Virus record (IMG/VR): IMGVR_UViG_3300019754_000001
Span: 29,905-93,904 of that record
Direction: 5' to 3' (one strand)
Source of the DNA: a virus
DNA length: 64,000 nucleotides
In this document: one piece after another, positions 1 to 64,000 of the stretch
How positions within the stretch are numbered: position 1 is the stretch's first letter
Layout: each line of letters begins with the position of its first letter
Made by a program: the position numbers and the translations under genes
The notes under the pieces: generated by a model
What the model saw: the letters and a program-made list of their open reading frames with translations, nothing else
What the model was told of the DNA's origin: nothing
Databases searched by the model: none

Positions 1-1
1 C

Positions 2-223
2 GTCGAAGTAGTATCAGATTCAGGTATGGTAATAGATTATGTAAATCCTCCAGAACTGAATTTAGAATACCCTTATATAACAATAGGGAGTAGTCATTCT
101 ATTAGACCTGTAATGGAACCTTTAGTAATGCGATTAAAAAAGAATACTCCAATATACTGCATGGATAATAATACAAGTATAAAGACAGTTGGAGAATACA
201 TTAAAAGCATAAACGAATATTAA
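2..223 (+). CDS. hypothetical protein, possibly 5'-truncated by the window edge
   Basis: Frame is open from position 2 through the ATG at 26 to TAA at 223. Confidence 0.6.
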   Translation, partial: VEVVSDSGMVIDYVNPPELNLEYPYITIGSSHSIRPVMEPLVMRLKKNTPIYCMDNNTSIKTVGEYIKSINEY

Positions 224-230
224 ATAAAAC

Positions 231-425
231 ATGGCAAAGAAAGTAACAACAATAGAAGAAGTATATTCAGACATACTGGATAATAATATCCGAACTAACT
301 TAGTAGACAGCCCAATATGGAAAAATTGTTTACATAAAGATGATATGGGGGCTAAAGATAAGAAATACAAATACCGTATCAAATTTGAAGGTACCTTACC
401 AATACAACTTTTAAATATAAAGTAA
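231..425 (+). CDS. hypothetical protein (64 aa)
   Basis: ORF in a tightly packed + operon; TAATG coupling to the next gene. Confidence 0.7.
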   Translation: MAKKVTTIEEVYSDILDNNIRTNLVDSPIWKNCLHKDDMGAKDKKYKYRIKFEGTLPIQLLNIK

Positions 426-682
426 TGGATTTAAAAGATAAGATAGCAGTATTTAAAGGAGAGTTAGCAGACCTTGAATGGAAACAGGACAGATGGGGTA
501 ACTTTAAAAAGAAAGTTATTCGGAATGGAAAGGAAGTAGAATGCAGAGTTAAGTTTAAAAGTACGTCCGTACGAGTAGAGCAGAAAACCAGTAATGGAGA
601 TTGGGCTAACTTGTCAAGAGTCGCTCTCTACATATCTAAACAGTCTAGCATGGAAGGAATGCTAAAAAACTTTAATTTGTAA
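425..682 (+). CDS. hypothetical protein (85 aa)
   Basis: TAATG overlaps at both ends. Confidence 0.75.
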   Translation: MDLKDKIAVFKGELADLEWKQDRWGNFKKKVIRNGKEVECRVKFKSTSVRVEQKTSNGDWANLSRVALYISKQSSMEGMLKNFNL

Positions 683-1575
683 TGAAATACTTTATAGATA
701 CAGAGTTCCACGAATACGGTAAACAACCTAAAGTATTAGGGTTAAAAGTAGGTAAACCTATTGATACTATAGATTTAATTAGTATTGGTATAGTTAGTGA
801 GGAAATAGGAGAACCTCTAGCCTCCATGACTGACGAAAGAAGAAATAATTTAATTAAATCTGGAAAAGGGATTAAACATCAAAATAGTAGAGAATACTAT
901 GCTATATGTAAAGAGTTTGATTTAAAAGCTGCTTGGGATAATGAGTGGTTGAAGGAGAATGTATTGAAGTCTATACATGAGGAACTTGTAAATATGAATA
1001 TACAAGATGCTAAGAGAGCTACAAGATTTATGGTTGGAGGTGTACTTCTATCAGAACAGTTTACATACAGGAAGTTTAAAAGACTTATAAACAAATATGG
1101 TAAAACTAAAAAGCAGATAGCTGAGGAGGTTAAGAAGTTCGTTTTACTAAAAGAAATTGGAGAGGATGGAAGATGTAAATGCACTTGTGCAGATACATGT
1201 CTAAACGGCAAAGCTGGCTCTGCTGATAGATGTACTACGCAAGAATTACATAAATATCTACCTGAGTTTTATGCCTACTATGCAGATTATGATTGGGTAG
1301 TATTCTGTTGGCTATTTGGAAGAATGATTGATTTGCCTAAGGGTTTTCCTATGTACTGTAACGATTTAAAGCAGGACTTGGATGCTTATGTGAATGACAA
1401 ATGGCTTCCTGGCAGTATATCTTATATGAAAGGTGTGAATGATAATGTAACTTTTGATTTAGCTTTAGAGAAATTAAAAGGATTGCCTGAATACCCTAAA
1501 CAAGAGAATGAACATAATGCTCTAGCTGATGCTAAGTGGAATAAGGAATTGTACAGTTTTATAAATTCATTATAA
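682..1575 (+). CDS. DEDDh 3'-5' exonuclease (Rv2179c-like)
   Basis: Motifs YFIDTEF, LISIGIV, YYADYDWVVFCWLFG, HNALADAKW. Confidence 0.85.
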   Translation: MKYFIDTEFHEYGKQPKVLGLKVGKPIDTIDLISIGIVSEEIGEPLASMTDERRNNLIKSGKGIKHQNSREYYAICKEFDLKAAWDNEWLKENVLKSIHEELVNMNIQDAKRATRFMVGGVLLSEQFTYRKFKRLINKYGKTKKQIAEEVKKFVLLKEIGEDGRCKCTCADTCLNGKAGSADRCTTQELHKYLPEFYAYYADYDWVVFCWLFGRMIDLPKGFPMYCNDLKQDLDAYVNDKWLPGSISYMKGVNDNVTFDLALEKLKGLPEYPKQENEHNALADAKWNKELYSFINSL

Positions 1576-1787
1576 TGAATAGAAGACAGAAAAATAAGCA
1601 ACGTAAAAAGTCTATATTAATTTATGATATGGCAGCTGCTCCTGTAAATGCATCTCTAGAAGATATATCACTACTATATAGTAAATTTGGATTAGTAGTA
1701 TACGATAGCTTTAGAGGTAATAAGCCTGAAATAGTTCCTAGAAGAAATACAAATCTATTTAAATTTAAAGATAAAGACAAAATATGA
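1575..1787 (+). CDS. hypothetical basic protein (70 aa)
   Basis: Coupled to both neighbours (TAATG, ATGA). Confidence 0.7.
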   Translation: MNRRQKNKQRKKSILIYDMAAAPVNASLEDISLLYSKFGLVVYDSFRGNKPEIVPRRNTNLFKFKDKDKI

Positions 1788-2719
1788 AAATAATATGTAT
1801 ATATCACTCTCGAGATCTGGATGGGTGGATGAGTGCTGCAATAGTTAAACATTGGTTTGAAGAAACTGTTAATAGAAAAGGTGAAGAAGATATTCCTGTA
1901 GATAGTTTAGATTTTATAGGTTACGACTATGGTCAACCTATTCCTGATTTAAATGAATACGATAAAGTAATAATGTGTGATGTTAGTTTTCCACCAGATA
2001 AAATGGAAGAAGTATATGATTCAAGTGAATTCATATGGATAGACCACCATAAATCAGCTATAGAAGCCAGTAAATGGATTAATAATACTGTAGACGGATT
2101 AAGAGATACTAATTATGCAGCCTGTGAATTAACATGGAAATATTTCTTTCCTGATGAAGAGATACCTGAAATAGTTAGACTACTTGGTAGATATGATTGC
2201 TTTGGACATAAAGGTACGGACGAAGAACAGAAAGTATTAGAGTTTCAATATGGTGCAAGACACTATATGAATAATTATAATGATTGTTATACCTGGCTTA
2301 CGGGAAATGGTACTGAAGAATCTTTGGTGAATGCTATATTGGATTATGGCATTCCTATTTATCAATACCTTTGTACAGAAGCTAAACAGATTTATAGCAA
2401 AGCTTTTGAGATTTTATTAGTAGAAAACAAAGAAGATGTTACTGTAGGAGAACAAGTGAAAAAGTTCCTTTGTGTAAACCAAGAAAGATTTAATCCTATA
2501 AACTTTGGTATAGATTACCATAAAGAAGGATATGATGGATTTGCTTGTTTCTGGTTAAAAGATGGAAAGTGGATGTGGTCATTATATAATGACAATGGGC
2601 AAGTAGACTGTTCACTAATAGCTAAACAGTATGGAGGCGGCGGTCATAAAGGAGCTGCTGGTTTTGTATGTGACCGCAATACAATGTTAAATATAATTAA
2701 ACGAATAAGTAAAATATAA
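1784..2719 (+). CDS. DHH/DHHA1 family phosphoesterase
   Basis: YHSRDLDG, MCD, WIDHH and C-terminal GGGGHKGAAGF motifs. Confidence 0.9.
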   Translation: MKIICIYHSRDLDGWMSAAIVKHWFEETVNRKGEEDIPVDSLDFIGYDYGQPIPDLNEYDKVIMCDVSFPPDKMEEVYDSSEFIWIDHHKSAIEASKWINNTVDGLRDTNYAACELTWKYFFPDEEIPEIVRLLGRYDCFGHKGTDEEQKVLEFQYGARHYMNNYNDCYTWLTGNGTEESLVNAILDYGIPIYQYLCTEAKQIYSKAFEILLVENKEDVTVGEQVKKFLCVNQERFNPINFGIDYHKEGYDGFACFWLKDGKWMWSLYNDNGQVDCSLIAKQYGGGGHKGAAGFVCDRNTMLNIIKRISKI

Positions 2720-2725
2720 GAATTA

Positions 2726-2908
2726 ATGGAAGACAAAGAATATAATTATAGATTAATATTTATAGATGGACATAGATTTGATACAAAAAGCAATAAAAGT
2801 TTAAAAGAATTTACAGAATATTTATTAGAGCTTAAAATAATATTTACTAATGATGCCTCTTTCATGGTAGCTCATCTAGTAGTAATACAAGACATTACAA
2901 ATAAATAA
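2726..2908 (+). CDS. hypothetical protein (60 aa)
   Basis: ORF in operon with AT-rich initiation region. Confidence 0.65.
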   Translation: MEDKEYNYRLIFIDGHRFDTKSNKSLKEFTEYLLELKIIFTNDASFMVAHLVVIQDITNK

Positions 2909-2924
2909 TTAAATATTATAGGAA

Positions 2925-3725
2925 ATGAATAAAAGTTTCACAGTTTTAGGAAACGCACATCTAATAAAGCAGTTCTTAGAAGATATAAGAATAAAAGGAT
3001 ATGAATTTAAAGGAAATGAATTTATATTACAAATATTCTTAAAGTACTTTGAAGTAGCAGCAGAGGCAGATAAATCACACTATGACCTAGATACTCAATA
3101 TAAGGATGCTTTAGACCATTACAAACAATTAGAATTAGATGATATAGCTGATAAGGGAGCAAATAGTGTACTAAATGACCTTATGTATAAAGCCTTCACA
3201 CATACTTACCAGTACGAAAAGCAGCAAGAAGAGAAAGAGAAAGTAGAAAGAGCGTATAGGGAAAAAGTAGAAAGGATGGCAGAAGGATTTTGGGAAAAGG
3301 GTGGCATACGCATAATTCATATAAACCGTGTGGATTACCTCCAACCTCCCCCCGGATTTAAGTTAAGTAGTTCAGATGTAATAGGTGTAATAGACCATAA
3401 TAGAAAAGAATCTGCAAAAGAGTATGGATTTAAATTAACAAATCCAAATACAGAAGAAATGCTAGAAAAATTAGCAAGTTTTTATACACCCAAAGAAGAT
3501 AGTTTAAATATGGGCTTTCTTACCTACGTTACAAACGATAAAGAAAAAATACATAGTATAGACACTGAAGTATTTGCAGTAAGAGGTACAGGTATTCAGA
3601 AGATGACTTTACTTGAAGCTCTCCAAATGCAAGATGTTATTATTTTTGCTAGAGAAGAGAACGCTAACAAGTGTGCATACGATAGGCACGTTGAAAGATT
3701 AAAGAAAGTATATAAACAGAAATAG
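2925..3725 (+). CDS. hypothetical protein (266 aa)
   Basis: Long ORF in operon; no motif recognised. Confidence 0.75.
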   Translation: MNKSFTVLGNAHLIKQFLEDIRIKGYEFKGNEFILQIFLKYFEVAAEADKSHYDLDTQYKDALDHYKQLELDDIADKGANSVLNDLMYKAFTHTYQYEKQQEEKEKVERAYREKVERMAEGFWEKGGIRIIHINRVDYLQPPPGFKLSSSDVIGVIDHNRKESAKEYGFKLTNPNTEEMLEKLASFYTPKEDSLNMGFLTYVTNDKEKIHSIDTEVFAVRGTGIQKMTLLEALQMQDVIIFAREENANKCAYDRHVERLKKVYKQK

Positions 3726-3726
3726 T

Positions 3727-4032
3727 ATGAAAGATAAATTAAAATTTAAATTAGATTCAGAAGAACTTCGCAATATAGTATATGAAAATTACTGCATAGA
3801 TACTAACGGAAATGAATGGGAATTTGAAACTATAGAGAATATTCATGAGGGAGAAGGAAGACATGAAACATTCTGGAGTAGGGTAGTTAAAAGAAATGAC
3901 GGGATTTTCTTTAAGATTAAGTGGGCTAGCTCTATAAAAGATAATATGGATTGGGAAGTATGTAACCCCCTAAAAGAGTACACTGTTGAAGAGGTAATTG
4001 CAACAGATGTAACAATTACAAAGTATTTATAA
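3727..4032 (+). CDS. hypothetical protein (101 aa)
   Basis: Starts 1 nt after the previous stop. Confidence 0.75.
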   Translation: MKDKLKFKLDSEELRNIVYENYCIDTNGNEWEFETIENIHEGEGRHETFWSRVVKRNDGIFFKIKWASSIKDNMDWEVCNPLKEYTVEEVIATDVTITKYL

Positions 4033-4092
4033 CTATAATTATATTCAATAGATAGCATAGACAAATTAAATTCTTACTTAAATAATATTAAT

Positions 4093-4395
4093 ATGAGAGA
4101 ATTTAAAACAAGCCCATATGGAGATATAGTAGATTTAGATGATAAAGAAACATTTAAGCACTTACCAAATACCATTAAATCACTGGGAAAGCTAATGCTT
4201 AGTGAAATAGGATATGCTATTTGCTATATGGATTATTGGCATAAAGATGTATTTAAAATAGATGACCCACAGAGAAAAAGAGTAAACAAGCTAATTAAAG
4301 ACTTCACAGAGAACGAAATAAATAACTATAAGAACGTTAAGTGGTATAGAGAGCAGGTATTCTTATTTCAGGATGAGATAGAAAATATGTGTTAA
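4093..4395 (+). CDS. hypothetical protein (100 aa)
   Basis: Last + gene before the convergent terminator. Confidence 0.75.
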   Translation: MREFKTSPYGDIVDLDDKETFKHLPNTIKSLGKLMLSEIGYAICYMDYWHKDVFKIDDPQRKRVNKLIKDFTENEINNYKNVKWYREQVFLFQDEIENMC

Positions 4396-4409
4396 AGATT
4401 AGCACAAAC

Positions 4410-4457
4410 AAAAAAAGGGGAACCCTACCATTACGGTAGAGTTCCCCTATTTTTTTT
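4410..4457. terminator. bidirectional intrinsic terminator between convergent modules
   Basis: A-run, aggggaac-c-ctacc / attac / ggtag-a-gttcccct stem (4416-4448), T-run. Confidence 0.9.
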
Positions 4458-7400
4458 ACAACCACCTCTGGAACATAGCCAATCCAGGGATTGCTCTAAA
4501 AGTTCCTTTAATGAGGTAAGTTTCATCATGTCTAGCATCATCGCTAGTTGCGTATTTAGTAACCACGCTAGGAATATTGACTACATTGTCAATTGTTCTT
4601 AGAAGTGGGGATGGATTCTTAAACATATCCATAAGAGCTTTAGGGTTCATATAGAGTGATACATCATCTTGCAACCTAGATACTGTCTTATATGCTAATC
4701 TGTAACCTTCAGCCTTCTCATCTTCATCATCAAATGCTAAATTAGCTATCAACATAGCAGCACTCATCATAAGAAACCATTGAATCTCCTTCAAGTTTCT
4801 TCTCATGTTGTCTAAATCTGTTTGCATCTCTTTATTATCTGCATTAAACTCTTCTCCAACTGCTAAGTTCTTTAATAGTATTGATTTCATTATCTTAACA
4901 CTATTGGCAAAGCCTAAGTCTTTATAGGTTCTATATCTACCCTTCACAGGGTCTCCCATCTGGTCATCTTCTTTATAAGTTTCTATTCTAGTTGCAATAC
5001 CCTCAGCTATCCAAGATTTAAGAGCTAATGTAGCCCTCCCTATTAAATACTTCTTAGCTTGCATAGGGGAGGAGGGGTCATAGTTACCATGAACCCTCTT
5101 AATTAGCTGTATTAGATTGTTTCTCTTCTTTGTAAAGCTATTTGACTTAGTAGCATCATACATAGTATCCCATTGCTCACTGTCTAAAACTTCTTCTGAC
5201 ATGTTAGCGTGGTTATCATAAGACTCCCACAAGCTAACTTCTGTGCCGTCTACAGTTTGAACTTTAGTGTGCATTAGATTAGCAACCAACACAGCAGCTT
5301 GATTTAAATATTCAGCCCTTTTAGTAAGTTCCATTGGGGCAGCCAAGCCAAGTTTCTTATTATGCTCTTTAATCTTAGAACTCCCAGAGGCATCCTCCAA
5401 CAAGTCAAACATAATACCATATTTTGCCATAAGACTTCTAACTTTAGTAGAAACATCATCAACACGTCCTGTAGCAGATCTCTTCATTGAGTGCTTTAAT
5501 ACACCCATAGCTCTATTAAGTTCCTGCTTAGTGAAATACCTACCAGAAGCAGCTTCTACACTATTTGATATATACCCATATAAAGTATTTGTAAGTGCTG
5601 AGGAAGCATTCCAACCCAAAGATGTAAAAAAAGTTAACTTTAAAGCTTTATCGAATGCCTTGACGGGTGATACAAATCCAGTATCTTGTACCGCATCTTT
5701 CCTTGCCTGTATACTTAATTTTCTTTCTTCATAATCTTCTTTTTCTACTCTGCCGTGCATCATATCTAGCTCTAATTCATTCTTTTCTTTTTTTAATGCT
5801 TTTAATGTTTTTCTTGCCTCTTTTGTTAATCCTACCTTGGTTGATAAAATTCCACCCTTATTATGGCCTTTATTGTATAATATATTATCTATTTCATACT
5901 CTAACTGCCTAACAACATTAAGTTTTTCTCCCTTACCTATCTTATTTCTTATAATGCTATTGGATTTTGATTTTTCTATTTCTATTGATTTTTCTACCAT
6001 CTCCTTTCCTATTGTTAATATATCTTCTACTGCTGATTTTCTTTTATAGTTAATTGCTGAAAAGGAAAACATTTTAAATGCTTTTATAACATCAGAAGAC
6101 TTGCTATTAAATTCTCTATCGTAGTCACTTTTTATACTATCTCTAGTTCCTTTAACTACATCTAAAATATCTTTTTGTATTTTTATTGATGCTTCCGTAG
6201 CCCCTTTACTAGTAATGTGGCCATTAAATACAGACTCTTGTCTTATATAGTCTTTTTCAGCCTTACTTAATGCAACTCTTAATTTTCCTACAGTATCCTT
6301 AGTAAACTTAATAGGAACTGATTTTATAGGCTTACCGTTACTATCTCTCAACTGAGAATCTAAATCATCCTGCTCCTCTGAAAGGCCCCCATAGACTCTA
6401 TCTAATAGAGACTTTCCTGTAATTACACCTGCTATACCCTCATCTCTAACTTTTTCAAGTATGTCTTTATTTACCTGAGGTAAGTGATTATGTTGTAAAG
6501 CGTATGCAACGTGGGGTGGAAAGTAATCCTTAAGGTTGTTAATATTCTCTGTTATAAAATTATAAAGCTTTCCGTATGTTTCTGGATTGTTTTGTATAAA
6601 TTCATAATCTTTATCATACCATTCACTCTTTTGTCCATTTACCTCACTTTTTGGTGCATAGGATAGAAATCTTGTAACACTGGTAAAGTTAGTAGTTTCT
6701 ACATTATTACTAGTTAACTCTTCATATAACTGCATTGGGTTATTATAAGATTCCCACTCAGCTATCTTACCCTTGTATTCTGCTATTGTTTTAAATCCTA
6801 CCCTCCCCGCATCGTGGTATCTCTGAAAGGTTTCAACAACTGCCACTTTAGATTTATTATAAGATGTAATCTTCTTTTCCATAGATGATACCAATCTCTC
6901 TCCTACAACTTCACCTAATAGGTCTTTTATCTTAGCAATCTCTTCATTTCTAGCGTCCTCATTATCATTACCAAAAAGGATATTATAGTTAGGTAAATAA
7001 ATATTATCCATAAAGTCTTGATAAGCTTTCTTTTTTTGATTCTTCTTTCTAGCATCCTTAACCCTATTAAGTTGACCTAACTCTACTCTTTGTTTAGATT
7101 TCCAATCATAGTAGCTTTGTGAAAAAACATCTACAAGATTTTTAGTTATATTACCATCAGCATCTTTCTGTAACACCCTCTCGTTAAAATCTTTTCCATT
7201 CTTATCGAATCCAGTCTCCTCTAATATCTTAGTCAATTGAATACCAATAGTTTCCTCAAATTCAGCCATAATGTTTCTATTAGTGTCTTTAAGGACTCCT
7301 GATAGATAAGATACTAATTTATTATCTACCCTAGAACTATCCATTACAGCAGACCAAAGTAGCCCTACATCTTTAATTTCTGTTAAATCTTTTAATGGTA

Positions 7401-9057
7401 TGGGGTCTCCATTCTTATCTTTAGCCAAGTCACTTATAACAGTTCTAGTTAAATTGAGAAGTGTATTATCTAATTCATTTAGCTTAGCTTCAATTCGTTC
7501 CGCTTCGTCAGTTCGGGGAGAATCTTCAAGCCTATAAATAGGTTTACCTGAAGACTTGTTAATACCCTTGACTTCTAAAACTTGACTGACCATGGAGCGG
7601 AGGGCAGATATCTCCTCACTAGCTTGTTTAACATCTGTTACAGTTACTCTTTTGTTACTCGTTAATACACCCTCTATATTAGATATACTTTTTTCTGCAA
7701 TATCTATTACATTTTTAACTAAGGCGCTCTTTTTTAATTTCTCTATATTTTCTTTTATCTCTTCTATTCTAACCATTACGGATTCCTTAGTCTCCGGATT
7801 CTTACTTATTGAATTATAAAGACTGTTCTTTCTAACTTTTAATTCATTTATAGCTTTAGTTAGAATGGCATCAGAAATCGGGTCTATATTACCATCAGTG
7901 TCTTCTCCCCCAAAGTAGCTTGACTCAAATACATCAGTAGATACATGGTCGTCAAAGAACATTATATCATCATCTATTAATTCTTCATTCTCTATTAAAG
8001 ACCCTTCATAGTCTTCAACTGTATCAAAGGCCGCATTAACATTATCATTAAGACCATTAAAAAAGTCATCGTCATCAATATCGTCTTGAGACCTATTATT
8101 AGTCTGTCTATATCTAGCCTCCCCTTCCAATATCTTTCTAAGCCTTGCATTGTTGTTTTCTAGCTTATTTGTGTATAAGTAATCACTAGTTGTATTTAAT
8201 ATTGCATGCAGTGCTGACCCTTTATTTACACTGATATTTAACAGTCCACTAATATAGTCTAATATACCTTCCCACACTGACTTCTTAGAGTTGAATTTAA
8301 TACCATTTAAAAAATCTCTAAATACACCTTCAGTTAAGGCATAAGATAAAAACTCATCAACACTTTCAATTACTACTGTATCAAGTCCATAACTTTCCAT
8401 TAAGTTCCGGTCTTCCAGTAGTCCTTTTACATGTTCGTATACCTCATCTATTCTTTCTTTAAATATCTGCTCTTCCTCAGTTTTAGGGTTTAGTAATGCC
8501 GCCACTGTAATAACATGTAGCATCTCATGAGTGGCTGTTAATCTAAACTCTTCCTTACTCACTGTCTTATCTAAAAATAATCTTATCTTGTCGTTTTCTA
8601 TCACTTCTATAAAACCTGCTGTGCCTTCAGCTCTATCTTCATCTGTGAGTAAAGTAGTATCGTTTGTGTATTCTAAAACTGTTCCAGATTCTTCGACTTT
8701 AGATACTAGCTTATCGAAGAGGGGGTAGTTTGGGTCTTCTGAATCTACTTCTCCATAGTCTTCAGTTAGGTTACTTAAGGTGAGGGGCTCTTTACCAATT
8801 ATTTCGTTTACTATTCTATCGACACCTGCTATTGATTCTATTAGTATTTCTTTATCTAGTGGTATATCCACTCCATCAAACGTATCCCAAACCTTATAAG
8901 CCATATCCATAGCTACCTTATCATTACCTTCTCTTAGGGCTCTTTCTCCCTCATTTCTAAATTCACTATTAGTTAGCGGTTTACCATCAAATAGTGTTAC
9001 AATTTCGTTGAACTCAAAGCGAGCTTCACCGTCATTTATATTTGGACATTTTGCCAT
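4456..9057 (-). CDS. large virion cargo/ejection protein with N-terminal zincin-like metallopeptidase domain
   Basis: 1533 aa; HEMLH at 8515-8529 plus downstream EF motif; position after the vRNAP gene as in crAss-like phages. Confidence 0.75.
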   Translation of the reverse strand: MAKCPNINDGEARFEFNEIVTLFDGKPLTNSEFRNEGERALREGNDKVAMDMAYKVWDTFDGVDIPLDKEILIESIAGVDRIVNEIIGKEPLTLSNLTEDYGEVDSEDPNYPLFDKLVSKVEESGTVLEYTNDTTLLTDEDRAEGTAGFIEVIENDKIRLFLDKTVSKEEFRLTATHEMLHVITVAALLNPKTEEEQIFKERIDEVYEHVKGLLEDRNLMESYGLDTVVIESVDEFLSYALTEGVFRDFLNGIKFNSKKSVWEGILDYISGLLNISVNKGSALHAILNTTSDYLYTNKLENNNARLRKILEGEARYRQTNNRSQDDIDDDDFFNGLNDNVNAAFDTVEDYEGSLIENEELIDDDIMFFDDHVSTDVFESSYFGGEDTDGNIDPISDAILTKAINELKVRKNSLYNSISKNPETKESVMVRIEEIKENIEKLKKSALVKNVIDIAEKSISNIEGVLTSNKRVTVTDVKQASEEISALRSMVSQVLEVKGINKSSGKPIYRLEDSPRTDEAERIEAKLNELDNTLLNLTRTVISDLAKDKNGDPIPLKDLTEIKDVGLLWSAVMDSSRVDNKLVSYLSGVLKDTNRNIMAEFEETIGIQLTKILEETGFDKNGKDFNERVLQKDADGNITKNLVDVFSQSYYDWKSKQRVELGQLNRVKDARKKNQKKKAYQDFMDNIYLPNYNILFGNDNEDARNEEIAKIKDLLGEVVGERLVSSMEKKITSYNKSKVAVVETFQRYHDAGRVGFKTIAEYKGKIAEWESYNNPMQLYEELTSNNVETTNFTSVTRFLSYAPKSEVNGQKSEWYDKDYEFIQNNPETYGKLYNFITENINNLKDYFPPHVAYALQHNHLPQVNKDILEKVRDEGIAGVITGKSLLDRVYGGLSEEQDDLDSQLRDSNGKPIKSVPIKFTKDTVGKLRVALSKAEKDYIRQESVFNGHITSKGATEASIKIQKDILDVVKGTRDSIKSDYDREFNSKSSDVIKAFKMFSFSAINYKRKSAVEDILTIGKEMVEKSIEIEKSKSNSIIRNKIGKGEKLNVVRQLEYEIDNILYNKGHNKGGILSTKVGLTKEARKTLKALKKEKNELELDMMHGRVEKEDYEERKLSIQARKDAVQDTGFVSPVKAFDKALKLTFFTSLGWNASSALTNTLYGYISNSVEAASGRYFTKQELNRAMGVLKHSMKRSATGRVDDVSTKVRSLMAKYGIMFDLLEDASGSSKIKEHNKKLGLAAPMELTKRAEYLNQAAVLVANLMHTKVQTVDGTEVSLWESYDNHANMSEEVLDSEQWDTMYDATKSNSFTKKRNNLIQLIKRVHGNYDPSSPMQAKKYLIGRATLALKSWIAEGIATRIETYKEDDQMGDPVKGRYRTYKDLGFANSVKIMKSILLKNLAVGEEFNADNKEMQTDLDNMRRNLKEIQWFLMMSAAMLIANLAFDDEDEKAEGYRLAYKTVSRLQDDVSLYMNPKALMDMFKNPSPLLRTIDNVVNIPSVVTKYATSDDARHDETYLIKGTFRAIPGLAMFQRWL

Positions 9058-9135
9058 TTGTATATAGTATTAAAATATTTTATTATTAGCCATAGAAGAA
9101 GACAATATTTCTACTATTGTAGTAATCCCGGCGGA

Positions 9136-9192
9136 ATTAGTGTTGTACAGGCTACCAACCCATAGGAAAGGCAACCTGTACACTTAACTAAT
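9136..9192 (-). promoter_or_regulatory. RNA stem-loop directly after the vRNAP stop codon
   Basis: Minus strand tgtacaggttgcc / ggtagcctgtaca, 13 bp with two G-U pairs valid only on the minus strand; no U-tract. Confidence 0.6.
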
Positions 9193-12100
9193 CTAGCATT
9201 TCTTATGCTCGTCCCTTATGACATCTCTAACTTGTACTAAGCTAGGATTGACATTTGAGGTCATTGAACTTGTATTAACTCTAGGCTTATACTCACTAAC
9301 TTTCCCATTAGCAAATGGAAACTCCTTATAACCTTTACTTAATACCCACCTAATTAAATGCTCCTCGCTAAACTGACCATTAACATATTTATTAGAGTAG
9401 GCTTGTACACTACTATCTAATAGAATAGAAGCTCCAGCCTCAACAGCTACACTTAACATCTCTACAGTTCTTTTAAACTTAGCTTCAGATCTACCGTGTG
9501 CCCCAACACCACCAGATATACTTGCAAAGACCTTATCATCTTTAGTATATGTTTCTGAATTTACAGGTATATTATTATTACGTGCATCAAAGGCATAAGT
9601 AAGAGTACTAGAACTTTTAGGATTATAAGCCCTACTGTTAAAGTCTTTACCAAAGTTAGCAAATACATAAGCTGTAGCTCTAGCCGCTTTATATTGATCT
9701 TTTCCAGTCTTATCCATCGATAGTATGAACTTAGTTGTTCCATTCTCCTTTTCACTATCAATACCATTATTGATTAAATAACTTAAAACAGTAGCATGAG
9801 ATGGCTGTCCTAACTCTTTCCAGTATAGCAACTTCTTACCTTTAAGCTTTCCAGAGTTAATTAGATCAACTATCCATTCCTTTCTAGCCATTAGTTGTGG
9901 ATATTCTTTATCAAACTTATCAGTAGTTAACCAATCATGGTAGTTTTGAACAGACTCTGCTATAGTTCCTGCAGGTATAATAGCACTAGTAGAGCTCATG
10001 TGAGAAGAAGGGTTACCGAAGTGCTTCTCTCCACCCTTTCTTAGGGTATAAACCATACCATTCTCTTTAGCATATTTTTCCATTCCTTGATAATCTAAAC
10101 CCTTATCTGTCATGAAAGAAGGTATACCATTCATACCCCTAATTACAACAGTTTCATTAGCAGTAGTCTTACCCATCTTACTAATAGCATGTAATTTTTC
10201 ATGCTTTGGAGGACTATCAAATAGTGTTTGTTGTACAGCAAGTTTTTCTTCTAAACCTCTTATCTTTTCTGCAACTTCCATATACTCTCCCATTATAATG
10301 TTTCTTGATTGTTTATCTATCATTGTGTTGGAAGCAAATACATACTCATTAGTAGTCAAGTCAAAAATGCTATCTGTAGGCATTACTGCAAATTCCTTTC
10401 CAAGCGTAGTTACTTTTCTGTGTGGTTCTTTATTAAGTAATACCTCTACAGCTACTCGCTTAGTTATTGCAGGGTTTGTTATTCTTCTCAAATCATTACC
10501 TGGCCTTATTTCATATACTGAGTTATTGTAGCCAGTTCCATATGTTTTTCCATTTATAGTCACAGTATCATATACTACATTCTTTGTTTGTTTATCTTTT
10601 TCTATTTCATTAAAACCTGAAGTAGCTATAAAGAAGTTACCAAAAGCTTCATATAATGCAGTACCTTTTTTAAGTTTAGCTCCTATCATGTTCTCAAACA
10701 GGTTAGTCATATACTTAAGTATTCTCTCCCCAAAGGTTGATTCTTTATATGGAGTCTCTTTATGGAAATTTATAAACTCTCTATTTGTTAAAGCTACCAT
10801 AAATTCATTAAGGTTGGTTAGTGGCTCATACCTTCCAACATCTTTTAAATCAGACTCCTTCTTTTCCTTTATATTTGCTTTTATCTTATTAATTTCTCTT
10901 TTGTGGATATCAGCTAAGTGCGCTCTGACAGCTTCAATATTACCCATTGCAATCCTTATATCTCTAAATTCGTCACCCTTAAGCTGTCCGGATATATATC
11001 TATCTACAAGTTGAGATGTTTGAGTGTGAGCTATTTCATGAAGTAATACCTCTTCCAGTTCTGCTTTGAATATATTAGGTGCTAGATTTCTAGACCCCAT
11101 CTTATTAACATTGAGGCTTATTGAACCTCCAACTTGCTGACCCCTATGCTGAAGGGTTGGATCTTTTACATATTTAATACCGTTAGGCATTAACCATTTA
11201 AGGTCTTTTAAAATCCTTGCTGCAGGTATTAGATGTGGTGTAGTTATATTATCCAATGCACTCATAAAAGAACTTACGCCCTCCGTGCCATTAGAAAAGT
11301 AGCCAGTTACAGGGTCTCCTTGAAGTGCTACTGTTTTATCAGCTCTGTAGTTTGCAACCTTCTCTTTTACATTTGGGTTATTGTAATCAAATACAGACTT
11401 GCCCTCATACTCTTCACCTAGATTTTCTGACATCTTCTTATGACCTTTTGTATTCATTTCTAGATATATAAAACCGTCCTCCATTGGAACTCTCTCATAT
11501 AAACTATCTTTATTCTTTCCTCTGACATGTGCATATAGGGGAGGATTTGAGTTCTTAGAGCTAAACACTACTTTATCTGTATATAAAACTTTATTAGTAT
11601 CAGGGTCATAGTTATTTTTATTTTCTATTCCATCAATCTTATTAAGCTCTGGAGTACTCTTTGGATAATGTTCTACATACTCTTTAAATACTTCCACGGG
11701 GTTTATATTATTAAGTAGTGTAGAATTTAATCCAAGGCCATGACCTGATTCAATTAATATCTTTAAAGGTCTAATCATCTTAATGGAGCGTGGGCTAAAC
11801 TTAGCACCCTCCATTAAACTGTACCTGACTAAATCAAGAGCTAAAGAACGTTGCTCAGCATTACCTCTATAGAGTTCCATCCAGGATGCTATCAGCATTG
11901 TCTGTGCGTTCTGAGTTAATGCAAAGGTATTTATCTCTACGAAGGAGGGGGCATCCAGTGTCTTTCCTTGTGAAGGGATTAAGTTACTTATGAACAAAGA
12001 ACCTATTGGATTATTAGTTCTTTTGTATCTATTAATCCTATTAGCTAATGAGTTACTTCCATACAACATATCAACCATCAACTGTTTCTTATCTATCTCT

Positions 12101-15100
12101 TCACCATTATCCTTAAACAAACTACTTTCATCTGTTTTCTTAAGCAATAGGTGTGAGAGCATTGATTCATGAAGTTGTTTTGATATAAATGGAATATCTG
12201 AATAAGATAGGGAGCTGTTATTATCTAGTACCATATCAAGAAGTGTATTGAACTTGGGGGTAGCACCAACACTCATAGGAAAACCTCCTATATTAGTACC
12301 CCATATAGCACGAGCCGTGTTAAGAGAATTATATACTCCATAGCCAACTTCAGTAAGTTCACCATCACCATTTAATACTAGATTATCAAGACCTACTATA
12401 TCAGACTTGCCATTTATAACTTCAGAGTATATTTTAACTTTTTGAACTATACTGCTGATATCTTTACCAACACCCTTAGTTTCAATTTTAAGTACACTAT
12501 TTGCTATCCCTATTGTTTTTGCAGGATTATACAGTGCTGCAAAAATAGAAGCTACTTTATACTGAGCTGAATTACTTTGACTCTTTAGTTCTTCTGTTGT
12601 TAGCGGACCCTCCACCCTATTCTCTTCATAGGATTTTAATACAGACTGTATAATAGCCATATCTTCACTACTATTTCTTTTGCCAAGTTTATTACTTGTT
12701 GTTTTTAACTCTTCTGTTATTTCCTGTATTGCAGGCTGTGTCATTATTAAGGCTACTGTTTCAGCTGAGAGTGCTTTATTCTTACTTTGAGTTTCTCCTT
12801 TATCTACCATTTGTATTAATAAATTATACACACCGGAATTTACAGCATCATAACCAAGATACGCTAAGTTTCCATTATTAGCATTATCAACAGCTTCTGA
12901 TAGCAACATCATTAAGGAGTCAGCATTGCTCCTTACTCCACCACCACTAGTTCCTAAATCTATATCAGATAAAGTAAGTACTTCACCTTCTGATTCCACC
13001 TCTAAGAAAAGTTTACTACCATCCTTATCAATAGGATACAATCCCTTATTCTCGGCCATTGCTAAAAACACTAGAGCATTAGCTTCAATAGCTACACCTA
13101 TTTTACCAGCCTGAGCATTATTGTATTCTTTTTCTGAGTATTCAATACCCAAAGGGACGAATCGCTTAGTACCATCTCTGTACTGTTCTTCTTCCTTAGC
13201 TTTAGCAACCTTAGCAAAGTTTTGAAAGTCTGGTAAATCTAAAGTAGTTAACATCTTTTTAGTAATATCCGGATGACTTAAAACTGCCTCATGTAATCTT
13301 ATATACTGATTTTGTAATAACTTACTCTCTTCCTTAGCTGTTACATTTTCTTCAGATATTATCTTTAGTGTTTTATTGCCGTCAGCATCTTCTACATTTT
13401 TATAGTTATACATATAAGTATAAAGGTGGTCTACGTCAAAGTCAGACCCCATCTGTGCAGTAATCTCATCAGGCAGTATTATGAGAGACTTCATTTGGGG
13501 AGGTAAAAATCCAACTATCTCTATGTTAGACATGGAACTAAATCCCTGATTAGGAATACGCGCTCCTATTAACGATAACAACTCTTTATCTATTTTAGAC
13601 ATATCAAGCTTTCCGCCACTGCCTATAAAATTGTTAATGTCTTCATTAAACATCCAAGGGAGTATTACTTGCATCTTTTGAATACCTATAACCTTACCTT
13701 TCTTGTTTAATATAATATCTCCAGCCTTTAGCTCTGTATCAAACTCACTGGTAAATATAACATTATTTTCATTATCACTCAACTTTGATACATTCATCTT
13801 ACCCTTAATCCCAAAAGCAGCTCCTTGTACAAAAGACCTTCCTCTAAGTTCAGGTCTTAGTATTTTTTTACTAATTGCTGAATTGATTTTTTGAACTATC
13901 TTATTACGTGATGCTGACATATCTAAAGGCCAGGCGAATGCTCCATGCTTAAACTTTAAAGATTGTAGTTCATTATCACTTATACCCTCATTGACAAGTA
14001 TCTCTTTGAAAGCATCTCTAAACTTAGCTTGGTTAGTTACAACTCCATTCTTTATTCCAAAGGAGTGCTCTAACTTACCAAGCCCTTCCTCCATCATTCT
14101 TACTTTAATCTTATCTCTCATCTCTCTTATACCCTTACCATCTTTAATAACGTGGTCATCTATAAATAAATCAAAACCTGCCATTTCTGAAATACCCATA
14201 GTAATAAGTTGATTCATCTGAGACACTGAGATTGTCTTATAATCCTCATGGTTTCCTTCTTCTTGTTGAGTTTTCAATCCCTCTCTCTTAACTATAGTAG
14301 GCTCCATCAAATCTATCTTATCTTTATTTAAACCAATTGCTCTAGAATTCCCCTCATGGTCATTTTCATAATTAAACACATCCCACTTATCTCTAGAACC
14401 TGCCTTAACTGCCGATTCAAAAGCTAAATGTACAGTGGTTAAATTACCAGTTTTCTCTTCATTGTTATCATCTATTAGATACTTTCTTTCCTCTCGTTCC
14501 ATCTTTTCTCTAATCATATCTATTTCTAGGTCTTTTGTATATTGGGGTATTAATGGAAAGAATGAAGACTTTACAATCATCGTATCATTTGAAGAAGTCT
14601 CCTTATTGAAGTTGTTTGAGGTATACAAAGGCTTTTGTGGAATTATGTCCATCTGTGTCAGTCTAGCTATTTCTGCATCCTCTCCAGAGTTTAATAGTAA
14701 TGGCTTGTTAGTTTTATAGCTTTCCATTATCTTCTTGTTAATACTGTCATACACTTCTTCTTTAATCTTACCCCTCTGGGCCATAAATACTATATAGCTT
14801 TTAAGAGTTACTAACTCTTGTGCATCTGTACTATTAACATTCTTATACCCCTTAGCTATTTCAGGGCTTAGGGATTTTTTATACTTATTATACATTCTAG
14901 AAGTATACTTATCATTAAGAACAAAATAAGCTATGTTTTCATAGTTATTAATTATTCTTTTACCGTTAACCATCTCAGCAACTTCTGTTGATGGGTCCAT
15001 TCCAGTACCTATTAAAGAACCTAACCTCTTAAGGTAAGTAGTCCATGTACCAAACTCATCACGTTTAAAATACTGTGCTGGGTCAGATAACAGCTGTACA

Positions 15101-17940
15101 ACCTCACCTGTTCCTATCATATTATTTATAACATAATCAGCAGCTATTGCAGTTAAAGCATAGGCATCTGGATTAGTTATATTTCTTTTTTCTAGAGTTT
15201 CAGTATCCAAACCCATTCTTTTTAAGTACTCTTTATTTAATGTCTTTGTTATTGGATATGATTTAAAATTTTCATTCAATATATCAAACACATGCTTAAC
15301 TTCTTGCTGTATATCCTTATGTACCTCATCTAGCATAAGTTTTACAGTATCGTTATTAAATATTATACCATTAGAACTTAGTATTGAAGTAGCTGGGTCT
15401 GTACTATCTAAAAGTTTATTAAGTGAAGGAAATAAATAAAACCTGTCACCACCCTTAAGAAGTGCTATATCCATTCCTTTTCTACTGTCTTCTTTTCGTT
15501 TATTTATAACTCTAGTAATTCGTTTAGCTTCTCCTCTTATAAGATCTTCAAGAGCATTGTTTACTTCTATTCTTGTTATAGTATCACCTATAAGACCCTC
15601 CTCATACTTATATTTAATATCTTTTCCATTGGCATCTTTTAACTTAGTATTATTATCCTTGTCTGCAAATATACCTCTAGGGCCAGTTATTCCATCAGTT
15701 TTACCTACCCCTGTTATATTGATACGTGGCCACTTAAATATTATATTTCTACTCTTATCTGAAAACGTTAACGGCATTAGGTGCATGAATTTATCATTAC
15801 CGTTATTGGCCATTAAAGATAATCTCATAACGAGTTTCTCTAGTGGGGATGCTTCTTTTCTTGTTATGTTAACATTATTAGAAGTAGATATTGCATCTAA
15901 AACCCCCATAACAATATCCCCCTCTTTTAAAGCACCTCTCTTTAATAGTTTAACAACTCTAGAAGTTGAAGTAAAGTCTCCATCTTCCATATCTTTCATA
16001 AATTTACTATCTTTAGTTGTTAACTTCTTTACTAACTGTGTGGCAAAACTAGGTAATCCGTATTTAGCTACTTGGTTATCTGAAGAGTTTAGAAAGGTCT
16101 GGTCTACGTGTTCTGCAGATTCTTCATAAAGTGTCTTTAATACTATTTTTACCATCCTATCCTCTAAAGGGTTAGAGTTGTTACCAACAAATGAAGAGGT
16201 TGTGTCAATATCTGTTATGTTTGATAGTGATGTTATAAAGTTAAACCCTCCCTCATTATCTGTAGATATAAATGTTATGGGATTCATACCTGACTTTAAG
16301 AATTTAGCAGCCTTATCACTTCCATTTTGTATATACTTTTGTGGGTTTCTAATAAGGTCTTCATATTGAGAGGAGGTAAGCTTAATACCGTATTGATCTA
16401 ATATATCCATAATCTCAACAGCGTTATCAAGCATATGCTGTACACCAGCATTCCTATCAGCTTTACTAAAATCAATACCAAACTTCCTTAAAGCCTCAAC
16501 AGCTAAAACACCAACTCTATTAGATAGCTCAATCATCTTACTTTCATCTAGAACAAAGTTGTTATTTGATATCTTTAATATCCCAGCCTTGCCTTCAGAC
16601 TCTTCATGCTTTTCTATTTGATGCTCTCTAGCTAGGTTTAAGGAACTTCGGGTGGCGGAAGTGGAATCAGTATTTATAATCCTATACTGTCGTTCTACTG
16701 TATTTGGAGTTTCAAAATCTCCATCATTTAGTTCTCTAGAGTATTCTTTAACTGTAACCATGTTATGATTTTGTAGATTAGTAGCTACATAGAATAAGTT
16801 TCTAAACCTATTATACTCTGGTGTAGTTGGGTCTTTTAGCTTTGCAGCTATAGACATTAAGACTGGGTCTTGTGTCTTCTCTAACATTTCAACCCTCTGA
16901 CTTATCGTACCGTATGAATCAGCTAGGGCATTAGTTATTTTACTAAATACTACCTTGTGGCTATAAGTATCAATGAACCCTAAAATGTTTGCTTTGAGTT
17001 GGGGAGTGTATTTCTTACCATCTTGAACATAAGTTACTTTAGGTATATTCATAAGATAGGTTTTAAATACAAACCCTACAGTATCTGATACTGGGATAGC
17101 CATTTTCTTAGCATCATCCCAAACAGCACCAAAGACCTCTTCACCAAACATATCTGAATCATCTTGTGTTTCAGCATTCTCTGTTACAGTCTCAGTTGTT
17201 AGTTTAGTATCATCTTCTAAGTTATTATCTTTAGTAGTTTCGTCCTTATCTTTATTTATCTTTTCTTCCTTATACCCTTCAGATATTAATCTACCTTTAA
17301 GTAGCTTTTGAAAAGACTTAAAAGCATCAGGCTCAAGTAGCTTATTAACGGAGGATAGAAAAAGCTCTCCCTTGGTGCGTTGTTCTTTTGTTATTGTTTT
17401 ATTTGCCAGTCCTTCTTTATATTCTTGTTGTGCTGTCCTTAACATTTTTTCCATTTCAACAGCAAGTGATTTAGTACTAATAGCATCATTAAATAAGCTC
17501 TTTAGTACAATACTTTCTCCCCACCCCAAGATAGATTCTACTTCTAAAGTATTAAATCCTTCTATTAGCGTATCAGGGTCTTCTATATATTCATCAGCTT
17601 CTAATCCATAACCTTCTACTCTTTTAATGACTTCCTCATATACAGGCTCTCCATTTTCATCTACTCTTCCGTTATAGTTTTCAGGATTAAATTCCCAATC
17701 TCCATAGGTATCTTTATACTTATCTGTTCTTACAGCTATTGATACTTCTACAGCTCTTTTTATATTTTTTGTTTTATCTAGAACAGTCTTAAATAAATAA
17801 GATGCTTCACCATTAGATGCTTTTTCAAATGGAATCTCATCTTCTTTTAAGTTATACTTCTTAAAAAGACTTAAAGCAGTATCCGAAGATACTACTTTAG
17901 TCAATGAGTTAAATACTTTTGTTCCTTTAGGACACTTCAT
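9193..17940 (-). CDS. virion-packaged single-chain two-barrel RNA polymerase (crAss-like) with C-terminal zincin and DUF4326-like domains
   Basis: 2915 aa; RIPNQG and GSDFDVD (13429-13443) catalytic region; HEIAH at 11026-11040. Confidence 0.9.
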   Translation of the reverse strand: MKCPKGTKVFNSLTKVVSSDTALSLFKKYNLKEDEIPFEKASNGEASYLFKTVLDKTKNIKRAVEVSIAVRTDKYKDTYGDWEFNPENYNGRVDENGEPVYEEVIKRVEGYGLEADEYIEDPDTLIEGFNTLEVESILGWGESIVLKSLFNDAISTKSLAVEMEKMLRTAQQEYKEGLANKTITKEQRTKGELFLSSVNKLLEPDAFKSFQKLLKGRLISEGYKEEKINKDKDETTKDNNLEDDTKLTTETVTENAETQDDSDMFGEEVFGAVWDDAKKMAIPVSDTVGFVFKTYLMNIPKVTYVQDGKKYTPQLKANILGFIDTYSHKVVFSKITNALADSYGTISQRVEMLEKTQDPVLMSIAAKLKDPTTPEYNRFRNLFYVATNLQNHNMVTVKEYSRELNDGDFETPNTVERQYRIINTDSTSATRSSLNLAREHQIEKHEESEGKAGILKISNNNFVLDESKMIELSNRVGVLAVEALRKFGIDFSKADRNAGVQHMLDNAVEIMDILDQYGIKLTSSQYEDLIRNPQKYIQNGSDKAAKFLKSGMNPITFISTDNEGGFNFITSLSNITDIDTTSSFVGNNSNPLEDRMVKIVLKTLYEESAEHVDQTFLNSSDNQVAKYGLPSFATQLVKKLTTKDSKFMKDMEDGDFTSTSRVVKLLKRGALKEGDIVMGVLDAISTSNNVNITRKEASPLEKLVMRLSLMANNGNDKFMHLMPLTFSDKSRNIIFKWPRINITGVGKTDGITGPRGIFADKDNNTKLKDANGKDIKYKYEEGLIGDTITRIEVNNALEDLIRGEAKRITRVINKRKEDSRKGMDIALLKGGDRFYLFPSLNKLLDSTDPATSILSSNGIIFNNDTVKLMLDEVHKDIQQEVKHVFDILNENFKSYPITKTLNKEYLKRMGLDTETLEKRNITNPDAYALTAIAADYVINNMIGTGEVVQLLSDPAQYFKRDEFGTWTTYLKRLGSLIGTGMDPSTEVAEMVNGKRIINNYENIAYFVLNDKYTSRMYNKYKKSLSPEIAKGYKNVNSTDAQELVTLKSYIVFMAQRGKIKEEVYDSINKKIMESYKTNKPLLLNSGEDAEIARLTQMDIIPQKPLYTSNNFNKETSSNDTMIVKSSFFPLIPQYTKDLEIDMIREKMEREERKYLIDDNNEEKTGNLTTVHLAFESAVKAGSRDKWDVFNYENDHEGNSRAIGLNKDKIDLMEPTIVKREGLKTQQEEGNHEDYKTISVSQMNQLITMGISEMAGFDLFIDDHVIKDGKGIREMRDKIKVRMMEEGLGKLEHSFGIKNGVVTNQAKFRDAFKEILVNEGISDNELQSLKFKHGAFAWPLDMSASRNKIVQKINSAISKKILRPELRGRSFVQGAAFGIKGKMNVSKLSDNENNVIFTSEFDTELKAGDIILNKKGKVIGIQKMQVILPWMFNEDINNFIGSGGKLDMSKIDKELLSLIGARIPNQGFSSMSNIEIVGFLPPQMKSLIILPDEITAQMGSDFDVDHLYTYMYNYKNVEDADGNKTLKIISEENVTAKEESKLLQNQYIRLHEAVLSHPDITKKMLTTLDLPDFQNFAKVAKAKEEEQYRDGTKRFVPLGIEYSEKEYNNAQAGKIGVAIEANALVFLAMAENKGLYPIDKDGSKLFLEVESEGEVLTLSDIDLGTSGGGVRSNADSLMMLLSEAVDNANNGNLAYLGYDAVNSGVYNLLIQMVDKGETQSKNKALSAETVALIMTQPAIQEITEELKTTSNKLGKRNSSEDMAIIQSVLKSYEENRVEGPLTTEELKSQSNSAQYKVASIFAALYNPAKTIGIANSVLKIETKGVGKDISSIVQKVKIYSEVINGKSDIVGLDNLVLNGDGELTEVGYGVYNSLNTARAIWGTNIGGFPMSVGATPKFNTLLDMVLDNNSSLSYSDIPFISKQLHESMLSHLLLKKTDESSLFKDNGEEIDKKQLMVDMLYGSNSLANRINRYKRTNNPIGSLFISNLIPSQGKTLDAPSFVEINTFALTQNAQTMLIASWMELYRGNAEQRSLALDLVRYSLMEGAKFSPRSIKMIRPLKILIESGHGLGLNSTLLNNINPVEVFKEYVEHYPKSTPELNKIDGIENKNNYDPDTNKVLYTDKVVFSSKNSNPPLYAHVRGKNKDSLYERVPMEDGFIYLEMNTKGHKKMSENLGEEYEGKSVFDYNNPNVKEKVANYRADKTVALQGDPVTGYFSNGTEGVSSFMSALDNITTPHLIPAARILKDLKWLMPNGIKYVKDPTLQHRGQQVGGSISLNVNKMGSRNLAPNIFKAELEEVLLHEIAHTQTSQLVDRYISGQLKGDEFRDIRIAMGNIEAVRAHLADIHKREINKIKANIKEKKESDLKDVGRYEPLTNLNEFMVALTNREFINFHKETPYKESTFGERILKYMTNLFENMIGAKLKKGTALYEAFGNFFIATSGFNEIEKDKQTKNVVYDTVTINGKTYGTGYNNSVYEIRPGNDLRRITNPAITKRVAVEVLLNKEPHRKVTTLGKEFAVMPTDSIFDLTTNEYVFASNTMIDKQSRNIIMGEYMEVAEKIRGLEEKLAVQQTLFDSPPKHEKLHAISKMGKTTANETVVIRGMNGIPSFMTDKGLDYQGMEKYAKENGMVYTLRKGGEKHFGNPSSHMSSTSAIIPAGTIAESVQNYHDWLTTDKFDKEYPQLMARKEWIVDLINSGKLKGKKLLYWKELGQPSHATVLSYLINNGIDSEKENGTTKFILSMDKTGKDQYKAARATAYVFANFGKDFNSRAYNPKSSSTLTYAFDARNNNIPVNSETYTKDDKVFASISGGVGAHGRSEAKFKRTVEMLSVAVEAGASILLDSSVQAYSNKYVNGQFSEEHLIRWVLSKGYKEFPFANGKVSEYKPRVNTSSMTSNVNPSLVQVRDVIRDEHKKC

Positions 17941-17943
17941 ATG

Positions 17944-20900
17944 TTAACATTCTGTTTTATTCTTATTTGGTGTGTTATTGAATCCCTTAACATCTATAAC
18001 AGTAGTTGCAGAAGAAAAGGATAAATTAAAAGCATTTGGAACAGTAGTACTCTTAGGAGTGTTATCTATATTAACCAACTCAAAAGATGTAACAGAGTTG
18101 TTAAAGTAAGATACTTCTACATGTCCACCAGCTCCATCAGAGTGTACATCCTCTGGAAGATTATCATTATCAAATTCTTTATCTGTTTTGTACATCTTTG
18201 ACTTTATTGTCTTGCTTTCTAAATCTGTTTTTATATTCTTAAATAAAAAGTCTTTATAAGTTCCTGAAGCATATTGATACCTTATTCCAGAAGCAGTAGT
18301 AGTATGCCCTGTGGGTATCCTACTTTCTCCTCTCTTAGTCCCTAGTTTATTTAAACCTAGTAACTTATCACTAGTGTTTATAGGAACTTTTCCAAGAGCT
18401 TCTTTGAATGCTTGTTTTTCTTCTTCTGTTGAATCTTCAGTGAGACTCATACCAGTACCTACTTTAGCCTGATTAAACAAGTGAATACCAGTAACATTTC
18501 CGTCACCATCCTTATCCATGTATACTATTGAGGGTCTTCCTGATATATTGTCTGCAGCTATAATAGCATCTGATTTCTTTTTCTTATCTACAACTATTAA
18601 ATTAGATATAGTGTTTATGTGATTTTTAGCATTATTACCTTTTAAAATCTCATCCATTCCAGCCATTACTGCATCTAATGCTTTACCATCATTTACTTCA
18701 GCTATACTATTTTTAATTATGAACCTTCTAACCTTCTCCCCATTTGGAGCTTTTAAGACTATGGCAGTCCTTCCCTTGAAGTCACTAAGGAATTGTGAGT
18801 CATCTCCAGTCTCATGTATCTCTCCATTTGAACCCATAATGCCTTTATCTGTGACTAAGGCTATGTCGAAAAACTTTGGTGTGGATTGTTCGTCTTTGAA
18901 TACATCACTTAGTGGTTTCATTTCACCACTTTGACTAGTATTTAAATGGCCTGTACCTTTATCAACTACTTCTAACATTTTATTGATATATGTTCCATCC
19001 TCTTCTGTTTCAGTATTAGCTAGTATTGTTCTTAGCTCTCTAACTCTCCCTTGCTGTTCTGCTAAATTATTCTCTTTATTGTCACCAACTGTTAAATAAT
19101 TAACTGCATCCAGTGTGGGTACATATCCAATGAGTTCTCTAACTTTCACTCCGTCAACATAGACTACCTTATATATAGCTATTGGCATATTATTAGATAT
19201 CCAAGCTTCTCCCTCCGTTCCTTTCTCTTTAGCTTTTTTCCTTGAGTAATTCTCCCAAGAGTCCTCTATAGTTTTTCTTTGCAACTCTCCCTCTTTATTG
19301 CTCCAATCAAATAGTTTTCCTTTATATCCTACATCAGCAACAATCTCTAAAGTTTCTCCAACTTTTATTAAATGTTTACTTTCAGTTGGAACACCATCCT
19401 TGCTGACGTCTATTAATGTAAGGTTATTAACATCCCAAACATGACTAGCTCTAGCGATTGCCATACCATCCATTCTTAAAACTGCTGGTTTACTTAATTC
19501 ACTTTTCTTTGGAGTAGTTACTTGATTAGCTAATTCTAAACTATCTCCTTCAAGTACTTCAGTATCCACATTAACTACTTCTAGCTCGTTACCTTTAGGC
19601 CTCAATTCATTTGCAGAAAAATCAACATCTGCTTTATTAGCTTCTGCTAAAGCATTAAAATAACTATTAACATGCTTAATTAGTCTATTTAGAGTTTCTA
19701 ATTGGTTATCTTCGCTTTGTATTAAGCTATTAAATCCGGAAGCCTTTTCATATAATTCAACTATCTTATCAATAGCGTCTTTATGCCCCCTAACTAAATC
19801 TGATGAAGTAAATCCATTATCTTTTATAAATTTACCAATGCTATTAAACATATCTACTGAATCTAATATGTTAGAAGACTCTACAGTAGAAGACGAGTAA
19901 AGCTTTCCTCCATCAATATCTTTTAGAGTGGTTGATATACTATTATTAGTATCTGTCCTATTATCTATAAAATCAGTATAGGACATAGCATTAACACCAT
20001 ATTTGCCAAGCTTCTCTTTTAAAAGGGTAGTAATCATATTGAACGGTACATCATTACCAGCTTTAGAGTCTGATAAAGCTTTAACTAAAGTCATTTGATC
20101 CATTACTGAGAGTATGTCAGCTAGTATGCCCTTTTGATCTTCAACTGGCATGCCATCCTTAAAGTCTAGTTGCTCTGAATCCTTTATAGAACTAGCTAAG
20201 TGCACAAAGTACTTAAATAGGTCTGAGTTTCTATCAATAGAATTAGGTATTATTTTACCATCCTTAAACTCACTTATCCACAGTAGTAAGTTACCAACAG
20301 CTCCTTTAACCTGAACACTATTTCCATCAGCATCCTTTATAGTAGCTGTAAAGACACTCCCTCGAGTATCCATAGGATTAGCTCTAAATAAGTGTGTTAT
20401 TATCTTATGTCTATTATTGTCTCCAGTAAGTTCTTGCAGTGCATCATCGTCAGATAAGTAAGTAGAACCGTCCCCATCATCTTGAAATCCATACAACTGT
20501 ATTATATCATCCAATGCCATTACAAACTTATCGTTTTCAATTACTCCATCTTTTTCTAATTTAGTCTTTATATCAACATCAGTAAGACCTACTTCAAATA
20601 TCTTTGAAATACTTGTCTGTGATGCGTCCTTGCTTGCTATAAACTTTTCTAACCTAAGCTTATTAAATGACTCAGTGCCTTTATGTTTACCATCCTTATT
20701 TAAGTCTAAAGGCTTTGGGGGTGTAGGGATAACCTTTTTATCAATATTATCTTTCTTTTCTATTACTTTCTTCTTATTCTTAGCATCCTTTTCCTCATTA
20801 GCTTTCTTTTGCTTTTCTACCTTACGTTTCTTTAAGTTAGCTAAATTCGTAAGTTCTGCTAATTGAGACCTAGCCATTTTTAATTTAGCATCTTTAAACT

Positions 20901-23900
20901 CTTTTCTCTCTAGTTCTGCCCTTTTCTTTAGAGATGCTTTTAGGGTTGAGGAGCCTTGATTAGAGGTAAAATACGCATACTGATTAAATGCATAATCTTC
21001 AGCTACTTGTAATTGCTTTTGATATATTTTATCAGATGCTTTTTGTATTACATTATTTTTACCATTACTTATATTTCTTAAACTTCTTATATTTTCTTTT
21101 AACTCTCTTAATATCTCTGGTGGAAATTTATTATCAAACTCTATCTTATCAACATCATCTTCAATTTCATCAATTAAAGACTGTTCTATATCAAGTCTCT
21201 TTCGTTTTAAAACTTCCTCCAAGTACTCTATTGATTTCTCTGTACCTACCTTTTCTAACTTACTATGTTCTTTTTTCTCATATCCTGCCAATACCTTCTT
21301 TTGGTTGTCTAACTCTTTCTTAACATTGTCAATTGTAGTGTGTACATTTTTCTCACGTTGGCTTCCAAACCATATTGCTTTATTTATCTTTTCTTTTAAG
21401 TTACTTGGTATCTTTTTATTACTCTCTCTATTGTTTTTAAGACTGCTGTGAAAACTCAAGAGTTTATCATCAATCACTTGATTATACTCTCTATTAACAT
21501 CAACACCGTCAACTATCTTAGGTTCTTTCTTTTGTTTATATAACTCATCTATGTATTGTTGTTGAGTTTCTTCCGAAGCACTTAACAAAGTTTTTAAAGA
21601 CTCAATAGCGTTATACATAACCCCCTTACTTTCTTTGGGTCTATTTTCCTTAGCCGCTTTATTAGAAAATTCAGAATCCATTCCTTCCAGCCCCTCTTTA
21701 TATACTTCATCATATAATACTGAAGTAACATAATCGGTGGCTTCTTTAGTTAGGGGGTCACTATTAGTATCGTCATTCTCTATTTGCTTTTGCATCTTTT
21801 TATTTAGCTTGGCAAATCTTTTATTGTTTATCCATATATCAAGTATCTTCTCAGGATATTGGTATACTTCATCACTTGAACTATCAAATTTACTCTTTAA
21901 TACTTCATACTGTTCTCTTGTAGCCTTAAGTTCACTTATAAACTCGTTATTGACTTCTTTAAAATCATCAAGATTTCCATCCGAATCCTTAGCTTGAGCA
22001 TATCCTGCAGCCATTGCACTACTCTTCCCAGAATACTTAACAATGTTATCCTCTATTATTTTAGCTTGTTCCTCCATAGAGATAAGCATTTCACTTTGCT
22101 TCTCGCTCAATCCTCCGGCGGCTTCACCCTCCCCCTTTAACTTGTCAATGCTTTTAAGCACCTCATCAAGATCTTTTTTGTATTCTTCTCCAAGGTCGTT
22201 AGTGTTACTCATCTGATTAGCCTCCCCCAGTGTTTGCTCTATATTCTCACTAAAGCCTTGAGTGACGCTATTAAACTTTGTCATATCAAACAAGTCTTGT
22301 TTAACCTCATCTAAAGACCTACCATCTTTAGTCATTCCACCATTCTGAGCAGCTTCTGCCATGTCCTGGTAGCTTTTCTTTACAAAGTCTATATCTTTTA
22401 TTATAGTGTTTCTATATTTTTCATAGTCTTCTTCAGCTTTTGTTCTAAGTCCCTTAGCTGTTCCAAATTTCCATTCCTTGACAGGCTTCTTTGTTACAGT
22501 GCCATCTGCATTTTTAACTTCTTGATATATTATCCCATTCTCATCATACTTGTTTGTTCTATTTGGAGTTCCTCTCTCCCTCCCGGCCTTAAGAGCACCT
22601 CCCATAAAGGCTCCCCAGAAGGCAGCTTCTAATCCTTCTTTAGAAGTAGAACCTTTAAACCAGGCGTCTAAGTATGTTAGGTTATCAATATCTGGAGAGT
22701 TACCTGTGAGTTTATTTACTTCCTTATCTACTTGTGCACTTCCAACCTCTGCAGCTCCCTCCAACATAGCTTCCTCAAAAGCTTCTGATAGCATTTCTTT
22801 AGGGTAGCTTCTAATACCTACCTCTTTATTTACTGCTTTCTTTAATTCTTTTCTTATTACATCATCAGATACTCCTGAAGCTTTTAACCTTTTAACATAC
22901 TGCTCTGTTGTCTCTGTTGCTCCTTTAATTCCTTTATTCTTAAGCTTAAGTAGATTCTTTTGCTTTTTTAGTATGGATGAAGTTGTCATCCTTGTAGCAG
23001 TTAAAGGAACTAGGTTTGTAACCATTCCGAGGGCAGTTCCTAACATTACAGATGTATGGGCAGCCTGTGTAGCTATTTCTAATTTATCCTCCTCTGATAT
23101 ACCTTCAACACCTGCCATCTTCTCAATAGCTGCATCATATACTTGAGCCCCTGTTCTACCAGCCTCTGCAGAACTTAAAACTGCTGCATTGGCTACTTCT
23201 GATAACTTAGGTACAAACTTTATTGCATTATATCCTTTTATTGTTTTGCTTGATAATAGTGCGGCCTTATTAGCCATTTTAACTGATAGCTCTAGTCCTT
23301 TAGAAGTTCCAGCAGCTACCTTAGCAGCCCTGGATAGAGCCTTACCTGTAACAGATGCACCTCTAGCCATAGCACCTCCAACGCCTCCAGTAACAGCTTC
23401 AACAGCCATAAAAGCACCAACAGATGCTACTCCATCTGATATGTTATTAACCCAATAAGCATAGTCAGAAAAGTCAGACGTTCCAGGACTTTGTTGATAT
23501 ACATCTCTTTTAAGACCGTTAATCATCTCTCCAAAAGCAGTTATATCATTAGTGTAAGGATTATCCACAGTATATCCAAATATACCTTCCTTTACTATAG
23601 CTCCTAGTGTTCCAACATCTGTAACTATCTCTCCTACAAATCCAGGTAATGTATTAGTAATACCTCTCCATGTTTGCTCTGTCCAGTGCTGTTCTTGGGC
23701 TCTAAGACTGCCTAAATTATCTAAATCAGTATTCTTTACTAGGTCTAAATCTACATAGCTTTTAAACTCTTCTAAATTAACCTTTTCAGGGTCTATACTA
23801 TTTATACTTATTCCACTAGAGGGTCTTAATTTAATTGTATCTTGTAGCTCTTCTATCTCAATCTCTCTAGCTGTTTTATTGTTTGGATTGCTTTTAGGTG

Positions 23901-23964
23901 CTTTCCTTATTCCTACTTTCTTATCAAATAGTGAATTAGTTTGTACTTTATCGTCTTCTTCCAT
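17944..23964 (-). CDS. large virion cargo/ejection protein
   Basis: 2006 aa; Gly/Ala-rich hydrophobic N-terminal segments and coiled coils; directly upstream of vRNAP. Confidence 0.7.
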   Translation of the reverse strand: MEEDDKVQTNSLFDKKVGIRKAPKSNPNNKTAREIEIEELQDTIKLRPSSGISINSIDPEKVNLEEFKSYVDLDLVKNTDLDNLGSLRAQEQHWTEQTWRGITNTLPGFVGEIVTDVGTLGAIVKEGIFGYTVDNPYTNDITAFGEMINGLKRDVYQQSPGTSDFSDYAYWVNNISDGVASVGAFMAVEAVTGGVGGAMARGASVTGKALSRAAKVAAGTSKGLELSVKMANKAALLSSKTIKGYNAIKFVPKLSEVANAAVLSSAEAGRTGAQVYDAAIEKMAGVEGISEEDKLEIATQAAHTSVMLGTALGMVTNLVPLTATRMTTSSILKKQKNLLKLKNKGIKGATETTEQYVKRLKASGVSDDVIRKELKKAVNKEVGIRSYPKEMLSEAFEEAMLEGAAEVGSAQVDKEVNKLTGNSPDIDNLTYLDAWFKGSTSKEGLEAAFWGAFMGGALKAGRERGTPNRTNKYDENGIIYQEVKNADGTVTKKPVKEWKFGTAKGLRTKAEEDYEKYRNTIIKDIDFVKKSYQDMAEAAQNGGMTKDGRSLDEVKQDLFDMTKFNSVTQGFSENIEQTLGEANQMSNTNDLGEEYKKDLDEVLKSIDKLKGEGEAAGGLSEKQSEMLISMEEQAKIIEDNIVKYSGKSSAMAAGYAQAKDSDGNLDDFKEVNNEFISELKATREQYEVLKSKFDSSSDEVYQYPEKILDIWINNKRFAKLNKKMQKQIENDDTNSDPLTKEATDYVTSVLYDEVYKEGLEGMDSEFSNKAAKENRPKESKGVMYNAIESLKTLLSASEETQQQYIDELYKQKKEPKIVDGVDVNREYNQVIDDKLLSFHSSLKNNRESNKKIPSNLKEKINKAIWFGSQREKNVHTTIDNVKKELDNQKKVLAGYEKKEHSKLEKVGTEKSIEYLEEVLKRKRLDIEQSLIDEIEDDVDKIEFDNKFPPEILRELKENIRSLRNISNGKNNVIQKASDKIYQKQLQVAEDYAFNQYAYFTSNQGSSTLKASLKKRAELERKEFKDAKLKMARSQLAELTNLANLKKRKVEKQKKANEEKDAKNKKKVIEKKDNIDKKVIPTPPKPLDLNKDGKHKGTESFNKLRLEKFIASKDASQTSISKIFEVGLTDVDIKTKLEKDGVIENDKFVMALDDIIQLYGFQDDGDGSTYLSDDDALQELTGDNNRHKIITHLFRANPMDTRGSVFTATIKDADGNSVQVKGAVGNLLLWISEFKDGKIIPNSIDRNSDLFKYFVHLASSIKDSEQLDFKDGMPVEDQKGILADILSVMDQMTLVKALSDSKAGNDVPFNMITTLLKEKLGKYGVNAMSYTDFIDNRTDTNNSISTTLKDIDGGKLYSSSTVESSNILDSVDMFNSIGKFIKDNGFTSSDLVRGHKDAIDKIVELYEKASGFNSLIQSEDNQLETLNRLIKHVNSYFNALAEANKADVDFSANELRPKGNELEVVNVDTEVLEGDSLELANQVTTPKKSELSKPAVLRMDGMAIARASHVWDVNNLTLIDVSKDGVPTESKHLIKVGETLEIVADVGYKGKLFDWSNKEGELQRKTIEDSWENYSRKKAKEKGTEGEAWISNNMPIAIYKVVYVDGVKVRELIGYVPTLDAVNYLTVGDNKENNLAEQQGRVRELRTILANTETEEDGTYINKMLEVVDKGTGHLNTSQSGEMKPLSDVFKDEQSTPKFFDIALVTDKGIMGSNGEIHETGDDSQFLSDFKGRTAIVLKAPNGEKVRRFIIKNSIAEVNDGKALDAVMAGMDEILKGNNAKNHINTISNLIVVDKKKKSDAIIAADNISGRPSIVYMDKDGDGNVTGIHLFNQAKVGTGMSLTEDSTEEEKQAFKEALGKVPINTSDKLLGLNKLGTKRGESRIPTGHTTTASGIRYQYASGTYKDFLFKNIKTDLESKTIKSKMYKTDKEFDNDNLPEDVHSDGAGGHVEVSYFNNSVTSFELVNIDNTPKSTTVPNAFNLSFSSATTVIDVKGFNNTPNKNKTEC

Positions 23965-26144
23965 TACTTTTTCAAGATATCAGCATACGAGTATAAAGCT
24001 ACTGCAGCCATCATTTCAGTATCGTCTGTAAAAGATTTCTCTTGCCCATTCTCATCAAAGAATAAAGCTCTAATATCATTAGATTCTGGAGAATCATCTG
24101 TTGGGTATTCTATATCAGCTACATACTTTCTACTATAGCTACCTGGTAGTTTTCTAAATGTCATACTAGCTTGTCCGGCTGGAACTTCTATTACATCATT
24201 ATCTTTACTAAAGTCACTTAAGAATGAATTAAGTTTAGTTGCATCAGTATCATATCCTGCATACGTTAGGGCTGCATTTGATCTTGTATTCATAGCCTTA
24301 TCTTGGTCTGAACCTGACGTAAAAGATGTTTGATATTGACTTTTAGCTAATTGCTTACCTGAAGCTTTTGAATTATTAGTAGGTTTTTCTGTTATAATTA
24401 CTCCTTCTTTAGTTGTATGTCTTAAATAACTTTTACCATATTGAAACTCTGTACTTGTTGATTCTATTGGGTCTTCTTTTGTATTATGAATATTTCCATT
24501 AATGTCTGTTACACTACCTGAGTTATTCTTGGATTCAATAACTGCATCTTCAGTGTTCTTATAGATAGCACTTCCAGAAGCATTCCCTATAATACTTCCA
24601 GGTACTGAAGCCATAACTTCATCTGTAAAGTATTTAGTTTTAACATCACTCCAGTCAAATAAACCTCGAGCTAGATGTTCATATTTATCCGCAGTTCCAG
24701 TAGTGACTACTTGAGTTACTTCCTTTGTAAGGGGGTCTACTTTACTATCGCTTCTTTTCTTTGTTTGTCCTGCAGCATCCCTTGCAAAGTCTGGGTCAGT
24801 TAAAATGTTATACTCTATTTGATCAACACTCAAGTCAGAATTAGTTGCATTCTTATAATCATTAGCCATATCTGAACTGCTTACTTTTAATGTTTCTTGA
24901 AACTTATTTCTAAGTAGTTTTGTTACTTTACCCATCTCAAGTTCTGTAGCTAATGCATTATTTTGAGCATCCAACTTTTCTTCATCTGTTGCATCTGCTT
25001 TATTAGTTATAGCTATTGAAGCATCCCTCCTAGCAGTCAAGTCTTTAAAGTGTGTTTTAAATTCATCTGCTGTCTTTGGTGTTACTTTACCATTTGAGAA
25101 GGCTGCCATACCTTTAGGATTGGTACCTCCACCACCACCACCGTAGTTTGGATTAGCTTTCATTGTCCTATCTCTCTCTGTCATTCTAGTTTTAAATGTA
25201 GAAGTTGCACCTGCCAGCATAGTACCAACTCTAGTATCCATCATACCAGCTAAATCTTTTTCACTGTTGATATTGAAAAATGCTTCTTGTTCTCTATTCC
25301 ATATAGCATCAACTCTAGCTTCTGCTTCTTCTTTTGTTATTTGGCCACTCTTTACGTAGGGTGTTAATTGCGTTATAGCGTCTCCCCTTATTTCATTCTC
25401 CAGGGAAGCCATACTTTCAGGGTCTGCTATGAAGCTCTTCTTAACCCCATCTATTATCCTATCTCCTGTTCTTTGAACTACACCATTAGTATCGTGGTAT
25501 ACCCATTCACCTGTTGCAGGGTCTACATAAGATCTACCGACTTTTGAACCATCCTTTTCAACCATTCCAGCATATTTCATCATCCTCTCTTGTGGATTTA
25601 CATAGGTACCTACAGTACTTGCATTGTAAGGGTTATATCTATCTCCATTTTTAAATGAACCTTTACCTTCATACTCTCTATCAAAACCATGTAATACGGC
25701 TGTAGCTGCATTCTTAGAATATCCCTTGGCGTCTAATGCTTTTATTACATTCTCTCTTTCAGCTTTGTTTTCACTAGTTTGTTTAAAGTCTCCACTCTTA
25801 AGTCTATCAACTCCAGTCTTTAATGCCATTATTTCTCTACTAACTGCTGATAGGTCTGTTTTCCAATCCTCTTTGTCTAGAGAAGCTAATTTAGTAGCTG
25901 TTTCAGATACTTTTTTATTTATAGCTTCTGTTTGACTTTTTACGTATTGGGCGTCTAGTGTATCAGAGCCGAATGTGCCCTCCTGTATGTACTCCCCTTG
26001 AAGGTCTGTAAGAGCTCCTAAAGACTGCTCTTGAGTTTTTAACTTATTGCCAGCGTCTGTGAGCTGTTTTTGCATGAACTCTAGTGGTAGAGGCACATAC
26101 ATTGAAGGAACCTTTGTGTCCCTACGTTGGTAATATCTTGCCAT
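23964..26144 (-). CDS. virion cargo protein
   Basis: 726 aa; N-terminal SMYVPLPLEF; Cys-free; synteny with the crAss-like cargo block. Confidence 0.65.
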   Translation of the reverse strand: MARYYQRRDTKVPSMYVPLPLEFMQKQLTDAGNKLKTQEQSLGALTDLQGEYIQEGTFGSDTLDAQYVKSQTEAINKKVSETATKLASLDKEDWKTDLSAVSREIMALKTGVDRLKSGDFKQTSENKAERENVIKALDAKGYSKNAATAVLHGFDREYEGKGSFKNGDRYNPYNASTVGTYVNPQERMMKYAGMVEKDGSKVGRSYVDPATGEWVYHDTNGVVQRTGDRIIDGVKKSFIADPESMASLENEIRGDAITQLTPYVKSGQITKEEAEARVDAIWNREQEAFFNINSEKDLAGMMDTRVGTMLAGATSTFKTRMTERDRTMKANPNYGGGGGGTNPKGMAAFSNGKVTPKTADEFKTHFKDLTARRDASIAITNKADATDEEKLDAQNNALATELEMGKVTKLLRNKFQETLKVSSSDMANDYKNATNSDLSVDQIEYNILTDPDFARDAAGQTKKRSDSKVDPLTKEVTQVVTTGTADKYEHLARGLFDWSDVKTKYFTDEVMASVPGSIIGNASGSAIYKNTEDAVIESKNNSGSVTDINGNIHNTKEDPIESTSTEFQYGKSYLRHTTKEGVIITEKPTNNSKASGKQLAKSQYQTSFTSGSDQDKAMNTRSNAALTYAGYDTDATKLNSFLSDFSKDNDVIEVPAGQASMTFRKLPGSYSRKYVADIEYPTDDSPESNDIRALFFDENGQEKSFTDDTEMMAAVALYSYADILKK

Positions 26145-26181
26145 TTTTAATGTATTTATAAAGTGTTATTGTGTGTTTACT

Positions 26182-26213
26182 CAAAGGTACGAATAAAAAA
26201 TGAAAAATCCAAA
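26182..26213 (-). promoter_or_regulatory. Bacteroidota primary-sigma promoter for the cargo/vRNAP operon
   Basis: Minus strand TTTG (26213-26210), N20, TACCTTTG (26189-26182); exact consensus, 37 nt upstream of ATG 26144. Confidence 0.8.
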
Positions 26214-26301
26214 TATCTAAAACTTACAAAAAGTGTGAAAAATGGACTTTTTAGAAGCCCTGACGAATTTAAAATCAAAATAGGAGTATTCATATGAGAA
26301 C

Positions 26302-26344
26302 AAAAAAATGGGTTAAAAGTTGCATAAACAAACTTCTAACCCAT
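26302..26344 (-). terminator. intrinsic terminator after the 619-aa cargo gene
   Basis: atgggttagaagtt / aacttttaacccat stem followed by a T-run on the minus strand. Confidence 0.8.
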
Positions 26345-26374
26345 CCATTATTAAATATTATTAAATACTATATG

Positions 26375-28234
26375 TTAACCTACTCTAATCACCTTTCCAT
26401 TCTCATCAAACTTAAAACCATACTCTTCCATTTGTCGTGCTATATTAGCATCCCTCTCGGTGTATTGTTTATCTCTATTTAGGCTCATTAAATTTTCAGC
26501 CCTATTGCTTAATCCACCTTGAATCATGTTAGCAGCAACGTCTCTTTCCTTTTGATTAATATCTTCTTGATATCGCTGTTGATCTAAATTAGTCATCATT
26601 GCTTTCTCTCTTTGACCTGCGTTAAACATACTAAACTGATTACCTATTTGTGCATTCTGTGTTGCGTATCTATTTTCAACTCCCGATATAGATTTAGCTC
26701 TTGAGCTTGCTAATCCTAATCTATTTGCTATATAGTTACCTATACCACTAGACTGCCCAGCAACTGCTCTTTCAGCAGATGAATATCCCATGTTTACATC
26801 TTGTATTTCTCTTGTTGGGTCTAGATAAGAGGGGCTAGCTTGCATAGCATCTGCCCTATCGAATTCTTTTTCATCTTTAGTCAGTCCATGAATACCCCTA
26901 GCAATATCAAAATAATTACCCATGTTGGCCTGCCTCTTTAGCTTATTCCAAGGGTCGTTAAACTCTGTATACTGTTTTGAGTTTTTAACTCTATCTACAA
27001 GTCCATCAGTAGAACTTCTATCTCCAGGGTCTCCTACATTACTGTTATATTCTTTAGAAACACCATCTTCGACTACACTCCGCCAATCCGTTTCTGTTCC
27101 ATTAACCTTTGTATTATTTGTAGGAAGTCTAAGAACACCTCTTGAAGTCTCCTCTGGAGTTATTACATTTTGATAGGGTGCATTATATCCAAAAGGCATT
27201 TGAGTTGCTATATCTCCTGAGCCTGTTCCAGCTCCCCACCCTGGATTAGTAACATCTCCACTTATAGATTGACTAGTTGGGTTAGCAGTATTAGACACTA
27301 AACTATCATAATAGTCATAATATCCTTCATCGTTAGCTACTTTATTGTGACTCTTACCCCAATTGTCTCTACCATTAACCATCTTAGTTATCTTAGCGTC
27401 GTCATATCCTTTGCTAGATAGATAAGCATAGAAATCTTCATAAGAGGTTCCTTCCGGTAAACCTCCCCCATCTCTCATTTTTCTCTTTTCTTTGTTGAAT
27501 TTCTGTTTAGTCTCTTTATTAATTGTTTCAACTTTACCATTTATTCTCTTTACTTCTTGACCAAGCTTTAAATATTCCATTAACTTGTCTTTAAGTTTTG
27601 AATCGTAGGGGTCTTTACTCCTTAGTCCATATTCTTTTTCTATCTTCTTTGTTGCAGCTGCTATAGTCATACCTTTATAAGGAATTAAAGACTTATCCAT
27701 GGATACTATCTCATCATCTACTAGGGTTGTATCACTATATACATATCTGTCTTTCATTGTTTCTCCACCCTCTACTTCAGCTACGCCTATATCAATACCT
27801 CCATTTTCATGACTAGCGCCTTCAAAAGAAGTTAACTCACCACCATCCCTAAAAGTAGGTTTAGTCATTTGAGCTCCTGCTACATTATTCATAGTTCTTG
27901 TATATGCTTCTTGCTTCTTGGCATTAAGCTCATCTTCTTTAGCTTTCTTCTCAGCGGCTATTCTGTCCTCATTAGACATTATTAGGGAGGCAGCTAAACC
28001 ACCAACTACAGGAAAAGCACTAATAGCACTAACTCCTAATTTCATTCCAGTATCCATATTTTTATTTGCCATAATACTAGGTACCATACCAAAGCTTAAA
28101 CCACCCATGGCACCCCCAGCCATTCCAGGGAGGGAACCTGCACCCCCACCTGCATTTTGGGGAGTGCCTGCGAACTGTTGCATGCTTTGTATATGTGTAG
28201 GGTCTAGGGCTGGCTTAGTTTCAAAAGGTCCCAT
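26375..28234 (-). CDS. virion cargo protein 1-like (capsid-inner / ejection protein)
   Basis: 619 aa; GASHENGG...EVEGGET...YVYSD motif; Gly-rich hydrophobic N-terminus; follows the muzzle gene. Confidence 0.7.
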   Translation of the reverse strand: MGPFETKPALDPTHIQSMQQFAGTPQNAGGGAGSLPGMAGGAMGGLSFGMVPSIMANKNMDTGMKLGVSAISAFPVVGGLAASLIMSNEDRIAAEKKAKEDELNAKKQEAYTRTMNNVAGAQMTKPTFRDGGELTSFEGASHENGGIDIGVAEVEGGETMKDRYVYSDTTLVDDEIVSMDKSLIPYKGMTIAAATKKIEKEYGLRSKDPYDSKLKDKLMEYLKLGQEVKRINGKVETINKETKQKFNKEKRKMRDGGGLPEGTSYEDFYAYLSSKGYDDAKITKMVNGRDNWGKSHNKVANDEGYYDYYDSLVSNTANPTSQSISGDVTNPGWGAGTGSGDIATQMPFGYNAPYQNVITPEETSRGVLRLPTNNTKVNGTETDWRSVVEDGVSKEYNSNVGDPGDRSSTDGLVDRVKNSKQYTEFNDPWNKLKRQANMGNYFDIARGIHGLTKDEKEFDRADAMQASPSYLDPTREIQDVNMGYSSAERAVAGQSSGIGNYIANRLGLASSRAKSISGVENRYATQNAQIGNQFSMFNAGQREKAMMTNLDQQRYQEDINQKERDVAANMIQGGLSNRAENLMSLNRDKQYTERDANIARQMEEYGFKFDENGKVIRVG

Positions 28235-28235
28235 A

Positions 28236-28322
28236 TTATTTCTTTTTAATTAATTTACGTGTTGTTGATTTAGGTTTACTAACTCCTTTCATTTTTCCCT
28301 TACTCTTACATTTTTTTTTCAT
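28236..28322 (-). CDS. unannotated 28-aa Lys-rich micropeptide MKKKCKSKGKMKGVSKPKSTTRKLIKKK
   Basis: Translated by hand; ATGA overlap with the upstream stop and TAA-T-ATG junction with the downstream gene. Confidence 0.65.
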   Translation of the reverse strand: MKKKCKSKGKMKGVSKPKSTTRKLIKKK

Positions 28323-31300
28323 AATTCTGTTGAAGTTGAATAGAATGTTCTAGTGTTGTATATTCTAATTTCATCTACTGCTATAGAGTTATCATATATA
28401 AGTTTAACTACTAATTGCTTTCCTCTTATTCTTTCGGTAACTAATCTACCACCCTCGTCCAGCTGTCCTGTTTTTAATCTAGGCATTGCGAGATTAAAGC
28501 TATTAAGTGAATTTCTAGTATTAAATAAGTAATCTTTATATGGAAGTATTTTTACTCCTTCTGCCTCATATATAGTTCTATTTGATTCTGTAAATACTAC
28601 ATCATCTATATCATCTGTATATACCTTAACTGTATCAATTGTTGTATATTCAGTAGGAACTTCAGCATTCTTTACATATATAGGAATATGTTCTGTTCTA
28701 GCCCTATCGCCATAGCTTGTTATCTCACTTATTGTTTTATTACTGATGTTACTAGCTTCAAGGTATGAAAATTTATTGAAAGTATCAATACCGTATCTAT
28801 ATATTTTATTGTGTATTGACAGTGCGTCAAGTTGCTTATTTATAGGTAATTCATTTCCTACTTCATAGGACACTACAAATGGATAAACTACTCCAAAAAA
28901 TTCCCCTTTGTTAGTATTAACTTTATCATATTCATAAAGTGACCTAGAATCACCACTAAGTACAAACTGCTTAAACCTTTTTATATAAATACTTGGGATA
29001 AAAGACATATAAGAAATTACAGCATTTATAGGCTCATTTATCTTAAGAGTATAAGAGTCTGGCTCTTCTATGTATTTAGACATGTTAATAGAGTCTCCAC
29101 TTCCAAATGTATAACCACTTACATAAGTAAATGCTACACCACCTTCAAAAATTTCATAAAGTAGATATTCTCCACTTTGTCCCTCACCACTTAAAGTATA
29201 TATATTACCAATATTCATTAACAGCTTTGAAGAATCTCCATAAATATAGGTATACCCTATAATACTACCAACATCAAAATATATATCATCATATAAATAA
29301 CCATTTGCTTCATTTCTTATAGTAAGAAGCATGTTAGAAGTTATAGAGTCATACCCTCCTATTAATGTAGTATTTAGATCTATTGTTTTTTTAGCATGAC
29401 TTGCTATTCCCATCAGGTCTGATATAGGCTCTAGACTACTACTATATCTATATATCTTTTTTTTATTTATATCCATAAAGTATATATAAGAATTACTTGT
29501 AAGAGCTTCATTTAATTTTTGAATCCCTACATTATCACTTATATAAGTAAAGCCATCGAGCACTGTACTTATTCCCATAAGAGCTGTAGTACCATCATCC
29601 TGCGGTATTTGTGTCCTAGTGTTTATTCTTGCTAGTGACATACCACTATCTTGAAAAACATACACATTCCCATTCTTCTCTATCATATGATTTACAGGGC
29701 CTAGCCTATTTTCAGCTGAGTTGAAGTTATTTACCCTAAAGCTTAAAAATGAATCTAATGTTTCGCCATTAACTTTAGTATCGCTGTATGCTACTTTAGT
29801 TGGAAATTTTTCTAGTTGGTTATTACTATAATCTTTTTCAACAGCATAGGAGCCAGTGTCTGTTTGACTATAAACACTATTATATTTATACAAAGGTGGA
29901 TAATCTACTTCAGTACCATCATCTTTAAGATAGTTACCCTCCTCTCTAAACTCTCCAGGTATTGTGTTTAGTGTTGACTCCGTAGGGTTTTTACCTACAA
30001 AAAGATTAGTATTTACAGTACTTGCTACAGGGAAAGCTATCAATTCAGCATACTTTGCATTACTGGTTAGTGCTGAGTAGGGATTAATTACCCTTTGTAG
30101 TTCAAATAGATTTGGAAATACATCTCCAGTATAACCTGTTTCAGCTATGTAATTTAATTCAGGTATGTATATTTTTGCAGGTTTCCTTGGAGTACCTTGA
30201 AGTACGTATATAGAAGATAATCTACTTTGGTAACTTCCTCCCCCATAAGGATAAACATCTCTTTTTATTGCAAAGTATCCCAAGTGTGTTGAATCAAGTA
30301 ACGCCATTGCATTGGTAAGTGAATCACACTTTATCCCTATTGCTGTAGCACCATCTCCTTGTACAGTAAACCCAGAGCTACTATCACTACTAGTCCATAC
30401 AAAATCATGCACCTTATTTAAAAATAAGTCCCCATCTATAGATACTTGATTTCCAGGCTCTATTGTTTCACTATCTATTATATCCTTAATATTATCTGAA
30501 TCATATTCTATAGGCTCAAAATGTGGATACTTTGCATAGGCTCCAAAAGAGGATGGATAGCTTAGGGCTAGTGCATTGAAAAAGTCTCCAGTTGGATTGA
30601 AGTATTCATTGGCCCCAATATTGGAAAGTTTTCCTATTAACTCTATTTTCAGTCCTGTAACTTTACTGTTCTTAAATACTGAAATCTCTGGACTGTAGAA
30701 GTATAGCCTGGTATCTATCTTATCACTTCCACTTAGGCCCTCCCCATTATATATAGTACCTCCAGCCGTAGGGTTTGATGGTACTTTTGTTGTTGTTGTT
30801 GACGTTAGATATGAATTGCCTGCATTTACTTGGTCATAAGTAGCAGCCCCGACAGCAACACCCTCATATAGTATTCTCCTATCTGTAAAATCTCTTTTAA
30901 CTACTGCTAAACTAAAATAAGAATCATATAGTTCAGGGTAATCAGTTACATTTATATCAACTGCTAAAATAAGACCAAATGCTTTTATTTCATCTGTATC
31001 ATTAGAAGCTGACATTTCATCATGTCGTGGTGTCCTAATATCACCAATCCACTTAGCAGAACTTCTCCTAAGATATTTATCATGCACAACTACAGCTACT
31101 CTATATATCTCATCAAATTGGCAGAATTGTGTAAGGAGGGTAGAATCTGTTCCATTAAGAAGTGATTCTGTATCTCCAACTGTTATACTTCTTAAAAGGA
31201 AAGAATAACTAACATTCTTACCTTCCCCTCCCAAAACTCCTGCTTGATTAAATTTATAACCACTGGCATAGTTTGTATTGAAAGGATTAACTAAATCATC

Positions 31301-32527
31301 TGTTAAATCAAAATCTATATTATCTTTCCAATTAACATCTGTACTATCTATATAAACATTCCCATCAGAATTAGTCAATACTGCTTGGCCACTACTATTA
31401 AATCTATAAGCTCTTGCATCAAAATCAATATCAAAATAATCTTCTTCAAGATTAGCTAAAAATAAAGTATTATCTTTAATAGCGTGTGTCTTTGGACTTA
31501 TAAATGGTTTTAATAGATTCAACTCTCCTATATCTACGGTTGATAAGATACTATCATATTTAACATCCTGTAGTAGTGAAGTTCCACTCCCTTCATAAAT
31601 TATACTAGCCTCCCCTGTACCATTTAATTCTGAAAACCAAACACGTAGTACTTGGCAATTTGTTGCCATTTTAGCTGAAGGTATAGATAATCCAACAGTA
31701 GTATTAATGTAACCAGTATCATTAGTACTATATTCTCCAAATACTTTATTTGTTGTTGAGTTATTGATAGTTGAACTAATAGGTGTTAGCCCTGTTAGTT
31801 GAACCCATTCAGTATAACCACCATTCTCATATCCTCTTATGTAGTAAATGTAAACACCTACCCTTAAATTACCACCTATATAAGATGCTGTTCTGAATGG
31901 TATATAGGTTTGAGAAGGCATTATATCTAAATCTTCTGAAGTTAAAGAATTTATCCTTGTGTAAGACCCTTGAAGTAGGGGGTCTTCACTAACCTCATTA
32001 GTAAAATCAGGAGCTATATTCAGATGCTTAAGTTTAGTATTACCCCCCTCACCTTTTGAGTAAAAGTAAAGTTTTACTAAGTCATCCTTCTCTCTATTAA
32101 CAAATGCATCTACTATGCCGTTACTTAAAATGCCAGCATATTTATCATCAATTAATACTATTCTAGTGTAACTAATATCTCCATACTTCAATAAATCTAT
32201 TTTAATGTTTCCGGTATTATTAGTATCTTTATAAATTAAAATTATATCATCTTTATCGTTTATCCCTTTACTTATAACCCAATTATTGTTGTAAGGGCTT
32301 GAAGCATCAGCAGTTGAAGTTACATCAGTAGGCCATACTACTGACATTAATGTATTACCATTTGAATTAACTGCTACTCCTTTACTGTTATTCTCATCTT
32401 TATAAATATCTCCATTTAACATATACCTGTACTTACCTTGTTGTAAGTGTAGGGATGGAGAATCTTTATCTATTCCGCTTGTAAATATATTAAACTGTTC
32501 CATAGAGGAAAGTATGTCGCGCGACAA
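28319..32527 (-). CDS. tail stabilisation / muzzle protein (P22 gp10-like)
   Basis: 1402 aa, beta-rich; DEIYRVAVV...SSAKWIGDIRTP and YSDTKVNGETLDSFLSFRVNNF motifs; synteny. Confidence 0.8.
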   Translation of the reverse strand: MSRDILSSMEQFNIFTSGIDKDSPSLHLQQGKYRYMLNGDIYKDENNSKGVAVNSNGNTLMSVVWPTDVTSTADASSPYNNNWVISKGINDKDDIILIYKDTNNTGNIKIDLLKYGDISYTRIVLIDDKYAGILSNGIVDAFVNREKDDLVKLYFYSKGEGGNTKLKHLNIAPDFTNEVSEDPLLQGSYTRINSLTSEDLDIMPSQTYIPFRTASYIGGNLRVGVYIYYIRGYENGGYTEWVQLTGLTPISSTINNSTTNKVFGEYSTNDTGYINTTVGLSIPSAKMATNCQVLRVWFSELNGTGEASIIYEGSGTSLLQDVKYDSILSTVDIGELNLLKPFISPKTHAIKDNTLFLANLEEDYFDIDFDARAYRFNSSGQAVLTNSDGNVYIDSTDVNWKDNIDFDLTDDLVNPFNTNYASGYKFNQAGVLGGEGKNVSYSFLLRSITVGDTESLLNGTDSTLLTQFCQFDEIYRVAVVVHDKYLRRSSAKWIGDIRTPRHDEMSASNDTDEIKAFGLILAVDINVTDYPELYDSYFSLAVVKRDFTDRRILYEGVAVGAATYDQVNAGNSYLTSTTTTKVPSNPTAGGTIYNGEGLSGSDKIDTRLYFYSPEISVFKNSKVTGLKIELIGKLSNIGANEYFNPTGDFFNALALSYPSSFGAYAKYPHFEPIEYDSDNIKDIIDSETIEPGNQVSIDGDLFLNKVHDFVWTSSDSSSGFTVQGDGATAIGIKCDSLTNAMALLDSTHLGYFAIKRDVYPYGGGSYQSRLSSIYVLQGTPRKPAKIYIPELNYIAETGYTGDVFPNLFELQRVINPYSALTSNAKYAELIAFPVASTVNTNLFVGKNPTESTLNTIPGEFREEGNYLKDDGTEVDYPPLYKYNSVYSQTDTGSYAVEKDYSNNQLEKFPTKVAYSDTKVNGETLDSFLSFRVNNFNSAENRLGPVNHMIEKNGNVYVFQDSGMSLARINTRTQIPQDDGTTALMGISTVLDGFTYISDNVGIQKLNEALTSNSYIYFMDINKKKIYRYSSSLEPISDLMGIASHAKKTIDLNTTLIGGYDSITSNMLLTIRNEANGYLYDDIYFDVGSIIGYTYIYGDSSKLLMNIGNIYTLSGEGQSGEYLLYEIFEGGVAFTYVSGYTFGSGDSINMSKYIEEPDSYTLKINEPINAVISYMSFIPSIYIKRFKQFVLSGDSRSLYEYDKVNTNKGEFFGVVYPFVVSYEVGNELPINKQLDALSIHNKIYRYGIDTFNKFSYLEASNISNKTISEITSYGDRARTEHIPIYVKNAEVPTEYTTIDTVKVYTDDIDDVVFTESNRTIYEAEGVKILPYKDYLFNTRNSLNSFNLAMPRLKTGQLDEGGRLVTERIRGKQLVVKLIYDNSIAVDEIRIYNTRTFYSTSTEL

Positions 32528-32531
32528 CTGC

Positions 32532-33200
32532 TTAATCTACAACTCTAACTGCTCCAGAGTTGCTATAAAGCGGCTGCAACCTAGATAATGGCATTATTGA
32601 ACTAAGTCCAAACCACTCATTCATGGCATCAAAGTCTGGCATCAGTGTAGCTGTAGTAGCCGTATTAACATAATATAACCAATCTCTTTCAAACTCCCTA
32701 TAAACTCTCTCATCCACCTTATTATTAATCCAAAGCTTTTTTGATATGTTATACATAACAAAGGAATAAAGAGCTTGTATTACCTCCTCACTATTTAAAA
32801 TTAGAGGGTTTCCCATTTCATCTCTAGGGAATTCTATAACTTCAACATCGAGAGTCCCCTCCTCAAAGTTGGTATGTATGTTCATGCCGTTAATCATGTA
32901 GGCTGGTGTATTTAAATACCGAACATCCATAAATGATTCTACTTTAGACATTGGAAGTCCGTTATATGTTATACTTCTTAAAAAATTAACGCTTTCAGGA
33001 AATGTTCCCATCTTACCTTCTACTTTAACTTCTATGATTCTTTTAACATTAAATCTAGGACTACCTATTTTTCTTAAGGCTCTATATACATATTGTTTTA
33101 CTTTAGGAACTTGTGCCTCCCTAGTGAAAGTACTGTTAGGCATATCTGAGTGCAATCTACTCATGAACTTTTCAAAACTAATAAAATTTACGCTACTCAT
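32532..33200 (-). CDS. tail tubular / ring protein (P22 gp4-like)
   Basis: 222 aa; IHTNFEEG...PRDEMGNPLI...ALYSFV pattern; directly upstream of the muzzle gene. Confidence 0.7.
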   Translation of the reverse strand: MSSVNFISFEKFMSRLHSDMPNSTFTREAQVPKVKQYVYRALRKIGSPRFNVKRIIEVKVEGKMGTFPESVNFLRSITYNGLPMSKVESFMDVRYLNTPAYMINGMNIHTNFEEGTLDVEVIEFPRDEMGNPLILNSEEVIQALYSFVMYNISKKLWINNKVDERVYREFERDWLYYVNTATTATLMPDFDAMNEWFGLSSIMPLSRLQPLYSNSGAVRVVD

Positions 33201-33654
33201 GTAATTTGTGTATTAACTTATAATGGTGTGGGTATATGTATAAACTATACAGTCTGTTATTCTTAAACCTCCCTTTAAAAAATCTTATTGCATATAAGTT
33301 AAATAATAGGAAATTATAACTACCACTAGTCTTGTCATATTTTTTTATACTCTTATCTTCTTTTTTTGGATAAGTTGTCCTAAATACCTTACCCCTATTG
33401 TCAAGTACAACACTAGGACTTCTTTCTATTATCCTCAGTATCCCTAAGTTACTTGGCAACTTTGCTATGTAGAATTCTGTTGCTACTTTATTAAAGACCT
33501 CCTCATAAAAATCATTAACTACCTCAGTGAAGACTTCTTTAGAGATATTGGAAAGTTTTCCTTTATTCCTAGCTGCTTCATATATATCTGAGGTAGTTAC
33601 TGTTTTTGCCTTTGTTATTTTATTTCTAAGGCTATTTATTCTCCCTTCCGTCAT
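33193..33654 (-). CDS. HU/IHF-like protein of the crAss-like tail module
   Basis: Helical N-terminus then KLPSNLGILRII; conserved position. Confidence 0.55.
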   Translation of the reverse strand: MTEGRINSLRNKITKAKTVTTSDIYEAARNKGKLSNISKEVFTEVVNDFYEEVFNKVATEFYIAKLPSNLGILRIIERSPSVVLDNRGKVFRTTYPKKEDKSIKKYDKTSGSYNFLLFNLYAIRFFKGRFKNNRLYSLYIYPHHYKLIHKLHE

Positions 33655-34306
33655 TTTCTAATGTAGGTCTAATACTCATCGGAACATTTAGTTTTTTAAC
33701 TACTTCACCTAAAATGTATTCCCACAGTGCATAGTTAATTGGATAATCATCCCTCTCAACATCATAATAACTCTTACCGTTTATATCTTTGTAGTAAGAT
33801 ACTAGTATTGGATTCTCACATATTAAATCTACTCTTATGTGAGTAAAGAGGGATGCTTTAAAGTTTGCTTCTGGAACTTTTATATAAATATATCCATTAT
33901 CATAATAGGCATATATATCATTTTCTGTATAGTCTTCAAAATTAACCCATTCTGCAGAAGCCTTATCTACCACAGTAACGCTATACCCCCCAAACTCTTC
34001 TATACTGATTTTCTCTAGTGCTAATCTTTCTTTGAAGTTTATTGGTTTTGGTATCTTTACTTTAGTCTTTAGTAGCTTTATTTTTCTATTACTTAAAGTA
34101 GTGCCCACTACAGGCACCACTTCTAAATAACCAATTGTTTGTACTACATTATCTTCTATTGTCTTATTAGCATTTACTTCATTCTTTATAAATAAAGCCC
34201 TTTGAGAATTAATGATAGAAGTATAAAATCTATCATCCATTCTAGTTTCATCTTTATCTAATCTTAAAAGAAGTTTAACTTCATCTATATATTGTCTTAT
34301 TACCAT
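33632..34306 (-). CDS. tail ring protein
   Basis: 224 aa; N-terminal DDR...INSQRALFIK and C-terminal DDYPI...I motif; synteny. Confidence 0.6.
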   Translation of the reverse strand: MVIRQYIDEVKLLLRLDKDETRMDDRFYTSIINSQRALFIKNEVNANKTIEDNVVQTIGYLEVVPVVGTTLSNRKIKLLKTKVKIPKPINFKERLALEKISIEEFGGYSVTVVDKASAEWVNFEDYTENDIYAYYDNGYIYIKVPEANFKASLFTHIRVDLICENPILVSYYKDINGKSYYDVERDDYPINYALWEYILGEVVKKLNVPMSIRPTLENDGRENK

Positions 34307-34785
34307 TATCTGTCAAGTTTATCAACTACCCATTCTATCTTCTGGTTAAAGTTTTCTGTTGTTGTATTTCTATCTTTTATACTAACTGTTAGTAGCTTAA
34401 CAGCTTCTGCTACATTTTCATTACTCTCTGATATACTATTAAAGGCCATAGAGTTTTCTTTAACAATCTCAAGTAGTTTTGTTTCAGAGCATTCCAAGTG
34501 TTCTATGAATTTACTAACTGTGCCTTCTCTAAGTTCTACAGCTGCATCTCTGTCTGCTCTTAGTGTTGCTATTTCTTCCTTATACTTCTCTAGCATTTTC
34601 CTATGGGTAGCAGATACCTCAGCCATTTGCTTATTCGATAGCTTCGCTAAATACCTTACAGTATATATTAAAGCTATTAAGAACAAGCCGAGGGAGCCTT
34701 TGTCCAATAGAAATGCACTAATACTTACGACATCTGGTGCCCCTGTATTAAGTATTACAAGTAGAAAGGGTAGCATATACATCAC
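34306..34785 (-). CDS. membrane protein with coiled coil, holin-like (start may be ATG 34782)
   Basis: Hydrophobic helix SLGLFLIALIYTVRYL followed by a charged heptad region. Confidence 0.5.
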   Translation of the reverse strand: MMYMLPFLLVILNTGAPDVVSISAFLLDKGSLGLFLIALIYTVRYLAKLSNKQMAEVSATHRKMLEKYKEEIATLRADRDAAVELREGTVSKFIEHLECSETKLLEIVKENSMAFNSISESNENVAEAVKLLTVSIKDRNTTTENFNQKIEWVVDKLDR

Positions 34786-35254
34786 TTGGTTGTGTTGATT
34801 CTACATCGGTGAAAGTATTTGGAAATAATACATTATAGCATCTAGCAGTATCTTCAGAACATATCCTTTTGAGGGGACTATTTAACTTAATATCTGTTAT
34901 ATCTTTTAAAGGTTGTTTAAGAAGTAAATTAACAAAGTCATATTCACTACGTTGATTATGGCAATAGCCGTTAAAAACTTCCAACCTTTCAGATTTCTTA
35001 GTCTCTTCATAAATTCCGTATATTCGATTTTCGTACTCTTTTAGATATGTTATTAGATCTATTTTAATATTTCCATCTTTTTCCATTTCCCTGACCATCA
35101 TATTCCCGTCAGGAGATTTATACACTATTGCAGTATGAGTTACCTTTCCTTGAAACTTTTCAATTAAGAGACTTAACCAAGCTCTAAATGAAAAGAATTT
35201 AAATGGCCTGCGTGTTATAAATATAACACTTCCTTCTTTTAAGTTTTTATTCAT
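34748..35254 (-). CDS. permuted papain-like (YiiX/YebB, NlpC/P60 superfamily) enzyme
   Basis: GSVIF...THTAIV...YDF...ICSE, i.e. His before Cys. Confidence 0.7.
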   Translation of the reverse strand: MNKNLKEGSVIFITRRPFKFFSFRAWLSLLIEKFQGKVTHTAIVYKSPDGNMMVREMEKDGNIKIDLITYLKEYENRIYGIYEETKKSERLEVFNGYCHNQRSEYDFVNLLLKQPLKDITDIKLNSPLKRICSEDTARCYNVLFPNTFTDVESTQPSDVYATLSTCNT

Positions 35255-35757
35255 ATTCTTCTATTTGTTGTAATATAAAATCCGTTAACTTTAATTGAAG
35301 CTCCGTCTTCACTACTGAATACTATTTCAGCAGGATTATCCCTTGTCCCCACATTACCTATATAGAAACCAGACATTCCTACTAATTGATACTCTCCAGC
35401 AGCTTTAAATTGCCACGTGCCTATATGTAAACTGTATTGATTACCTCCTATATCACATACTAAATCTAAATCAGCTTCTTGATTAATAGCAGTAGTGGTA
35501 ACCAATAAATCAGTTCTTATTATTAATTGATCTCCTAAAGAAAAGCCACTAAAGTCAAACTGGCTTGTTTGTGAATTAAATATACTATCTATATCTAAGG
35601 GCTTATATTCTTCTGTAGAATAAGGCCCATTCTTATCGCAAGGTATAGTTAAATTTCCAGAAATATATGATAAGGGAGTTGTTTGAGTTGTTAAGTCATT
35701 CAAATCCCAAAATCCATTAATTGGTAATCTAACTACCTTAGTAAAATTAGTTCCCAT
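35251..35757 (-). CDS. putative fibre/structural beta-sandwich protein
   Basis: 168 aa beta-rich ORF in the fibre block. Confidence 0.55.
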   Translation of the reverse strand: MGTNFTKVVRLPINGFWDLNDLTTQTTPLSYISGNLTIPCDKNGPYSTEEYKPLDIDSIFNSQTSQFDFSGFSLGDQLIIRTDLLVTTTAINQEADLDLVCDIGGNQYSLHIGTWQFKAAGEYQLVGMSGFYIGNVGTRDNPAEIVFSSEDGASIKVNGFYITTNRRI

Positions 35758-36404
35758 TATACATGTTTTGAATATTCTGTTTCAGAACCTCTTGAATCGT
35801 ATTCTATATGAGCATCTACAAATACAGCCTCAACATTCCCACTATTGCTATCTGTTCTTGCTAATCTAAATTCTATTGTTGAAGATATACTGTGACCACT
35901 TAAATCTACATTGACTAATCTTGTTATTTGGTTAATAGACCCAGTTCCTGGATATGTAAATACATTATTAACTGAAGTAGAAGATGTAGCAGTTGTCCAT
36001 TCTGTAGCAACTACCTGAGAATTATCTTGTATTCTATATTGGACAGTGAATATCTTTTCAGCAGCGTCAGCCTGTTTCCAATGTATGTGGAGTCTCATTT
36101 CTGAATCAGGTTTAGCTCCATGGGGCTTTTGAAAATTAAATATAAGTCTGTCATTAGAATCAGATATATCTCCTCCGGGCTGCATAGTTATTGAATTATC
36201 TTCATAATTATAATCAACTGTTCCAGATGTACTTGTCAATCTTCTACCTGTTAAACTTCCTGTTAAATCATCCCATATAGTAGCATCTCCTCGATGCCTC
36301 ATATCACCAGTCTCACTGAACTCAGTATAATTACCTCCACTTACATCACCTATCTTTAGTTCAGGAGGATTAACTATAGATGTTCTAATAAATCCTGTTC
36401 CCAT
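35757..36404 (-). CDS. putative fibre/structural protein
   Basis: 215 aa; WDDL...FQKPH...HIHW...DAHIEYD jelly-roll-like pattern. Confidence 0.55.
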   Translation of the reverse strand: MGTGFIRTSIVNPPELKIGDVSGGNYTEFSETGDMRHRGDATIWDDLTGSLTGRRLTSTSGTVDYNYEDNSITMQPGGDISDSNDRLIFNFQKPHGAKPDSEMRLHIHWKQADAAEKIFTVQYRIQDNSQVVATEWTTATSSTSVNNVFTYPGTGSINQITRLVNVDLSGHSISSTIEFRLARTDSNSGNVEAVFVDAHIEYDSRGSETEYSKHV

Positions 36405-36406
36405 AA

Positions 36407-37267
36407 TTAAACTATTTTAAGTATTTCTATACTACCTGTTGTAATCACATAAGCTAAAGCTCCTAAAGTATTATTTAAACTTGCCGTGAATAAGTAAGCT
36501 GCACTTGCTTGAGCTGTATCTCCTAATATACTACCTGTAAAATCAGAACTTGTTATAAATGTTACAGATTTTGCTCCAGAAGCTACTGTTCCATCCGCAA
36601 TAACAGTAGTCTTACTAGGAGTTTCAGTAGTTGTAGCTATTGATACTGGTTGTGTATCAGTTAAATTTGCCTTTAATGCAATTTCAACTAATAAGCTATC
36701 TAGCACTGTTTTAACTAAAGCTAATGTAGTTTCTGTCGAAGCGCCTGAAGCTAAAGGTAAAGTTGCTATACTGACCGGTTGGGTTTCTGATAAATCAGCT
36801 TTTGATTGCAACTCTGTAAGGAGATTAACTAAAGAAGTAGTTATATCCCCAGTATCTATATTTATACTACCATCAGCATTTATAGATAATAAATTAGTTC
36901 CATCTCCTATTCTAGTGCTATCAAAATTAACACCTAGATGACTTAACTGCACTGCTAAGTCTCCAGCTGTTATATTAATATCCCCAGTCACTCCAGTCAA
37001 CTTAACTGGGAGGGGAGCATTATTACTTGGAGTAGCTATATCTTCAGTTACTGTAACTTCAGTTCCATTTAAACTAAATCTAGCTAATGAATACTGGTCT
37101 TCAGTCGCATCTGCCTTGGCCTGTAAATCTGATAGTATTGAAGATAAGTTAGCTAGTATCGATGCTGAGTTAGCTTCTACTACGCTCCCGGTATTAGATA
37201 ATGCGGGGGAGTTTAATAGAAAGCTGCCCAGCCTTAAAAATAGTATTTCTGCCTGTGTTAACGCCAT
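36407..37267 (-). CDS. putative fibre protein with internal repeats
   Basis: 286 aa, S/T/A-rich; repeats LQSKADLSETQPVSIAT and IALKANLTDTQPVSIAT. Confidence 0.6.
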   Translation of the reverse strand: MALTQAEILFLRLGSFLLNSPALSNTGSVVEANSASILANLSSILSDLQAKADATEDQYSLARFSLNGTEVTVTEDIATPSNNAPLPVKLTGVTGDINITAGDLAVQLSHLGVNFDSTRIGDGTNLLSINADGSINIDTGDITTSLVNLLTELQSKADLSETQPVSIATLPLASGASTETTLALVKTVLDSLLVEIALKANLTDTQPVSIATTTETPSKTTVIADGTVASGAKSVTFITSSDFTGSILGDTAQASAAYLFTASLNNTLGALAYVITTGSIEILKIV

Positions 37268-37292
37268 AATTAAATTATTTAATATTCTGTGT

Positions 37293-37685
37293 TTATGTTT
37301 CGTTTATTATGCTTGGAATGTTAATATCTGAATACTCTGTAGATATTAGTTTAATTACAGTCGATTCAGGAAAAACAACTTCCTCATTCTCATTAAAATT
37401 CTCAACTGTAGATATTAAAACTATTCCAGTCTCTTCTGGAAATCTTCCAATCTCTTCTCCCTGCTCTTGAGTAGATATAGTAATAACATCAGTAAGTGTA
37501 TCATCTGCATATACTTTCATATTTACATCAGATGTTGTATAAGTATCATTTGCAACTTGACCTACAAATGAACTACCTTGATAGTAGTCGTCACCTTGAT
37601 AAGTGATATAACCTACACCATCTACTGTGTTACTTACAGTATACCTTGTCCCTATTTGTATATTTCCACTAATTACTTCTATCAT
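37293..37685 (-). CDS. hypothetical structural protein (130 aa)
   Basis: Coupled to the upstream gene; duplicated FPE.T.I.LIST motif. Confidence 0.6.
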   Translation of the reverse strand: MIEVISGNIQIGTRYTVSNTVDGVGYITYQGDDYYQGSSFVGQVANDTYTTSDVNMKVYADDTLTDVITISTQEQGEEIGRFPEETGIVLISTVENFNENEEVVFPESTVIKLISTEYSDINIPSIINET

Positions 37686-39229
37686 TATGATTTAGCATTA
37701 TCTACCTGTATTGTTATTTTTCTTTGCTCCCATCGTAACGGGACTCTCGTTGCTGTTGCATAGCTAAATCCTGTATCTGCATCTCCGAGTAAACCATCTG
37801 CTGACATCATTGGCGGCATTGCTGTTGTTCCGTCATAAGCCTTTATGTAAAATTTCAAATAGTTTAACCCTGATAACGTTGGGTCTGTTTTACTAAATTT
37901 ACATTCAATTGTAGGTCTTTTGCTTGGATATAATTCTCTCAACACACCTGCTCCACTTGACGTTATTACATAAGAAGCGCTATCCGCATAGAAGTTCTCG
38001 CCTACTGCTAAAACAATTACACCTGTTCCGTCATCTACGCTAAGCGTTTCACTTTCACATACGTAAGTTGAACCATTTGTCAGCGTATCTGTGTCTCCTA
38101 ATGTTGTGTTTGCCGTATCTTTATCAGCATTAGTGTATTCACCATTCCGCATAGCTTCAATAACACCATTACCCCATTCTTCGACTAATACAATTTTACT
38201 GTTATCTCGAATATTTGATTCTACAACCCCAATAGATGACGTGGATATTAGATTACCGCTTGCGTCTATGTTTGTTAGTGTGAAGTCTGTCGGAAATGAC
38301 CACGCTCTACCAACAGGCACAGCTCCGATATGCTTTCCTGTTACATAGTTAGCTGTTGCCGAAGGACTCAGGGGGTCTAATGCAAAACCTGCTTTTGTTC
38401 CACTTGTTTGGTCTACGAAGCAAGGTGTTGTTGATGCGTCATACACATCACAATTTGGAAAGTAATCTGTATAAACTCCACCATATAGCAATGCGGCACG
38501 CTCACGCAATGCTCTCATATCGTTCTGTGTAGATAAATCAGGGGTAGTCTCGTTGTAAGGGATAGAACCATCATAAGTAACATAACCGTAAGCATCTGAG
38601 GCAATATCTATTAAACAGCTATAAAAATGATTGTATTTTAATTTCGTTGAAAACGCCGTGGTTAAACTCAAATTGCAACTATTGTATATGTTGTTTATGT
38701 AATCATTTACCTGATTAACATCATAAACCCTCAAGAAAATATCCGATAAGTAAAAAGTATTGTTTTTTACTATTGGTGTTCCATAAGAGCCATTATGAAA
38801 GGTTAACTCTGCGCAATTTAAAAATGTGTTGTTTTCAAAATTAGTTCCTATGCCTAAAGTTGAAAGGTTTGAAGTAGCAAGTAAACTGATGCTTTCTAAA
38901 AAACAATATTTAAAATAATTATTCCCCCCCCTTAATGAAGATATGTCATTATACCCGACTATGTACAGATTTATAAAATTGTATATTGATAAATTGAGAC
39001 TTGAACTTGTTGTTAGTGTATTAAATAACGTCCCGTCCAATACTACATTTCCAATGCCAATGAAATCTTTTGTTGCTGCTAGGGATGTTAAAATCTCAAG
39101 ATATTTTCCATCTTGTATGTAGAGTGTATTATCAATCGCCAAAGCACTGTTAATTGATTGAAGGGGTGCATCTGATGCTCCATTTCCAAGGGTGTCGTTG
39201 CCGAATTTTGAACTTACATATTTTGCCAT
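37685..39229 (-). CDS. beta-helix tailspike / receptor-binding protein
   Basis: N-terminal YVS...GND...GASDAPLQSINSAL cap and Asn-ladder repeats (FENNTF, VKNNTFY, INNIYN). Confidence 0.65.
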   Translation of the reverse strand: MAKYVSSKFGNDTLGNGASDAPLQSINSALAIDNTLYIQDGKYLEILTSLAATKDFIGIGNVVLDGTLFNTLTTSSSLNLSIYNFINLYIVGYNDISSLRGGNNYFKYCFLESISLLATSNLSTLGIGTNFENNTFLNCAELTFHNGSYGTPIVKNNTFYLSDIFLRVYDVNQVNDYINNIYNSCNLSLTTAFSTKLKYNHFYSCLIDIASDAYGYVTYDGSIPYNETTPDLSTQNDMRALRERAALLYGGVYTDYFPNCDVYDASTTPCFVDQTSGTKAGFALDPLSPSATANYVTGKHIGAVPVGRAWSFPTDFTLTNIDASGNLISTSSIGVVESNIRDNSKIVLVEEWGNGVIEAMRNGEYTNADKDTANTTLGDTDTLTNGSTYVCESETLSVDDGTGVIVLAVGENFYADSASYVITSSGAGVLRELYPSKRPTIECKFSKTDPTLSGLNYLKFYIKAYDGTTAMPPMMSADGLLGDADTGFSYATATRVPLRWEQRKITIQVDNAKS

Positions 39230-39237
39230 AATTATAT

Positions 39238-39714
39238 TTATTTATCTTCTATTATTATTTGTGGATAAGTAGTTAATAATACATCACCGCCATCCATTTC
39301 GTTAAAATATACAATCTGTTCCGTGTCAGTGCTTTCAGTGAAATTACCTTGCTCTAATACCTTAGCTGTGAAATACTTTAATAAGTCTGTGCTTAACAAG
39401 TTACTCGGCACAACCATTCGCATTATACAATTATCATCTTTCCAACTTATTATATATTTTAAATCTTCTACTTTATAAACGATATCGTTATTTATCTCAC
39501 AATAAATATCTCCATTTAGATTAGTTTTATAAGAAAGCATATCCTTATAAAATCTTTCAGCATAAAATCTTATATTAACGCCATCTTGCTCAACTATTAC
39601 TTCTTGTCTATCTCCTTTGTATGCTGATTTTGTAAGCAAATCATTCATAGAAAACTTATTAAGTATTTCTATAACTATTTGTCTTTGTGCTTCTGTTAAA
39701 TTATAATAGCTCAT
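39238..39714 (-). CDS. hypothetical protein (158 aa)
   Basis: ORF in the fibre operon. Confidence 0.65.
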   Translation of the reverse strand: MSYYNLTEAQRQIVIEILNKFSMNDLLTKSAYKGDRQEVIVEQDGVNIRFYAERFYKDMLSYKTNLNGDIYCEINNDIVYKVEDLKYIISWKDDNCIMRMVVPSNLLSTDLLKYFTAKVLEQGNFTESTDTEQIVYFNEMDGGDVLLTTYPQIIIEDK

Positions 39715-39717
39715 ATT

Positions 39718-40596
39718 TTAAATTTTTGTTCCTTTAATTAACAGTACTCCATCAGTTGATGGGTCTATAAATGACACTACTTGTATTCTAAATATTTCAT
39801 TTGCCCCAATAGTTGTTCCAGGAATAAAAGCTCCGTAAGCCCCACCATTAAGACTTATTAAAATAGAAGTTATATTCTCTAATACAACACTGTCTAATGT
39901 TACAGCGACGTCTTTGGCTATGGCTATTGGTAAGTAGGTAGTTGGAAAATGAACTGTCCAATTTAATGAAGATATATCAAATTGAGTATTAACCCACTTA
40001 CCTCCAATATACTGCATAATATCATTTTCTGTAGGAGTGGTTAATGTAACATCGCTTAATGAATCTAAATCGTAAGTAGGCTTGTCAGAGATATTGCTCC
40101 AATTTACTATAGATTCCCCACCTGTTTGCAACTCAACCTTAGTGTAATAAGCACTTAAATCGATATCAACATTAACATCTCCCCACTCATACCTATTAAA
40201 TACACCTTTTTTTAAAAACTGACCTTCGTTACCACCAGCAGGTATATGAGAAACTCCTTCATCTTTTGCATGAAGTAGTACTCCATCTTTTAACACTATT
40301 GGATAAACAGCTTTAACTACTCCAGTATCACCTTTATCCCCTTTATCACCTTTAACTCTAGAAGGAGTACTCCAAGTTCCTAATCTCCTTAACTTAAATC
40401 TACTCCAAACATGGTAAGGTATCCACTTTCCATCCTCATAAGTTACAGGTCTATACTCATTACTCCAGTTAAATACAGGCTCAGTTCCTTTTGGATATTC
40501 ACCACTATCCCAATCCCACTCAATATCGGGGCTATACTGAAATATATAACCTATTGGAGATTCTATTGTATAGGGGCTGTTATCAATTTTTCCCAT
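39718..40596 (-). CDS. tail fibre protein
   Basis: KGDKGDKGDTG collagen-like triplets; DLSAYYTK, VNWSNISDKP and LDSLSDV fibre motifs. Confidence 0.7.
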   Translation of the reverse strand: MGKIDNSPYTIESPIGYIFQYSPDIEWDWDSGEYPKGTEPVFNWSNEYRPVTYEDGKWIPYHVWSRFKLRRLGTWSTPSRVKGDKGDKGDTGVVKAVYPIVLKDGVLLHAKDEGVSHIPAGGNEGQFLKKGVFNRYEWGDVNVDIDLSAYYTKVELQTGGESIVNWSNISDKPTYDLDSLSDVTLTTPTENDIMQYIGGKWVNTQFDISSLNWTVHFPTTYLPIAIAKDVAVTLDSVVLENITSILISLNGGAYGAFIPGTTIGANEIFRIQVVSFIDPSTDGVLLIKGTKI

Positions 40597-40937
40597 CCAT
40601 TTTTAGTTTTAATTCTTACATTAATTCCATCTGTGTATATAGTACCGACTTCTGCATTTTTTTCTATTGCCTTATTTCTTAACATATTTATATTCTTAGT
40701 ACTATCTAAATCTATTTTATTTTTATCTTTTTTCGTATTATTCATCTCCATCTTTAACTTACTTAAAGTACCTTTTAACTCTTTTACCTCTAAATCAATA
40801 CTCATAATACTACTTAGCATTTTACCAAAAGTTACTTTAAACTTCTCCCCTTCAGAAGTAATACCTAGAAGATGAGATACATCTTCTAGGGTTGCTTCTT
40901 TATATAAATGCACTTTAGGACTTGATTCCTTATTCAT
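40563..40937 (-). CDS. hypothetical protein with coiled coil (124 aa)
   Basis: ORF in operon. Confidence 0.65.
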   Translation of the reverse strand: MNKESSPKVHLYKEATLEDVSHLLGITSEGEKFKVTFGKMLSSIMSIDLEVKELKGTLSKLKMEMNNTKKDKNKIDLDSTKNINMLRNKAIEKNAEVGTIYTDGINVRIKTKNGWEKLITAPIQ

Positions 40938-40938
40938 C

Positions 40939-43038
40939 TTACTGAGGAGTTGCTAGTATTAAATCGAAGTTATCGTCTAATTCTAGTTTTTTAATTGTTC
41001 CATTCTTTGTAATGAACAAGCCACCAGAAGTACCACTTTTAAGTGTGATGTTTCCAAACATTACATCATATTCAGGTCTTGCGTCTAGTTCATCTTCTAA
41101 CCCAGTTATATCTGATATTGGATGCGTATGATTAATTGCTGCGTAGTCTAAGTCAATGAGTGCTGCTTGTAGAGCTGCTATATCAACTTCTGCTTCTATC
41201 TTAACTACGTTATTTGTATTTGTAACATTTATATTTACATAGTTATTTAAAGTATCTCCTACAAAAACAACTTCACCTACTAATTTATTATTTCCTATCT
41301 GAATCTTATTAACTATTTGATCTGTTAACCAATCTAAGTTATTAGGGTCCATAGCTAATCCTTCATTTGCTACAATTATAAGGCCTCCATTAGCCTTAAC
41401 CATTACTGAGATAGCATCATTCACTAAATCCATAAGCAAAGCACCACTCGTACTATTTGCAACATTACTAGCTAAATGCCACCCCTCTACTTTATGGTTT
41501 CCAATTAATACACCGTTTGGGTCAAACTCTAAAGCTATATGGTCAGTTGACAACTTAAGTTCTAAACCATCGTTATGATTTAATCCAATAGCTTTATCCC
41601 CATTAGCTACTGAAGTATTTAAGTGTATTGAGTTGACGCCATCATCTCCTGTTATAAATTCTTTTATAGTAACTTCATCCTCTTCTGATATATCTAAAGA
41701 AGTATAATCAACCTTTACATTAACACCATCAGAATTAACCTCTACCCCTTTACCTGGTTTAACATATAAATCATCGTACCCATCAGTATTTGAAGTAATT
41801 ACTGTTAATCCAGGATATTCAGGATTATCTATTGTTGGAGTAGTATTTAATAAGTCTTCAACATTAACTTTAATTAAATTTCTATCCTCTCCGTCAGTAG
41901 GTGTTCCAGGGTCTATTGCTAAACCGTCAGATACGAGTGCATCAGAATCTACCTCTAAATTAACATACCCATCAGAATTAGATACGTAAGAAGATAAACC
42001 AAATCCCATAATAGCCTCTGCATTGACTTTTATAGGGGAAGTTTTTATACCATCTACATTAGCAGTACCTTCATCTAAACCATCTCCAAATGTACCATCT
42101 TCTAGGTGGGATGCGTTTATAGAATTTAACTTAACTCTTAATTTAAATTCTGAGTCCATATAGATAGTTCCTACTGAATCGACTTCAGTATGCACATAAT
42201 CTTCCATGTATAATCCAGATTGGAAGTTTGTATAGTATGTACTATTAGGGCTAAGTAAATAATCAGGGATAGCCACATTAAATAGCAATTCCCAACTCTC
42301 CCCAGAGCAGTAGTATACTTTTCCTCTAGTGTTTAAATTATCTGTTTTTCTGTAGTCTATTTGATTAGTTCCAATAGCATCTTCTGCAATAAAACGAGTC
42401 TCATTACCAACATCATTAGCACCTATAGCTATCCACACATCACCTGCATTACTTCTAAAATTTCCTATGTCTGATAGTTCTATAACTTTCTTACCATCCC
42501 CCAAACTAAGCATTAGCTTAATGTTGTTTGCAGTTGATGGCTGTGTTATTGTAGGAGAACATGATGTGCAGTTCTGTACTGTGGGCTGTATTGAATCACA
42601 GCAGTCAGGTCTATCTAACCACCACGTAGCTAAATTAATATTCCAACCCGTTCCTGTATCTCCTTTATCTCCTTTAGCTCCTTTTACATTATCCATATCA
42701 AATAACTCAACATAGGCCTCATCAACTTCGTCCATATACTTTATATACATTATGTTATTCTCTACTTTAAACATTGGAGTTTTGCCGTCTTTGGCTACTA
42801 TATACTCAGGGTGTTGGAAAAAGTCATCCCCAGCATGCCTAACTCTACGATATTGATGAGGCTCTATTTTATTACTTAGATTTCGTGAATCCGGATGCTC
42901 ATATGGGATAAATGTATCTTCCCAAAATGTACCATCTGCTGAATATTGAATCTCTTCTATATAGATATACTTTCCATTCTCAAATAAAAAGACGCCCCTA
43001 TTAAACTGGTCTTTAGAGACATTTATTATTTTTGCCAT
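40939..43038 (-). CDS. tail fibre protein
   Basis: 699 aa; KGAKGDKGDTG, repeated G(D/F/K)GL shaft-like units, HTHPISDITGL repeat. Confidence 0.7.
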   Translation of the reverse strand: MAKIINVSKDQFNRGVFLFENGKYIYIEEIQYSADGTFWEDTFIPYEHPDSRNLSNKIEPHQYRRVRHAGDDFFQHPEYIVAKDGKTPMFKVENNIMYIKYMDEVDEAYVELFDMDNVKGAKGDKGDTGTGWNINLATWWLDRPDCCDSIQPTVQNCTSCSPTITQPSTANNIKLMLSLGDGKKVIELSDIGNFRSNAGDVWIAIGANDVGNETRFIAEDAIGTNQIDYRKTDNLNTRGKVYYCSGESWELLFNVAIPDYLLSPNSTYYTNFQSGLYMEDYVHTEVDSVGTIYMDSEFKLRVKLNSINASHLEDGTFGDGLDEGTANVDGIKTSPIKVNAEAIMGFGLSSYVSNSDGYVNLEVDSDALVSDGLAIDPGTPTDGEDRNLIKVNVEDLLNTTPTIDNPEYPGLTVITSNTDGYDDLYVKPGKGVEVNSDGVNVKVDYTSLDISEEDEVTIKEFITGDDGVNSIHLNTSVANGDKAIGLNHNDGLELKLSTDHIALEFDPNGVLIGNHKVEGWHLASNVANSTSGALLMDLVNDAISVMVKANGGLIIVANEGLAMDPNNLDWLTDQIVNKIQIGNNKLVGEVVFVGDTLNNYVNINVTNTNNVVKIEAEVDIAALQAALIDLDYAAINHTHPISDITGLEDELDARPEYDVMFGNITLKSGTSGGLFITKNGTIKKLELDDNFDLILATPQ

Positions 43039-43562
43039 ATTGCTAAAATTCGATTAAACTTATCAAGTGTGTTGTTAATACTTACTTCATCAGTATTTAT
43101 ACTAACATCTACAAGCATTTTATTATACAATGCAACTACATATAGAAGTTGCTTTGCTTCATTCTCTAATTCTTTATTTAAATATACATTATTTAAAATA
43201 GTATCATAGTCTAAATCTTTAGTCAGTTCTACAATACTTGCATCTATTGCAGTTGTAACAACTAATGTTTCTTCAACAGTCTCTACATTATTTATTAAGA
43301 ATTTTAAATGATATACGCCATCCGGAATATCCATACCTGGAAAAAGTCCCAAGGTACCTGACGTTATTCTAATCATCTCCCTCTCTTGTCTTACCGTATT
43401 CATATACTCTAATACGTCTAATTCGACTGTGAAAGGAATTTTAGAACTCATGACATACAGTACAATACTATTAATAGTATCGTACTTTAGCGGGTATGTC
43501 TTAGTAGTTACATCTACTATTAATAAATTTTTATTATCCGCTAGTATCGCTTTTATTTCCAT
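43026..43562 (-). CDS. putative tail hub / fibre-attachment protein (start revised to ATG 43562)
   Basis: IPDGVY motif; the ORF-track start at 43598 lies inside the terminator hairpin. Confidence 0.55.
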   Translation of the reverse strand: MEIKAILADNKNLLIVDVTTKTYPLKYDTINSIVLYVMSSKIPFTVELDVLEYMNTVRQEREMIRITSGTLGLFPGMDIPDGVYHLKFLINNVETVEETLVVTTAIDASIVELTKDLDYDTILNNVYLNKELENEAKQLLYVVALYNKMLVDVSINTDEVSINNTLDKFNRILAIWQK

Positions 43563-43570
43563 ATAGATAC

Positions 43571-43597
43571 AAAAAAGGGGAGAACAAAGCCTCCCCA
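43571..43597 (-). terminator. intrinsic terminator ending the capsid gene block
   Basis: Minus strand ggggag-gctttgtt-ctcccc followed by T6. Confidence 0.85.
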
Positions 43598-43606
43598 TTT
43601 TTAAAT

Positions 43607-44977
43607 TTATACATCTATTGCGGCACCAAAGTTAGCACCTGCTGTTATCTCATTACCACCATTAGGTATAGTATTTGCAGTAGCATTGATTACACCAATA
43701 TCTACCATCAAAGCATTAAGGACAGTTAAAACACCATCTCCTGCAGCTCCTCCAATTCCTGTTCCATTTAAAATGTTGGTTCCAAGTGTTGCAGTTGCTG
43801 GAGTTAACAAGGCTTCATAAGTTCCACGTTGTAAATAAATTACCGTAGAAGAAGGCTGTCCGTTTGTCTCGACAGTGTTAATCCTTTCCGATGTTTCGGT
43901 TTGAAACATTACAGAACTGTAACCTGTACCTGCATCTGTAACAACCGATGGGTTTTGAAATTCTACAGTTTGTAGAGCATTCCTACCGAAGTAGCTTTGA
44001 TGTGCAATCTCTCCATTAGCTACAAGTTCGTGGCGTCCACTTCCAAAATCACCATAATCTTCTACTAAGGTAGTGTTGTAAAAGTTACCTGCCATAACAT
44101 CTATTGTTGCTTTCATATAAGCTTCATATCCATTTTTTTGTCCGTATATTCCCGGTTCTATTTTAATACCATAATTATCTCCAGAAGTAGAAGATGTATC
44201 GGCGATATATGCAATAGATACAGAAGCTTGTGTGGTTCCATTATACTCTTTGTCCAATGTAACTACTGAATTAACAGAGTCAATTGCTGTGACAGTATAT
44301 ACTCCAGCAGCTTCAGTTCCATAGATACCTACATAGCCAGGAATTTTATAAGCTCCACCGAGTACAGGAGTTCCACCACCATAAGATACAGCTTTACTTC
44401 CTCTAGTTACAGCGGCAGTAGTTAAACCTGCAGCACCCGTAGCATCAGTAACAACCGTTGCTTTTGGAGTAGCTTCATTAAACTGTGTAAAGTTTAAAGA
44501 TAATAGTTTAACTAATGAATTGGCAATGTTAAACTGTGAGTCTCCAGAGGCTGCAGATGTATAGTTAACCTTAGTTATATAAGGATTAGCATTACCTACA
44601 GAAATGTTTGATTCAAACTCAAGTCCAACCATATAGTTGTTTACACCAACAACATCAATAAATCCATTTGTTCCATCACTACCAATAACATAGGAGAATG
44701 GCTTAGCTTGTAAGAATTTACTAGACTTGAAAGACTTAACATCTTTTTTCTTATACATTGGAGAATATATTGGCGATTGACCATTAGACCCTTGTACAAT
44801 TTGGAATGCTTTAGCAGCTTTTGCCTTAGCTTCAGTGTTTATAATTTTACCACCTTGGTCTAAGACTAGAATCTCTCCAGGAGCTAATAACTCGTTTAAG
44901 TTAGAATCTAAGAGGCCAACTGTACGTGTACAATTCTTGGCTACAAATACTCTTTTAAAATTTGATCCGTTTGTCAT
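43607..44977 (-). CDS. auxiliary capsid / abundant structural protein
   Basis: 456 aa, G/T/A-rich; high-expression codons; position after the MCP block and before a terminator. Confidence 0.6.
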   Translation of the reverse strand: MTNGSNFKRVFVAKNCTRTVGLLDSNLNELLAPGEILVLDQGGKIINTEAKAKAAKAFQIVQGSNGQSPIYSPMYKKKDVKSFKSSKFLQAKPFSYVIGSDGTNGFIDVVGVNNYMVGLEFESNISVGNANPYITKVNYTSAASGDSQFNIANSLVKLLSLNFTQFNEATPKATVVTDATGAAGLTTAAVTRGSKAVSYGGGTPVLGGAYKIPGYVGIYGTEAAGVYTVTAIDSVNSVVTLDKEYNGTTQASVSIAYIADTSSTSGDNYGIKIEPGIYGQKNGYEAYMKATIDVMAGNFYNTTLVEDYGDFGSGRHELVANGEIAHQSYFGRNALQTVEFQNPSVVTDAGTGYSSVMFQTETSERINTVETNGQPSSTVIYLQRGTYEALLTPATATLGTNILNGTGIGGAAGDGVLTVLNALMVDIGVINATANTIPNGGNEITAGANFGAAIDV

Positions 44978-44979
44978 TA

Positions 44980-45153
44980 TTATTTACTTTTAGTTCCCTC
45001 TACTTGAGGAGTTTTAGTGTCAATGTCTGATTTTGTATTAGTTTCAGTAACTTCTATTGTCTTTAACATATCAGTTAGCTTACTAACTAACTTTTCTAGG
45101 TTCATAATCTTGTCGGTTAATTTACCGATTTCTCTTAATATTTCGTTATTCAT
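44980..45153 (-). CDS. small coiled-coil protein (likely start ATG 45153)
   Basis: MNNEILRE...; start overlaps the end of the upstream gene; the ORF track gives a longer non-ATG start. Confidence 0.55.
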   Translation of the reverse strand: MNNEILREIGKLTDKIMNLEKLVSKLTDMLKTIEVTETNTKSDIDTKTPQVEGTKSK

Positions 45154-46045
45154 CTTCACGCTTTTCTTTATCCGCAATCTGATATTTTTGTAATTCAGGT
45201 ATGCTTGCTTGTATTACTAGTGATACAGCTATATCTACTATCTCATCATGTACCGCTGGGTGTAGTTCACAGTCAACTTTACCGGCTGGATATATTGTAT
45301 CTACAACAATCCTTCTAGGTCGTTTTACATATGACATTCTATAAGACTCTACTATAAAATCTTTACCTGGTATTAAATGGTTTATACGACTTGTGCTCAA
45401 AGATGTAGTAGCTGTATCTCCAGCAATGACTCCACCTTTAGGAGCTAAGGATGTAAATCCATTAATAGCACTAGCAGGTGTAAAATTACCTGTTTCTATT
45501 CTCCATACAGTATGCTTACCTGGATTTTCATATATATTGTTAATATCAGACATATACTTCTCTAAAGGAATTCTTTTAACAGGAACGTTAGTTCTTATCT
45601 CCATCCCTCTAGATATAGTAGCATGCTCTGATAGAATATATAAAGCTTCATTTGGGTAGTTGCACATTACGCCATATCTACTTATAGAAGCATCATACTC
45701 ATATGTTTCTCCTAGTTCAACAGTGTATCCTTCTTCAAGCTCTTGATAATCTAAATCTGGAGTTCTAAAAGCTCCATTATTTTCATTACCCTCTATGAAA
45801 TCACCATTCGCTTTTTCAAATAGGTATGTAGAAGATATAATAGAGCTTAAATCTAAATCTCTTTTAGTGTCTATACCAACACCCTTTTGTTTTGTATTTG
45901 CATCAGCGATTGTCCTTCTCGTTACAAACTCATCCTGCGCATGATTAAGCACAACTGACTTTTCTCTATCATCTAAGTTAAGTAATGAGTAGTTAGAACT
46001 TTTAAGTTTCCTTACAAGTTCTTGACCCATAGTATTTCCGTCCAT
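45146..46045 (-). CDS. portal-proximal tail ring / adaptor protein
   Basis: EKSVVLNHAQ, YVKRP and CELHPAVHDEIVDIAV motifs typical of this crAss-like gene. Confidence 0.7.
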   Translation of the reverse strand: MDGNTMGQELVRKLKSSNYSLLNLDDREKSVVLNHAQDEFVTRRTIADANTKQKGVGIDTKRDLDLSSIISSTYLFEKANGDFIEGNENNGAFRTPDLDYQELEEGYTVELGETYEYDASISRYGVMCNYPNEALYILSEHATISRGMEIRTNVPVKRIPLEKYMSDINNIYENPGKHTVWRIETGNFTPASAINGFTSLAPKGGVIAGDTATTSLSTSRINHLIPGKDFIVESYRMSYVKRPRRIVVDTIYPAGKVDCELHPAVHDEIVDIAVSLVIQASIPELQKYQIADKEKREDE

Positions 46046-46896
46046 TATTTAATTCTTTCTTTTAGCAATTGTAATTCTTTTTGGTCTTCCAAAGATTCTA
46101 GCTTCTTGATGTACTTAACAACGTCTTGAATACTTCTACCAATTACTGTACCATTTGCATAGTTAGCTCTAATCTCACCACTTTGTTTAACAAATGCACC
46201 CTTATGTAGTCCTCTATAGTAAATGACTTTGTATTTATAATCTACATCTTTCATAATGTCCAAGAACATTTCTGAGTGGTCTTCTGTATAAGAATAAAGT
46301 TGTAGTTTTGCAGCTTCTAAGTTACCCTCTAGTGGTAAGTTAGCTCCTCTACCCATATAAGCAACTAAGAAGAAGTTGTATATTTTAGAAAAACTTACAG
46401 ACACCTCACTAAATAATGAGAGTACATTAAGTTTTATTTCCATCTTACTGTTAAGAGATTGATTAACCTCTGAACTTTTTTCTAAGTAGAATAAAAATTC
46501 TCCACCCTTAGACTCTTCATAAGAAGGAGCAATATCTCTAGAGTTTGCTAATAAAATCTTATAGTGTACGTACTCTAGGGGGTTATTTAAGTTAAGCTCT
46601 AAAGACTCAGGATAGGGAATACTTACTACAAATCTCCTATCTGTTTTCCATACATTACCATTAAGCAGTGTATGACTAAGCCATCCAGGGCCTCTACTAG
46701 AATCTAAAACCTTTTCTAAATAAACTTGCTCTTCATCTGTTAGCACTTTAACAACTCCGCTATAATTGAAAGGAGCGGGATATGAAGTGGAAGTACCCTC
46801 CCACCTCAGATGTCCGTCCTTACCTTCTGGAATCCATGTTGATTTGTAACTATCTGTTACTTTAACTTTTACTGTTTCTTCCGGTAATGTAAACAT
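46045..46896 (-). CDS. conserved crAss-like protein downstream of MCP
   Basis: LNLNNPLEYVHYKILLAN...IAPS motif; synteny. Confidence 0.65.
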   Translation of the reverse strand: MFTLPEETVKVKVTDSYKSTWIPEGKDGHLRWEGTSTSYPAPFNYSGVVKVLTDEEQVYLEKVLDSSRGPGWLSHTLLNGNVWKTDRRFVVSIPYPESLELNLNNPLEYVHYKILLANSRDIAPSYEESKGGEFLFYLEKSSEVNQSLNSKMEIKLNVLSLFSEVSVSFSKIYNFFLVAYMGRGANLPLEGNLEAAKLQLYSYTEDHSEMFLDIMKDVDYKYKVIYYRGLHKGAFVKQSGEIRANYANGTVIGRSIQDVVKYIKKLESLEDQKELQLLKERIK

Positions 46897-46907
46897 AATT
46901 TAAAATT

Positions 46908-48365
46908 CTAATATAAAATGTTGGGTCTGTAAATCATAGTATTTTTAGGGTTATTAATAGTAACCATAAATTGTGACATGCGTCGCTCTGACCATGCATC
47001 TTTAAGTGAAGCTACACTTCGTTTTACTCCTTCACCTGTTGGTGAGAAAGGACTACGTAAACCCTCTTTAATGACCATAATGTCAGCAGCAGTTTTAACG
47101 TAATGAAGTTTAATATTATCTTCACCTTTAGTTTGTCCTAAGTCCATTACATGGTATTCACGTGAACGTGCAAACCCACCTTTTGGATGTTTTACCCTTG
47201 TTCGTGAATCGTCATCTAACATTGGTTCTAATCGGAAGTCTACTTCAAAACCTGCGGGGTGGCGATATCTACGGAAAGATTGACCAAAACCTTGAGCCAT
47301 ATTTGTACCATAGATAGCATCATTATTAATGAGTGTCCATCCTTGAGCTTTAGCAGAAATAGCATCATGCGCTTGCATCATACCATAAGTACCTGTAGAA
47401 ACTACATAACGTATAATATCTGTAGAAGTCTTACCAACACGTAAGGCTAATAAGTGGTCTGAGAATGCGTCAATATCAAACTCTGAATAGTAATGTAAAT
47501 TACCACGCTCAATTTGTTGAACTATACCATTACCTTCAGAAATCTCAACACCTGACTTTTCGTCAATGTCATCAATACCACCATCTGCATTACGATTGCT
47601 ACGACCCCAAACTACAGTATTAGCTTTCAACTCACGGAAGTGCATGTCGTTTTTATAAGTTCTAAAGTCTTCCCATGTCCAATCATATGTCTTGTCATCA
47701 ACTTGCCAAGCAAATGCAACCGGACGGGCTTTCATGTTACCAGGAACATCATCCTGTACTGAAACACTTGACCAATCAAATGTAATAGCATAAGGACTAG
47801 AGTAACTTGTCTTAGCACCTTTCATAGAGTCAGTCAACGGTACAGGTGCACCCTCACGACTCCAAGTACTACCTTTTTTCAATTCAGTAGGTGGGATGAA
47901 TTTAGTTGCAGGGCCGAATACCTTACAAGTATATTCCCATCCACCAGCAGCTTCAAAGCCGTCTGATATGATACGAATTTTGTATCTATCACTCATACCT
48001 ATAATAGTATGCACATCACTAAAGAAAGGCGAATCAAATACCATTGTAAACTCAGCTTTATTCATACCTACACGATTCATATCATCTGCACGGTAGCTAA
48101 GTAATGTTGCGTATTTACGACCTTCACCATATATTTTCATATTGATTGGAGAGTCATCATCCTCATATTTTACTTCTGTTACCATTCTAAGGTATTCCTC
48201 GTAAGTGAGAGCCTTACTGTTAGCATTACCGATATAGGTCATTATATCACTTCCCCACTTAGGTTCAGTCATTCTTGCATTAGCTAAATGTTTTGATGTT
48301 GTGTAGCCACTCCATTCAGGACCTGGAGAGAATAGCTTACCATCTAATCTTAAATTTGTATCCAT
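46908..48365 (-). CDS. major capsid protein
   Basis: 485 aa; size, position after portal/scaffold, GNGIVQQI and TGTYGM motifs, strong codon bias (cgt, ggt). Confidence 0.85.
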   Translation of the reverse strand: MDTNLRLDGKLFSPGPEWSGYTTSKHLANARMTEPKWGSDIMTYIGNANSKALTYEEYLRMVTEVKYEDDDSPINMKIYGEGRKYATLLSYRADDMNRVGMNKAEFTMVFDSPFFSDVHTIIGMSDRYKIRIISDGFEAAGGWEYTCKVFGPATKFIPPTELKKGSTWSREGAPVPLTDSMKGAKTSYSSPYAITFDWSSVSVQDDVPGNMKARPVAFAWQVDDKTYDWTWEDFRTYKNDMHFRELKANTVVWGRSNRNADGGIDDIDEKSGVEISEGNGIVQQIERGNLHYYSEFDIDAFSDHLLALRVGKTSTDIIRYVVSTGTYGMMQAHDAISAKAQGWTLINNDAIYGTNMAQGFGQSFRRYRHPAGFEVDFRLEPMLDDDSRTRVKHPKGGFARSREYHVMDLGQTKGEDNIKLHYVKTAADIMVIKEGLRSPFSPTGEGVKRSVASLKDAWSERRMSQFMVTINNPKNTMIYRPNILY

Positions 48366-48367
48366 TT

Positions 48368-49474
48368 TTAATTACTTTTTAACCCTGCTGCTAAACCAGC
48401 TAATGCAGGAATTGTTTTGCGTGTGTTGGACGAGGAGGGGAGCTTAAAATTAGCTCCACCAAACGCCCCTTTAAGCTGTTCTGTAGCTTCTGATTTTATT
48501 CTATTAACTAGAGAATCTAACTTCCCTGCTTTACCTAGAACACCTTTCATATACAAGTAGTTAACTTGTACCCATATACTAGGGTCTTCATTCATTGCTT
48601 TTTGGATTTCTAATAACTTATCCTTGTCTGATTTTACCGGAATCGACATTAAAGCTTTTAACCTATCTCTATCTTTAGAGGGCATTTCAATACCCCATGT
48701 AGTCTTAGTATCTTCGGCTATCTTATAAAGACTTTCATAGTAAATTTCAATCTCTTTATCTGCTTTTTCTTTATCTTCCTTGAGTCTTTGAATCTCTTGG
48801 TCTTTTCTACTTGATACCATCTCTTTCCATTCTTTATAAAGTTCTGTAGCTTCTTCTGTAAGAACATCTCCATCCTTAAATAATTTAACTCTTCGATCTA
48901 TGTAGCTAGCATCTTTATTGTTGGCTTTAAGTACTTCTTTAATTACATTCTCAGCAACCTCTTCATTACTTAAATCCTTTTCTGTTATTGTTTCTATATA
49001 AGCTTTAGGCTTTGTTTGGTCCATTCCATATTGGCCCGTTGCACTATACACTTCTATATCATTCCTAAGCTTCTCTGGGAATGACTCTATCACCTCTGTA
49101 ACTTTAGCATTTACCTGTTCTTCAAATAATGCTGTTACATCACTAACACTTTTAATATCTCTACCTTCTGGTAAAAGACCACTTTCAACATGCCAGTTAT
49201 ATACAGCTGTAGCTACGCTATCATCAGTAGTTGGCTTAAGGTCTTTTATAGCTGTTTTATCTTCTTCAGTAGAAACTGGTTGCATTCCTTCAGGAACTAT
49301 TATTCCTGCATTAGAATCTACATCTCCTTCTACAACTTCCTCTATCTTTTTATTCTTACCTTCAGCCTCTGCTAACGCGTTAGCTTCTACCTGCTTGTTG
49401 AACTCCTCTAATACATTAGGGTCAACCGTTTTATTTGCAGTTTTTACATCGTCAATAATACCAACTTCTGCCAT
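48368..49474 (-). CDS. putative scaffolding protein
   Basis: 368 aa, acidic and helical, between portal and MCP. Confidence 0.6.
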   Translation of the reverse strand: MAEVGIIDDVKTANKTVDPNVLEEFNKQVEANALAEAEGKNKKIEEVVEGDVDSNAGIIVPEGMQPVSTEEDKTAIKDLKPTTDDSVATAVYNWHVESGLLPEGRDIKSVSDVTALFEEQVNAKVTEVIESFPEKLRNDIEVYSATGQYGMDQTKPKAYIETITEKDLSNEEVAENVIKEVLKANNKDASYIDRRVKLFKDGDVLTEEATELYKEWKEMVSSRKDQEIQRLKEDKEKADKEIEIYYESLYKIAEDTKTTWGIEMPSKDRDRLKALMSIPVKSDKDKLLEIQKAMNEDPSIWVQVNYLYMKGVLGKAGKLDSLVNRIKSEATEQLKGAFGGANFKLPSSSNTRKTIPALAGLAAGLKSN

Positions 49475-49549
49475 TCTTAAAAATTTATCTTTATTATAGT
49501 ATAGCTTTGGGGTGCAAAGTTCAGAAAACGCCTAAAAAGTGTGAAAAAC

Positions 49550-51898
49550 TCACTTTGTAGGTAGATTTTTCTTAGATTTCAGAATTTCTGTTTGAAATTT
49601 TAGATTAATCTCTTTATCTTTCATTGCTAATTCTTTATCCTTTTGCATATTAATCATTCTCTGTTTGATTATTTCAACAGTATCATCCACTCCATTTTCA
49701 TTAGAGTCTTTATAATACTGACTAAATGCATCCGACATAACTTTATCCTCAAGCTTTATTCGTTCAAGTTCTAATTTATATGCTTGTTTCATCTCTTCAA
49801 GCCTAAATTCAAAGTCTTGTTCTTTTTGCAATTTTCTATCCTCAACCTCAGCTTGCGCAGTAATTGCTTCCATCTGTCTTTGATAGTCTTGCTCTCTCAT
49901 TTCTTCTGCTTTAGCTGCATTGGCCGCTTCAAGTTTTTCTTGTGTATTTAACATATCAAATACAGTTCCAGACTTGTAAATACTGGCTAGTTGTGTAATA
50001 GTCATTTGACCATTAGGTATTGCATTAACAGCAGTTTGTTTAATTATATTCTTAAGTTCATCATACTTTCTAGCATTAACTGGCAATAGACCAAATGTAG
50101 ATAGTTTAAAAGAATCAAACGAATCTAATATAACATGGCTAAAGTCATCTAATACAGTTTGTAACCTAGTGTCTGAATTAAGAACAGCTTTAGAGCTTTC
50201 TATTATTAGTTCATAAAATTTAAGCAATACAAGCTCAAACTTCTTAAACCAAATCTCAGTAACTAAACTACTCTGCACCATGCTCCTATTAACATTACCA
50301 ACAAGTTCATGTTGTGCTATGGCACCAAGTCTTTGGTCAGTTACACCAGTAGCTCTTGAAATCATTTGATCAACTACGCCAATCATGTTAAGATATACAG
50401 TTATAGATGAACTAGTATCCATATCATCAACTCTGGTGGGGGAGTTGTATTGACCAGCAAGTTTACCTGTAGAGAATCCTTTATCCCCCTCCTTGAAACT
50501 GTCTGTAACTTTAATCCTGTGGACTTTAATCATAGAATACCACTTCTCTAGAGACCACCCAGTAGGCATCTTAGACAGGTCTAAATTAATTACTTTACCT
50601 GTATTAGTAGCGAGTACATCTTCAATACGTGCAAATAGCATATCTCTGAAATAGATATATGTCTTAACCATATCTATCATTGACCTTGCTTTATTCTTAC
50701 CTACATTAAAAAATTCTCCTACATAGCCACTAAAAGATTCAAAGGGCATATCAGGGTCTCTCAATTGAACTTCCCTAACTTTAGCATTTAATACCATGTC
50801 GCTTCCAACTAGGTCACCTTCGTGCCATTCAGTTACCCACATTGCATTTAATACTTCCCCTTTATCTAAATCAGCTTTATGTTTTTCTGAAACATAATCA
50901 TATTGGATATCTCCAAACTCATCATTGTACTGTCTGTGGTATATTTTCCTATACCCTTTCCAAGAAGCCTTAGCTACTCTAATGTTTCCATCATCGTCAA
51001 TGTATTCGTCTATTGAACCACCACCGATCTGTTTCTGTGTAAATCTATTGAGCTCCTCCATCGTATCAAAAACTAGTTCCTTTTTACTCTCAATAGCTCC
51101 AGCACTACTTTCAAAGCCTGTGTCTAATATCTTTTTTATTTGAGTCTCCGTTAAGACTTCTGCGTACTTATCTAATATTTTTCCTTTAGGAAGGTATTCT
51201 ACTTCTACTATTATTTCAGCATCCCTTATATCACTACTTTGCCCATTTCTAACAGCAAATATATTCTCTGGGGATGGCTTTCTAATAACTAGCCTGCCAT
51301 GCTCTATACCAACATAGAATGTAACAACTGCTGTTATTAGTACCTCCCTAAAAGCTTCAAACTCTAAATAACTAAGGTTATATAGACCTCTGTAGTAAGA
51401 TAATACTCTATTGGCAACTATTTCAGCTTTACTTAAGAATTTAGCATTACTAAACTCCTGTAGCTGTTTTGTTACCATCTCTTCTGTCAAATCTTTTTTT
51501 CCTATCAAATCTACCAACAAACCAAATGCTTTCTTTTTTCTCTCTTCTATTTTTTCAGATATAGCTTCACTATTAAGTGCCGCTATAACATACTCATTAT
51601 CCTTTTCAATAAACTCTCCAACCAGTTCATCTATCCTATCTCTTATTACAGAAAAGTGATCGAATCTTGGATTCAAGTCTTTATTCTTAAGCATGCTTGT
51701 TGTAAATCTTTCTCGTACTTTTTCAGCTTTAATGTCTCCATCGTAAATATCAAAGTTCTCTTTAATATTTTCATTAGAAGGCTTAATGCTATTCTTCTCA
51801 TTTAAAGCTATATTGACAGCTCCTACTACACAATCCTTAAACCAATTAGTGTTCTTTTTGCTCGAAACCACTTTTTGAGTTGGTAGATTATATATCAT
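49550..51898 (-). CDS. portal protein
   Basis: 782 aa; LPTQK N-terminus, TGVTDQRLGAI...ELVGNVNRSMVQSS motif, C-terminal coiled coil. Confidence 0.9.
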   Translation of the reverse strand: MIYNLPTQKVVSSKKNTNWFKDCVVGAVNIALNEKNSIKPSNENIKENFDIYDGDIKAEKVRERFTTSMLKNKDLNPRFDHFSVIRDRIDELVGEFIEKDNEYVIAALNSEAISEKIEERKKKAFGLLVDLIGKKDLTEEMVTKQLQEFSNAKFLSKAEIVANRVLSYYRGLYNLSYLEFEAFREVLITAVVTFYVGIEHGRLVIRKPSPENIFAVRNGQSSDIRDAEIIVEVEYLPKGKILDKYAEVLTETQIKKILDTGFESSAGAIESKKELVFDTMEELNRFTQKQIGGGSIDEYIDDDGNIRVAKASWKGYRKIYHRQYNDEFGDIQYDYVSEKHKADLDKGEVLNAMWVTEWHEGDLVGSDMVLNAKVREVQLRDPDMPFESFSGYVGEFFNVGKNKARSMIDMVKTYIYFRDMLFARIEDVLATNTGKVINLDLSKMPTGWSLEKWYSMIKVHRIKVTDSFKEGDKGFSTGKLAGQYNSPTRVDDMDTSSSITVYLNMIGVVDQMISRATGVTDQRLGAIAQHELVGNVNRSMVQSSLVTEIWFKKFELVLLKFYELIIESSKAVLNSDTRLQTVLDDFSHVILDSFDSFKLSTFGLLPVNARKYDELKNIIKQTAVNAIPNGQMTITQLASIYKSGTVFDMLNTQEKLEAANAAKAEEMREQDYQRQMEAITAQAEVEDRKLQKEQDFEFRLEEMKQAYKLELERIKLEDKVMSDAFSQYYKDSNENGVDDTVEIIKQRMINMQKDKELAMKDKEINLKFQTEILKSKKNLPTK

Positions 51899-51902
51899 AT
51901 TG

Positions 51903-51933
51903 TAAAGGTATTAAAAATTGTCCACATATCAAA
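51903..51933 (-). promoter_or_regulatory. near-consensus Bacteroidota promoter abutting the portal start codon
   Basis: TTTG (51933-51930), N19, TACCTTTA (51910-51903). Confidence 0.5.
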
Positions 51934-51944
51934 TACGTATTGTT

Positions 51945-54047
51945 CTAATCTATTTCACCATATAATAACTTATCAAAGAACGAGTCTTCTTCAATTGAGT
52001 AAGCCTCTCTTATATTATTTCTAACAACAATATCTTTACGCTCCTCTAAGTGTATAAGTAACATAAACAAAGCTATTATCCTATCAAAGTTATCATCATC
52101 GTTATAGTCTATAAGCTCTTGTAGAAGTGCTACGCTTTTGATTGTATGCACATATTCTATGTCTTCATTTTCAAATACTTTTCTTTGTAAGTATTCATTA
52201 ACTAGTTCTTTCCCCAGTGTAAAGATGCCAGTTAATCCTGGAGTTCCAAACTCCCTATCTATTGTAGATGACTTACTAGTTTTTCTAACTATCTCGGGGG
52301 CTGGTAGTAATAAATAAGATTGTCTTTTTCCTACAATGTAGTTTTTAAACCCTAGTAAGTTATTCTCATAGTTAGTTACTGCATTAAAGTACATTAGTAA
52401 TAACCTCAACTGCTCATAATATTCTGTAGATTTAGAGGGTCTTCCTGTATACTCAGCCACTATTACTCCAGTAACTTTATTAGCTATCAAAGTACTTCCC
52501 AAGGAGTCCGTTGTACTCTTATCATGGTCATATGGGTCAGTCCCTGCAAGATACATGAATGAAGGAACCTTACCTTCCCTATCTTTAACCGGTTTTTCCC
52601 ATATGACAATAGCACCTGTTGATGGCATTGATTTATCATGTGGGTATTCACTTATCTCTATAACATTAGGATCGTATATAAACTCAGCCTTTCCTTCAGA
52701 TGTCAATGTCATTCTACCTACCCACTTAGCTTCTCTTTCTGTATCATTAGTCTGCAATTCAGCCAACCTATCTCTTAGCTTTTGTATTGGAAAATCTGAT
52801 ACTGCACGTCTTAACAAAGCTTCTTCTGGATGCTTTGGTCTCTCCATCCTCCTCTGTATAATTGAAGCAGGCTCTGCTCTATTAAGCCTCATCTCATCAA
52901 ACTTATCTTCTTCTATCTCATATGCATTATATATATCTGTATTACCGTTCCTATCTGTAAATCCGTTAATATTTGTATAAGCCGGACAGAAGAATGCTGT
53001 TTTTGTTGTAGGCCTTTTAGACCATATATCTGGAATGCCATGAATATTATACGCTCCGGGCTTATAAAACATTTCCTTTAATCCTCTAAACGATTTCATA
53101 TCATCTCCAGAAGTACCAAAGCCAAGCATTAAACCAAACACTACTGAATCTTGTTCAAAAGACTCCCTTGCTATTTGCCAAGCTTTTACTAACTGGGGGT
53201 TAGACCCAGCTTCCTCAAATATCATAAGTTTTCCCCTCTGCCCCCTAACCTTATCAGCATTATCTTTAACAGATAGACCAATAATAGAGGACTTGTAACC
53301 CTTCTCTAACTTTTGTCCTTTATATATTACCTCCTTAGAGGCTCTCATATGTAAGGTGGTATTCTTCTTTTGGGAATGCTTGAAGAAAGCAGTATGCTCA
53401 TTAACAAATTCTCTCATGTTAAAAGCCCTAGTCATAATGGCATCTGAACCATCTAAGTAAGTCTTATCTCCAGCAACAATATAAGTTTTACTGTCTCTTA
53501 TTAAAAAATAGTTACGCAAGGCCATGCTAGCTCCCTTATATGAATAACCTTTACCCCTTGACTTTAAAACTAGTCCATGCTCTCCTGACTGCTCTGCTTC
53601 TTCTATATAGTGGTAAAAATGGTAATCATAATCCCACATTGAAGGAAAAGATACTATCCTATCCCCACTAACTTTTTTACCTTCTCTAATAGCTGCGTGG
53701 TCTTCTTCTGTATATACTACTTTTTCAATAGGCATGTAGTTAAGATACCAATAGTAATACCCTGTAATAAAATCTCTACCTATGTGATACCCTTCTAAAC
53801 ATCTTCTCCTCTCTTCTTTCCAGAATGCCATATACTTAGAAGTCTTAAATCTATTTTCTAAGTGCTTTGTGTAAACTCCAAACTCTTTAAAGTGTTGTGA
53901 AGTAGCTGTGAATTGATCAATATCTCTGAGGGTATGTGAGAAATTTAATCCAATATGGTTACTCTTTACATAATTTTCATTATAGGGACTAGAGGTCAAA
54001 CTCTTCCTTTCCACCACCCCTAATTTTAGAATCGTTAAGTACATCAC
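51945..54047 (-). CDS. terL: terminase large subunit
   Basis: LKSRGKGYSY Walker A, MIFEEAG Walker B, GTDPYD nuclease motif, C-terminal NFDRIIA. Confidence 0.95.
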   Translation of the reverse strand: MMYLTILKLGVVERKSLTSSPYNENYVKSNHIGLNFSHTLRDIDQFTATSQHFKEFGVYTKHLENRFKTSKYMAFWKEERRRCLEGYHIGRDFITGYYYWYLNYMPIEKVVYTEEDHAAIREGKKVSGDRIVSFPSMWDYDYHFYHYIEEAEQSGEHGLVLKSRGKGYSYKGASMALRNYFLIRDSKTYIVAGDKTYLDGSDAIMTRAFNMREFVNEHTAFFKHSQKKNTTLHMRASKEVIYKGQKLEKGYKSSIIGLSVKDNADKVRGQRGKLMIFEEAGSNPQLVKAWQIARESFEQDSVVFGLMLGFGTSGDDMKSFRGLKEMFYKPGAYNIHGIPDIWSKRPTTKTAFFCPAYTNINGFTDRNGNTDIYNAYEIEEDKFDEMRLNRAEPASIIQRRMERPKHPEEALLRRAVSDFPIQKLRDRLAELQTNDTEREAKWVGRMTLTSEGKAEFIYDPNVIEISEYPHDKSMPSTGAIVIWEKPVKDREGKVPSFMYLAGTDPYDHDKSTTDSLGSTLIANKVTGVIVAEYTGRPSKSTEYYEQLRLLLMYFNAVTNYENNLLGFKNYIVGKRQSYLLLPAPEIVRKTSKSSTIDREFGTPGLTGIFTLGKELVNEYLQRKVFENEDIEYVHTIKSVALLQELIDYNDDDNFDRIIALFMLLIHLEERKDIVVRNNIREAYSIEEDSFFDKLLYGEID

Positions 54048-54537
54048 CCTGCAGAACTTTCTTTTCTAAGTCCGCTAGTACTGTTACTGTAACTACAGCT
54101 TTATTAATCAAATCAAGAAATACTTTTGGGTCATTAACTAGCTTCCCAAAGTCATCCCTCTCTAATACATCCATCTTATCTAATAGTCCTTTTAGTTTAT
54201 TCAATGCCGATATATTTGACCTAACATAAGATAAAGCTACCGAATGCCTATCTTCCATTCTAATGTAAGCCCCCAACCCTGCTACTGTTATTGGGTCAAC
54301 TGGGTTTATGGAAGGTATGGAACTTTGTAACTCTTTTAACCTACTGTCCCTATCTAAAATTCTGTAAGGGTTCTCTGGGTGGGCTGAACCCATAAAGTAG
54401 ATAAAGGCTAAAATATCCTTAGCCTCACCTTTATCTTCAGACGTATCTCTATCTAAAATATCTTTAAACTCTTTTAGTCTAGAGGCCTCCGCAGAAAGTA
54501 TTGGGAGGCCATCATCGTTCATGGTAAGTAAACTCAT
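53989..54537 (-). CDS. putative terminase small subunit
   Basis: 182 aa helical protein overlapping the terL start; C-terminal KIRGGG; position. Confidence 0.5.
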   Translation of the reverse strand: MSLLTMNDDGLPILSAEASRLKEFKDILDRDTSEDKGEAKDILAFIYFMGSAHPENPYRILDRDSRLKELQSSIPSINPVDPITVAGLGAYIRMEDRHSVALSYVRSNISALNKLKGLLDKMDVLERDDFGKLVNDPKVFLDLINKAVVTVTVLADLEKKVLQGDVLNDSKIRGGGKEEFDL

Positions 54538-54986
54538 TTCTTATAGTATTTTTTATTTGATTTATTGAATAGATTAAATCCATTCAGCTTTAAAAAACTT
54601 ATCCATTCATTCTCTACATCGTATATAATTTTCTCATTTACGCTATTTAAAAGGAACATTTTAAGTTCATTCTTTGATTCCATCACTTGGAACATCCAGT
54701 AGTATTTAGCTCTCCATATCTTTCTTTTCTTTATCATCTTTTTTATTTCTGTGATGTGCTCATTAAACCTGACAGATATATCATTCTTTGTTACTCCTAT
54801 ATACATATTCATAGGCATACTACCATCTAAAGGCTCTTCATATATAATATAAACGTTATTCCTTTTGGGCAGATACTTAAATCCTTTATCTATATAAAAT
54901 AAATCTACCCTCTTAGACCTCTCTTTAACGTAATCAATTTTCTTCTGTATTATCAATTCGAATAGATTTATTCCATACATAGCCAT
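54534..54986 (-). CDS. GIY-YIG family nuclease
   Basis: NVYII...YIGVT...RFNEH...ENEWI...N pattern. Confidence 0.7.
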   Translation of the reverse strand: MAMYGINLFELIIQKKIDYVKERSKRVDLFYIDKGFKYLPKRNNVYIIYEEPLDGSMPMNMYIGVTKNDISVRFNEHITEIKKMIKKRKIWRAKYYWMFQVMESKNELKMFLLNSVNEKIIYDVENEWISFLKLNGFNLFNKSNKKYYKK

Positions 54987-55884
54987 ACATTTTTTTGCCT
55001 GTATCTAATACCCTTAATATAGGTGATACTTTTATATTAGATTTGTTTGTAATTGCTTTCAATAATTGAACAGCTTCGTAAGGCTTTCCAATTTCTTTTA
55101 TTAAAACATTACCTTCCGCATCGCACATATCTATTAAGAAGTTATGTTTAACAGTAGCTTTACCAACGTTTGGATAAATCTTTTGGGGAGCTTCTCCATC
55201 CAAATAATACCAAAGGCGTTTATTCAAACTACCTACCTTATTACTTTTATTGATAAACTCCCCATAAGCTTCCAAAGCTAAACCTAACTTATTTATATTT
55301 ATGCCACTCTTCTTATGCGCATTGTAGATGTTATTATGAACTTCAATTAAATCTCCATCCATAGTATATTCAGCTACTCTTCTTATTGTAAACTCTTTTA
55401 GCATTGAGACTCTGGTAAAGTCTAAACCGTGTTTAGCTTTATCCTTATTAACAATCTCTGCAAATCTAACTTCTGCATTGAAAGCATTATATATTTTATT
55501 ATCTTGCAGTTTGTATAGTTCACTAGTTTCAGTATTTATAAACATAAAACCATCTTCAACTGTCCAATCAAAATACTTCCAATTATTCTTTTCCAAGTAA
55601 GCCTTAGCATACTTAAATTCTTTAGTCAAATCCTCTTCTTTAATTCCTTCAGGATTAAACATCTTATTTCGAAGTGCCCTATGCTTAATTCTAAACTCTC
55701 CAATCTTTCCTAGCTTTATCCTACTGATGTATGGCTTTTTATCTATAGAGCCATACATCATTAGGCGTTTAACTGCTAAAGAGTGAAGTAAAAGTATAGA
55801 TTCTATAGCTTCTACGGGCATACCTTGTTTATAACTTAACTCTTTAACAATTTCCCTCTGTACATAATCAAACTCCAGGGACAT
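54934..55884 (-). CDS. HU/IHF-like domain fused to two NUMOD1-like DNA-binding repeats
   Basis: N-terminal EIVKELS...IKLGKIGEF; RVAEYTMDGDLIEVHNNIYNAHKKSGI; C-terminal ...KKMYGYVW. Confidence 0.55.
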   Translation of the reverse strand: MSLEFDYVQREIVKELSYKQGMPVEAIESILLLHSLAVKRLMMYGSIDKKPYISRIKLGKIGEFRIKHRALRNKMFNPEGIKEEDLTKEFKYAKAYLEKNNWKYFDWTVEDGFMFINTETSELYKLQDNKIYNAFNAEVRFAEIVNKDKAKHGLDFTRVSMLKEFTIRRVAEYTMDGDLIEVHNNIYNAHKKSGININKLGLALEAYGEFINKSNKVGSLNKRLWYYLDGEAPQKIYPNVGKATVKHNFLIDMCDAEGNVLIKEIGKPYEAVQLLKAITNKSNIKVSPILRVLDTGKKMYGYVWNKSIRIDNTEEN

Positions 55885-56719
55885 CTAAAACACTGAGTGT
55901 TTTCTTCATAGGTGTAAGTATTTCATCCATCTCCTCTCCTAAATCTCTAACTACGTAGTGTTGATAACCTTTCTCATACCAATCATCTGCCAATGCTCCA
56001 TCAACATGAAAAAGTACCATTCCATCAACCTGTATTCCAGTATCTTCTTCATATAGCTTTTTATAAAGATTGAGCTGAATCTCTCCGGAGTGTTGAACAC
56101 AATTACGCATAGCTAACTTTCTGAAAGGGTCTAACAAGTAACCAGGTAGCTTGTTTTTATGCTGTTCCCTATATTGTTCTACAGTAAATGCTTTAGCAAA
56201 TTTAAAATCTCCTATAAGTACAGAACCGCTAACTTTATTCCTTAAGACGATGTCTATTGTGTATCCTATGAGGTGTGTCTTATTACCCCTACTGACTTCC
56301 ATTTCTAATATATCATACTTTTGCACTATGCTAGTCATGAGGGCGTGTGCATTTCTCTCTAATCTACTTTTAGCTACTGTTCCGATTGGGTCTAAGTAAA
56401 ACATCTCACAGAACTCATGACCTGCTGTACCTATGCAGGCAGCTCTATTACCATCAAGTCTCCAATACCTTCTTATATCCTCTGCAGTATTTAAGTATGC
56501 TTTCTTATTTCTTTTATTGTTGTTAGCCATCAGTTGAGATATCATGCCCTTTTCAAAAGGTTTCTTGTACCTTGCAACAATAGTTGTTCCACTAACTAAC
56601 TCTACACCACCGAGTAAGTATTTATGGGATTGGGGGTCAAACTTAAACCCCTTATTATTGTTTAATTTCTTTCTTACTTCTGGGTCTTTTTCCCCTTGAT
56701 TCTTAAATGTTAATCCCAT
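55868..56719 (-). CDS. PD-(D/E)xK nuclease
   Basis: FDPQSHKY, GTAGH, GYTIDIV...IGDFK, QLNLY motifs. Confidence 0.8.
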   Translation of the reverse strand: MGLTFKNQGEKDPEVRKKLNNNKGFKFDPQSHKYLLGGVELVSGTTIVARYKKPFEKGMISQLMANNNKRNKKAYLNTAEDIRRYWRLDGNRAACIGTAGHEFCEMFYLDPIGTVAKSRLERNAHALMTSIVQKYDILEMEVSRGNKTHLIGYTIDIVLRNKVSGSVLIGDFKFAKAFTVEQYREQHKNKLPGYLLDPFRKLAMRNCVQHSGEIQLNLYKKLYEEDTGIQVDGMVLFHVDGALADDWYEKGYQHYVVRDLGEEMDEILTPMKKTLSVLDVPGV

Positions 56720-56720
56720 A

Positions 56721-56963
56721 TTACCCTACTGTTAATTTTAATTTCATTGTTAATTCGTCTGTCTCATTTGCTATCCACCAATCATTTCCGATTCTTATAT
56801 TCAACATACCTTCATCATCTTTATAATACTGTCTTACTTCTTCACTAGATACAGATAGAACTGTTTCATAGTATTCAACCTTTGGGTGAGGCATTCCAAG
56901 CCTATGTGCCTTGTCTAATTCTTCTTCACTCCTTGTTTTAATTAACCTTACTGTTATTTCCAT
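56721..56963 (-). CDS. hypothetical protein (80 aa)
   Basis: ORF in operon. Confidence 0.7.
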   Translation of the reverse strand: MEITVRLIKTRSEEELDKAHRLGMPHPKVEYYETVLSVSSEEVRQYYKDDEGMLNIRIGNDWWIANETDELTMKLKLTVG

Positions 56964-57241
56964 GACCTTTCAATTATATTTAAAATAGTTAATAATTCCC
57001 TTTCACTTTTAAAGATACCTCTAAACCTTACTACCATTACCTTAATATCTTTTCCTACTACTTCAATCTTTACATTTTCTTTTATTGTTATTTTTAACTC
57101 ATTCTCCTCTATCTCTAATAAAACTTCTACTATCTTTAATCCTTTTCTTAATATATTTTCTATATTCCATTTTCCTTCTTCTATTTCTTTATAACCTTTA
57201 AACTTTAATATCTTATAAATAGCTTCTATAAACTCTTTCAT
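56954..57241 (-). CDS. hypothetical protein (95 aa), first gene of the late module
   Basis: ORF about 100 nt downstream of the leftward promoter. Confidence 0.65.
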   Translation of the reverse strand: MKEFIEAIYKILKFKGYKEIEEGKWNIENILRKGLKIVEVLLEIEENELKITIKENVKIEVVGKDIKVMVVRFRGIFKSERELLTILNIIERSWK

Positions 57242-57298
57242 GCCTTAGTCTTTTATTGTTACTATGTAGTGTATTATGAAATTTGAGTAGTCAAGAGT

Positions 57299-57365
57299 AT
57301 CTTTAATTTGTAACTTTGTGTCCTTGAAAACGAGCTTTCATGCCTCAAAGTTACAAATTAAAGAT
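57299..57365. repeat. perfect 20-bp inverted repeat, each arm containing TAACTTTG
   Basis: atctttaatttgtaactttg (57299-57318) / caaagttacaaattaaagat (57346-57365), 27-nt spacer. Confidence 0.9.
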
Positions 57366-57376
57366 GACTTTTGCAA
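57346..57376 (-). promoter_or_regulatory. leftward Bacteroidota promoter for the late module
   Basis: TTG (57376-57374), N20, TAACTTTG (57353-57346). Confidence 0.7.
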
Positions 57377-57429
57377 TACCCAAAATATCAAAAAACTAGC
57401 ATAAAGAAGAAAGGTAAATAAAATAATAT

Positions 57430-57469
57430 AATAAAGAATAAGAATAAAGAAATAAAGAATAAGAATAAA
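57430..57469 (+). repeat. AT-rich direct repeat
   Basis: aataaagaataagaataaa at 57430-57448 and 57451-57469. Confidence 0.7.
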
Positions 57470-57547
57470 AAAGATAAAGAATAAGTTAAAAGAATTAGAT
57501 TGGGGGATAGTTTATATTTAAGTTTAATATAAATTATATCTTCAATG

Positions 57548-57707
57548 AAGCCATAGAAGAAGACTAGTCGGCGGCTATTGATTAATCCCCCACTTAATAC
57601 CCCCACGCTTAATACTTAAAGATTTTACAACAATAGTAGTCTTACAGGATTTAATCTACTACGTTAGATTGAGCGGCGCGCCGAACTACTGCTTTCTTCT
57701 ATGGCTT
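57548..57707. ncRNA. 160-nt long imperfect hairpin, candidate sRNA or cruciform
   Basis: aagccatagaaga / tcttctatggctt closing stem, inner cggcg / cgccg and gattaatcc / ggatttaatc pairings. Confidence 0.5.
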
Positions 57708-58038
57708 AAGTGCTAAAATACTTAGAATTTATATATAGGAAAGACACTTGATAAATAACCCCCCCCCTTCCAATAATTCATTAAGAACAATAGATATAAA
57801 ACAATAGCTACTGGAAAGAGAATAGAGATGAGCCCCTCTATATACTACTTATTGTTGAAAAGGAGGTATTGAAAAAGAAAGGAGAGGAGTAGTGGGGGGG
57901 GTTATTATAGAAAAGTGATATAAAAAAAGGAAATATAAGGGGGGGGTATAATGTAAGGTAGATAATATAGAATAGGAGAATGTGGAGGGATATTATGTGG
58001 GAGGGTATTATAAGGGAAGGTATCGTGTTGGAGATATT

Positions 58039-58074
58039 GGGGGGAGGTGGGGGGGGGAGAGGTGGGGGGGGGAG
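58039..58074 (+). other. G-quadruplex-capable G-run cluster
   Basis: G6-a-gg-t-G9-aga-gg-t-G9. Confidence 0.6.
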
Positions 58075-58244
58075 TATAAAAAATTTTTATATAAAAAAAA
58101 ATTAGTATGTCGGTATATATATAGAACACTTTAGGAGACCCCTACGGTGTATTGGTTGTATTGAAACCCTACGGGGGAGTAAGCAGATACAGCTCGGTTT
58201 AAAAGTGAACCGGATAACGAATCACTTCAAATACATTTACAGTT

Positions 58245-58754
58245 ATGGCACAGCCGAAAGCGGAAGCTACATTCAAATCAACGTCTTTATTTAACGGTTT
58301 TAAAGTCCGCCAAGACGGTTCAGTTTACATTTCAACATCCTTAGCAGTAACTAAAGCTACTGAGGTAATATCCAAATCGGGACGAAAAAGGATATACAAT
58401 ATCGGCGATAAAATGCCGTTAGCTATCCCAAGTTCTACAAAGTTCATGAGAGCAATTGGACTGGACTGGACACCTGGAAAAACAATGCTGGATATCTTTT
58501 CCAGAGAGTTAACAGTAGGCACAGCCTACGAGGGCACAGATGGCAAGGAATTCATCTTCGGTTTAGACAAGGATGGTAATCCCTATGAGGGCAATCCTGT
58601 AGGGACTGCTATCGAACGTTTCGAAGCTACGGCTTCAGAAGAACAAGAGGTTAACACACACCTCGTTAATGCAATTGAAACAGCTCAGGCTAATGCCTAC
58701 CTAAACATGGTTGGTGCAATGGCTAAAGAGGAAACTTCTGCCGACTTGGACTAA
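58245..58754 (+). CDS. hypothetical protein, first gene of the rightward (probably early) region
   Basis: 169 aa; structured leader upstream; strong hairpin downstream; acidic C-terminus. Confidence 0.8.
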   Translation: MAQPKAEATFKSTSLFNGFKVRQDGSVYISTSLAVTKATEVISKSGRKRIYNIGDKMPLAIPSSTKFMRAIGLDWTPGKTMLDIFSRELTVGTAYEGTDGKEFIFGLDKDGNPYEGNPVGTAIERFEATASEEQEVNTHLVNAIETAQANAYLNMVGAMAKEETSADLD

Positions 58755-58761
58755 TAACAAA

Positions 58762-58788
58762 ATCCCCTCACTTAATTGTGGGGGGATA
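58762..58788 (+). terminator. hairpin after the 169-aa gene (terminator or processing stem)
   Basis: atcccctcac / gtggggggat stem; weak U-tract. Confidence 0.5.
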
Positions 58789-58799
58789 CTTGTTAACAC

Positions 58800-61135
58800 C
58801 TGAGGGGCAAGGATAGACTCTCACTTAGTGGATTAATACTACCCACTGGTGGAGGGGCTAATCAATGCTCCACATCCAACTCATGCTACTGATAGTGCTA
58901 CATTACTACGTAATGTTCAGCTCACGGAAAGCCCTCCCATGTAATCTTTTTTACAGGCTACGCAAGAGACCAAGAGGCCAACATATACAAGCCTCCTCCG
59001 TAGATTAGATGAATGAATAAAATAACACAACCCCTTAAGAAGTTTTTTCGCAATATCTTATAGGGTAGTCTCCTCCATTCCTAAGTTTAGGGGGGGGAGA
59101 CAATATATTGTTAAGTTACTAGAGTAGTGGTGATTGTAAGTGGACCAGGTTAATATGGACAGACTCCTAACATACCTCCACCACCCCCCTACAACACTGA
59201 CTTAACAACAATAGTAGGTCACAAAGTCCTCACCTATGCCTTACCTTAATATGTCATGCTTCTGTATGTCATGCTATTGTAGAGTGTGGGGGGGCAGACC
59301 TATGCTAGAGTAGTCTTGGCTAAGATAAGCTTTAGTAAAGTATACTTACTGATGCTTATGGGGCAGTCTGTATGAGGATAAAGACACCCCCCCCCACACA
59401 TCATACTCACCTCAATTCCCCTCCCTACAATAAAACCGATACTGATTCTTTAGTATTCTATTGGTAGTGAAGGTCTCCCCACCCCACACCCTCTCCCTTA
59501 CTTTCCTCACTTCTATAAATTAGATAAGATATCTATTGTTTAAGATGAATGAAATTAAGACTACATTTTATTATAATGTGGAGGAAGTATGTATAACATA
59601 TATTAATACCGTTAAATATACACACACGCTCAATACTCGGCAGAAAACACTAGAGTATAAAACAATATACCCCCAGACTGCAAAGTCAGTAAAAAATAGT
59701 AAACTGGGGTTAGCACATCAGACTGTAAAGTCAGGACAAATAGTAAACTGATGTGTTATTTTAATAGTAAATACAACCTCACTAAAGAGTATAACAAGCG
59801 TTAAGGCATACCACACCAATAGGTGTAAGGTCCCCACGATAGAGGGAGCAAAGGTATAGTAAATGAGGCAACTCTTATCTTATTTAACCTGTCAAACCTC
59901 AATATTGAGAAAGACATAAACCCACAGTTTGGTTAGCTGTATAATCATGGAATAAAACTTATAGTGGGATAATGACCCACCACGCTGCATTGATATGTAG
60001 TAAAACAAACGATGGAGTTATAATAACTCCTGCTCCTATTAGTCTCAGGGGGCAAACTAAGAGACTAAATTTAAAACATCTGCAAAACAAGGAATTGCTG
60101 CTACGGAACGATGTGTAGTAGCATTGAGAATTTGAGCAGATGTTTTTAATAAACTTAAGCCTCCAGAGGCCACACTTACAACTTGAGACGTATGTCCAAT
60201 AGTTTGCACAATAAGCATTAGTCCACTTCGTTCAGAAGAAGATAGGTGTTGTAAGTGAAAAGCAGTGAAATGCTGTAATTTAAACTCTAGTATGTTAAAT
60301 ACTAAATCTCTGAAAATATGTGGAAAGTGTAGGTTATGGAGAGTTGAGTAATGAAGGGCTAATACCTGGAGCTTAGATATCTACAACACTATTTAACTTA
60401 TTAGGGTTTATTTATTAAAGAAAAGCTGCACCCTCCGCAATTAAATACAAACCGGGTTGTAGCCTAAATAGCTTCACAGTGATGTGTGGAGTAGACGAAA
60501 GTCTGAGGAGATGAAAGAGCTCTTATTGACAACACCCTTTATCAGGGGCGAAACTCCGCCTGCATTAAGCGTCTCGGAAATTGTCAATATATATATTATG
60601 TAGGATGAAGGGGGCTACCGAAAGCTCTCCTTCATACCTATGTATTAAAGCCTCATCGTGGGCATTATCTAGTTCGTCCTTACATCTAATATGTGAGGAA
60701 TCTACCCCTTAAAGCTGGAGGGATAGTAGGACAAAAGAAGCTCTAAGGTTACCAGATAAGTGTAGGTAATCTTAGTATCAACACTAGTTACTATATGCAT
60801 GTAGTAGCGACTAATGGAGCAATTTGTTAGTAAATACGTTTAGAGACAACTCTAGTCTTGAAGCGGTATAATGGGCGGTTCGAAACGTTTGTTATATTAA
60901 AAAGATGAATCACTACTTATATAGAGATGCTCCTTTAGAGGGGAGTATGTAAGACTCTATAGTGAGGATTCAGATTACTTGGGAAGAGCCTCATGGAGAG
61001 CCCTTCCCTCGTAATCTAAATAAGGCTACCCTTAGCCTACTAATAATAAGGAATGGTGCAGAAGATTAGCTCTTCGGTCTATCGAAAGATAGGTTTAAAC
61101 CCTCTACGAATGTGTAGGTGTGGAGTTCAAACCAA
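58800..61135 (+). ncRNA. array of structured RNA domains, block 1
   Basis: No credible ORF; consecutive stem-loops, junctions and pseudoknots with + strand G-U pairs and GNRA loops. Confidence 0.65.
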
Positions 61136-61146
61136 TAAATTAAGAT

Positions 61147-61515
61147 ATGACGATTATAGAAACAAAAGCCTATCTTAAAGGCTACCTAGCTGCACTGGGG
61201 ACTAATGTGCAGAATACTAGAGATGAAGATTCCTTATGGAGTCTCAACCAAAAATTAATGTATAACGAGATAGTAACAGAGGTTGGAACCTTGGGATTTA
61301 CGATCAATAGGGGGATATGCCCTGTTGGTGGAAATGTTACTTACGCTTGTACAAGTCCCGAAAATTCTACTGTAGATATATATCTGGGGTGGGCAGACAA
61401 CAAGTTCTTTAAAGAGGCCTTTGAAGGACTCGAAATGGAGTTTGTATACCAAGAGACAAGAATAAGCATAGAGGAGCTTGAAAAACTCTTATATGTTTTA
61501 GAGATAAAAGACTAA
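61147..61515 (+). CDS. hypothetical protein (122 aa)
   Basis: ORF with AT-rich initiation region between the RNA blocks. Confidence 0.75.
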   Translation: MTIIETKAYLKGYLAALGTNVQNTRDEDSLWSLNQKLMYNEIVTEVGTLGFTINRGICPVGGNVTYACTSPENSTVDIYLGWADNKFFKEAFEGLEMEFVYQETRISIEELEKLLYVLEIKD

Positions 61516-61634
61516 TAATATTTAATCTTCAATTAGCGACAATAAGTGAGAGTGTCCGCTTCATTAAGAAGAAGTAAGAGATACTGTTAAAATACTATTA
61601 TACACTTATAATAAAAATATGATGTAAAATAAAT

Positions 61635-61802
61635 ATGAACTATCGAAGAGAAGCTAGAGAAGTAACACAAAACCATTATGGAGGATATTGTGAGATGTGT
61701 AGAAAGTTAGGAATTAAAATAGTTCCTTATCATAAATTTACTATGGAATTATATGATAAAATTAAAGAGTTAAGTAAAATAAAAAAAGATTTTAAAAGAT
61801 AA
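61635..61802 (+). CDS. unannotated 55-aa basic protein with CxxC
   Basis: Translated by hand: MNYRREAREVTQNHYGGYCEMCRKLGIKIVPYHKFTMELYDKIKELSKIKKDFKR; taaaataaat upstream of ATG. Confidence 0.65.
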   Translation: MNYRREAREVTQNHYGGYCEMCRKLGIKIVPYHKFTMELYDKIKELSKIKKDFKR

Positions 61803-61804
61803 GC

Positions 61805-62540
61805 CCTAATTAAACTCCTAACACAGTTAAGACTACCCTCACTAACGCATGCAAAGCGAATAAAGGGAAACGCTGTGGCCTATTGGCAATAGGTGGAGAG
61901 TATTAATTGGTATTTAAAGAATTGGAGTGCCTTGCCAAAGCTAGGTAAAATACCCACTCACACTAAGATTCAATAGATACTTGCCAAGGGGCTTTATATT
62001 ATTAAAGGCAGGCCACCCTTCTGTGGTAATTCTCCCTTATGATATATTAGAATTTGAGGACTTTGGGGAAGTTTTAAACAAAGATAAAGACCTGAAATTA
62101 CACGTGCCTGAAAGAGCATGAATAAGAATTTATAGTTACTGACTGAACGATACTATATATAGAGGGATAACAACCCCACAGGTATTGAGTTGTCCCCCCC
62201 AAACTGTCGTAGTATGGGGGAGCTCAGACAGGACAAGGAAAGTAACGAGAATGATAGACTTAAACTATTAGGCTACTGAATCCTCTACGTAAGTAGAAAG
62301 CTTATTGGAAACAATAGGAAGATTGTTACCTCTGACAAGGTAATATAGTGGAGAATGGCACAGGTATGTGAGATAAAGCTCACATCTATCATTACAATCT
62401 TAACAAGCGTCAAGCATGAAGCCCTGAGAGGGGTGGAATAGTTTAAATCGATATACAACACTGTCTCCTTTATTGGAAGTGGAAAATGTAGAAGATTGTG
62501 ACTATGACCTAAACCCTACCATGTTGGAGGGCATGGTGCT
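61805..62540 (+). ncRNA. array of structured RNA domains, block 2
   Basis: Multi-stem domains, e.g. aatgataga / tctatcatt enclosing tctac-GTAA-gtaga and cttattg-GAAA-caatagg. Confidence 0.65.
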
Positions 62541-62565
62541 AAAATATTAACTCTAATTTAAAGAC

Positions 62566-63309
62566 ATGAAAGTAAACATTAATCGCCTTGAAGATGAGGA
62601 ATACTTAACTGAAATTAAGTTAGGTAAGGAAAGAATAGTCAGGAGGTGGTATAGAGATACACCCCATATTTACGATTACACAAAGTTTTTAAGACTAGTT
62701 GATAAGTTAGTCGGCAAGCATGTTAATGTGCTTAAAAGAAAGTTACGTAAGGATAGGTGCTATCAATCTCCAGAACAGATAGTGAGGAGATATATGTTAG
62801 TGTTGAATAGGAATGGAGACATTATAAATGAGGACGGCTTAGTATATAAACCTACTCACGGAAGGGCTAACAGTTATTTAGTTAACTCTGATGGTATAAT
62901 ATCTATTACATATGAGAGAGTAGCTAAAAAGCAACCCACACTGACAAAGAGTGAAATTCTAACAAAAAAGATTGATAATCTTAGTGAAGCATATGGATTA
63001 GCTTTGAGGCTCTATAAATGCAGACAAGATTGGGGATTAATACCTCCATCAGATAGAAGGAGAGCCATGCGTAATATCCTATACGCATATCAAAGCCAGG
63101 CTGATGACCTATATACTGCTTACATGCACTCCAACAATTATAATACTAACAAATTTGATGGAGACAGAGTTAGAAAAATACCACAAAGGTATATAAAGGC
63201 TCTAAAAGGTAAGAAAGAGCATGTGAAAGTAAGGAAGGTGGAAGTAATTAAACCCACCCCCATACGAGTAAACTCTCCATATATCCACCTACCTGGAATA
63301 TGTGGATAA
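62566..63309 (+). CDS. hypothetical basic protein (247 aa)
   Basis: Long ORF with AT-rich initiation region. Confidence 0.75.
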   Translation: MKVNINRLEDEEYLTEIKLGKERIVRRWYRDTPHIYDYTKFLRLVDKLVGKHVNVLKRKLRKDRCYQSPEQIVRRYMLVLNRNGDIINEDGLVYKPTHGRANSYLVNSDGIISITYERVAKKQPTLTKSEILTKKIDNLSEAYGLALRLYKCRQDWGLIPPSDRRRAMRNILYAYQSQADDLYTAYMHSNNYNTNKFDGDRVRKIPQRYIKALKGKKEHVKVRKVEVIKPTPIRVNSPYIHLPGICG

Positions 63310-63341
63310 TACTGAATTATTATTAACATTAAATATATATT

Positions 63342-63794
63342 ATGAAGTACGTAAAAGCAATTTATGAAAAAGGTCAGCCGATAACAATGGTTGAGAAAGA
63401 GGAAGCCACTGAATTGGTATCTAAAGGAACACATATTGTTGTATCTCGCCAAGAGGGAGAGGTCAATAGTAAGCATCACGAAGTTATCCCATGCCTTGGC
63501 ACAGCCGAGTGGGTAAACGATGCAAACGGTAATAAGGTTAAGCTCAATGTAGAGCAAAACCGTAAGTTCGAGTCAAGCAAAGTATATCCGAACAGCACCA
63601 AGATGGGAGCAGGAGCCTCACAGATTGGAACAGTTCGCCGGAAAGGAAAATACAACTATCCTTCAAAAGAGGAAACAGTTGTAGAAACTTACCTCACAAA
63701 GACAGGCATAGCTAAATTGGACAAATGCTCTACCAGTGAGGAGGAAAATGCTGTACTGGAAAAGTATAGTAAAAACCGACATCACGCAATATAA
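63342..63794 (+). CDS. hypothetical protein (150 aa)
   Basis: ORF with AT-rich initiation region. Confidence 0.75.
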   Translation: MKYVKAIYEKGQPITMVEKEEATELVSKGTHIVVSRQEGEVNSKHHEVIPCLGTAEWVNDANGNKVKLNVEQNRKFESSKVYPNSTKMGAGASQIGTVRRKGKYNYPSKEETVVETYLTKTGIAKLDKCSTSEEENAVLEKYSKNRHHAI

Positions 63795-64000
63795 CATGTT
63801 TCCCACCCAAACAGTGAGGGTGAGTCGAAAGACTAAAAGTATCTGAATATTAAGTTTTAAACTTTGCATGTACTATGAAGTTGAAGATTTAAGAAAGTAT
63901 ATACATGGAAACATGTTAATCCCTCGCGCACATATATTGTTTGATTTGATTTGATTTAATACTGCGCGTATACTTTCTATGACAAGGGGGTAAATATAAA

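Follow-up and report, generated by a model that had tools for sequence, protein, structure and literature searches.

Cysteines at the facing tips of three giant cargo proteins in a divergent crAss-like phage: a likely tip-to-tip link equivalent to gene fusion

No phages are more abundant in the human gut than crassviruses. Their cargo of more than 700 kDa, which includes the polymerase that starts the infection, cannot be seen in the crAss001 map (PMC10172136), so that the way in which it is packed and delivered is still unsettled. The question takes a specific form in a 64,000-nt stretch of the IMG/VR virus record IMGVR_UViG_3300019754_000001 (positions 29,905 to 93,904; hereafter the window), where three consecutive genes encode giant proteins, here named A, B and C, whose only cysteines lie at the tips that face a neighbouring member of the trio. 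Do these residues join the three proteins into one chain, and if so, by what kind of bond?

The cargo block and its cysteines

The gene order of the block is set by the muzzle protein (1402 aa, 28319-32527; Pfam PF25731 crAss_MUZ, E 2.9e-93), followed by cargo protein 1 (619 aa, 26375-28234; Pfam PF25725 crAss_CARG1, E 1.6e-8), a 726-aa protein that occupies the place of cargo 2 ahead of the chain (23964-26144), and then A (2006 aa, 17944-23964), B (2915 aa, 9193-17940) and C (1533 aa, 4456-9057), all co-oriented on the minus strand. A would be the first and C the last member of the chain. Protein B is a two-barrel virion RNA polymerase; its core (residues 700-1850) matches PDB 6VR4 (6VR4_A, phi14:2 gp66) at 4.6e-17, and the catalytic residues D1500, D1502 and D1504 of the DFDxD motif are invariant in the alignment of homologues. 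Fused RNA-polymerase giants have at their C-terminal end a region that aligns with residues ~400-1530 of protein C (E down to 1e-94). The nearest relative of C, P0023 (33% identity), keeps the N-terminus MAKCPN, while the sequence after this tip (residues ~14-400 of C) gives no match. Protein searches detected two homologues for C and none for A, whose assignment uses only its place, size and Cys pattern; its position is that of phi14:2 gp67 and crAss001 gp47, both of which have their sole Cys at the C-terminal tip. Neither Pfam nor PHROG gave a match for A, B or C, whole-protein PDB sequence searches were also empty, and a search of viral and metagenome contigs gave no locus related to window B or to P0025. 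Judged from the sequence, the three genes make up the cargo block, RNA polymerase included, of a divergent crAss-like phage, and by analogy the three giant proteins are probably packed and injected by the phage.

The ORF translations place four Cys in the 6454 residues of A, B and C, all of them at junction-facing tips, exactly where the first-pass annotation of this DNA had read them. The sole Cys of A is its last residue (codon 17947-17949, followed by TAA); B has only Cys3 (17932-17934) and its last residue, Cys2915 (9196-9198); and C has only Cys4 (9046-9048). Four Cys scattered at random over 6454 residues would have a probability of about 4e-11 of all lying no more than 4 residues from the four tips that face a junction. 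The 726- and 619-aa cargo proteins are indeed Cys-free, as they had appeared to the first-pass annotation, and 27 neighbours in relatives, of the size class of the 726-aa protein, contain no Cys in 19,717 residues. The Cys content of other ORFs in the window reaches 3.2%, and many structural ORFs are likewise Cys-poor.

Read on the minus strand, the A/B junction is TGT TAA CAT ATG AAG TGT, with a gap of 3 nt (17941-17943) and both ORFs in the same frame. The B/C spacer (135 nt, 9058-9192, same strand) contains a strong stem-loop (MFE -38.6 kcal/mol, z-score -4.45 versus shuffles), which may act as a terminator, a processing site or an attenuator. The N-termini of B (MKCP) and C (MAKCP) do share the K-C-P to which the first-pass annotation had drawn attention, with no detectable common sequence beyond it. 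This holds for the window but is no general motif, as the tips of relatives vary in type (CPN.., C.Y..NG, CNF.AP).

The block resembles those of phi14:2 (gp67-gp66-gp65) and crAss001 (gp47-gp50-gp49), which have the same succession of muzzle, cargo 1, cargo 2 and three giants with the two-barrel RNA polymerase in the middle. Both trios have been found in virions by mass spectrometry, according to the phi14:2 annotation and to PMC10172136 for crAss001. The Cys positions are also alike: in phi14:2 the first protein has a Cys at its last residue, the second has Cys3 and a Cys at -1, and the third has Cys3; in crAss001 the corresponding positions are -2, then Cys5 and -8, then Cys5. In contrast to these blocks, the window is very divergent (about 23% core identity), its protein A has no detectable relatives, and its protein B carries a C-terminal extension of about 1065 residues past the core. 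In the literature on the phi14:2 and crAss001 cargo, we found no mention of terminal Cys or of an inter-protein link, Drobysheva et al. only suggesting cleavage of the fused forms; nor was any publication found that describes the Cys-tip pattern for crassviruses.

Pairing of tip cysteines in relatives

When terminal Cys were counted in crass-like trios, the rule of Cys at junction-facing tips was obeyed in 12 of 12 reference genomes (phi14:2, FpV4, cr118_1, cr114_1, DAC15, crAss001, p-crAssphage, crAss002, cr6_1, cr113_1, cr10_1 and cr7_1), crAss002 fitting only with the start of gp33 at Met33. Neither the window nor any of these 12 genomes has a Cys at the outer ends of the chain. The A genes of DAC15 and crAss001 are encoded on the opposite strand, and both proteins still have their sole Cys at -2. 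The first-pass annotation had the three proteins joined in gene order; this part of the claim does not stand as a requirement, because the rule holds with the first gene on the other strand.

A search with the polymerase core returned 1526 library proteins at E<=0.001. Among 150 of these (the window's own protein and 149 diverse relatives), 249 Cys occur in 573,200 residues, and 150 of the 249 are within 8 residues of an end. Over homologues of 19-37% identity, Cys3 of protein B is invariant, like the catalytic residues. The exact position is looser at some tails, with the Cys 8-14 residues from the end in crAss001 gp50, cr10_1 and the L065 protein, and the expected Cys is missing in about 6% of split proteins. 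Most junction gaps across relatives measure 0-10 nt, and no reading frame is favoured among them (19 of 53 are in frame).

Pairing across the junctions was scored in 71 unique IMG/VR viral loci. At the first junction both Cys are present in 24 loci and neither in 36, with 3 discordant; at the second, both are present in 32 and neither in 26, with no discordant case. The rule also holds where small genes are inserted at the junction, and in one locus (L074) the partner lies 1.5 kb off, past two inserted ORFs. An exception is the lineage of L034 and L050, in which B has an N-terminal Cys and A is without a terminal one, with a CxxC gene of ~400 aa between them.

Fused and split forms

The first-pass annotation had suggested that fused orthologues might lose the Cys pair, and this was borne out in a sample of 146 complete-looking, diverse RNA-polymerase giants. 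Of the proteins whose third partner is separate, 89 of 95 have a C-terminal Cys, as against 0 of 51 with the C domain fused (Fisher 5e-33, which ignores shared ancestry); an N-terminal Cys occurs in 64 of 71 without and in 2 of 75 with a long A-like N-extension (Fisher 1e-30, with the same disregard of ancestry). In 26 triple fusions, totalling 133,445 residues, there are 16 Cys. On a tree of the RNA-polymerase core (FastTree), each state has changed at least 15-19 times. When C fusion was set against C-terminal Cys, independent pairs on this tree came out as 8.3 opposite and 0 same (median p 0.008); for A fusion against N-terminal Cys the figures were 11.3 opposite and 0.2 same (p about 0.001). 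In fusions, the Cys pair is exchanged for a peptide bond.

Split tips of other lineages align to continuous, Cys-free sequence of fused relatives. The window's own junctions gave no residue-level mapping onto fused relatives because their flanking regions are too divergent. The locus L015 was rejected as a fusion; under code 11 it is an ordinary split, with ...TKC and then MSC....

What may join the tips

A structural precedent exists in the Anabaena cyanopodophage A4 (A-4L), which likewise has consecutive genes for large ejection proteins with sole Cys at the facing tips: gp27 at residue 1715 of 1717 (-2) and gp26 at Cys5. To our knowledge, no covariation between fusion and split has been described for the A4 pair. 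In the cryo-EM structure of the A4 pre-ejectosome, Cys1715 of gp27 and Cys5 of gp26 are modelled as an intermolecular disulfide beside a docked C-terminal helix (PNAS 2025, PMC12002296), an observation that its authors did not generalise. The window thus has in its sequence the signature that in A4 was seen in structure as a disulfide. A4 differs in having one junction rather than two and a chain without RNA polymerase, and a phmmer comparison of A4 gp26-28 with nine crass cargo proteins gave no match at E<=10. By analogy, the window system would work like the A4 pair, but it does not belong to the A4 family. The ejection operon of Schitoviridae (N4 gp50-52, DEV gp71-73) is similar in that a giant virion RNA polymerase is ejected with partners and Cys is heavily depleted, which has been explained by transit through the periplasm (PMC11445570); the first-pass annotation's remark that the N4-type polymerase lacks Cys agrees with this source. 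However, the Schitoviridae proteins are wholly without Cys, ends included, and have no tip pairing, unlike the window with its terminal Cys; moreover, their polymerase is of the single-subunit, T7-like kind, whereas that of the window is of the two-barrel 6VR4 type.

We consider it likely that a tip-to-tip Cys link joins the split cargo proteins into one thread that is the equivalent of the fusion, with a disulfide as its most likely form. The original proposal, in which each C-terminal Cys pairs with the next N-terminal Cys and the three proteins become one chain, has strong comparative support in the joint presence or absence of the two Cys, their absence from fusions, the Cys-free outer ends and the A4 precedent. 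The pairing and fusion statistics would suit any link that depends on a Cys at either side equally well, however, and the paired tips could instead bridge a metal ion or a cofactor with no disulfide, for example a Zn(Cys)4 site common to the two junctions or a heme at Cys-Pro tips, holding the trio together non-covalently yet specifically. Such a bridge would suit anoxic hosts; Cys-Pro is found in 13 of 66 tips, and the tail of window B reads D-E-H-K-K-C. We nevertheless regard it as unlikely: no second ligand is conserved near the tips, in whose Lys-rich tails neither His, Cys nor Asp is conserved; a site made of just two thiolates is weak; and in A4, the one solved case with this signature, a disulfide was modelled into the density.

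It is quite improbable that each terminal Cys works alone, as an anchor to the portal or capsid interior or as a site of lipid or other modification, with consecutive cargo proteins unlinked. Single terminal Cys without an obvious partner do occur, in p-crAssphage gp47 (-1), crAss002 gp30 (-7), FpV4 gp30 (Cys5) and the B proteins of L034 and L050, but independent anchors are not expected to come and go jointly, as the tips do (60 concordant loci versus 3 at the first junction, 58 versus 0 at the second). Such anchors should also turn up at the outer ends, where the window and the reference genomes have none, and the N-terminal Cys are not preceded by a signal peptide or lipobox. That the pattern is an artefact of DNA or annotation at the junctions, such as signals for translational coupling, read-through of the stop codon or chance in proteins poor in Cys, is hardly credible. 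The shared frame of A and B in the window, with only TAA-CAT between them, and the short junction gaps would fit such an origin; yet the rule persists with A on the opposite strand and with 0.5-1.5 kb or extra genes between the partners, Cys3 is conserved like the catalytic residues, and the chance estimate is minute for the window alone. Read-through is ruled out because the junction frames are unbiased.

From the preferred reading of a tip-to-tip link, we infer its chemistry, the time of its formation, the threading through the tail and the release by reduction as follows. In the assembled or released virion, a Cys-Cys bond, most likely a disulfide, would arise between the C-terminal tip of A and the N-terminal tip of B, and another would connect B to C in the same manner. 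Given that the Cys lie 0-3 residues from the C-terminus and at positions 3-5 of the N-terminus, the product would be a pseudo-polypeptide of ~6450 residues, with hardly any branching and the same N-to-C direction throughout, a covalent equivalent of the single-chain fusions of 5000-6500 aa in related phages. The remainder of each protein avoids Cys, as do other ejected phage proteins. The tether would hold the three proteins at 1:1:1, the chain would exit the capsid as a single, partly unfolded thread, and the reducing cytoplasm could open the links.

The habitats of many hosts are anoxic and reducing, and virions are assembled in a reducing cytoplasm, which counts against a disulfide. Our search found no phage-encoded thioredoxin, and one for an Erv1-type sulfhydryl oxidase matched none of its control genomes and so carries no information. 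A complex prediction for the N-terminal 600 aa of B with the C-terminal 300 aa of A gave an ipSAE of 0.02, with the partner poorly folded, a result that has no bearing on whether the two bind. The virions of crAss001 have disulfides elsewhere (PMC10172136).

A wider generalisation is a serious possibility, if a somewhat doubtful one: tip disulfides may be redox-reversible substitutes for peptide bonds in podophages as distant as crassviruses and cyanophage A4, giving a covalent thread that would pass the tail in a set order and be opened in the cytoplasm, with evolution switching freely between fusion and Cys pair (at least 15 switches in the sampled RNA-polymerase giants). If true, a conserved covalent tether would account for the stoichiometry and ordered delivery of the crassvirus cargo, and for the occurrence of the same block as one, two or three genes. 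It would also provide a simple sequence rule for correcting start codons and locating partner genes, with crAss002 gp33 and cr10_1 as cases in point, and it would make the lone observation in A4 an instance of a general rule for phage ejection proteins.

Cysteines of the window's cargo block

The source record in IMG/VR is complete (93,904 bp with direct terminal repeats), and the genes for the three giant proteins, here called A, B and C (2006, 2915 and 1533 codons), are co-oriented on its minus strand. Upstream of this block, the muzzle gene (PF25731) is followed by the cargo-1 gene (PF25725) and, between cargo 1 and gene A, by a 726-aa gene; the order is that of crassviruses, namely muzzle, cargo 1, cargo 2 and then the RNA-polymerase block. 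The two-barrel polymerase core is carried by B, the middle protein of the three, in which residues 700-1850 match phi14:2 gp66 (PDB 6VR4; 4.6e-17) and none of the DFDxD aspartates varies in the alignments made here. The phage is very divergent: the core has 44% identity to its best database relative and ~23% to cultured relatives, no homologue of A was detectable by search, and A is assigned by position only. An antisense, TTG-started ORF of 190 codons within the polymerase gene (15557-16129, plus strand) is most likely spurious.

The first-pass annotation had placed all cysteines of the three giants at their gene junctions, and a recount agrees exactly. The sole Cys of A is its last residue, B has one Cys at position 3 and another at its very end, and C has Cys4. 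Neither the 726-aa nor the 619-aa cargo protein contains any, and the Cys content of the window's other ORFs rises to 3.2%. The probability that four randomly placed Cys all hit the four junction-facing tips is P ~4e-11.

Conservation and pairing of the tip cysteines

The polymerase core was searched against a representative library of 1.84 billion proteins, and 150 proteins among the matches listed (the window's own and 149 diverse relatives) were taken as the sample. They hold 249 Cys in 573,200 residues (0.043%), 150 of which lie at most 8 residues from an end. N-terminal Cys occupy position 3 (38 cases), 4 (16) or 5 (10), and C-terminal ones lie 0-3 residues from the end, with one exception. 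Across 16 aligned B-type proteins (19-37% identity), C3 never varies, and neither do the catalytic residues. The nearest relative of C retains M-A-K-C-P-N but shows no match in the stretch that follows, as far as residue ~400 of the window protein, which argues that the tip is under its own selection.

Start codons were assigned by rule. Of the reference crass-like genomes, 12/12 (phi14:2, FpV4, cr118_1, cr114_1, DAC15, crAss001, p-crAssphage, crAss002, cr6_1, cr113_1, cr10_1 and cr7_1) have Cys only at the ends facing the next protein where A, B and C are separate genes. The annotated start of crAss002 gp33 (MN917146, 13101-13210) probably lies 32 codons too far upstream; Met33, which reads M-S-C-T-P, like the M-S-C-G of p-crAssphage gp44, fits this tip rule. 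In cr10_1 (MT774382, from ~20857), the C-type partner had been missing; it is an unannotated ORF of >1200 codons that comes after the 4460-aa giant and starts M-K-I-I-C-P-N. Upstream of the block, smaller cargo-like proteins have a single Cys near one end, at -1 in p-crAssphage (gp47, L007 2189-4762), at -7 in crAss002 (gp30, L010 2406-4079) and at position 5 in FpV4 (gp30, L002 8975-10771), for which an adjoining partner tip is not obvious.

An IMG/VR scan with an alignment of polymerase relatives gave 80 loci, 71 of them unique after the ORF pipeline. In this census of orthologous trios, proposed in the first-pass annotation, the tips are indeed paired: of the upstream junctions, 24 have Cys on both sides, 36 on neither and 3 on one side only, and at the downstream junction the corresponding counts are 32, 26 and 0. 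The exception in locus L027 is a start-site problem, M-S-N-C being read from the second Met. The B and C genes of L074 are separated by two inserted small ORFs (168 and 210 aa; 15262-16387), yet the partner 1.5 kb downstream still starts M-I-L-S-C and both tip Cys are kept. One lineage has a gene of ~400 aa with a CxxC motif between A and B (L034 6309-7535; L050 6687-7901); here A is without a terminal Cys, yet B starts M-S-C or M-E-C; the lineage either breaks the pairing rule or has another partner.

Fusion and cysteine loss

Among these giants, B stands alone or is fused as A+B, B+C or A+B+C. We classed 146 complete-looking proteins by the offset of the polymerase core and by a C-terminal C-protein domain, found by phmmer with the window's C and two library relatives (P0023 and P0024). 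Of the proteins without the fused C domain, 89/95 have a C-terminal Cys, versus 0/51 of those with it; for an N-terminal Cys the counts are 64/71 with a short N-extension versus 2/75 with a long, A-like one. Loss of the Cys pair in fused orthologues was a check proposed in the first-pass annotation. The 26 triple fusions, the longest of 6187 aa, have 16 Cys among their 133,445 residues. Another exceptional locus is L053, from a lineage of ~4900-aa triple fusions, in which two Cys-free ORFs of 2013 and 2873 aa meet near 9821 inside the polymerase region; the likely cause of this break is a frameshift, an in-frame stop or faulty assembly.

Fisher statistics on such counts ignore phylogeny, and since fusion and Cys states are clade-structured, a tree of the core was built and independent contrasts were counted. 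Each state changes at least 15-19 times, and in independent pairs Cys and fusion differ in opposite directions, with practically no pair in which both go together (median sign-test p 0.008 and ~0.001), these counts being approximate because the tree is from FastTree. Where split tips are alignable, they correspond to continuous Cys-free stretches of fused relatives. The N-terminal tip lies within a short conserved module of 35-100 aa, C-P-N..W-K.L...G...A.R, which stands at the start of C-type proteins in some phages and of B-type ones in others (downstream ORFs of L056, L088 and L092 compared with the N-termini of P0134 and P0105), and looks like a portable 'acceptor' tip.

Nature of the proposed link

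An artefact of the junction DNA is excluded, since the tip rule holds in DAC15 and crAss001, whose A gene lies on the opposite strand with its sole Cys at -2 and whose polymerase begins with Cys5. In the window, A and B share a frame with only TAA-CAT between them (17932-17949, minus strand; T-E-C-stop-H-M-K-C-P), such that read-through of one stop would yield a natural fusion; we nevertheless reject read-through as the cause of the pattern because the junctions of relatives, with gaps of mostly 0-10 nt, have no frame bias. The 135-nt spacer between the polymerase and C genes (9058-9192, minus strand) forms a strong stem-loop (MFE -38.6 kcal/mol, z -4.45) that may tune expression as a terminator, as an attenuator or as a site of processing; gaps of 130-170 nt precede the giant RNAP gene of p-crAssphage and crAss002.

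The same sole-Cys tip signature is found in the Anabaena cyanopodophage A-4L (KF356198, 1767-10270), where gp27 (1717 aa) has only Cys1715 and gp26 (1114 aa), encoded next to it, only Cys5; of the other A4 ejection proteins, gp29 has no Cys and gp28 has a C-terminal CxxC (Cys1036, Cys1039). In the cryo-EM structure of the A4 pre-ejectosome, a docked C-terminal helix adjoins Cys1715-Cys5, which was modelled as a disulfide (PMC12002296). Given that these proteins have no sequence similarity to those of crassviruses, A4, a direct precedent, is an analogy of mechanism and not of family membership. A disulfide would be the simplest chemistry for the crassvirus pair; bridging of a metal by the two Cys is possible. 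The virion of crAss001 has disulfides in its tail and at the portal vertex; its gp47, gp50 and gp49, the counterparts of A, B and C, are not resolved in the structure, and their place was given as the capsid cargo zone (PMC10172136).

Links of this kind are already known from A4. In a full-text literature search, no paper was found that describes Cys at the termini of crassvirus cargo proteins or any linkage among them, and the phi14:2 polymerase paper proposes only cleavage of fused forms. By that search, the order-wide tip rule, the chain of three proteins with a central polymerase and the exchange of fusion for Cys appear to be new.

As read from sequence, the pattern says that the Cys pair and the peptide bond are interchangeable joints for the same three modules, with Cys confined to junction-facing ends. 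The avoidance of Cys in the rest of these proteins may have the cause suggested for the ejection proteins of N4-like phages (PMC11445570), and the terminal position of the tips would keep the linked chain unbranched, such that it could go through the narrow tail like a thread, in partly unfolded form.

Follow-up and report, generated by a model that had tools for sequence, protein, structure and literature searches.

The locus and its genes

The source of the DNA analysed in this study was an uncultured microbial-mat crAss-like phage with a 93.9-kb genome (IMG/VR record IMGVR_UViG_3300019754_000001), from which a stretch of 64,000 nucleotides (positions 29,905 to 93,904 of that record; hereafter the window) was taken. 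The crAss-like assignment was based on a capsid match (Crass_capsid, PF23898; E 2.6e-76) and on a crAss-type terminase PHROG match, and the relatives of the terminase were likewise crAss-like. The early-gene arm of this phage, which runs rightward on the + strand, opens with a locus of about 3.3 kb without protein coding. As shown in Table 1, the ORF-free DNA of the locus lies in two long gaps, designated gap A and gap B, and also in a short interval at 61516-61634. A sequence-only reading made before this analysis had described near-zero intergenic space in this phage, and packing was indeed found to be tight: apart from this locus, only the tRNA area at the start of the genome contained 300 bp or more uninterrupted by an ORF of at least 70 aa, and ORF-free DNA of more than 700 bp occurred at this locus only. 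On the gene map, the long ORF-free stretches are interspersed with the genes that open the rightward arm, beside the strand switch and in the sense orientation of these genes. All genes flanking the locus are on the + strand, and four + strand tRNA genes were found in the same arm just beyond the end of the window; a search of 57000-64000 for terminator-like sites on the + strand was negative. The GC content of the gaps was 39%, compared with 34% in the remaining window, and 12 of the window's 16 runs of at least 6 nt of G or C were clustered in 57.7-62.2 kb. A near-perfect palindrome of 100 bp (57282-57384) adjoins the strand switch.

Only two small ORFs had been recognised within the locus by the sequence-only reading, and both looked real when examined. 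The 122-aa ORF is probably a real orphan gene; it was without a Pfam or PHROG family, and no relative was found in IMG/VR. In tblastn, the 55-aa protein matched small proteins encoded in 48 Bacillus phage records. The first + strand gene, encoding a 169-aa protein, lies directly before gap A, and a gene encoding a 247-aa protein follows the last folded domain. Both of these proteins were examined: tblastn against GenBank phages returned nothing for either, and IMG/VR scans with the 169-aa protein and with the terminase alone recovered no relative. When both were looked up in a protein atlas, a weak SSB-like lead for the 169-aa protein was the sole outcome.

Table 1. Coordinates of gaps, folded domains and internal genes at the locus (numbering of the window).
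Feature	Coordinates	Strand	Details
Gap A	58755..61146	+	2392 nt, ORF-free, 39% GC; directly after first + strand gene
Strong G/C hairpin	58761..58787	+	7 nt past stop codon of 169-aa gene
Folded domain around G/C hairpin	58743-58883	+	Lfold -54.2 kcal/mol, z -6.3
Domain with G8/C6 closing helix	59082..59205	+	Lfold z -3.2; inverted repeat I9
Branched domain, G7 run pairs with C9 run	59279..59407	+	Lfold -50.8 kcal/mol, z -5.3
Two tandem hairpins with common core	59668..59760	+	fold z -4.3 (+), -2.2 (-)
Domain with perfect 11-bp helix 60073-60083 / 60136-60146	60042..60171	+	Lfold -44.9 kcal/mol, z -6.2
Domain with perfect 10-bp closing helix	60173..60257	+	coordinates verified
Multi-hairpin domain	60581..60735	+	Lfold -53.1 kcal/mol, z -5.6
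Three-hairpin domain	60890..61049	+	Lfold z -6.2
Orphan ORF, 122 aa	61147..61515	+	codon score positive at 61250, negative at ends
Small CxxC protein gene, 55 aa	61635..61802	+	phrog_20390, E 8.5e-10
Gap B	61803..62565	+	763 nt, ORF-free, 39% GC; weaker fold signal
Multi-branched domain, about five hairpins, 9-bp closing helix	62250..62394	+	-40.5 kcal/mol, z -3.9 (+); -34.9 kcal/mol, z -3.5 (-)
Last domain ahead of 247-aa gene	62413..62541	+	Lfold z -3.6

The stretch does not code for protein

Codon log-odds were negative across the gaps on both strands, and the longest open frames in the gaps did not exceed the expectation from shuffled sequences. Stop-codon recoding was tried and rejected: reading TAG as Q or TGA as W, as well as all single and double stop reassignments, opened no frame beyond chance. 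When tblastx was run against about 90 crAss-like loci, no gene remnant or pseudogene trace was detected in the gaps. The stretch does not code for protein.

Stable folds and strand signal in the gaps

The sequence-only reading had described a run of packed folded domains, and all of the helices and loops that it quoted were located in the sequence. Among them, the helix 59108-59118 / 59198-59208 belongs to the domain with the G8/C6 closing helix, and the helix 60972-60978 / 61011-61017 belongs to the three-hairpin domain, in which the sub-stretch 60905-61049 gave a fold z of -5.1 on the + strand and -4.0 on the - strand. For the domain closed by the perfect 10-bp helix, no local fold with z≤-3 was listed.

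Fold statistics were then compared between the gaps and the remaining DNA. In gap A, folds with z≤-5 covered 29% of the + strand and 17% of the - strand, compared with 3-4% of sense-strand coding DNA elsewhere; for folds with z≤-6, coverage was 17.5% (+) and 4% (-), compared with 0.6-1.7% of sense coding DNA. Very stable folds were present in gap A in 4- to 17-fold excess. When the gaps were taken together, stable local folds with z≤-4 covered 35% (+) and 27% (-), compared with 8% genome-wide, and folds with z≤-6 covered 12.8% (+) and 2.9% (-), compared with 1.0% and 0.6% genome-wide. Inverted repeats with perfect arms and loops of 10-150 nt were also counted; those with arms of at least 8, 9 or 10 bp numbered 16, 6 and 3, respectively, compared with 6.4, 1.7 and 0.4 in shuffles, and these counts exceeded all or nearly all of 200 shuffles. 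Single domains reached z values of -3.9 to -5.1 against dinucleotide shuffles, and in each of them the + strand folded better than the - strand.

The packed domains, for which the sequence-only reading had named shuffled controls on each strand as the check, were upheld in part: the z≤-5 folds of gap A rose above background, more strongly on the + strand, and the inverted repeats were in excess. In gap B the enrichment was only mild: folds with z≤-4 covered 19% on each strand and no fold reached z≤-5 on either strand. In fixed 150-nt windows, the gaps (mean z -1.9 against dinucleotide shuffles) were not significantly different from the neighbouring early coding sequence (mean z -1.6).

Three features had been cited for the architecture of the domains or for their location on the + strand. 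GNRA loops were enriched on the + strand only, accounting for 8 of the 60 tetraloop hairpins there but none of the 65 on the - strand (background 48/1387, or 3.5%); two of them, GUAA at 62289 and GAAA at 62308, cap adjacent hairpins of the multi-branched domain in gap B. The proposed + strand bias of G-U pairs was not borne out, as such pairs made up 9.6% on the + strand and 9.0% on the - strand, and the A/U words said to link the domains (taaatttaaa and others) occurred at background frequency only. Taken as a whole, the observation was partly confirmed, and the interpretation placed on it was partly supported, namely as regards a non-coding RNA of the + strand; processing into many small RNAs, a decoy or aptamer role and large ornate RNAs would be hypothetical extensions of it.

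The two tandem hairpins of gap A share a core in which a 4-bp stem with a GCAA or GUAA loop is followed by an A-rich strand. The two copies have 85% column identity (alignment A2); their closing stems differ in sequence between the copies, and both pair. A covariance model of the motif (R1) detected no copy beyond the window in 1.4 Mb of crAss-like loci, and a search for the motif pattern in IMG/VR returned the window itself only. Self-comparison of the stretch yielded only weak short motif pairs, so repeated modules are not general there. The word CTCACT, which recalls the T3 promoter, was considered and discarded; it had no extended consensus, and its excess was a composition effect.

Searches for known RNA families and for relatives

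Rfam searches of the whole window and of small pieces gave no match at gathering score, and with E up to 10 only chance-level matches appeared (eukaryotic RNA families, one leader RNA and small sRNAs). No covariance-model match was obtained for GOLLD, ROOL, other Rfam large RNAs, ribozymes, or group I/II introns, and ARAGORN found no tRNA or tmRNA in the whole window. These results, together with the repeat searches, agreed with the earlier statement that no tRNA, tmRNA, CRISPR array or intron can be recognised. Specific candidates were also rejected. For tmRNA (RF00023), ARAGORN and Rfam (E up to 10) were negative, and T-arm words occurred in the gaps at chance; for the RNA of a retron, DGR or group II intron, no reverse transcriptase turned up when the entire phage record was searched with PF00078; for a CRISPR or repeat-mimic array, only weak short two-copy families and no regularly spaced direct repeats were seen.

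Comparison of the stretch with GenBank phages by blastn gave no match. A terminase alignment provided 80 crAss-like loci, and similarity searches were carried out over about 90 loci; blastn, nhmmer and tblastx against all of the crAss-like loci detected no similarity to the stretch. Only two of these loci (L002 and L004; terminases 50% and 46% identical, respectively) share local synteny and extend into the region. Both have ORF-poor DNA at the corresponding place, which is not GC-enriched and which in L002 showed little fold excess. The closest terminase relative (P0002, 64% identical) has the locus tag KAU11_10500 and lies on a 44.8-kb NCBI MAG contig, and a metagenome scan with the exonuclease of L002 returned L002's own contig only. 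Neither blastn, nhmmer, tblastx nor the covariance model found a homologue from which covariation across species could be read, and the three microbial-mat DNA runs found to carry the identical sequence had zero variants, hence no population covariation. No RNA run was listed among the sequencing runs with the sequence.

Comparison with known phage RNAs

GOLLD (RF01998) and ROOL (RF03087) tend to occur near tRNA genes, and the present locus resembles them in being a large multi-domain RNA candidate that a phage carries on the same genome arm as tRNA genes. However, no covariance-model match to either was obtained up to E 10, the stretch is several times longer, and no conserved family could be built for it. 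In T4, species 1 and 2 are two stable RNAs that are co-transcribed directly inside the tRNA cluster and released by processing. The modules at the present locus would similarly be small helix-closed RNAs from a phage-tRNA transcription unit, but here there are at least 10 putative modules, 2-5 kb upstream of the tRNAs.

A closer precedent was found in the crAss-like phages, which are among the commonest phages known. In the Cellulophaga phage phi14:2, also crAss-like, the g004-g005 and g005-g006 intergenic regions correspond to early long non-coding RNAs, whose rightward transcription is early, abundant and persistent (bioRxiv 10.1101/2020.03.07.982082). We found that one of these two RNAs, from the g005-g006 region, is a predicted tmRNA at 4031-4500 of NC_021806, so that part of the precedent can be assigned a definite function; this also points to the early arm as an island of RNA genes, with tRNAs, a tmRNA and other stable RNAs. 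Like phi14:2, the present phage has a crAss-like genome in which ORF-free stretches of at least 0.7 kb alternate with small genes where the rightward early arm begins; in both phages the gaps have the sense orientation of the early genes and are richer in GC than the adjoining sequence. The two regions differ in that no sequence or model similarity was detected (R1 gave no hit in L092, and blastn was negative), and in that the phi14:2 region contains a tmRNA whereas this window has none. Furthermore, the phi14:2 gaps are without an excess of stable local folds, in contrast to gap A, and transcription, demonstrated for the phi14:2 RNAs, is a prediction for the present locus. The locus provides an environmental, microbial-mat example of crAss-like early non-coding RNA candidates, and stands out for its unusually strong intrinsic fold signal, its GNRA hairpins on the + strand only, and its G-run/C-run clamps.

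Interpretation of the stretch

Fold stability in excess of background, the absence of a coding signal, GNRA loops confined to the + strand and the GC enrichment, combined with the stems of the tandem motif that are paired with different sequences and with the phi14:2 precedent, fit a non-coding + strand RNA, with gap A as the main candidate structured ncRNA region. On balance, we lean towards the stretch encoding one or more orphan structured early ncRNAs. It would then be the non-coding part of an early rightward (+ strand) transcription unit, and its product would be one or several long folded RNAs, made up of some 10-16 consecutive modules that measure 60-160 nt and have a closing helix each, as a counterpart of the phi14:2 RNAs. 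Co-transcription with the flanking + strand genes, including the four tRNA genes downstream, would be expected, and the transcribing enzyme may, by analogy, be the injected virion RNA polymerase, presumably the 2915-aa protein. Our guess, held with low confidence, is that such RNAs would be stable and act early in infection; with equally low confidence, they might serve as trans-acting decoys or scaffolds, or as structural elements for processing or stabilising the early transcript. It appears distinctly unlikely that they form a lineage-specific early RNA set, either a single giant multi-domain RNA exceeding 2 kb or a dozen aptamer-like modules clamped by helices, with trans action on host targets such as defence proteins, RNases or the translation machinery. 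If that were true, large structured RNAs would be general but fast-evolving in the Crassvirales early programme. That the stretch is a complete orphan at the sequence level would imply rapid turnover, as for arms-race RNAs, or else weak constraint.

An alternative is fast-evolving spacer or leftover DNA in a hypervariable early arm, the hairpins of which would be incidental, or generic transcript stabilisers or terminators, with no functional RNA. We consider this explanation rather unlikely, given that 3.3 kb of idle DNA is unexpected where other intergenic space is almost absent. No sequence is conserved with any relative examined, and the relatives' ORF-poor DNA at the corresponding place looks AT-rich and patchily structured; the gaps of the present phage are nevertheless GC-enriched, and the stems of the tandem motif covary. 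Similarly, the comparable degree of structure of neighbouring early coding sequence in fixed windows, which suits spacer DNA, has to be set against the fold excess of gap A and the GNRA loops confined to one strand. A start-stop mini-ORF near 60597 carries the same 12 nt upstream as the start of a 150-aa gene (family D17), a hint of a decayed gene start, but tblastx revealed no trace of a pseudogene.

Very doubtful, in our view, is a DNA element, namely a replication origin or N4-like structures serving the injected virion RNA polymerase as entry sites or promoters. N4-type promoters consist of 5-7-bp hairpins with 3-nt loops and have a common sequence upstream of early transcripts, and to our knowledge known origins or promoter sets are far shorter than 3 kb. 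The phi14:2 virion polymerase was assayed on denatured DNA, and the early transcripts are without a shared upstream motif, both of which would be compatible with such structures; the crAss virion polymerase, however, belongs to an enzyme family other than that of N4 and has no known promoter motif (bioRxiv 10.1101/2020.03.07.982082). The locus adjoins the strand switch and the 100-bp palindrome, and hairpins or G-quadruplexes could form from its clustered G/C runs, but iterons and direct repeats were absent, and most domains have a branched fold in which 50-130 nt separate the strands of the closing helix, a poor fit to cruciform extrusion. A fold excess on the - strand is predicted by DNA symmetry and was seen, although the GNRA loops and the most stable folds were + strand-specific.

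Most improbable is that a series of very short protein genes escaped the ORF-length cut-offs: early phage genes are often tiny, the 55-aa gene inside the stretch is real and a few + strand ORFs of 30-71 aa are present, but by our estimate small + strand ORFs span roughly a third of the gaps, throughout which codon log-odds were negative and open frames no longer than in shuffles. As a minor observation, a 14-nt long-range complementarity connects 58817-58830 with 61540-61553, at about the level of chance by our own estimate.

Position of the ORF-free stretch in the genome

The window spans bases 29905-93904 of a 93,904-bp viral record. This record carries a 123-bp exact terminal repeat, and the end of the window thus joins the start of the genome. 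The major capsid protein matched Pfam Crass_capsid (E 2.6e-76), the terminase matched a crAss-type PHROG, and the giant proteins usual for crAss-like phages (1533, 2915, and 2006 aa) were present; on these sequence matches, the phage is classified as crAss-like. The closest terminase, from an NCBI MAG contig, was 64% identical and the next ones 53% or lower, and by this measure the phage is isolated among its known relatives. The window's sequence was found in microbial-mat metagenomes only, where three runs containing it showed zero differences from the window.

The minus-strand late module extends to about 57241, and all genes from 58245 on lie on the plus strand and continue across the genome start. 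Given this strand switch and gene order, the ORF-free stretch lies where the rightward arm begins, behind its first gene, which encodes a 169-aa protein. This protein has an acidic C-terminal tail. Structural comparison linked it weakly to SSB-like families of phages (DUF669, SSB; TM 0.3-0.4); its model is poor, and the links are leads only. At the strand switch lies a near-perfect palindrome of ~100 bp (57282-57384; perfect 20-bp arms at 57299-57318 and 57346-57365). Both arms end in TAACTTTG, which is of the Bacteroidota -7 box type, with the boxes facing each other, and the palindrome is the strongest local fold of the area (z -7.7). A cluster of long homopolymers (C9, G8, G8, G6, G9, and G9) occupies 57759-58072, upstream of the first plus-strand gene; the true length of the last runs is uncertain, because the public contig of one microbial-mat run (X1) breaks inside them. 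A G-quadruplex could form at 58039-58072.

Features at the start of the rightward arm (window positions; L093 is the genome start past the window end)
Feature	Position	Strand	Length	Remarks
First plus-strand gene	58245-58754	+	169 aa	
Gap A	58755-61146		2392 nt	Treated as non-coding
Tandem motif	59668-59760			Two copies with a common core: 4-bp stem capped by GCAA (one copy) or GUAA (other), then A-rich strand
122-aa ORF	61147-61515		122 aa	Codon score positive in part; no relatives found
Short gap	61516-61634			Treated as non-coding
55-aa ORF	61635-61802		55 aa	CxxC protein; PHROG family; relatives in Bacillus phages
Gap B	61803-62565		763 nt	Treated as non-coding
Four tRNA genes (Arg-CCU, Arg-UCU, two Met-CAU)	L093 407-479, 1265-1339, 1948-2023, 2028-2101	+		Just past window end

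Coding capacity and known RNA families

Runs of 300 bp or more that lack any ORF of at least 70 aa were confined, across the genome, to 58755-59535, 59752-61146, 61516-62565, and the tRNA area where the genome begins. Codon log-odds scores, trained on the phage's long genes, stayed below zero over the full length of the gaps on either strand; most flanking genes scored above zero. No stop reassignment (TAG, TGA, or any other) opened frames in the gaps longer than those in shuffled sequence, and tblastx found no gene remnants common with about 90 crAss-like loci. The stretch, which the sequence-only reading had described as holding only two small ORFs, is therefore real in the main, and both ORFs (122 and 55 aa) look genuine. 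Detectable relatives of the 55-aa CxxC protein (35-46% identity) came exclusively from Bacillus phages (48 records), which is an odd pattern for a gene from a crAss-like phage. A 12-nt A/T-rich word with an ATG after it is present in two copies. In the copy at 63333-63347, the ATG at 63342 starts a 150-aa gene; in the copy at 60589-60603, within gap A, the ATG at 60597 is directly followed by TAG; this is a start-stop mini-ORF or else what remains of a former gene start.

An Rfam scan gave no match at the gathering score and only chance-level matches at E up to 10. The window contained no tRNA, tmRNA, or repeat array, in line with the sequence-only reading, which had recognized no tRNA, tmRNA, or CRISPR in the stretch; the gaps contained no T-arm word, and no reverse transcriptase was found in the phage.

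Local folding and strand

When the genome was scanned with RNALfold (z-scores, span 160), folds with z<=-4 covered 35% (+) and 27% (-) of the gaps vs 8% of the rest of the genome, and folds with z<=-6 covered 12.8% (+) and 2.9% (-) vs 1.0% and 0.6%, respectively. Gap A holds the signal: z<=-5 folds covered 29% of its plus strand vs 3-4% of sense-strand coding DNA elsewhere. Single domains scored z -3.9 to -5.1 vs dinucleotide shuffles, the plus strand being better than the minus in each. Perfect inverted repeats of at least 8, 9, or 10 bp (10-150-nt loops) numbered 16, 6, and 3 in the gaps, respectively, against 6.4, 1.7, and 0.4 in shuffles and 11.7, 3.5, and 0.8 at the rest-of-genome rate. 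G and C homopolymer runs were over-represented in the gaps and pair to clamp domains (e.g., 59279-59407). The proposal of folding beyond chance accordingly held for RNALfold coverage, single domains, and inverted repeats, but not throughout: gap B was weak (z<=-4 coverage only 19%, and nothing at z<=-5), and windows fixed at 150 nt showed no significant difference between the gaps (mean z -1.9) and adjoining early coding sequence (-1.6). In that nearby coding sequence (58245-58754, 61147-61515, and 62566-63794), z<=-4 coverage was 31% (+) vs 4% (-), an excess on the plus strand only. Thus, the whole early arm seems to be structured on the plus strand, with gap A as the extreme, and richness in structure may be general among the phage's early mRNAs.

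Loop identity was the best discriminator of strand and of RNA vs DNA. Among hairpins with a stem of at least 4 bp and a 4-nt loop, GNRA loops made up 8 of 60 on the plus strand of the gaps vs 0 of 65 on the minus strand (48 of 1387 elsewhere). This agrees with the earlier argument from GNRA loops for plus-strand RNA, and the helices and loops then quoted were all found in place. Two companion arguments failed: G-U pairs were about equally frequent on both strands (9.6% (+) vs 9.0% (-)), and the A/U "linker" words occurred at background frequency. Structured RNAs of AT-rich genomes are often GC-enriched, and GC content was raised in the gaps (39% vs 34%).

The tandem motif provides the only compensatory evidence for paired stems in the stretch: the closing stems of its two copies differ in sequence, and both are perfectly paired (6 and 8 bp). 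No further copy was found by a covariance model in 1.4 Mb of crAss-like loci or by an exact-pattern scan of IMG/VR, and self-comparison of the stretch revealed no real family of repeated modules beyond this pair.

Origin of the structured stretch

On balance, we think it somewhat more likely than not that transcription of the early plus-strand genes includes the stretch, yielding a predicted long structured non-coding RNA. No terminator-like site was found on the plus strand in 57000-64000, and no Bacteroidota-type -7 box on the plus strand inside the gaps, which fits read-through from upstream. The product would take the form of a single large transcript or of helix-closed modules in a chain, freed by RNases of the host. 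As guesses at its role, it might act in trans as a decoy or scaffold, or serve transcript processing or stability.

The main rival, that the gaps are fast-turnover spacer DNA whose hairpins are incidental or generic, is a weaker though real contender. Two points favor it: conservation is wholly absent, and the gaps of relatives are unremarkable. The nearest reachable phages by terminase, L002 (50%) and L004 (46%), keep the exonuclease-to-terminase gene order, and just past the exonuclease gene they show several segments of 0.8-1.7 kb with few ORFs; they thus share with the window an early arm that begins with few genes. These segments showed no GC enrichment, with a clear fold excess in L004 only. 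By blastn, nhmmer, and tblastx, no sequence similarity to the window was detected. L002, the nearest IMG/VR relative of the phage, had no close relative in JGI metagenomes. It carries a DUF805b RNA match (Rfam; 6013-6047 (-), 44 bits, above the 35.6 cut-off) ~20 nt upstream of the 140-aa gene that comes first among its early genes; nothing equivalent was seen in the window.

A role at the DNA level (for example, as an origin or as entry structures for a polymerase) would suit the location beside the strand switch, as well as the G/C runs and the large palindrome (57282-57384), but fits neither the branched domains nor the plus-strand asymmetry, and we consider it unlikely. An array of micro-ORFs is contradicted by the codon scores and highly improbable.

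Comparison with phi14:2

Long early non-coding RNA regions are an already described kind of element in crAss-like phages, and the present stretch, whose intrinsic fold signal is strong, is a new sequence-orphan candidate member of that kind. In Cellulophaga phage phi14:2, early genes are transcribed by an injected virion RNA polymerase and have no common promoter motif (bioRxiv 10.1101/2020.03.07.982082). Its GenBank record (NC_021806) shows the same layout as the window, with small early genes interleaved with gaps (1279-1983 and 2905-4601, the second holding the removed g005) that are likewise GC-enriched. We found that 4031-4500 of this record, where the feature table lists no RNA gene, is a tmRNA: ARAGORN read the tag peptide GSSVQKLAMVA, and the Rfam tmRNA model gave 46 bits (E 6.8e-16), one bit below the gathering score. 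It lies within a region published as "long non-coding RNA", one of two such in phi14:2, and the phi14:2 precedent is therefore, in part at least, a translation-related stable RNA. Given its four plus-strand tRNA genes, the early arm of the present phage also carries stable-RNA genes; together with the ORF-free stretches, these make for an early arm rich in RNA genes. In phi14:2, a second T-arm-like element (11.7 bits) was seen at 1806-1843.

What the first reader, a model, noticed from the sequence alone, without database searches (positions are those of the whole stretch)
59670..59758. Tandem aptamer-like hairpins: same loop, different stems
Seen: core CAGACTG(C/T)AAAGTCAG-N3-4-AAATAGTAAACTG twice in tandem. 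The closing stems differ in sequence but both pair (ccccag/ctgggg; tagcacatcag/ctgatgtgtta), which is natural covariation. The core can form gact-GYAA-agtc (GNRA). tagtaaa recurs at 59765 and 59857. Inference: a duplicated protein-binding RNA module (sponge or antitoxin mimic) or a pair of vRNAP hairpin promoters.
Basis: partly seen in the sequence, partly recalled or inferred. Interest (0 to 1): 0.7.

Follow-up and report, generated by a model that had tools for sequence, protein, structure and literature searches.

The report
Twin RNA hairpins in crAss-like phage
Two adjacent hairpins with the same inner sequence but different, independently matching stems sit in the gene-free start of the early region of an uncultured crAss-like phage; they are most likely one module of a folded non-coding RNA, but nothing like them was found elsewhere, so their job is inferred, not shown.

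Summary
Hairpin 1 (59671-59709, 6-bp stem) and hairpin 2 (59711-59758, 11-bp stem) are one base apart. They share CAG-ACUG-Y-AAAGUCAG-N3/4-AAAUAGUAAA-CUG, and their outer stems differ at four positions changed on both sides. One G.U pair and fold z-scores (-3.7 on +, -1.5 on -) favour a + strand RNA.

The pair lies in the only gene-poor stretch (57250-62565) of a 93.9-kb circular crAss-like phage genome, where the late (-) and early (+) gene blocks diverge. From 58760 to 62560 the + strand is far more structured than the - strand (mean z -1.79 against -0.76) or coding controls.

The overlapping 71-aa ORF is not a gene: weak coding score, no homologues, and the second conserved block is read in a different frame in each copy.

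Searches of IMG/VR, JGI metagenomes, Rfam and 49 loci with a covariance model found no homologue of the module. Distant relatives keep a gene-poor stretch here but not its sequence.

Best reading (0.4): a two-site protein-binding module of an early non-coding transcript, comparable in position to the abundant unexplained RNAs of phage phi14:2.

ToxI-like and vRNAP hairpin-promoter readings are not supported. The GNRA mini-hairpin is only a minor alternative fold. No expression data could be obtained. On other DNA the scan had already found the phi14:2 RNA family; it is absent here.

The parts
59671..59709 (+). Hairpin 1: 6-bp closing stem (59671-76 with 59704-09) around a 27-nt interior that carries the conserved blocks
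   Evidence: Sequence; fold, closing-pair probabilities 0.91-0.96
59710..59710 (+). Single unpaired U between the two hairpins; allows end-to-end stacking
   Evidence: Sequence
59711..59758 (+). Hairpin 2: 11-bp closing stem (59711-21 with 59748-58, G.U at 59713/59756) around a 26-nt interior
   Evidence: Sequence; fold z -4.16; pair probabilities 0.79-1.00
59520..59887 (+). Candidate ~370-nt folded domain enclosing both hairpins, closed by a 12-bp helix (59520-31 with 59876-87, one G.U)
   Evidence: MFE and centroid of the 381-nt fold, z -3.67; closing-helix probability 0.5-0.8. Prediction only
58760..62560 (+). Structured, nearly ORF-free early-region leader in which the module lies. It holds only two small likely genes: 61147-61515 (122 aa) and 61635-61802 (55 aa)
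   Evidence: Mean fold z(+) -1.79 against z(-) -0.76, Wilcoxon 1.4e-6; coding controls -0.2 to -0.5. No genetic code opens it. Coding scores
59536..59751 (+). 71-aa TTG-start ORF overlapping the hairpins: judged not to be a gene
   Evidence: Coding score 0.037 against 0.30+-0.07 for genes; no Pfam or PHROG hit; no homologue; frame differs between the copies after the 1-nt indel

Best explanation
The two hairpins are a duplicated module of a + strand non-coding RNA. That RNA is transcribed from the gene-free head of the phage's early region.

Each hairpin has a lower stem of free sequence (6 or 11 bp). Above it sits an identical upper part: CAG/CUG, then ACUG paired with UAGU across an AAA bulge, then an apical loop carrying AAAGUCAG. 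An alternative fold of the upper part is a GNRA-capped mini-helix.

Only one nucleotide separates the hairpins, so they can stack end to end and display two identical heads. That is the geometry used by dimeric RNA-binding proteins. I therefore think the module is most likely a two-site docking or decoy platform for a dimeric host or phage protein early in infection.

Shown: the duplication, the independently compensated stems, the + strand bias of structure, the non-coding status, and the position at the start of the early block.

Inferred: that it is transcribed, that its interior is a recognition surface, and that the ligand is a protein.
For: The identical 16-nt and 13-nt blocks contrast with non-homologous, self-complementary flanks. 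Four stem positions change on both sides.

The G.U in hairpin 2 and in the enclosing helix would be A.C on the other strand. Fold z is -3.7 on + and -1.5 on -.

Region-wide, mean z(+) is -1.79 against z(-) -0.76, p 1.4e-6, with coding controls at -0.2 to -0.5.

A descriptor of the architecture finds only these two on the + strand of the 64-kb window.

The region is the only gene-poor stretch of the genome. It lies where the - and + gene blocks diverge. The genome is crAss-like and encodes a DFDVD virion RNAP.

In crAss-like phage phi14:2, long intergenic regions at the same end of the early block are transcribed early, abundantly and persistently (bioRxiv 10.1101/2020.03.07.982082).

Relatives L036 and L038 keep a multi-kb gene-poor stretch at this position. 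They share a leader block and a weakly similar small ORF.

From my own knowledge: CsrB/RsmZ sponges present one loop motif on different stems, and protein dimers clamp neighbouring hairpins.
Against: There are only two copies and no homologue anywhere, so covariation rests on one duplication.

The interior fold is ambiguous: the GNRA helix has probability 0.05-0.11, and there are competing registers.

No candidate binding protein is identified. The neighbouring 169-aa and 122-aa ORFs gave only weak leads.

The structure-poor relatives do not show analogous tandem modules.
Confidence: 0.4

Rival explanations
1. An architectural element of a larger folded RNA. The two hairpins are arms of a ~370-nt multibranch domain (59520-59887). 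Their conserved interiors make RNA-RNA tertiary or intermolecular contacts rather than binding a protein: A-rich strands, a possible GNRA loop, and self-complementary ACUG/CAGU and GACU/AGUC segments that could kiss.
For: An enclosing 12-bp helix is predicted in both the MFE and the centroid fold, with z -3.67. The only substitution in the 16-mer falls on the N of a possible GNRA loop. ATAGTAAA recurs four times inside the same domain. From my own knowledge, large phage RNAs such as ROOL and GOLLD use repeated modules and loop contacts.
Against: The enclosing helix is a single prediction of modest significance and has no comparative support. The GNRA fold has low probability. No Rfam family matches.
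Confidence: 0.2
2. A cis-acting transcription or processing signal on the early transcript. Possibilities are a put-like two-hairpin antiterminator, a pause or termination signal, or an RNase cleavage site that sets the ends of neighbouring RNAs.
For: Two stem-loops separated by one unpaired base is the layout of HK022 put RNA (my own knowledge). The element lies inside a long leader, about 900 nt after the first early ORF. Hairpin 2 is followed by UUAUUUUAAU.
Against: put hairpins do not share loops. The loops here are far larger than in intrinsic terminators, and the terminator scan did not call them. No downstream gene lies within 1.4 kb.
Confidence: 0.12
3. A DNA-level element: extruded hairpins serving as virion-RNAP promoters, or a replication, packaging or recombination site.
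For: The phage encodes a crAss-type virion RNAP, which in phi14:2 transcribes only denatured DNA in vitro. The cumulative GC-skew minimum and the strand switch lie about 2 kb away. Inverted repeats exist in DNA as well as RNA.
Against: Loops of 26-27 nt make cruciform extrusion costly, and ssDNA folds reach only -5.5 to -6.8 kcal/mol. The G.T pair is an A.C mismatch on the other strand. Two promoters 45 nt apart is odd. phi14:2 early starts showed no shared motif. The more typical origin-like features (21-bp AT-rich repeats, a perfect 20-bp inverted repeat) are at 57299-57485.
Confidence: 0.1
4. A recent tandem duplication without function, whose complementary flanks are fortuitous.
For: The element is a singleton with no relatives. 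Other short repeats in the region are at chance level: 14-mers with one mismatch are expected about twice in 5.3 kb.
Against: A plain tandem duplication would copy the flanks. Instead the 13-nt spacer is complementary to the left flank on one side and to the right flank on the other. Eight extra pairs in hairpin 2 have a chance of roughly 4e-4 (my own estimate). The interior is 85% identical while the flanks are unrelated.
Confidence: 0.1
5. Part of a real 71-aa protein with an internal peptide repeat.
For: The frame is open from 59536 to 59751, and the left blocks of the two copies are 45 nt apart, so they stay in the same frame.
Against: The coding score is 0.037, against 0.30 for genes and a median of 0.13 for small genes. 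The start codon is TTG. There is no family hit and no homologue. The conserved AAATAGTAAACTG block is read in different frames in the two copies.
Confidence: 0.03

Closest known systems
Abundant early long non-coding RNAs of Cellulophaga crAss-like phage phi14:2 (g004-g005 and g005-g006 junctions; bioRxiv 10.1101/2020.03.07.982082)
   Same: Gene-free, structured stretches at the head of the early block of a crAss-like phage, on the early-sense strand, with unknown function.
   Different: There is no sequence relation. The conserved phi14:2 g004-g005 RNA family (at least 120 IMG/VR contigs) gives no nhmmer hit in this genome. ARAGORN calls the g005-g006 stretch of phi14:2 a tmRNA, and none is found here. 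Transcription of the present region is not shown.
CsrB/RsmZ-type protein-sponge RNAs
   Same: The same recognition sequence is displayed on hairpins whose stems differ, and neighbouring hairpins form the binding unit for a protein dimer.
   Different: Sponges carry many copies of a short GGA loop. Here there are two copies of a 26-27-nt interior, with no GGA motif. As far as I know, Bacteroidota, the usual crAss hosts, lack CsrA. Binding is untested.
Guanidine-II (mini-ykkC) riboswitch
   Same: Two tandem hairpins with the same loop and covarying stems.
   Different: mini-ykkC has ACGR tetraloops and sits just upstream of a regulated gene. Here the loops are large and different, no gene follows within 1.4 kb, and there is no Rfam match at E<=1.
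N4 virion-RNAP hairpin promoters
   Same: Hairpin-forming sequences in the early region of a phage that injects its own RNAP.
   Different: N4 promoters have 5-7-bp stems and 3-nt loops with a conserved stem sequence, and the N4 enzyme is T7-like. Here the loops are 26-27 nt, the stems are not conserved, and the RNAP is a two-barrel DFDxD enzyme.
ToxI antitoxin repeats (type III toxin-antitoxin) and phage pseudo-ToxI
   Same: Short tandem RNA units in a phage genome.
   Different: ToxI units are uniform ~36-nt repeats cut by ToxN into pseudoknots. Here the units are 39 and 48 nt with unrelated flanks, and no ToxN-like gene was found (control silent).
HK022 put antiterminator RNA
   Same: Two stem-loops separated by a single unpaired nucleotide on an early phage transcript.
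   Different: put stems and loops are not duplicates of each other. No sequence similarity was tested beyond Rfam.

Membership tests
Any Rfam 15 family (including mini-ykkC, preQ1, CRISPR-DR, tRNA, tmRNA, ROOL, GOLLD) | Covariance-model match at or near the gathering score | tested here: not met
   cmscan of 56500-63000, both strands, E<=1: the only hit is a spurious miRNA match on the 57299-57365 palindrome. ARAGORN finds no tRNA or tmRNA in the window.
phi14:2 g004-g005 lncRNA family (uncatalogued, widespread in phages) | Conserved blocks GATGTGTTG..CCTTGAGAAAGG..ACAACACAAATGAGTTCTCAGC..GACCCTAC..AGGGTGCTAA | tested here: not met
   A profile built from 117 members gives no significant nhmmer hit in the whole genome (best E 8.5, in a coding region). 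Block searches found nothing.
ToxI-type type III antitoxin array | Uniform tandem repeats of ~34-36 nt | tested here: not met
   There are two units of 39 and 48 nt. Only the interior is shared. Tandem Repeats Finder does not call an array.
ToxI-type type III antitoxin array | Adjacent ToxN/AbiQ endoribonuclease gene (not required for a phage mimic) | tested here: inconclusive
   PF13958 gives no match in the genome, but the control genomes were silent too.
N4-type virion-RNAP hairpin promoter | Short stem (5-7 bp) with a 3-nt loop and conserved stem/loop bases, upstream of early transcription units | tested here: not met
   Loops are 26-27 nt, stems are 6 and 11 bp of unrelated sequence, and ssDNA folds are weak. 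Promoter activity itself cannot be tested here.
Guanidine-II (mini-ykkC) tandem-hairpin riboswitch | ACGR tetraloops on both hairpins and a regulated gene directly downstream | tested here: not met
   There is no ACGR tetraloop. The next + strand ORF with coding signal starts at 61147. No Rfam hit.
Csr/Rsm-type sponge RNA | Multiple GGA-containing loops that bind CsrA/RsmE | tested here: not met
   The conserved interior has no GGA motif and there are only two units. The likeness is in working principle only.
Retron msr-msd or other RT-templated ncRNA | Neighbouring reverse transcriptase | tested here: not met
   PF00078 gives no match in the genome, and the control rang in 3 genomes.
Protein-coding gene (71-aa ORF) | Coding statistics and conserved homologues | tested here: not met
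   plus the frame shift between the copies.

The most novel reading that the evidence does not exclude
The twin hairpin is a bivalent decoy carried on an early, virion-RNAP-made non-coding transcript. It captures a dimeric host RNA-binding or defence protein at the very start of infection. On this reading the 3.8-kb structured leader is an array of such RNA countermeasures that each crAss-like lineage replaces rapidly, which is why the position is conserved but the sequence is not.
Probability: 0.12. Interest if true: 0.75.

Novelty: new variant of a known kind. Interest (0 to 1): 0.4.

Why it matters
crAss-like phages are among the most abundant viruses in guts and in the environment, yet the first minutes of their infection are poorly understood. 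The one cultured model, phi14:2, makes abundant early non-coding RNAs that remain unexplained.

This phage devotes about 4-5% of a tightly packed genome to + strand structured, non-coding sequence at the same genomic position. The twin hairpin is its clearest element: it carries an internal signature of selection for pairing, since the stems were compensated independently after duplication.

If it proves to be a protein-docking or decoy module, it would offer a concrete way into the function of these early RNAs.

As it stands it is a singleton with no relatives and no expression data, so its value is as a lead rather than a result.

Tried and rejected
Homologue searches
- blastn (distant mode) of 56700-62600 against 50,697 GenBank phages: no match.
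- Exact 16-mer scan of IMG/VR: 31 single hits, none with the second block, so chance.
- Gapped 21-base pattern against JGI metagenome contigs: 19 hits, all the 3' end of one marine protein-coding gene.
- Covariance model R1 built from the two copies, run on 49 sources (715 kb): only E 0.04-10 hits. The best sequence look-alike (L053) lies inside a portal ORF.
- The search for related loci with the 169-aa ORF, the 283-aa exonuclease and the terminase as single queries: no close relatives. A terminase alignment did reach relatives at 50% identity or less. Their gene-poor regions share no DNA (blastn word 7) and no small ORFs (blastp) with this one.
- The closest relative by terminase (P0003, 64% identity) could not be fetched.

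Other tools that did not run
- The genome search 'relatives' is not available for virus records.

Other tests
- Alternative genetic codes do not open the region.
- Bacteroidota-type promoters: only one + strand TAnnTTTG box in the region, at 57311. The sigma-70-type scan was not enriched.
- TAGTAAA as a general intergenic or promoter motif: rejected, because it is confined to 59333-60828.
- The loop's AAAGTCAG occurs nowhere else in the non-coding region.
- A descriptor search for the same architecture in relatives gave background only.
- ESM Atlas look-ups for the flanking 169-aa and 122-aa proteins gave only weak leads.
- A literature search for crAss001 non-coding RNA found nothing relevant.

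Full report
**What the window is**

The window is bases 29905-93904 of a 93,904-bp IMG/VR virus record. Its 123-bp terminal repeat indicates a circular assembly. The phage is crAss-like:
- Terminase, portal and major head protein match the crAss PHROG families.
- The terminase is about 40% identical to gut crAss-like phages.
- The 2915-aa ORF at 9193-17940 (-) carries a DFDVD motif, the signature of the crAss virion RNA polymerase.

The genome is tightly packed except for one stretch, window 57250-62565. There the late/structural genes run leftward on the - strand and the other block runs rightward on the + strand. Within this stretch only three ORFs have a coding signal:
- 58245-58754, 169 aa
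- 61147-61515, 122 aa
- 61635-61802, 55 aa, which matches phrog_20390 and has homologues in Bacillus phages

No alternative genetic code opens the rest.

**The observation**

The sequence is as described.
- Hairpin 1: 59671-59676 pairs with 59704-59709 (6 bp).
- Hairpin 2: 59711-59721 pairs with 59748-59758 (11 bp, one G.U).
- One base lies between them.

The interiors are 27 and 26 nt. They share an exact 16-mer (with one Y position) and an exact 13-mer, separated by 4 or 3 nt. Outside the shared CAG/CUG the stems are unrelated in sequence yet both pair. Four stem columns change on both sides, and 89% of cells pair, against 23-36% when the partner is slid.

A plain tandem duplication would have copied the flanks. 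Here the 13-nt spacer is complementary to the left flank on one side and to the right flank on the other. Pairing was therefore established or kept separately for each copy.

In a 381-nt context the closing pairs have probabilities of 0.8-1.0. The motif occurs nowhere else in the genome.

**Which strand, RNA or DNA**

Several results point to a + strand RNA rather than a DNA cruciform.
- The G.U in hairpin 2 would be an A.C mismatch on the - strand.
- The 111-nt stretch folds with z -3.68 on + and -1.46 on -.
- Across 58760-62560, mean z in 120-nt windows is -1.79 on + and -0.76 on - (Wilcoxon 1.4e-6). Two coding controls give -0.2 to -0.5 on either strand.
- As single-stranded DNA the hairpins reach only -5.5 to -6.8 kcal/mol, and 26-27-nt loops make extrusion from duplex DNA unlikely.

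**Interior fold**

It is 1.4-2.4 kcal/mol worse than the MFE and has a pair probability of 0.05-0.11.

The favoured fold extends the closing stem. ACUG pairs with the UAGU of the invariant AAAUAGUAAAC block, leaving an AAA bulge and an apical loop that carries AAAGUCAG. This would explain why both blocks are invariant: they pair with each other.

The single substitution (C/U) is tolerated in either fold. It is the N of GNRA in one, and a terminal C.A versus U-A pair in the other. With two copies the choice cannot be settled.

**Not a peptide**

The 71-aa TTG-start ORF (59536-59751) fails every test for a gene.
- It scores 0.037 per codon, against 0.30+-0.07 for long genes, a median of 0.13 for small genes, and -0.31+-0.24 for shadow ORFs.
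- It has no Pfam or PHROG match.
- It has no homologue in the 5.8-billion-cluster collection.
- Because of the 1-nt indel, the conserved 13-mer is read in different frames in the two copies, so its conservation is at the nucleotide level.

**Search for relatives**

No search recovered a true homologue.
- GenBank phages by blastn: no match.
- IMG/VR by exact 16-mer: chance hits only.
- JGI metagenomes by a gapped 21-base pattern: 19 hits, all one marine coding gene.
- Rfam at E<=1: nothing relevant.
- A covariance model of the two copies over 715 kb of crAss-like loci: nothing credible. The best look-alike is inside a portal gene.

Terminase-based searches show that the nearest accessible relatives are only 46-50% identical. 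Two of them, L036 and L038, also have a multi-kb gene-poor stretch at the same position. They share a leader block (TGAAACCNTACGGGGG) and a weakly similar small ORF. They share no detectable DNA or ORF similarity in the rest, and they have no analogous tandem modules. The position is conserved; the content is not.

The one closer relative (terminase 64% identical) could not be fetched. Sequencing runs could not be queried.

**Context from a cultured relative**

In phi14:2, two long intergenic regions at the head of the early block are transcribed rightward at higher levels than most genes. Transcription starts at the earliest time point and persists. The early transcripts are made by the virion RNAP and show no common upstream motif (bioRxiv 10.1101/2020.03.07.982082).

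I found three things about these regions.
- ARAGORN calls one of them a tmRNA.
- The other belongs to a highly conserved RNA family present in at least 120 IMG/VR contigs and absent from Rfam. Earlier agents of this scan had already described that family on other DNA.
- That family is absent from the present genome.

The present region is therefore a positional analogue of the phi14:2 regions, not a homologue.

**Interpretation**

Two things are solid. This is a duplicated hairpin module with independently maintained stems. It lies on the strand and in the region where a structured early non-coding transcript is expected.

The mechanism is inferred. Two identical heads on stems of free sequence, one nucleotide apart, is the arrangement that dimeric RNA-binding proteins exploit. 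An example is Rsm/Csr dimers clamping neighbouring hairpins of sponge RNAs. I therefore favour a bivalent protein-docking or decoy module, with confidence 0.4 for the whole statement.

The rivals are:
- a purely architectural or RNA-RNA contact role in a ~370-nt domain closed by a predicted 12-bp helix, 59520-31 with 59876-87
- a put-like or processing signal
- a DNA-level site
- a functionless duplication
- a peptide

The ToxI-mimic and N4-style promoter readings fail their defining features.

**Verdict**

The feature is real and shows a within-genome signature of selection for RNA pairing. Interest is moderate (0.4). I class it as a new variant of a known kind: phage early non-coding RNA with repeated hairpin modules.

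Noticed in passing
L035 (Cellulophaga phage phi14:2, NC_021806) 4031-4500 +: ARAGORN calls a 470-nt tmRNA (tag GSSVQKLAMVA*) in the gene-free stretch just upstream of g006. This appears to be the paper's g005-g006 junction, one of its two abundant 'long non-coding RNAs' of unknown function. Rfam did not report it at gathering threshold.
   Followed up: partly
L035 ~2910-3360 (+); L036 ~3010-2690 (-); loci L126-L245: The other phi14:2 lncRNA (g004-g005) belongs to a strongly conserved structured RNA family. Conserved blocks are joined by variable hairpins, and no Rfam family matches. Earlier agents of this scan had already described the family on other DNA. It is absent from the present genome.
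   Followed up: partly
L036 6013-6047 (-); window 58160-58177: Relative L036 has an Rfam DUF805b RNA (44 bits, gathering score 35.6) directly upstream of its small first early ORF. The window and L036 share the leader block TGAAACCNTACGGGGG ahead of their positionally equivalent small ORFs. The window itself gives no DUF805b hit at E<=1.
   Followed up: partly
window 58245-58754 (+): The 169-aa first early ORF is an orphan by sequence. It has weak ESM-Atlas leads to phage and bacterial single-stranded-DNA-binding proteins (DUF669, SSB, Phage_SSB; TM 0.3-0.4) and ends in an acidic tail (EETSADLD), as SSBs do. This is a lead only.
   Followed up: partly
window 57299-57485: A perfect 20-bp inverted repeat (57299-57318 with 57346-57365), each arm carrying the Bacteroidota -7 box TAACTTTG, is followed by AT-rich repeats with a 21-bp period (57417-57485). 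It sits at the strand switch and the cumulative GC-skew minimum. This is a candidate divergent promoter and/or replication origin.
   Followed up: partly
window 57740-58075 and 59384-59500: There are unusual homopolymer tracts in a 33% GC genome: G8-G10 runs upstream of the 169-aa ORF and C9/CCCCACCCC tracts downstream. A 14-nt pair is 93% complementary (58062-58075 with 59384-59397) and brackets the ORF. L036 has a similar G-rich then C-rich pair. The function is unknown. The tracts could form long-range pairings or G-quadruplexes, and they are prone to length errors.
   Followed up: no
window 58488-61183 (-): All 8 terminator-like sites in the gene-poor region are on the - strand (8 found, 3.5+-2.1 expected), three of them within 59961-60171. 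This may reflect the A-rich + strand, or it may block leftward read-through into the region.
   Followed up: no
window 59696-59863 (+): ATAGTAAA occurs four times within 170 nt. In three cases it lies directly 5' of the 3' strand of a helix: hairpins 1 and 2, and CCUCA/UGAGG at 59777/59865. It may be a junction or recognition motif. Statistically it is weak once the duplication is discounted.
   Followed up: partly
window 61635-61802 (+): The 55-aa ORF (phrog_20390) has 35-41% identical homologues only in large Bacillus phages of the GenBank phage set. That is an odd distribution for a crAss-like phage gene.
   Followed up: no
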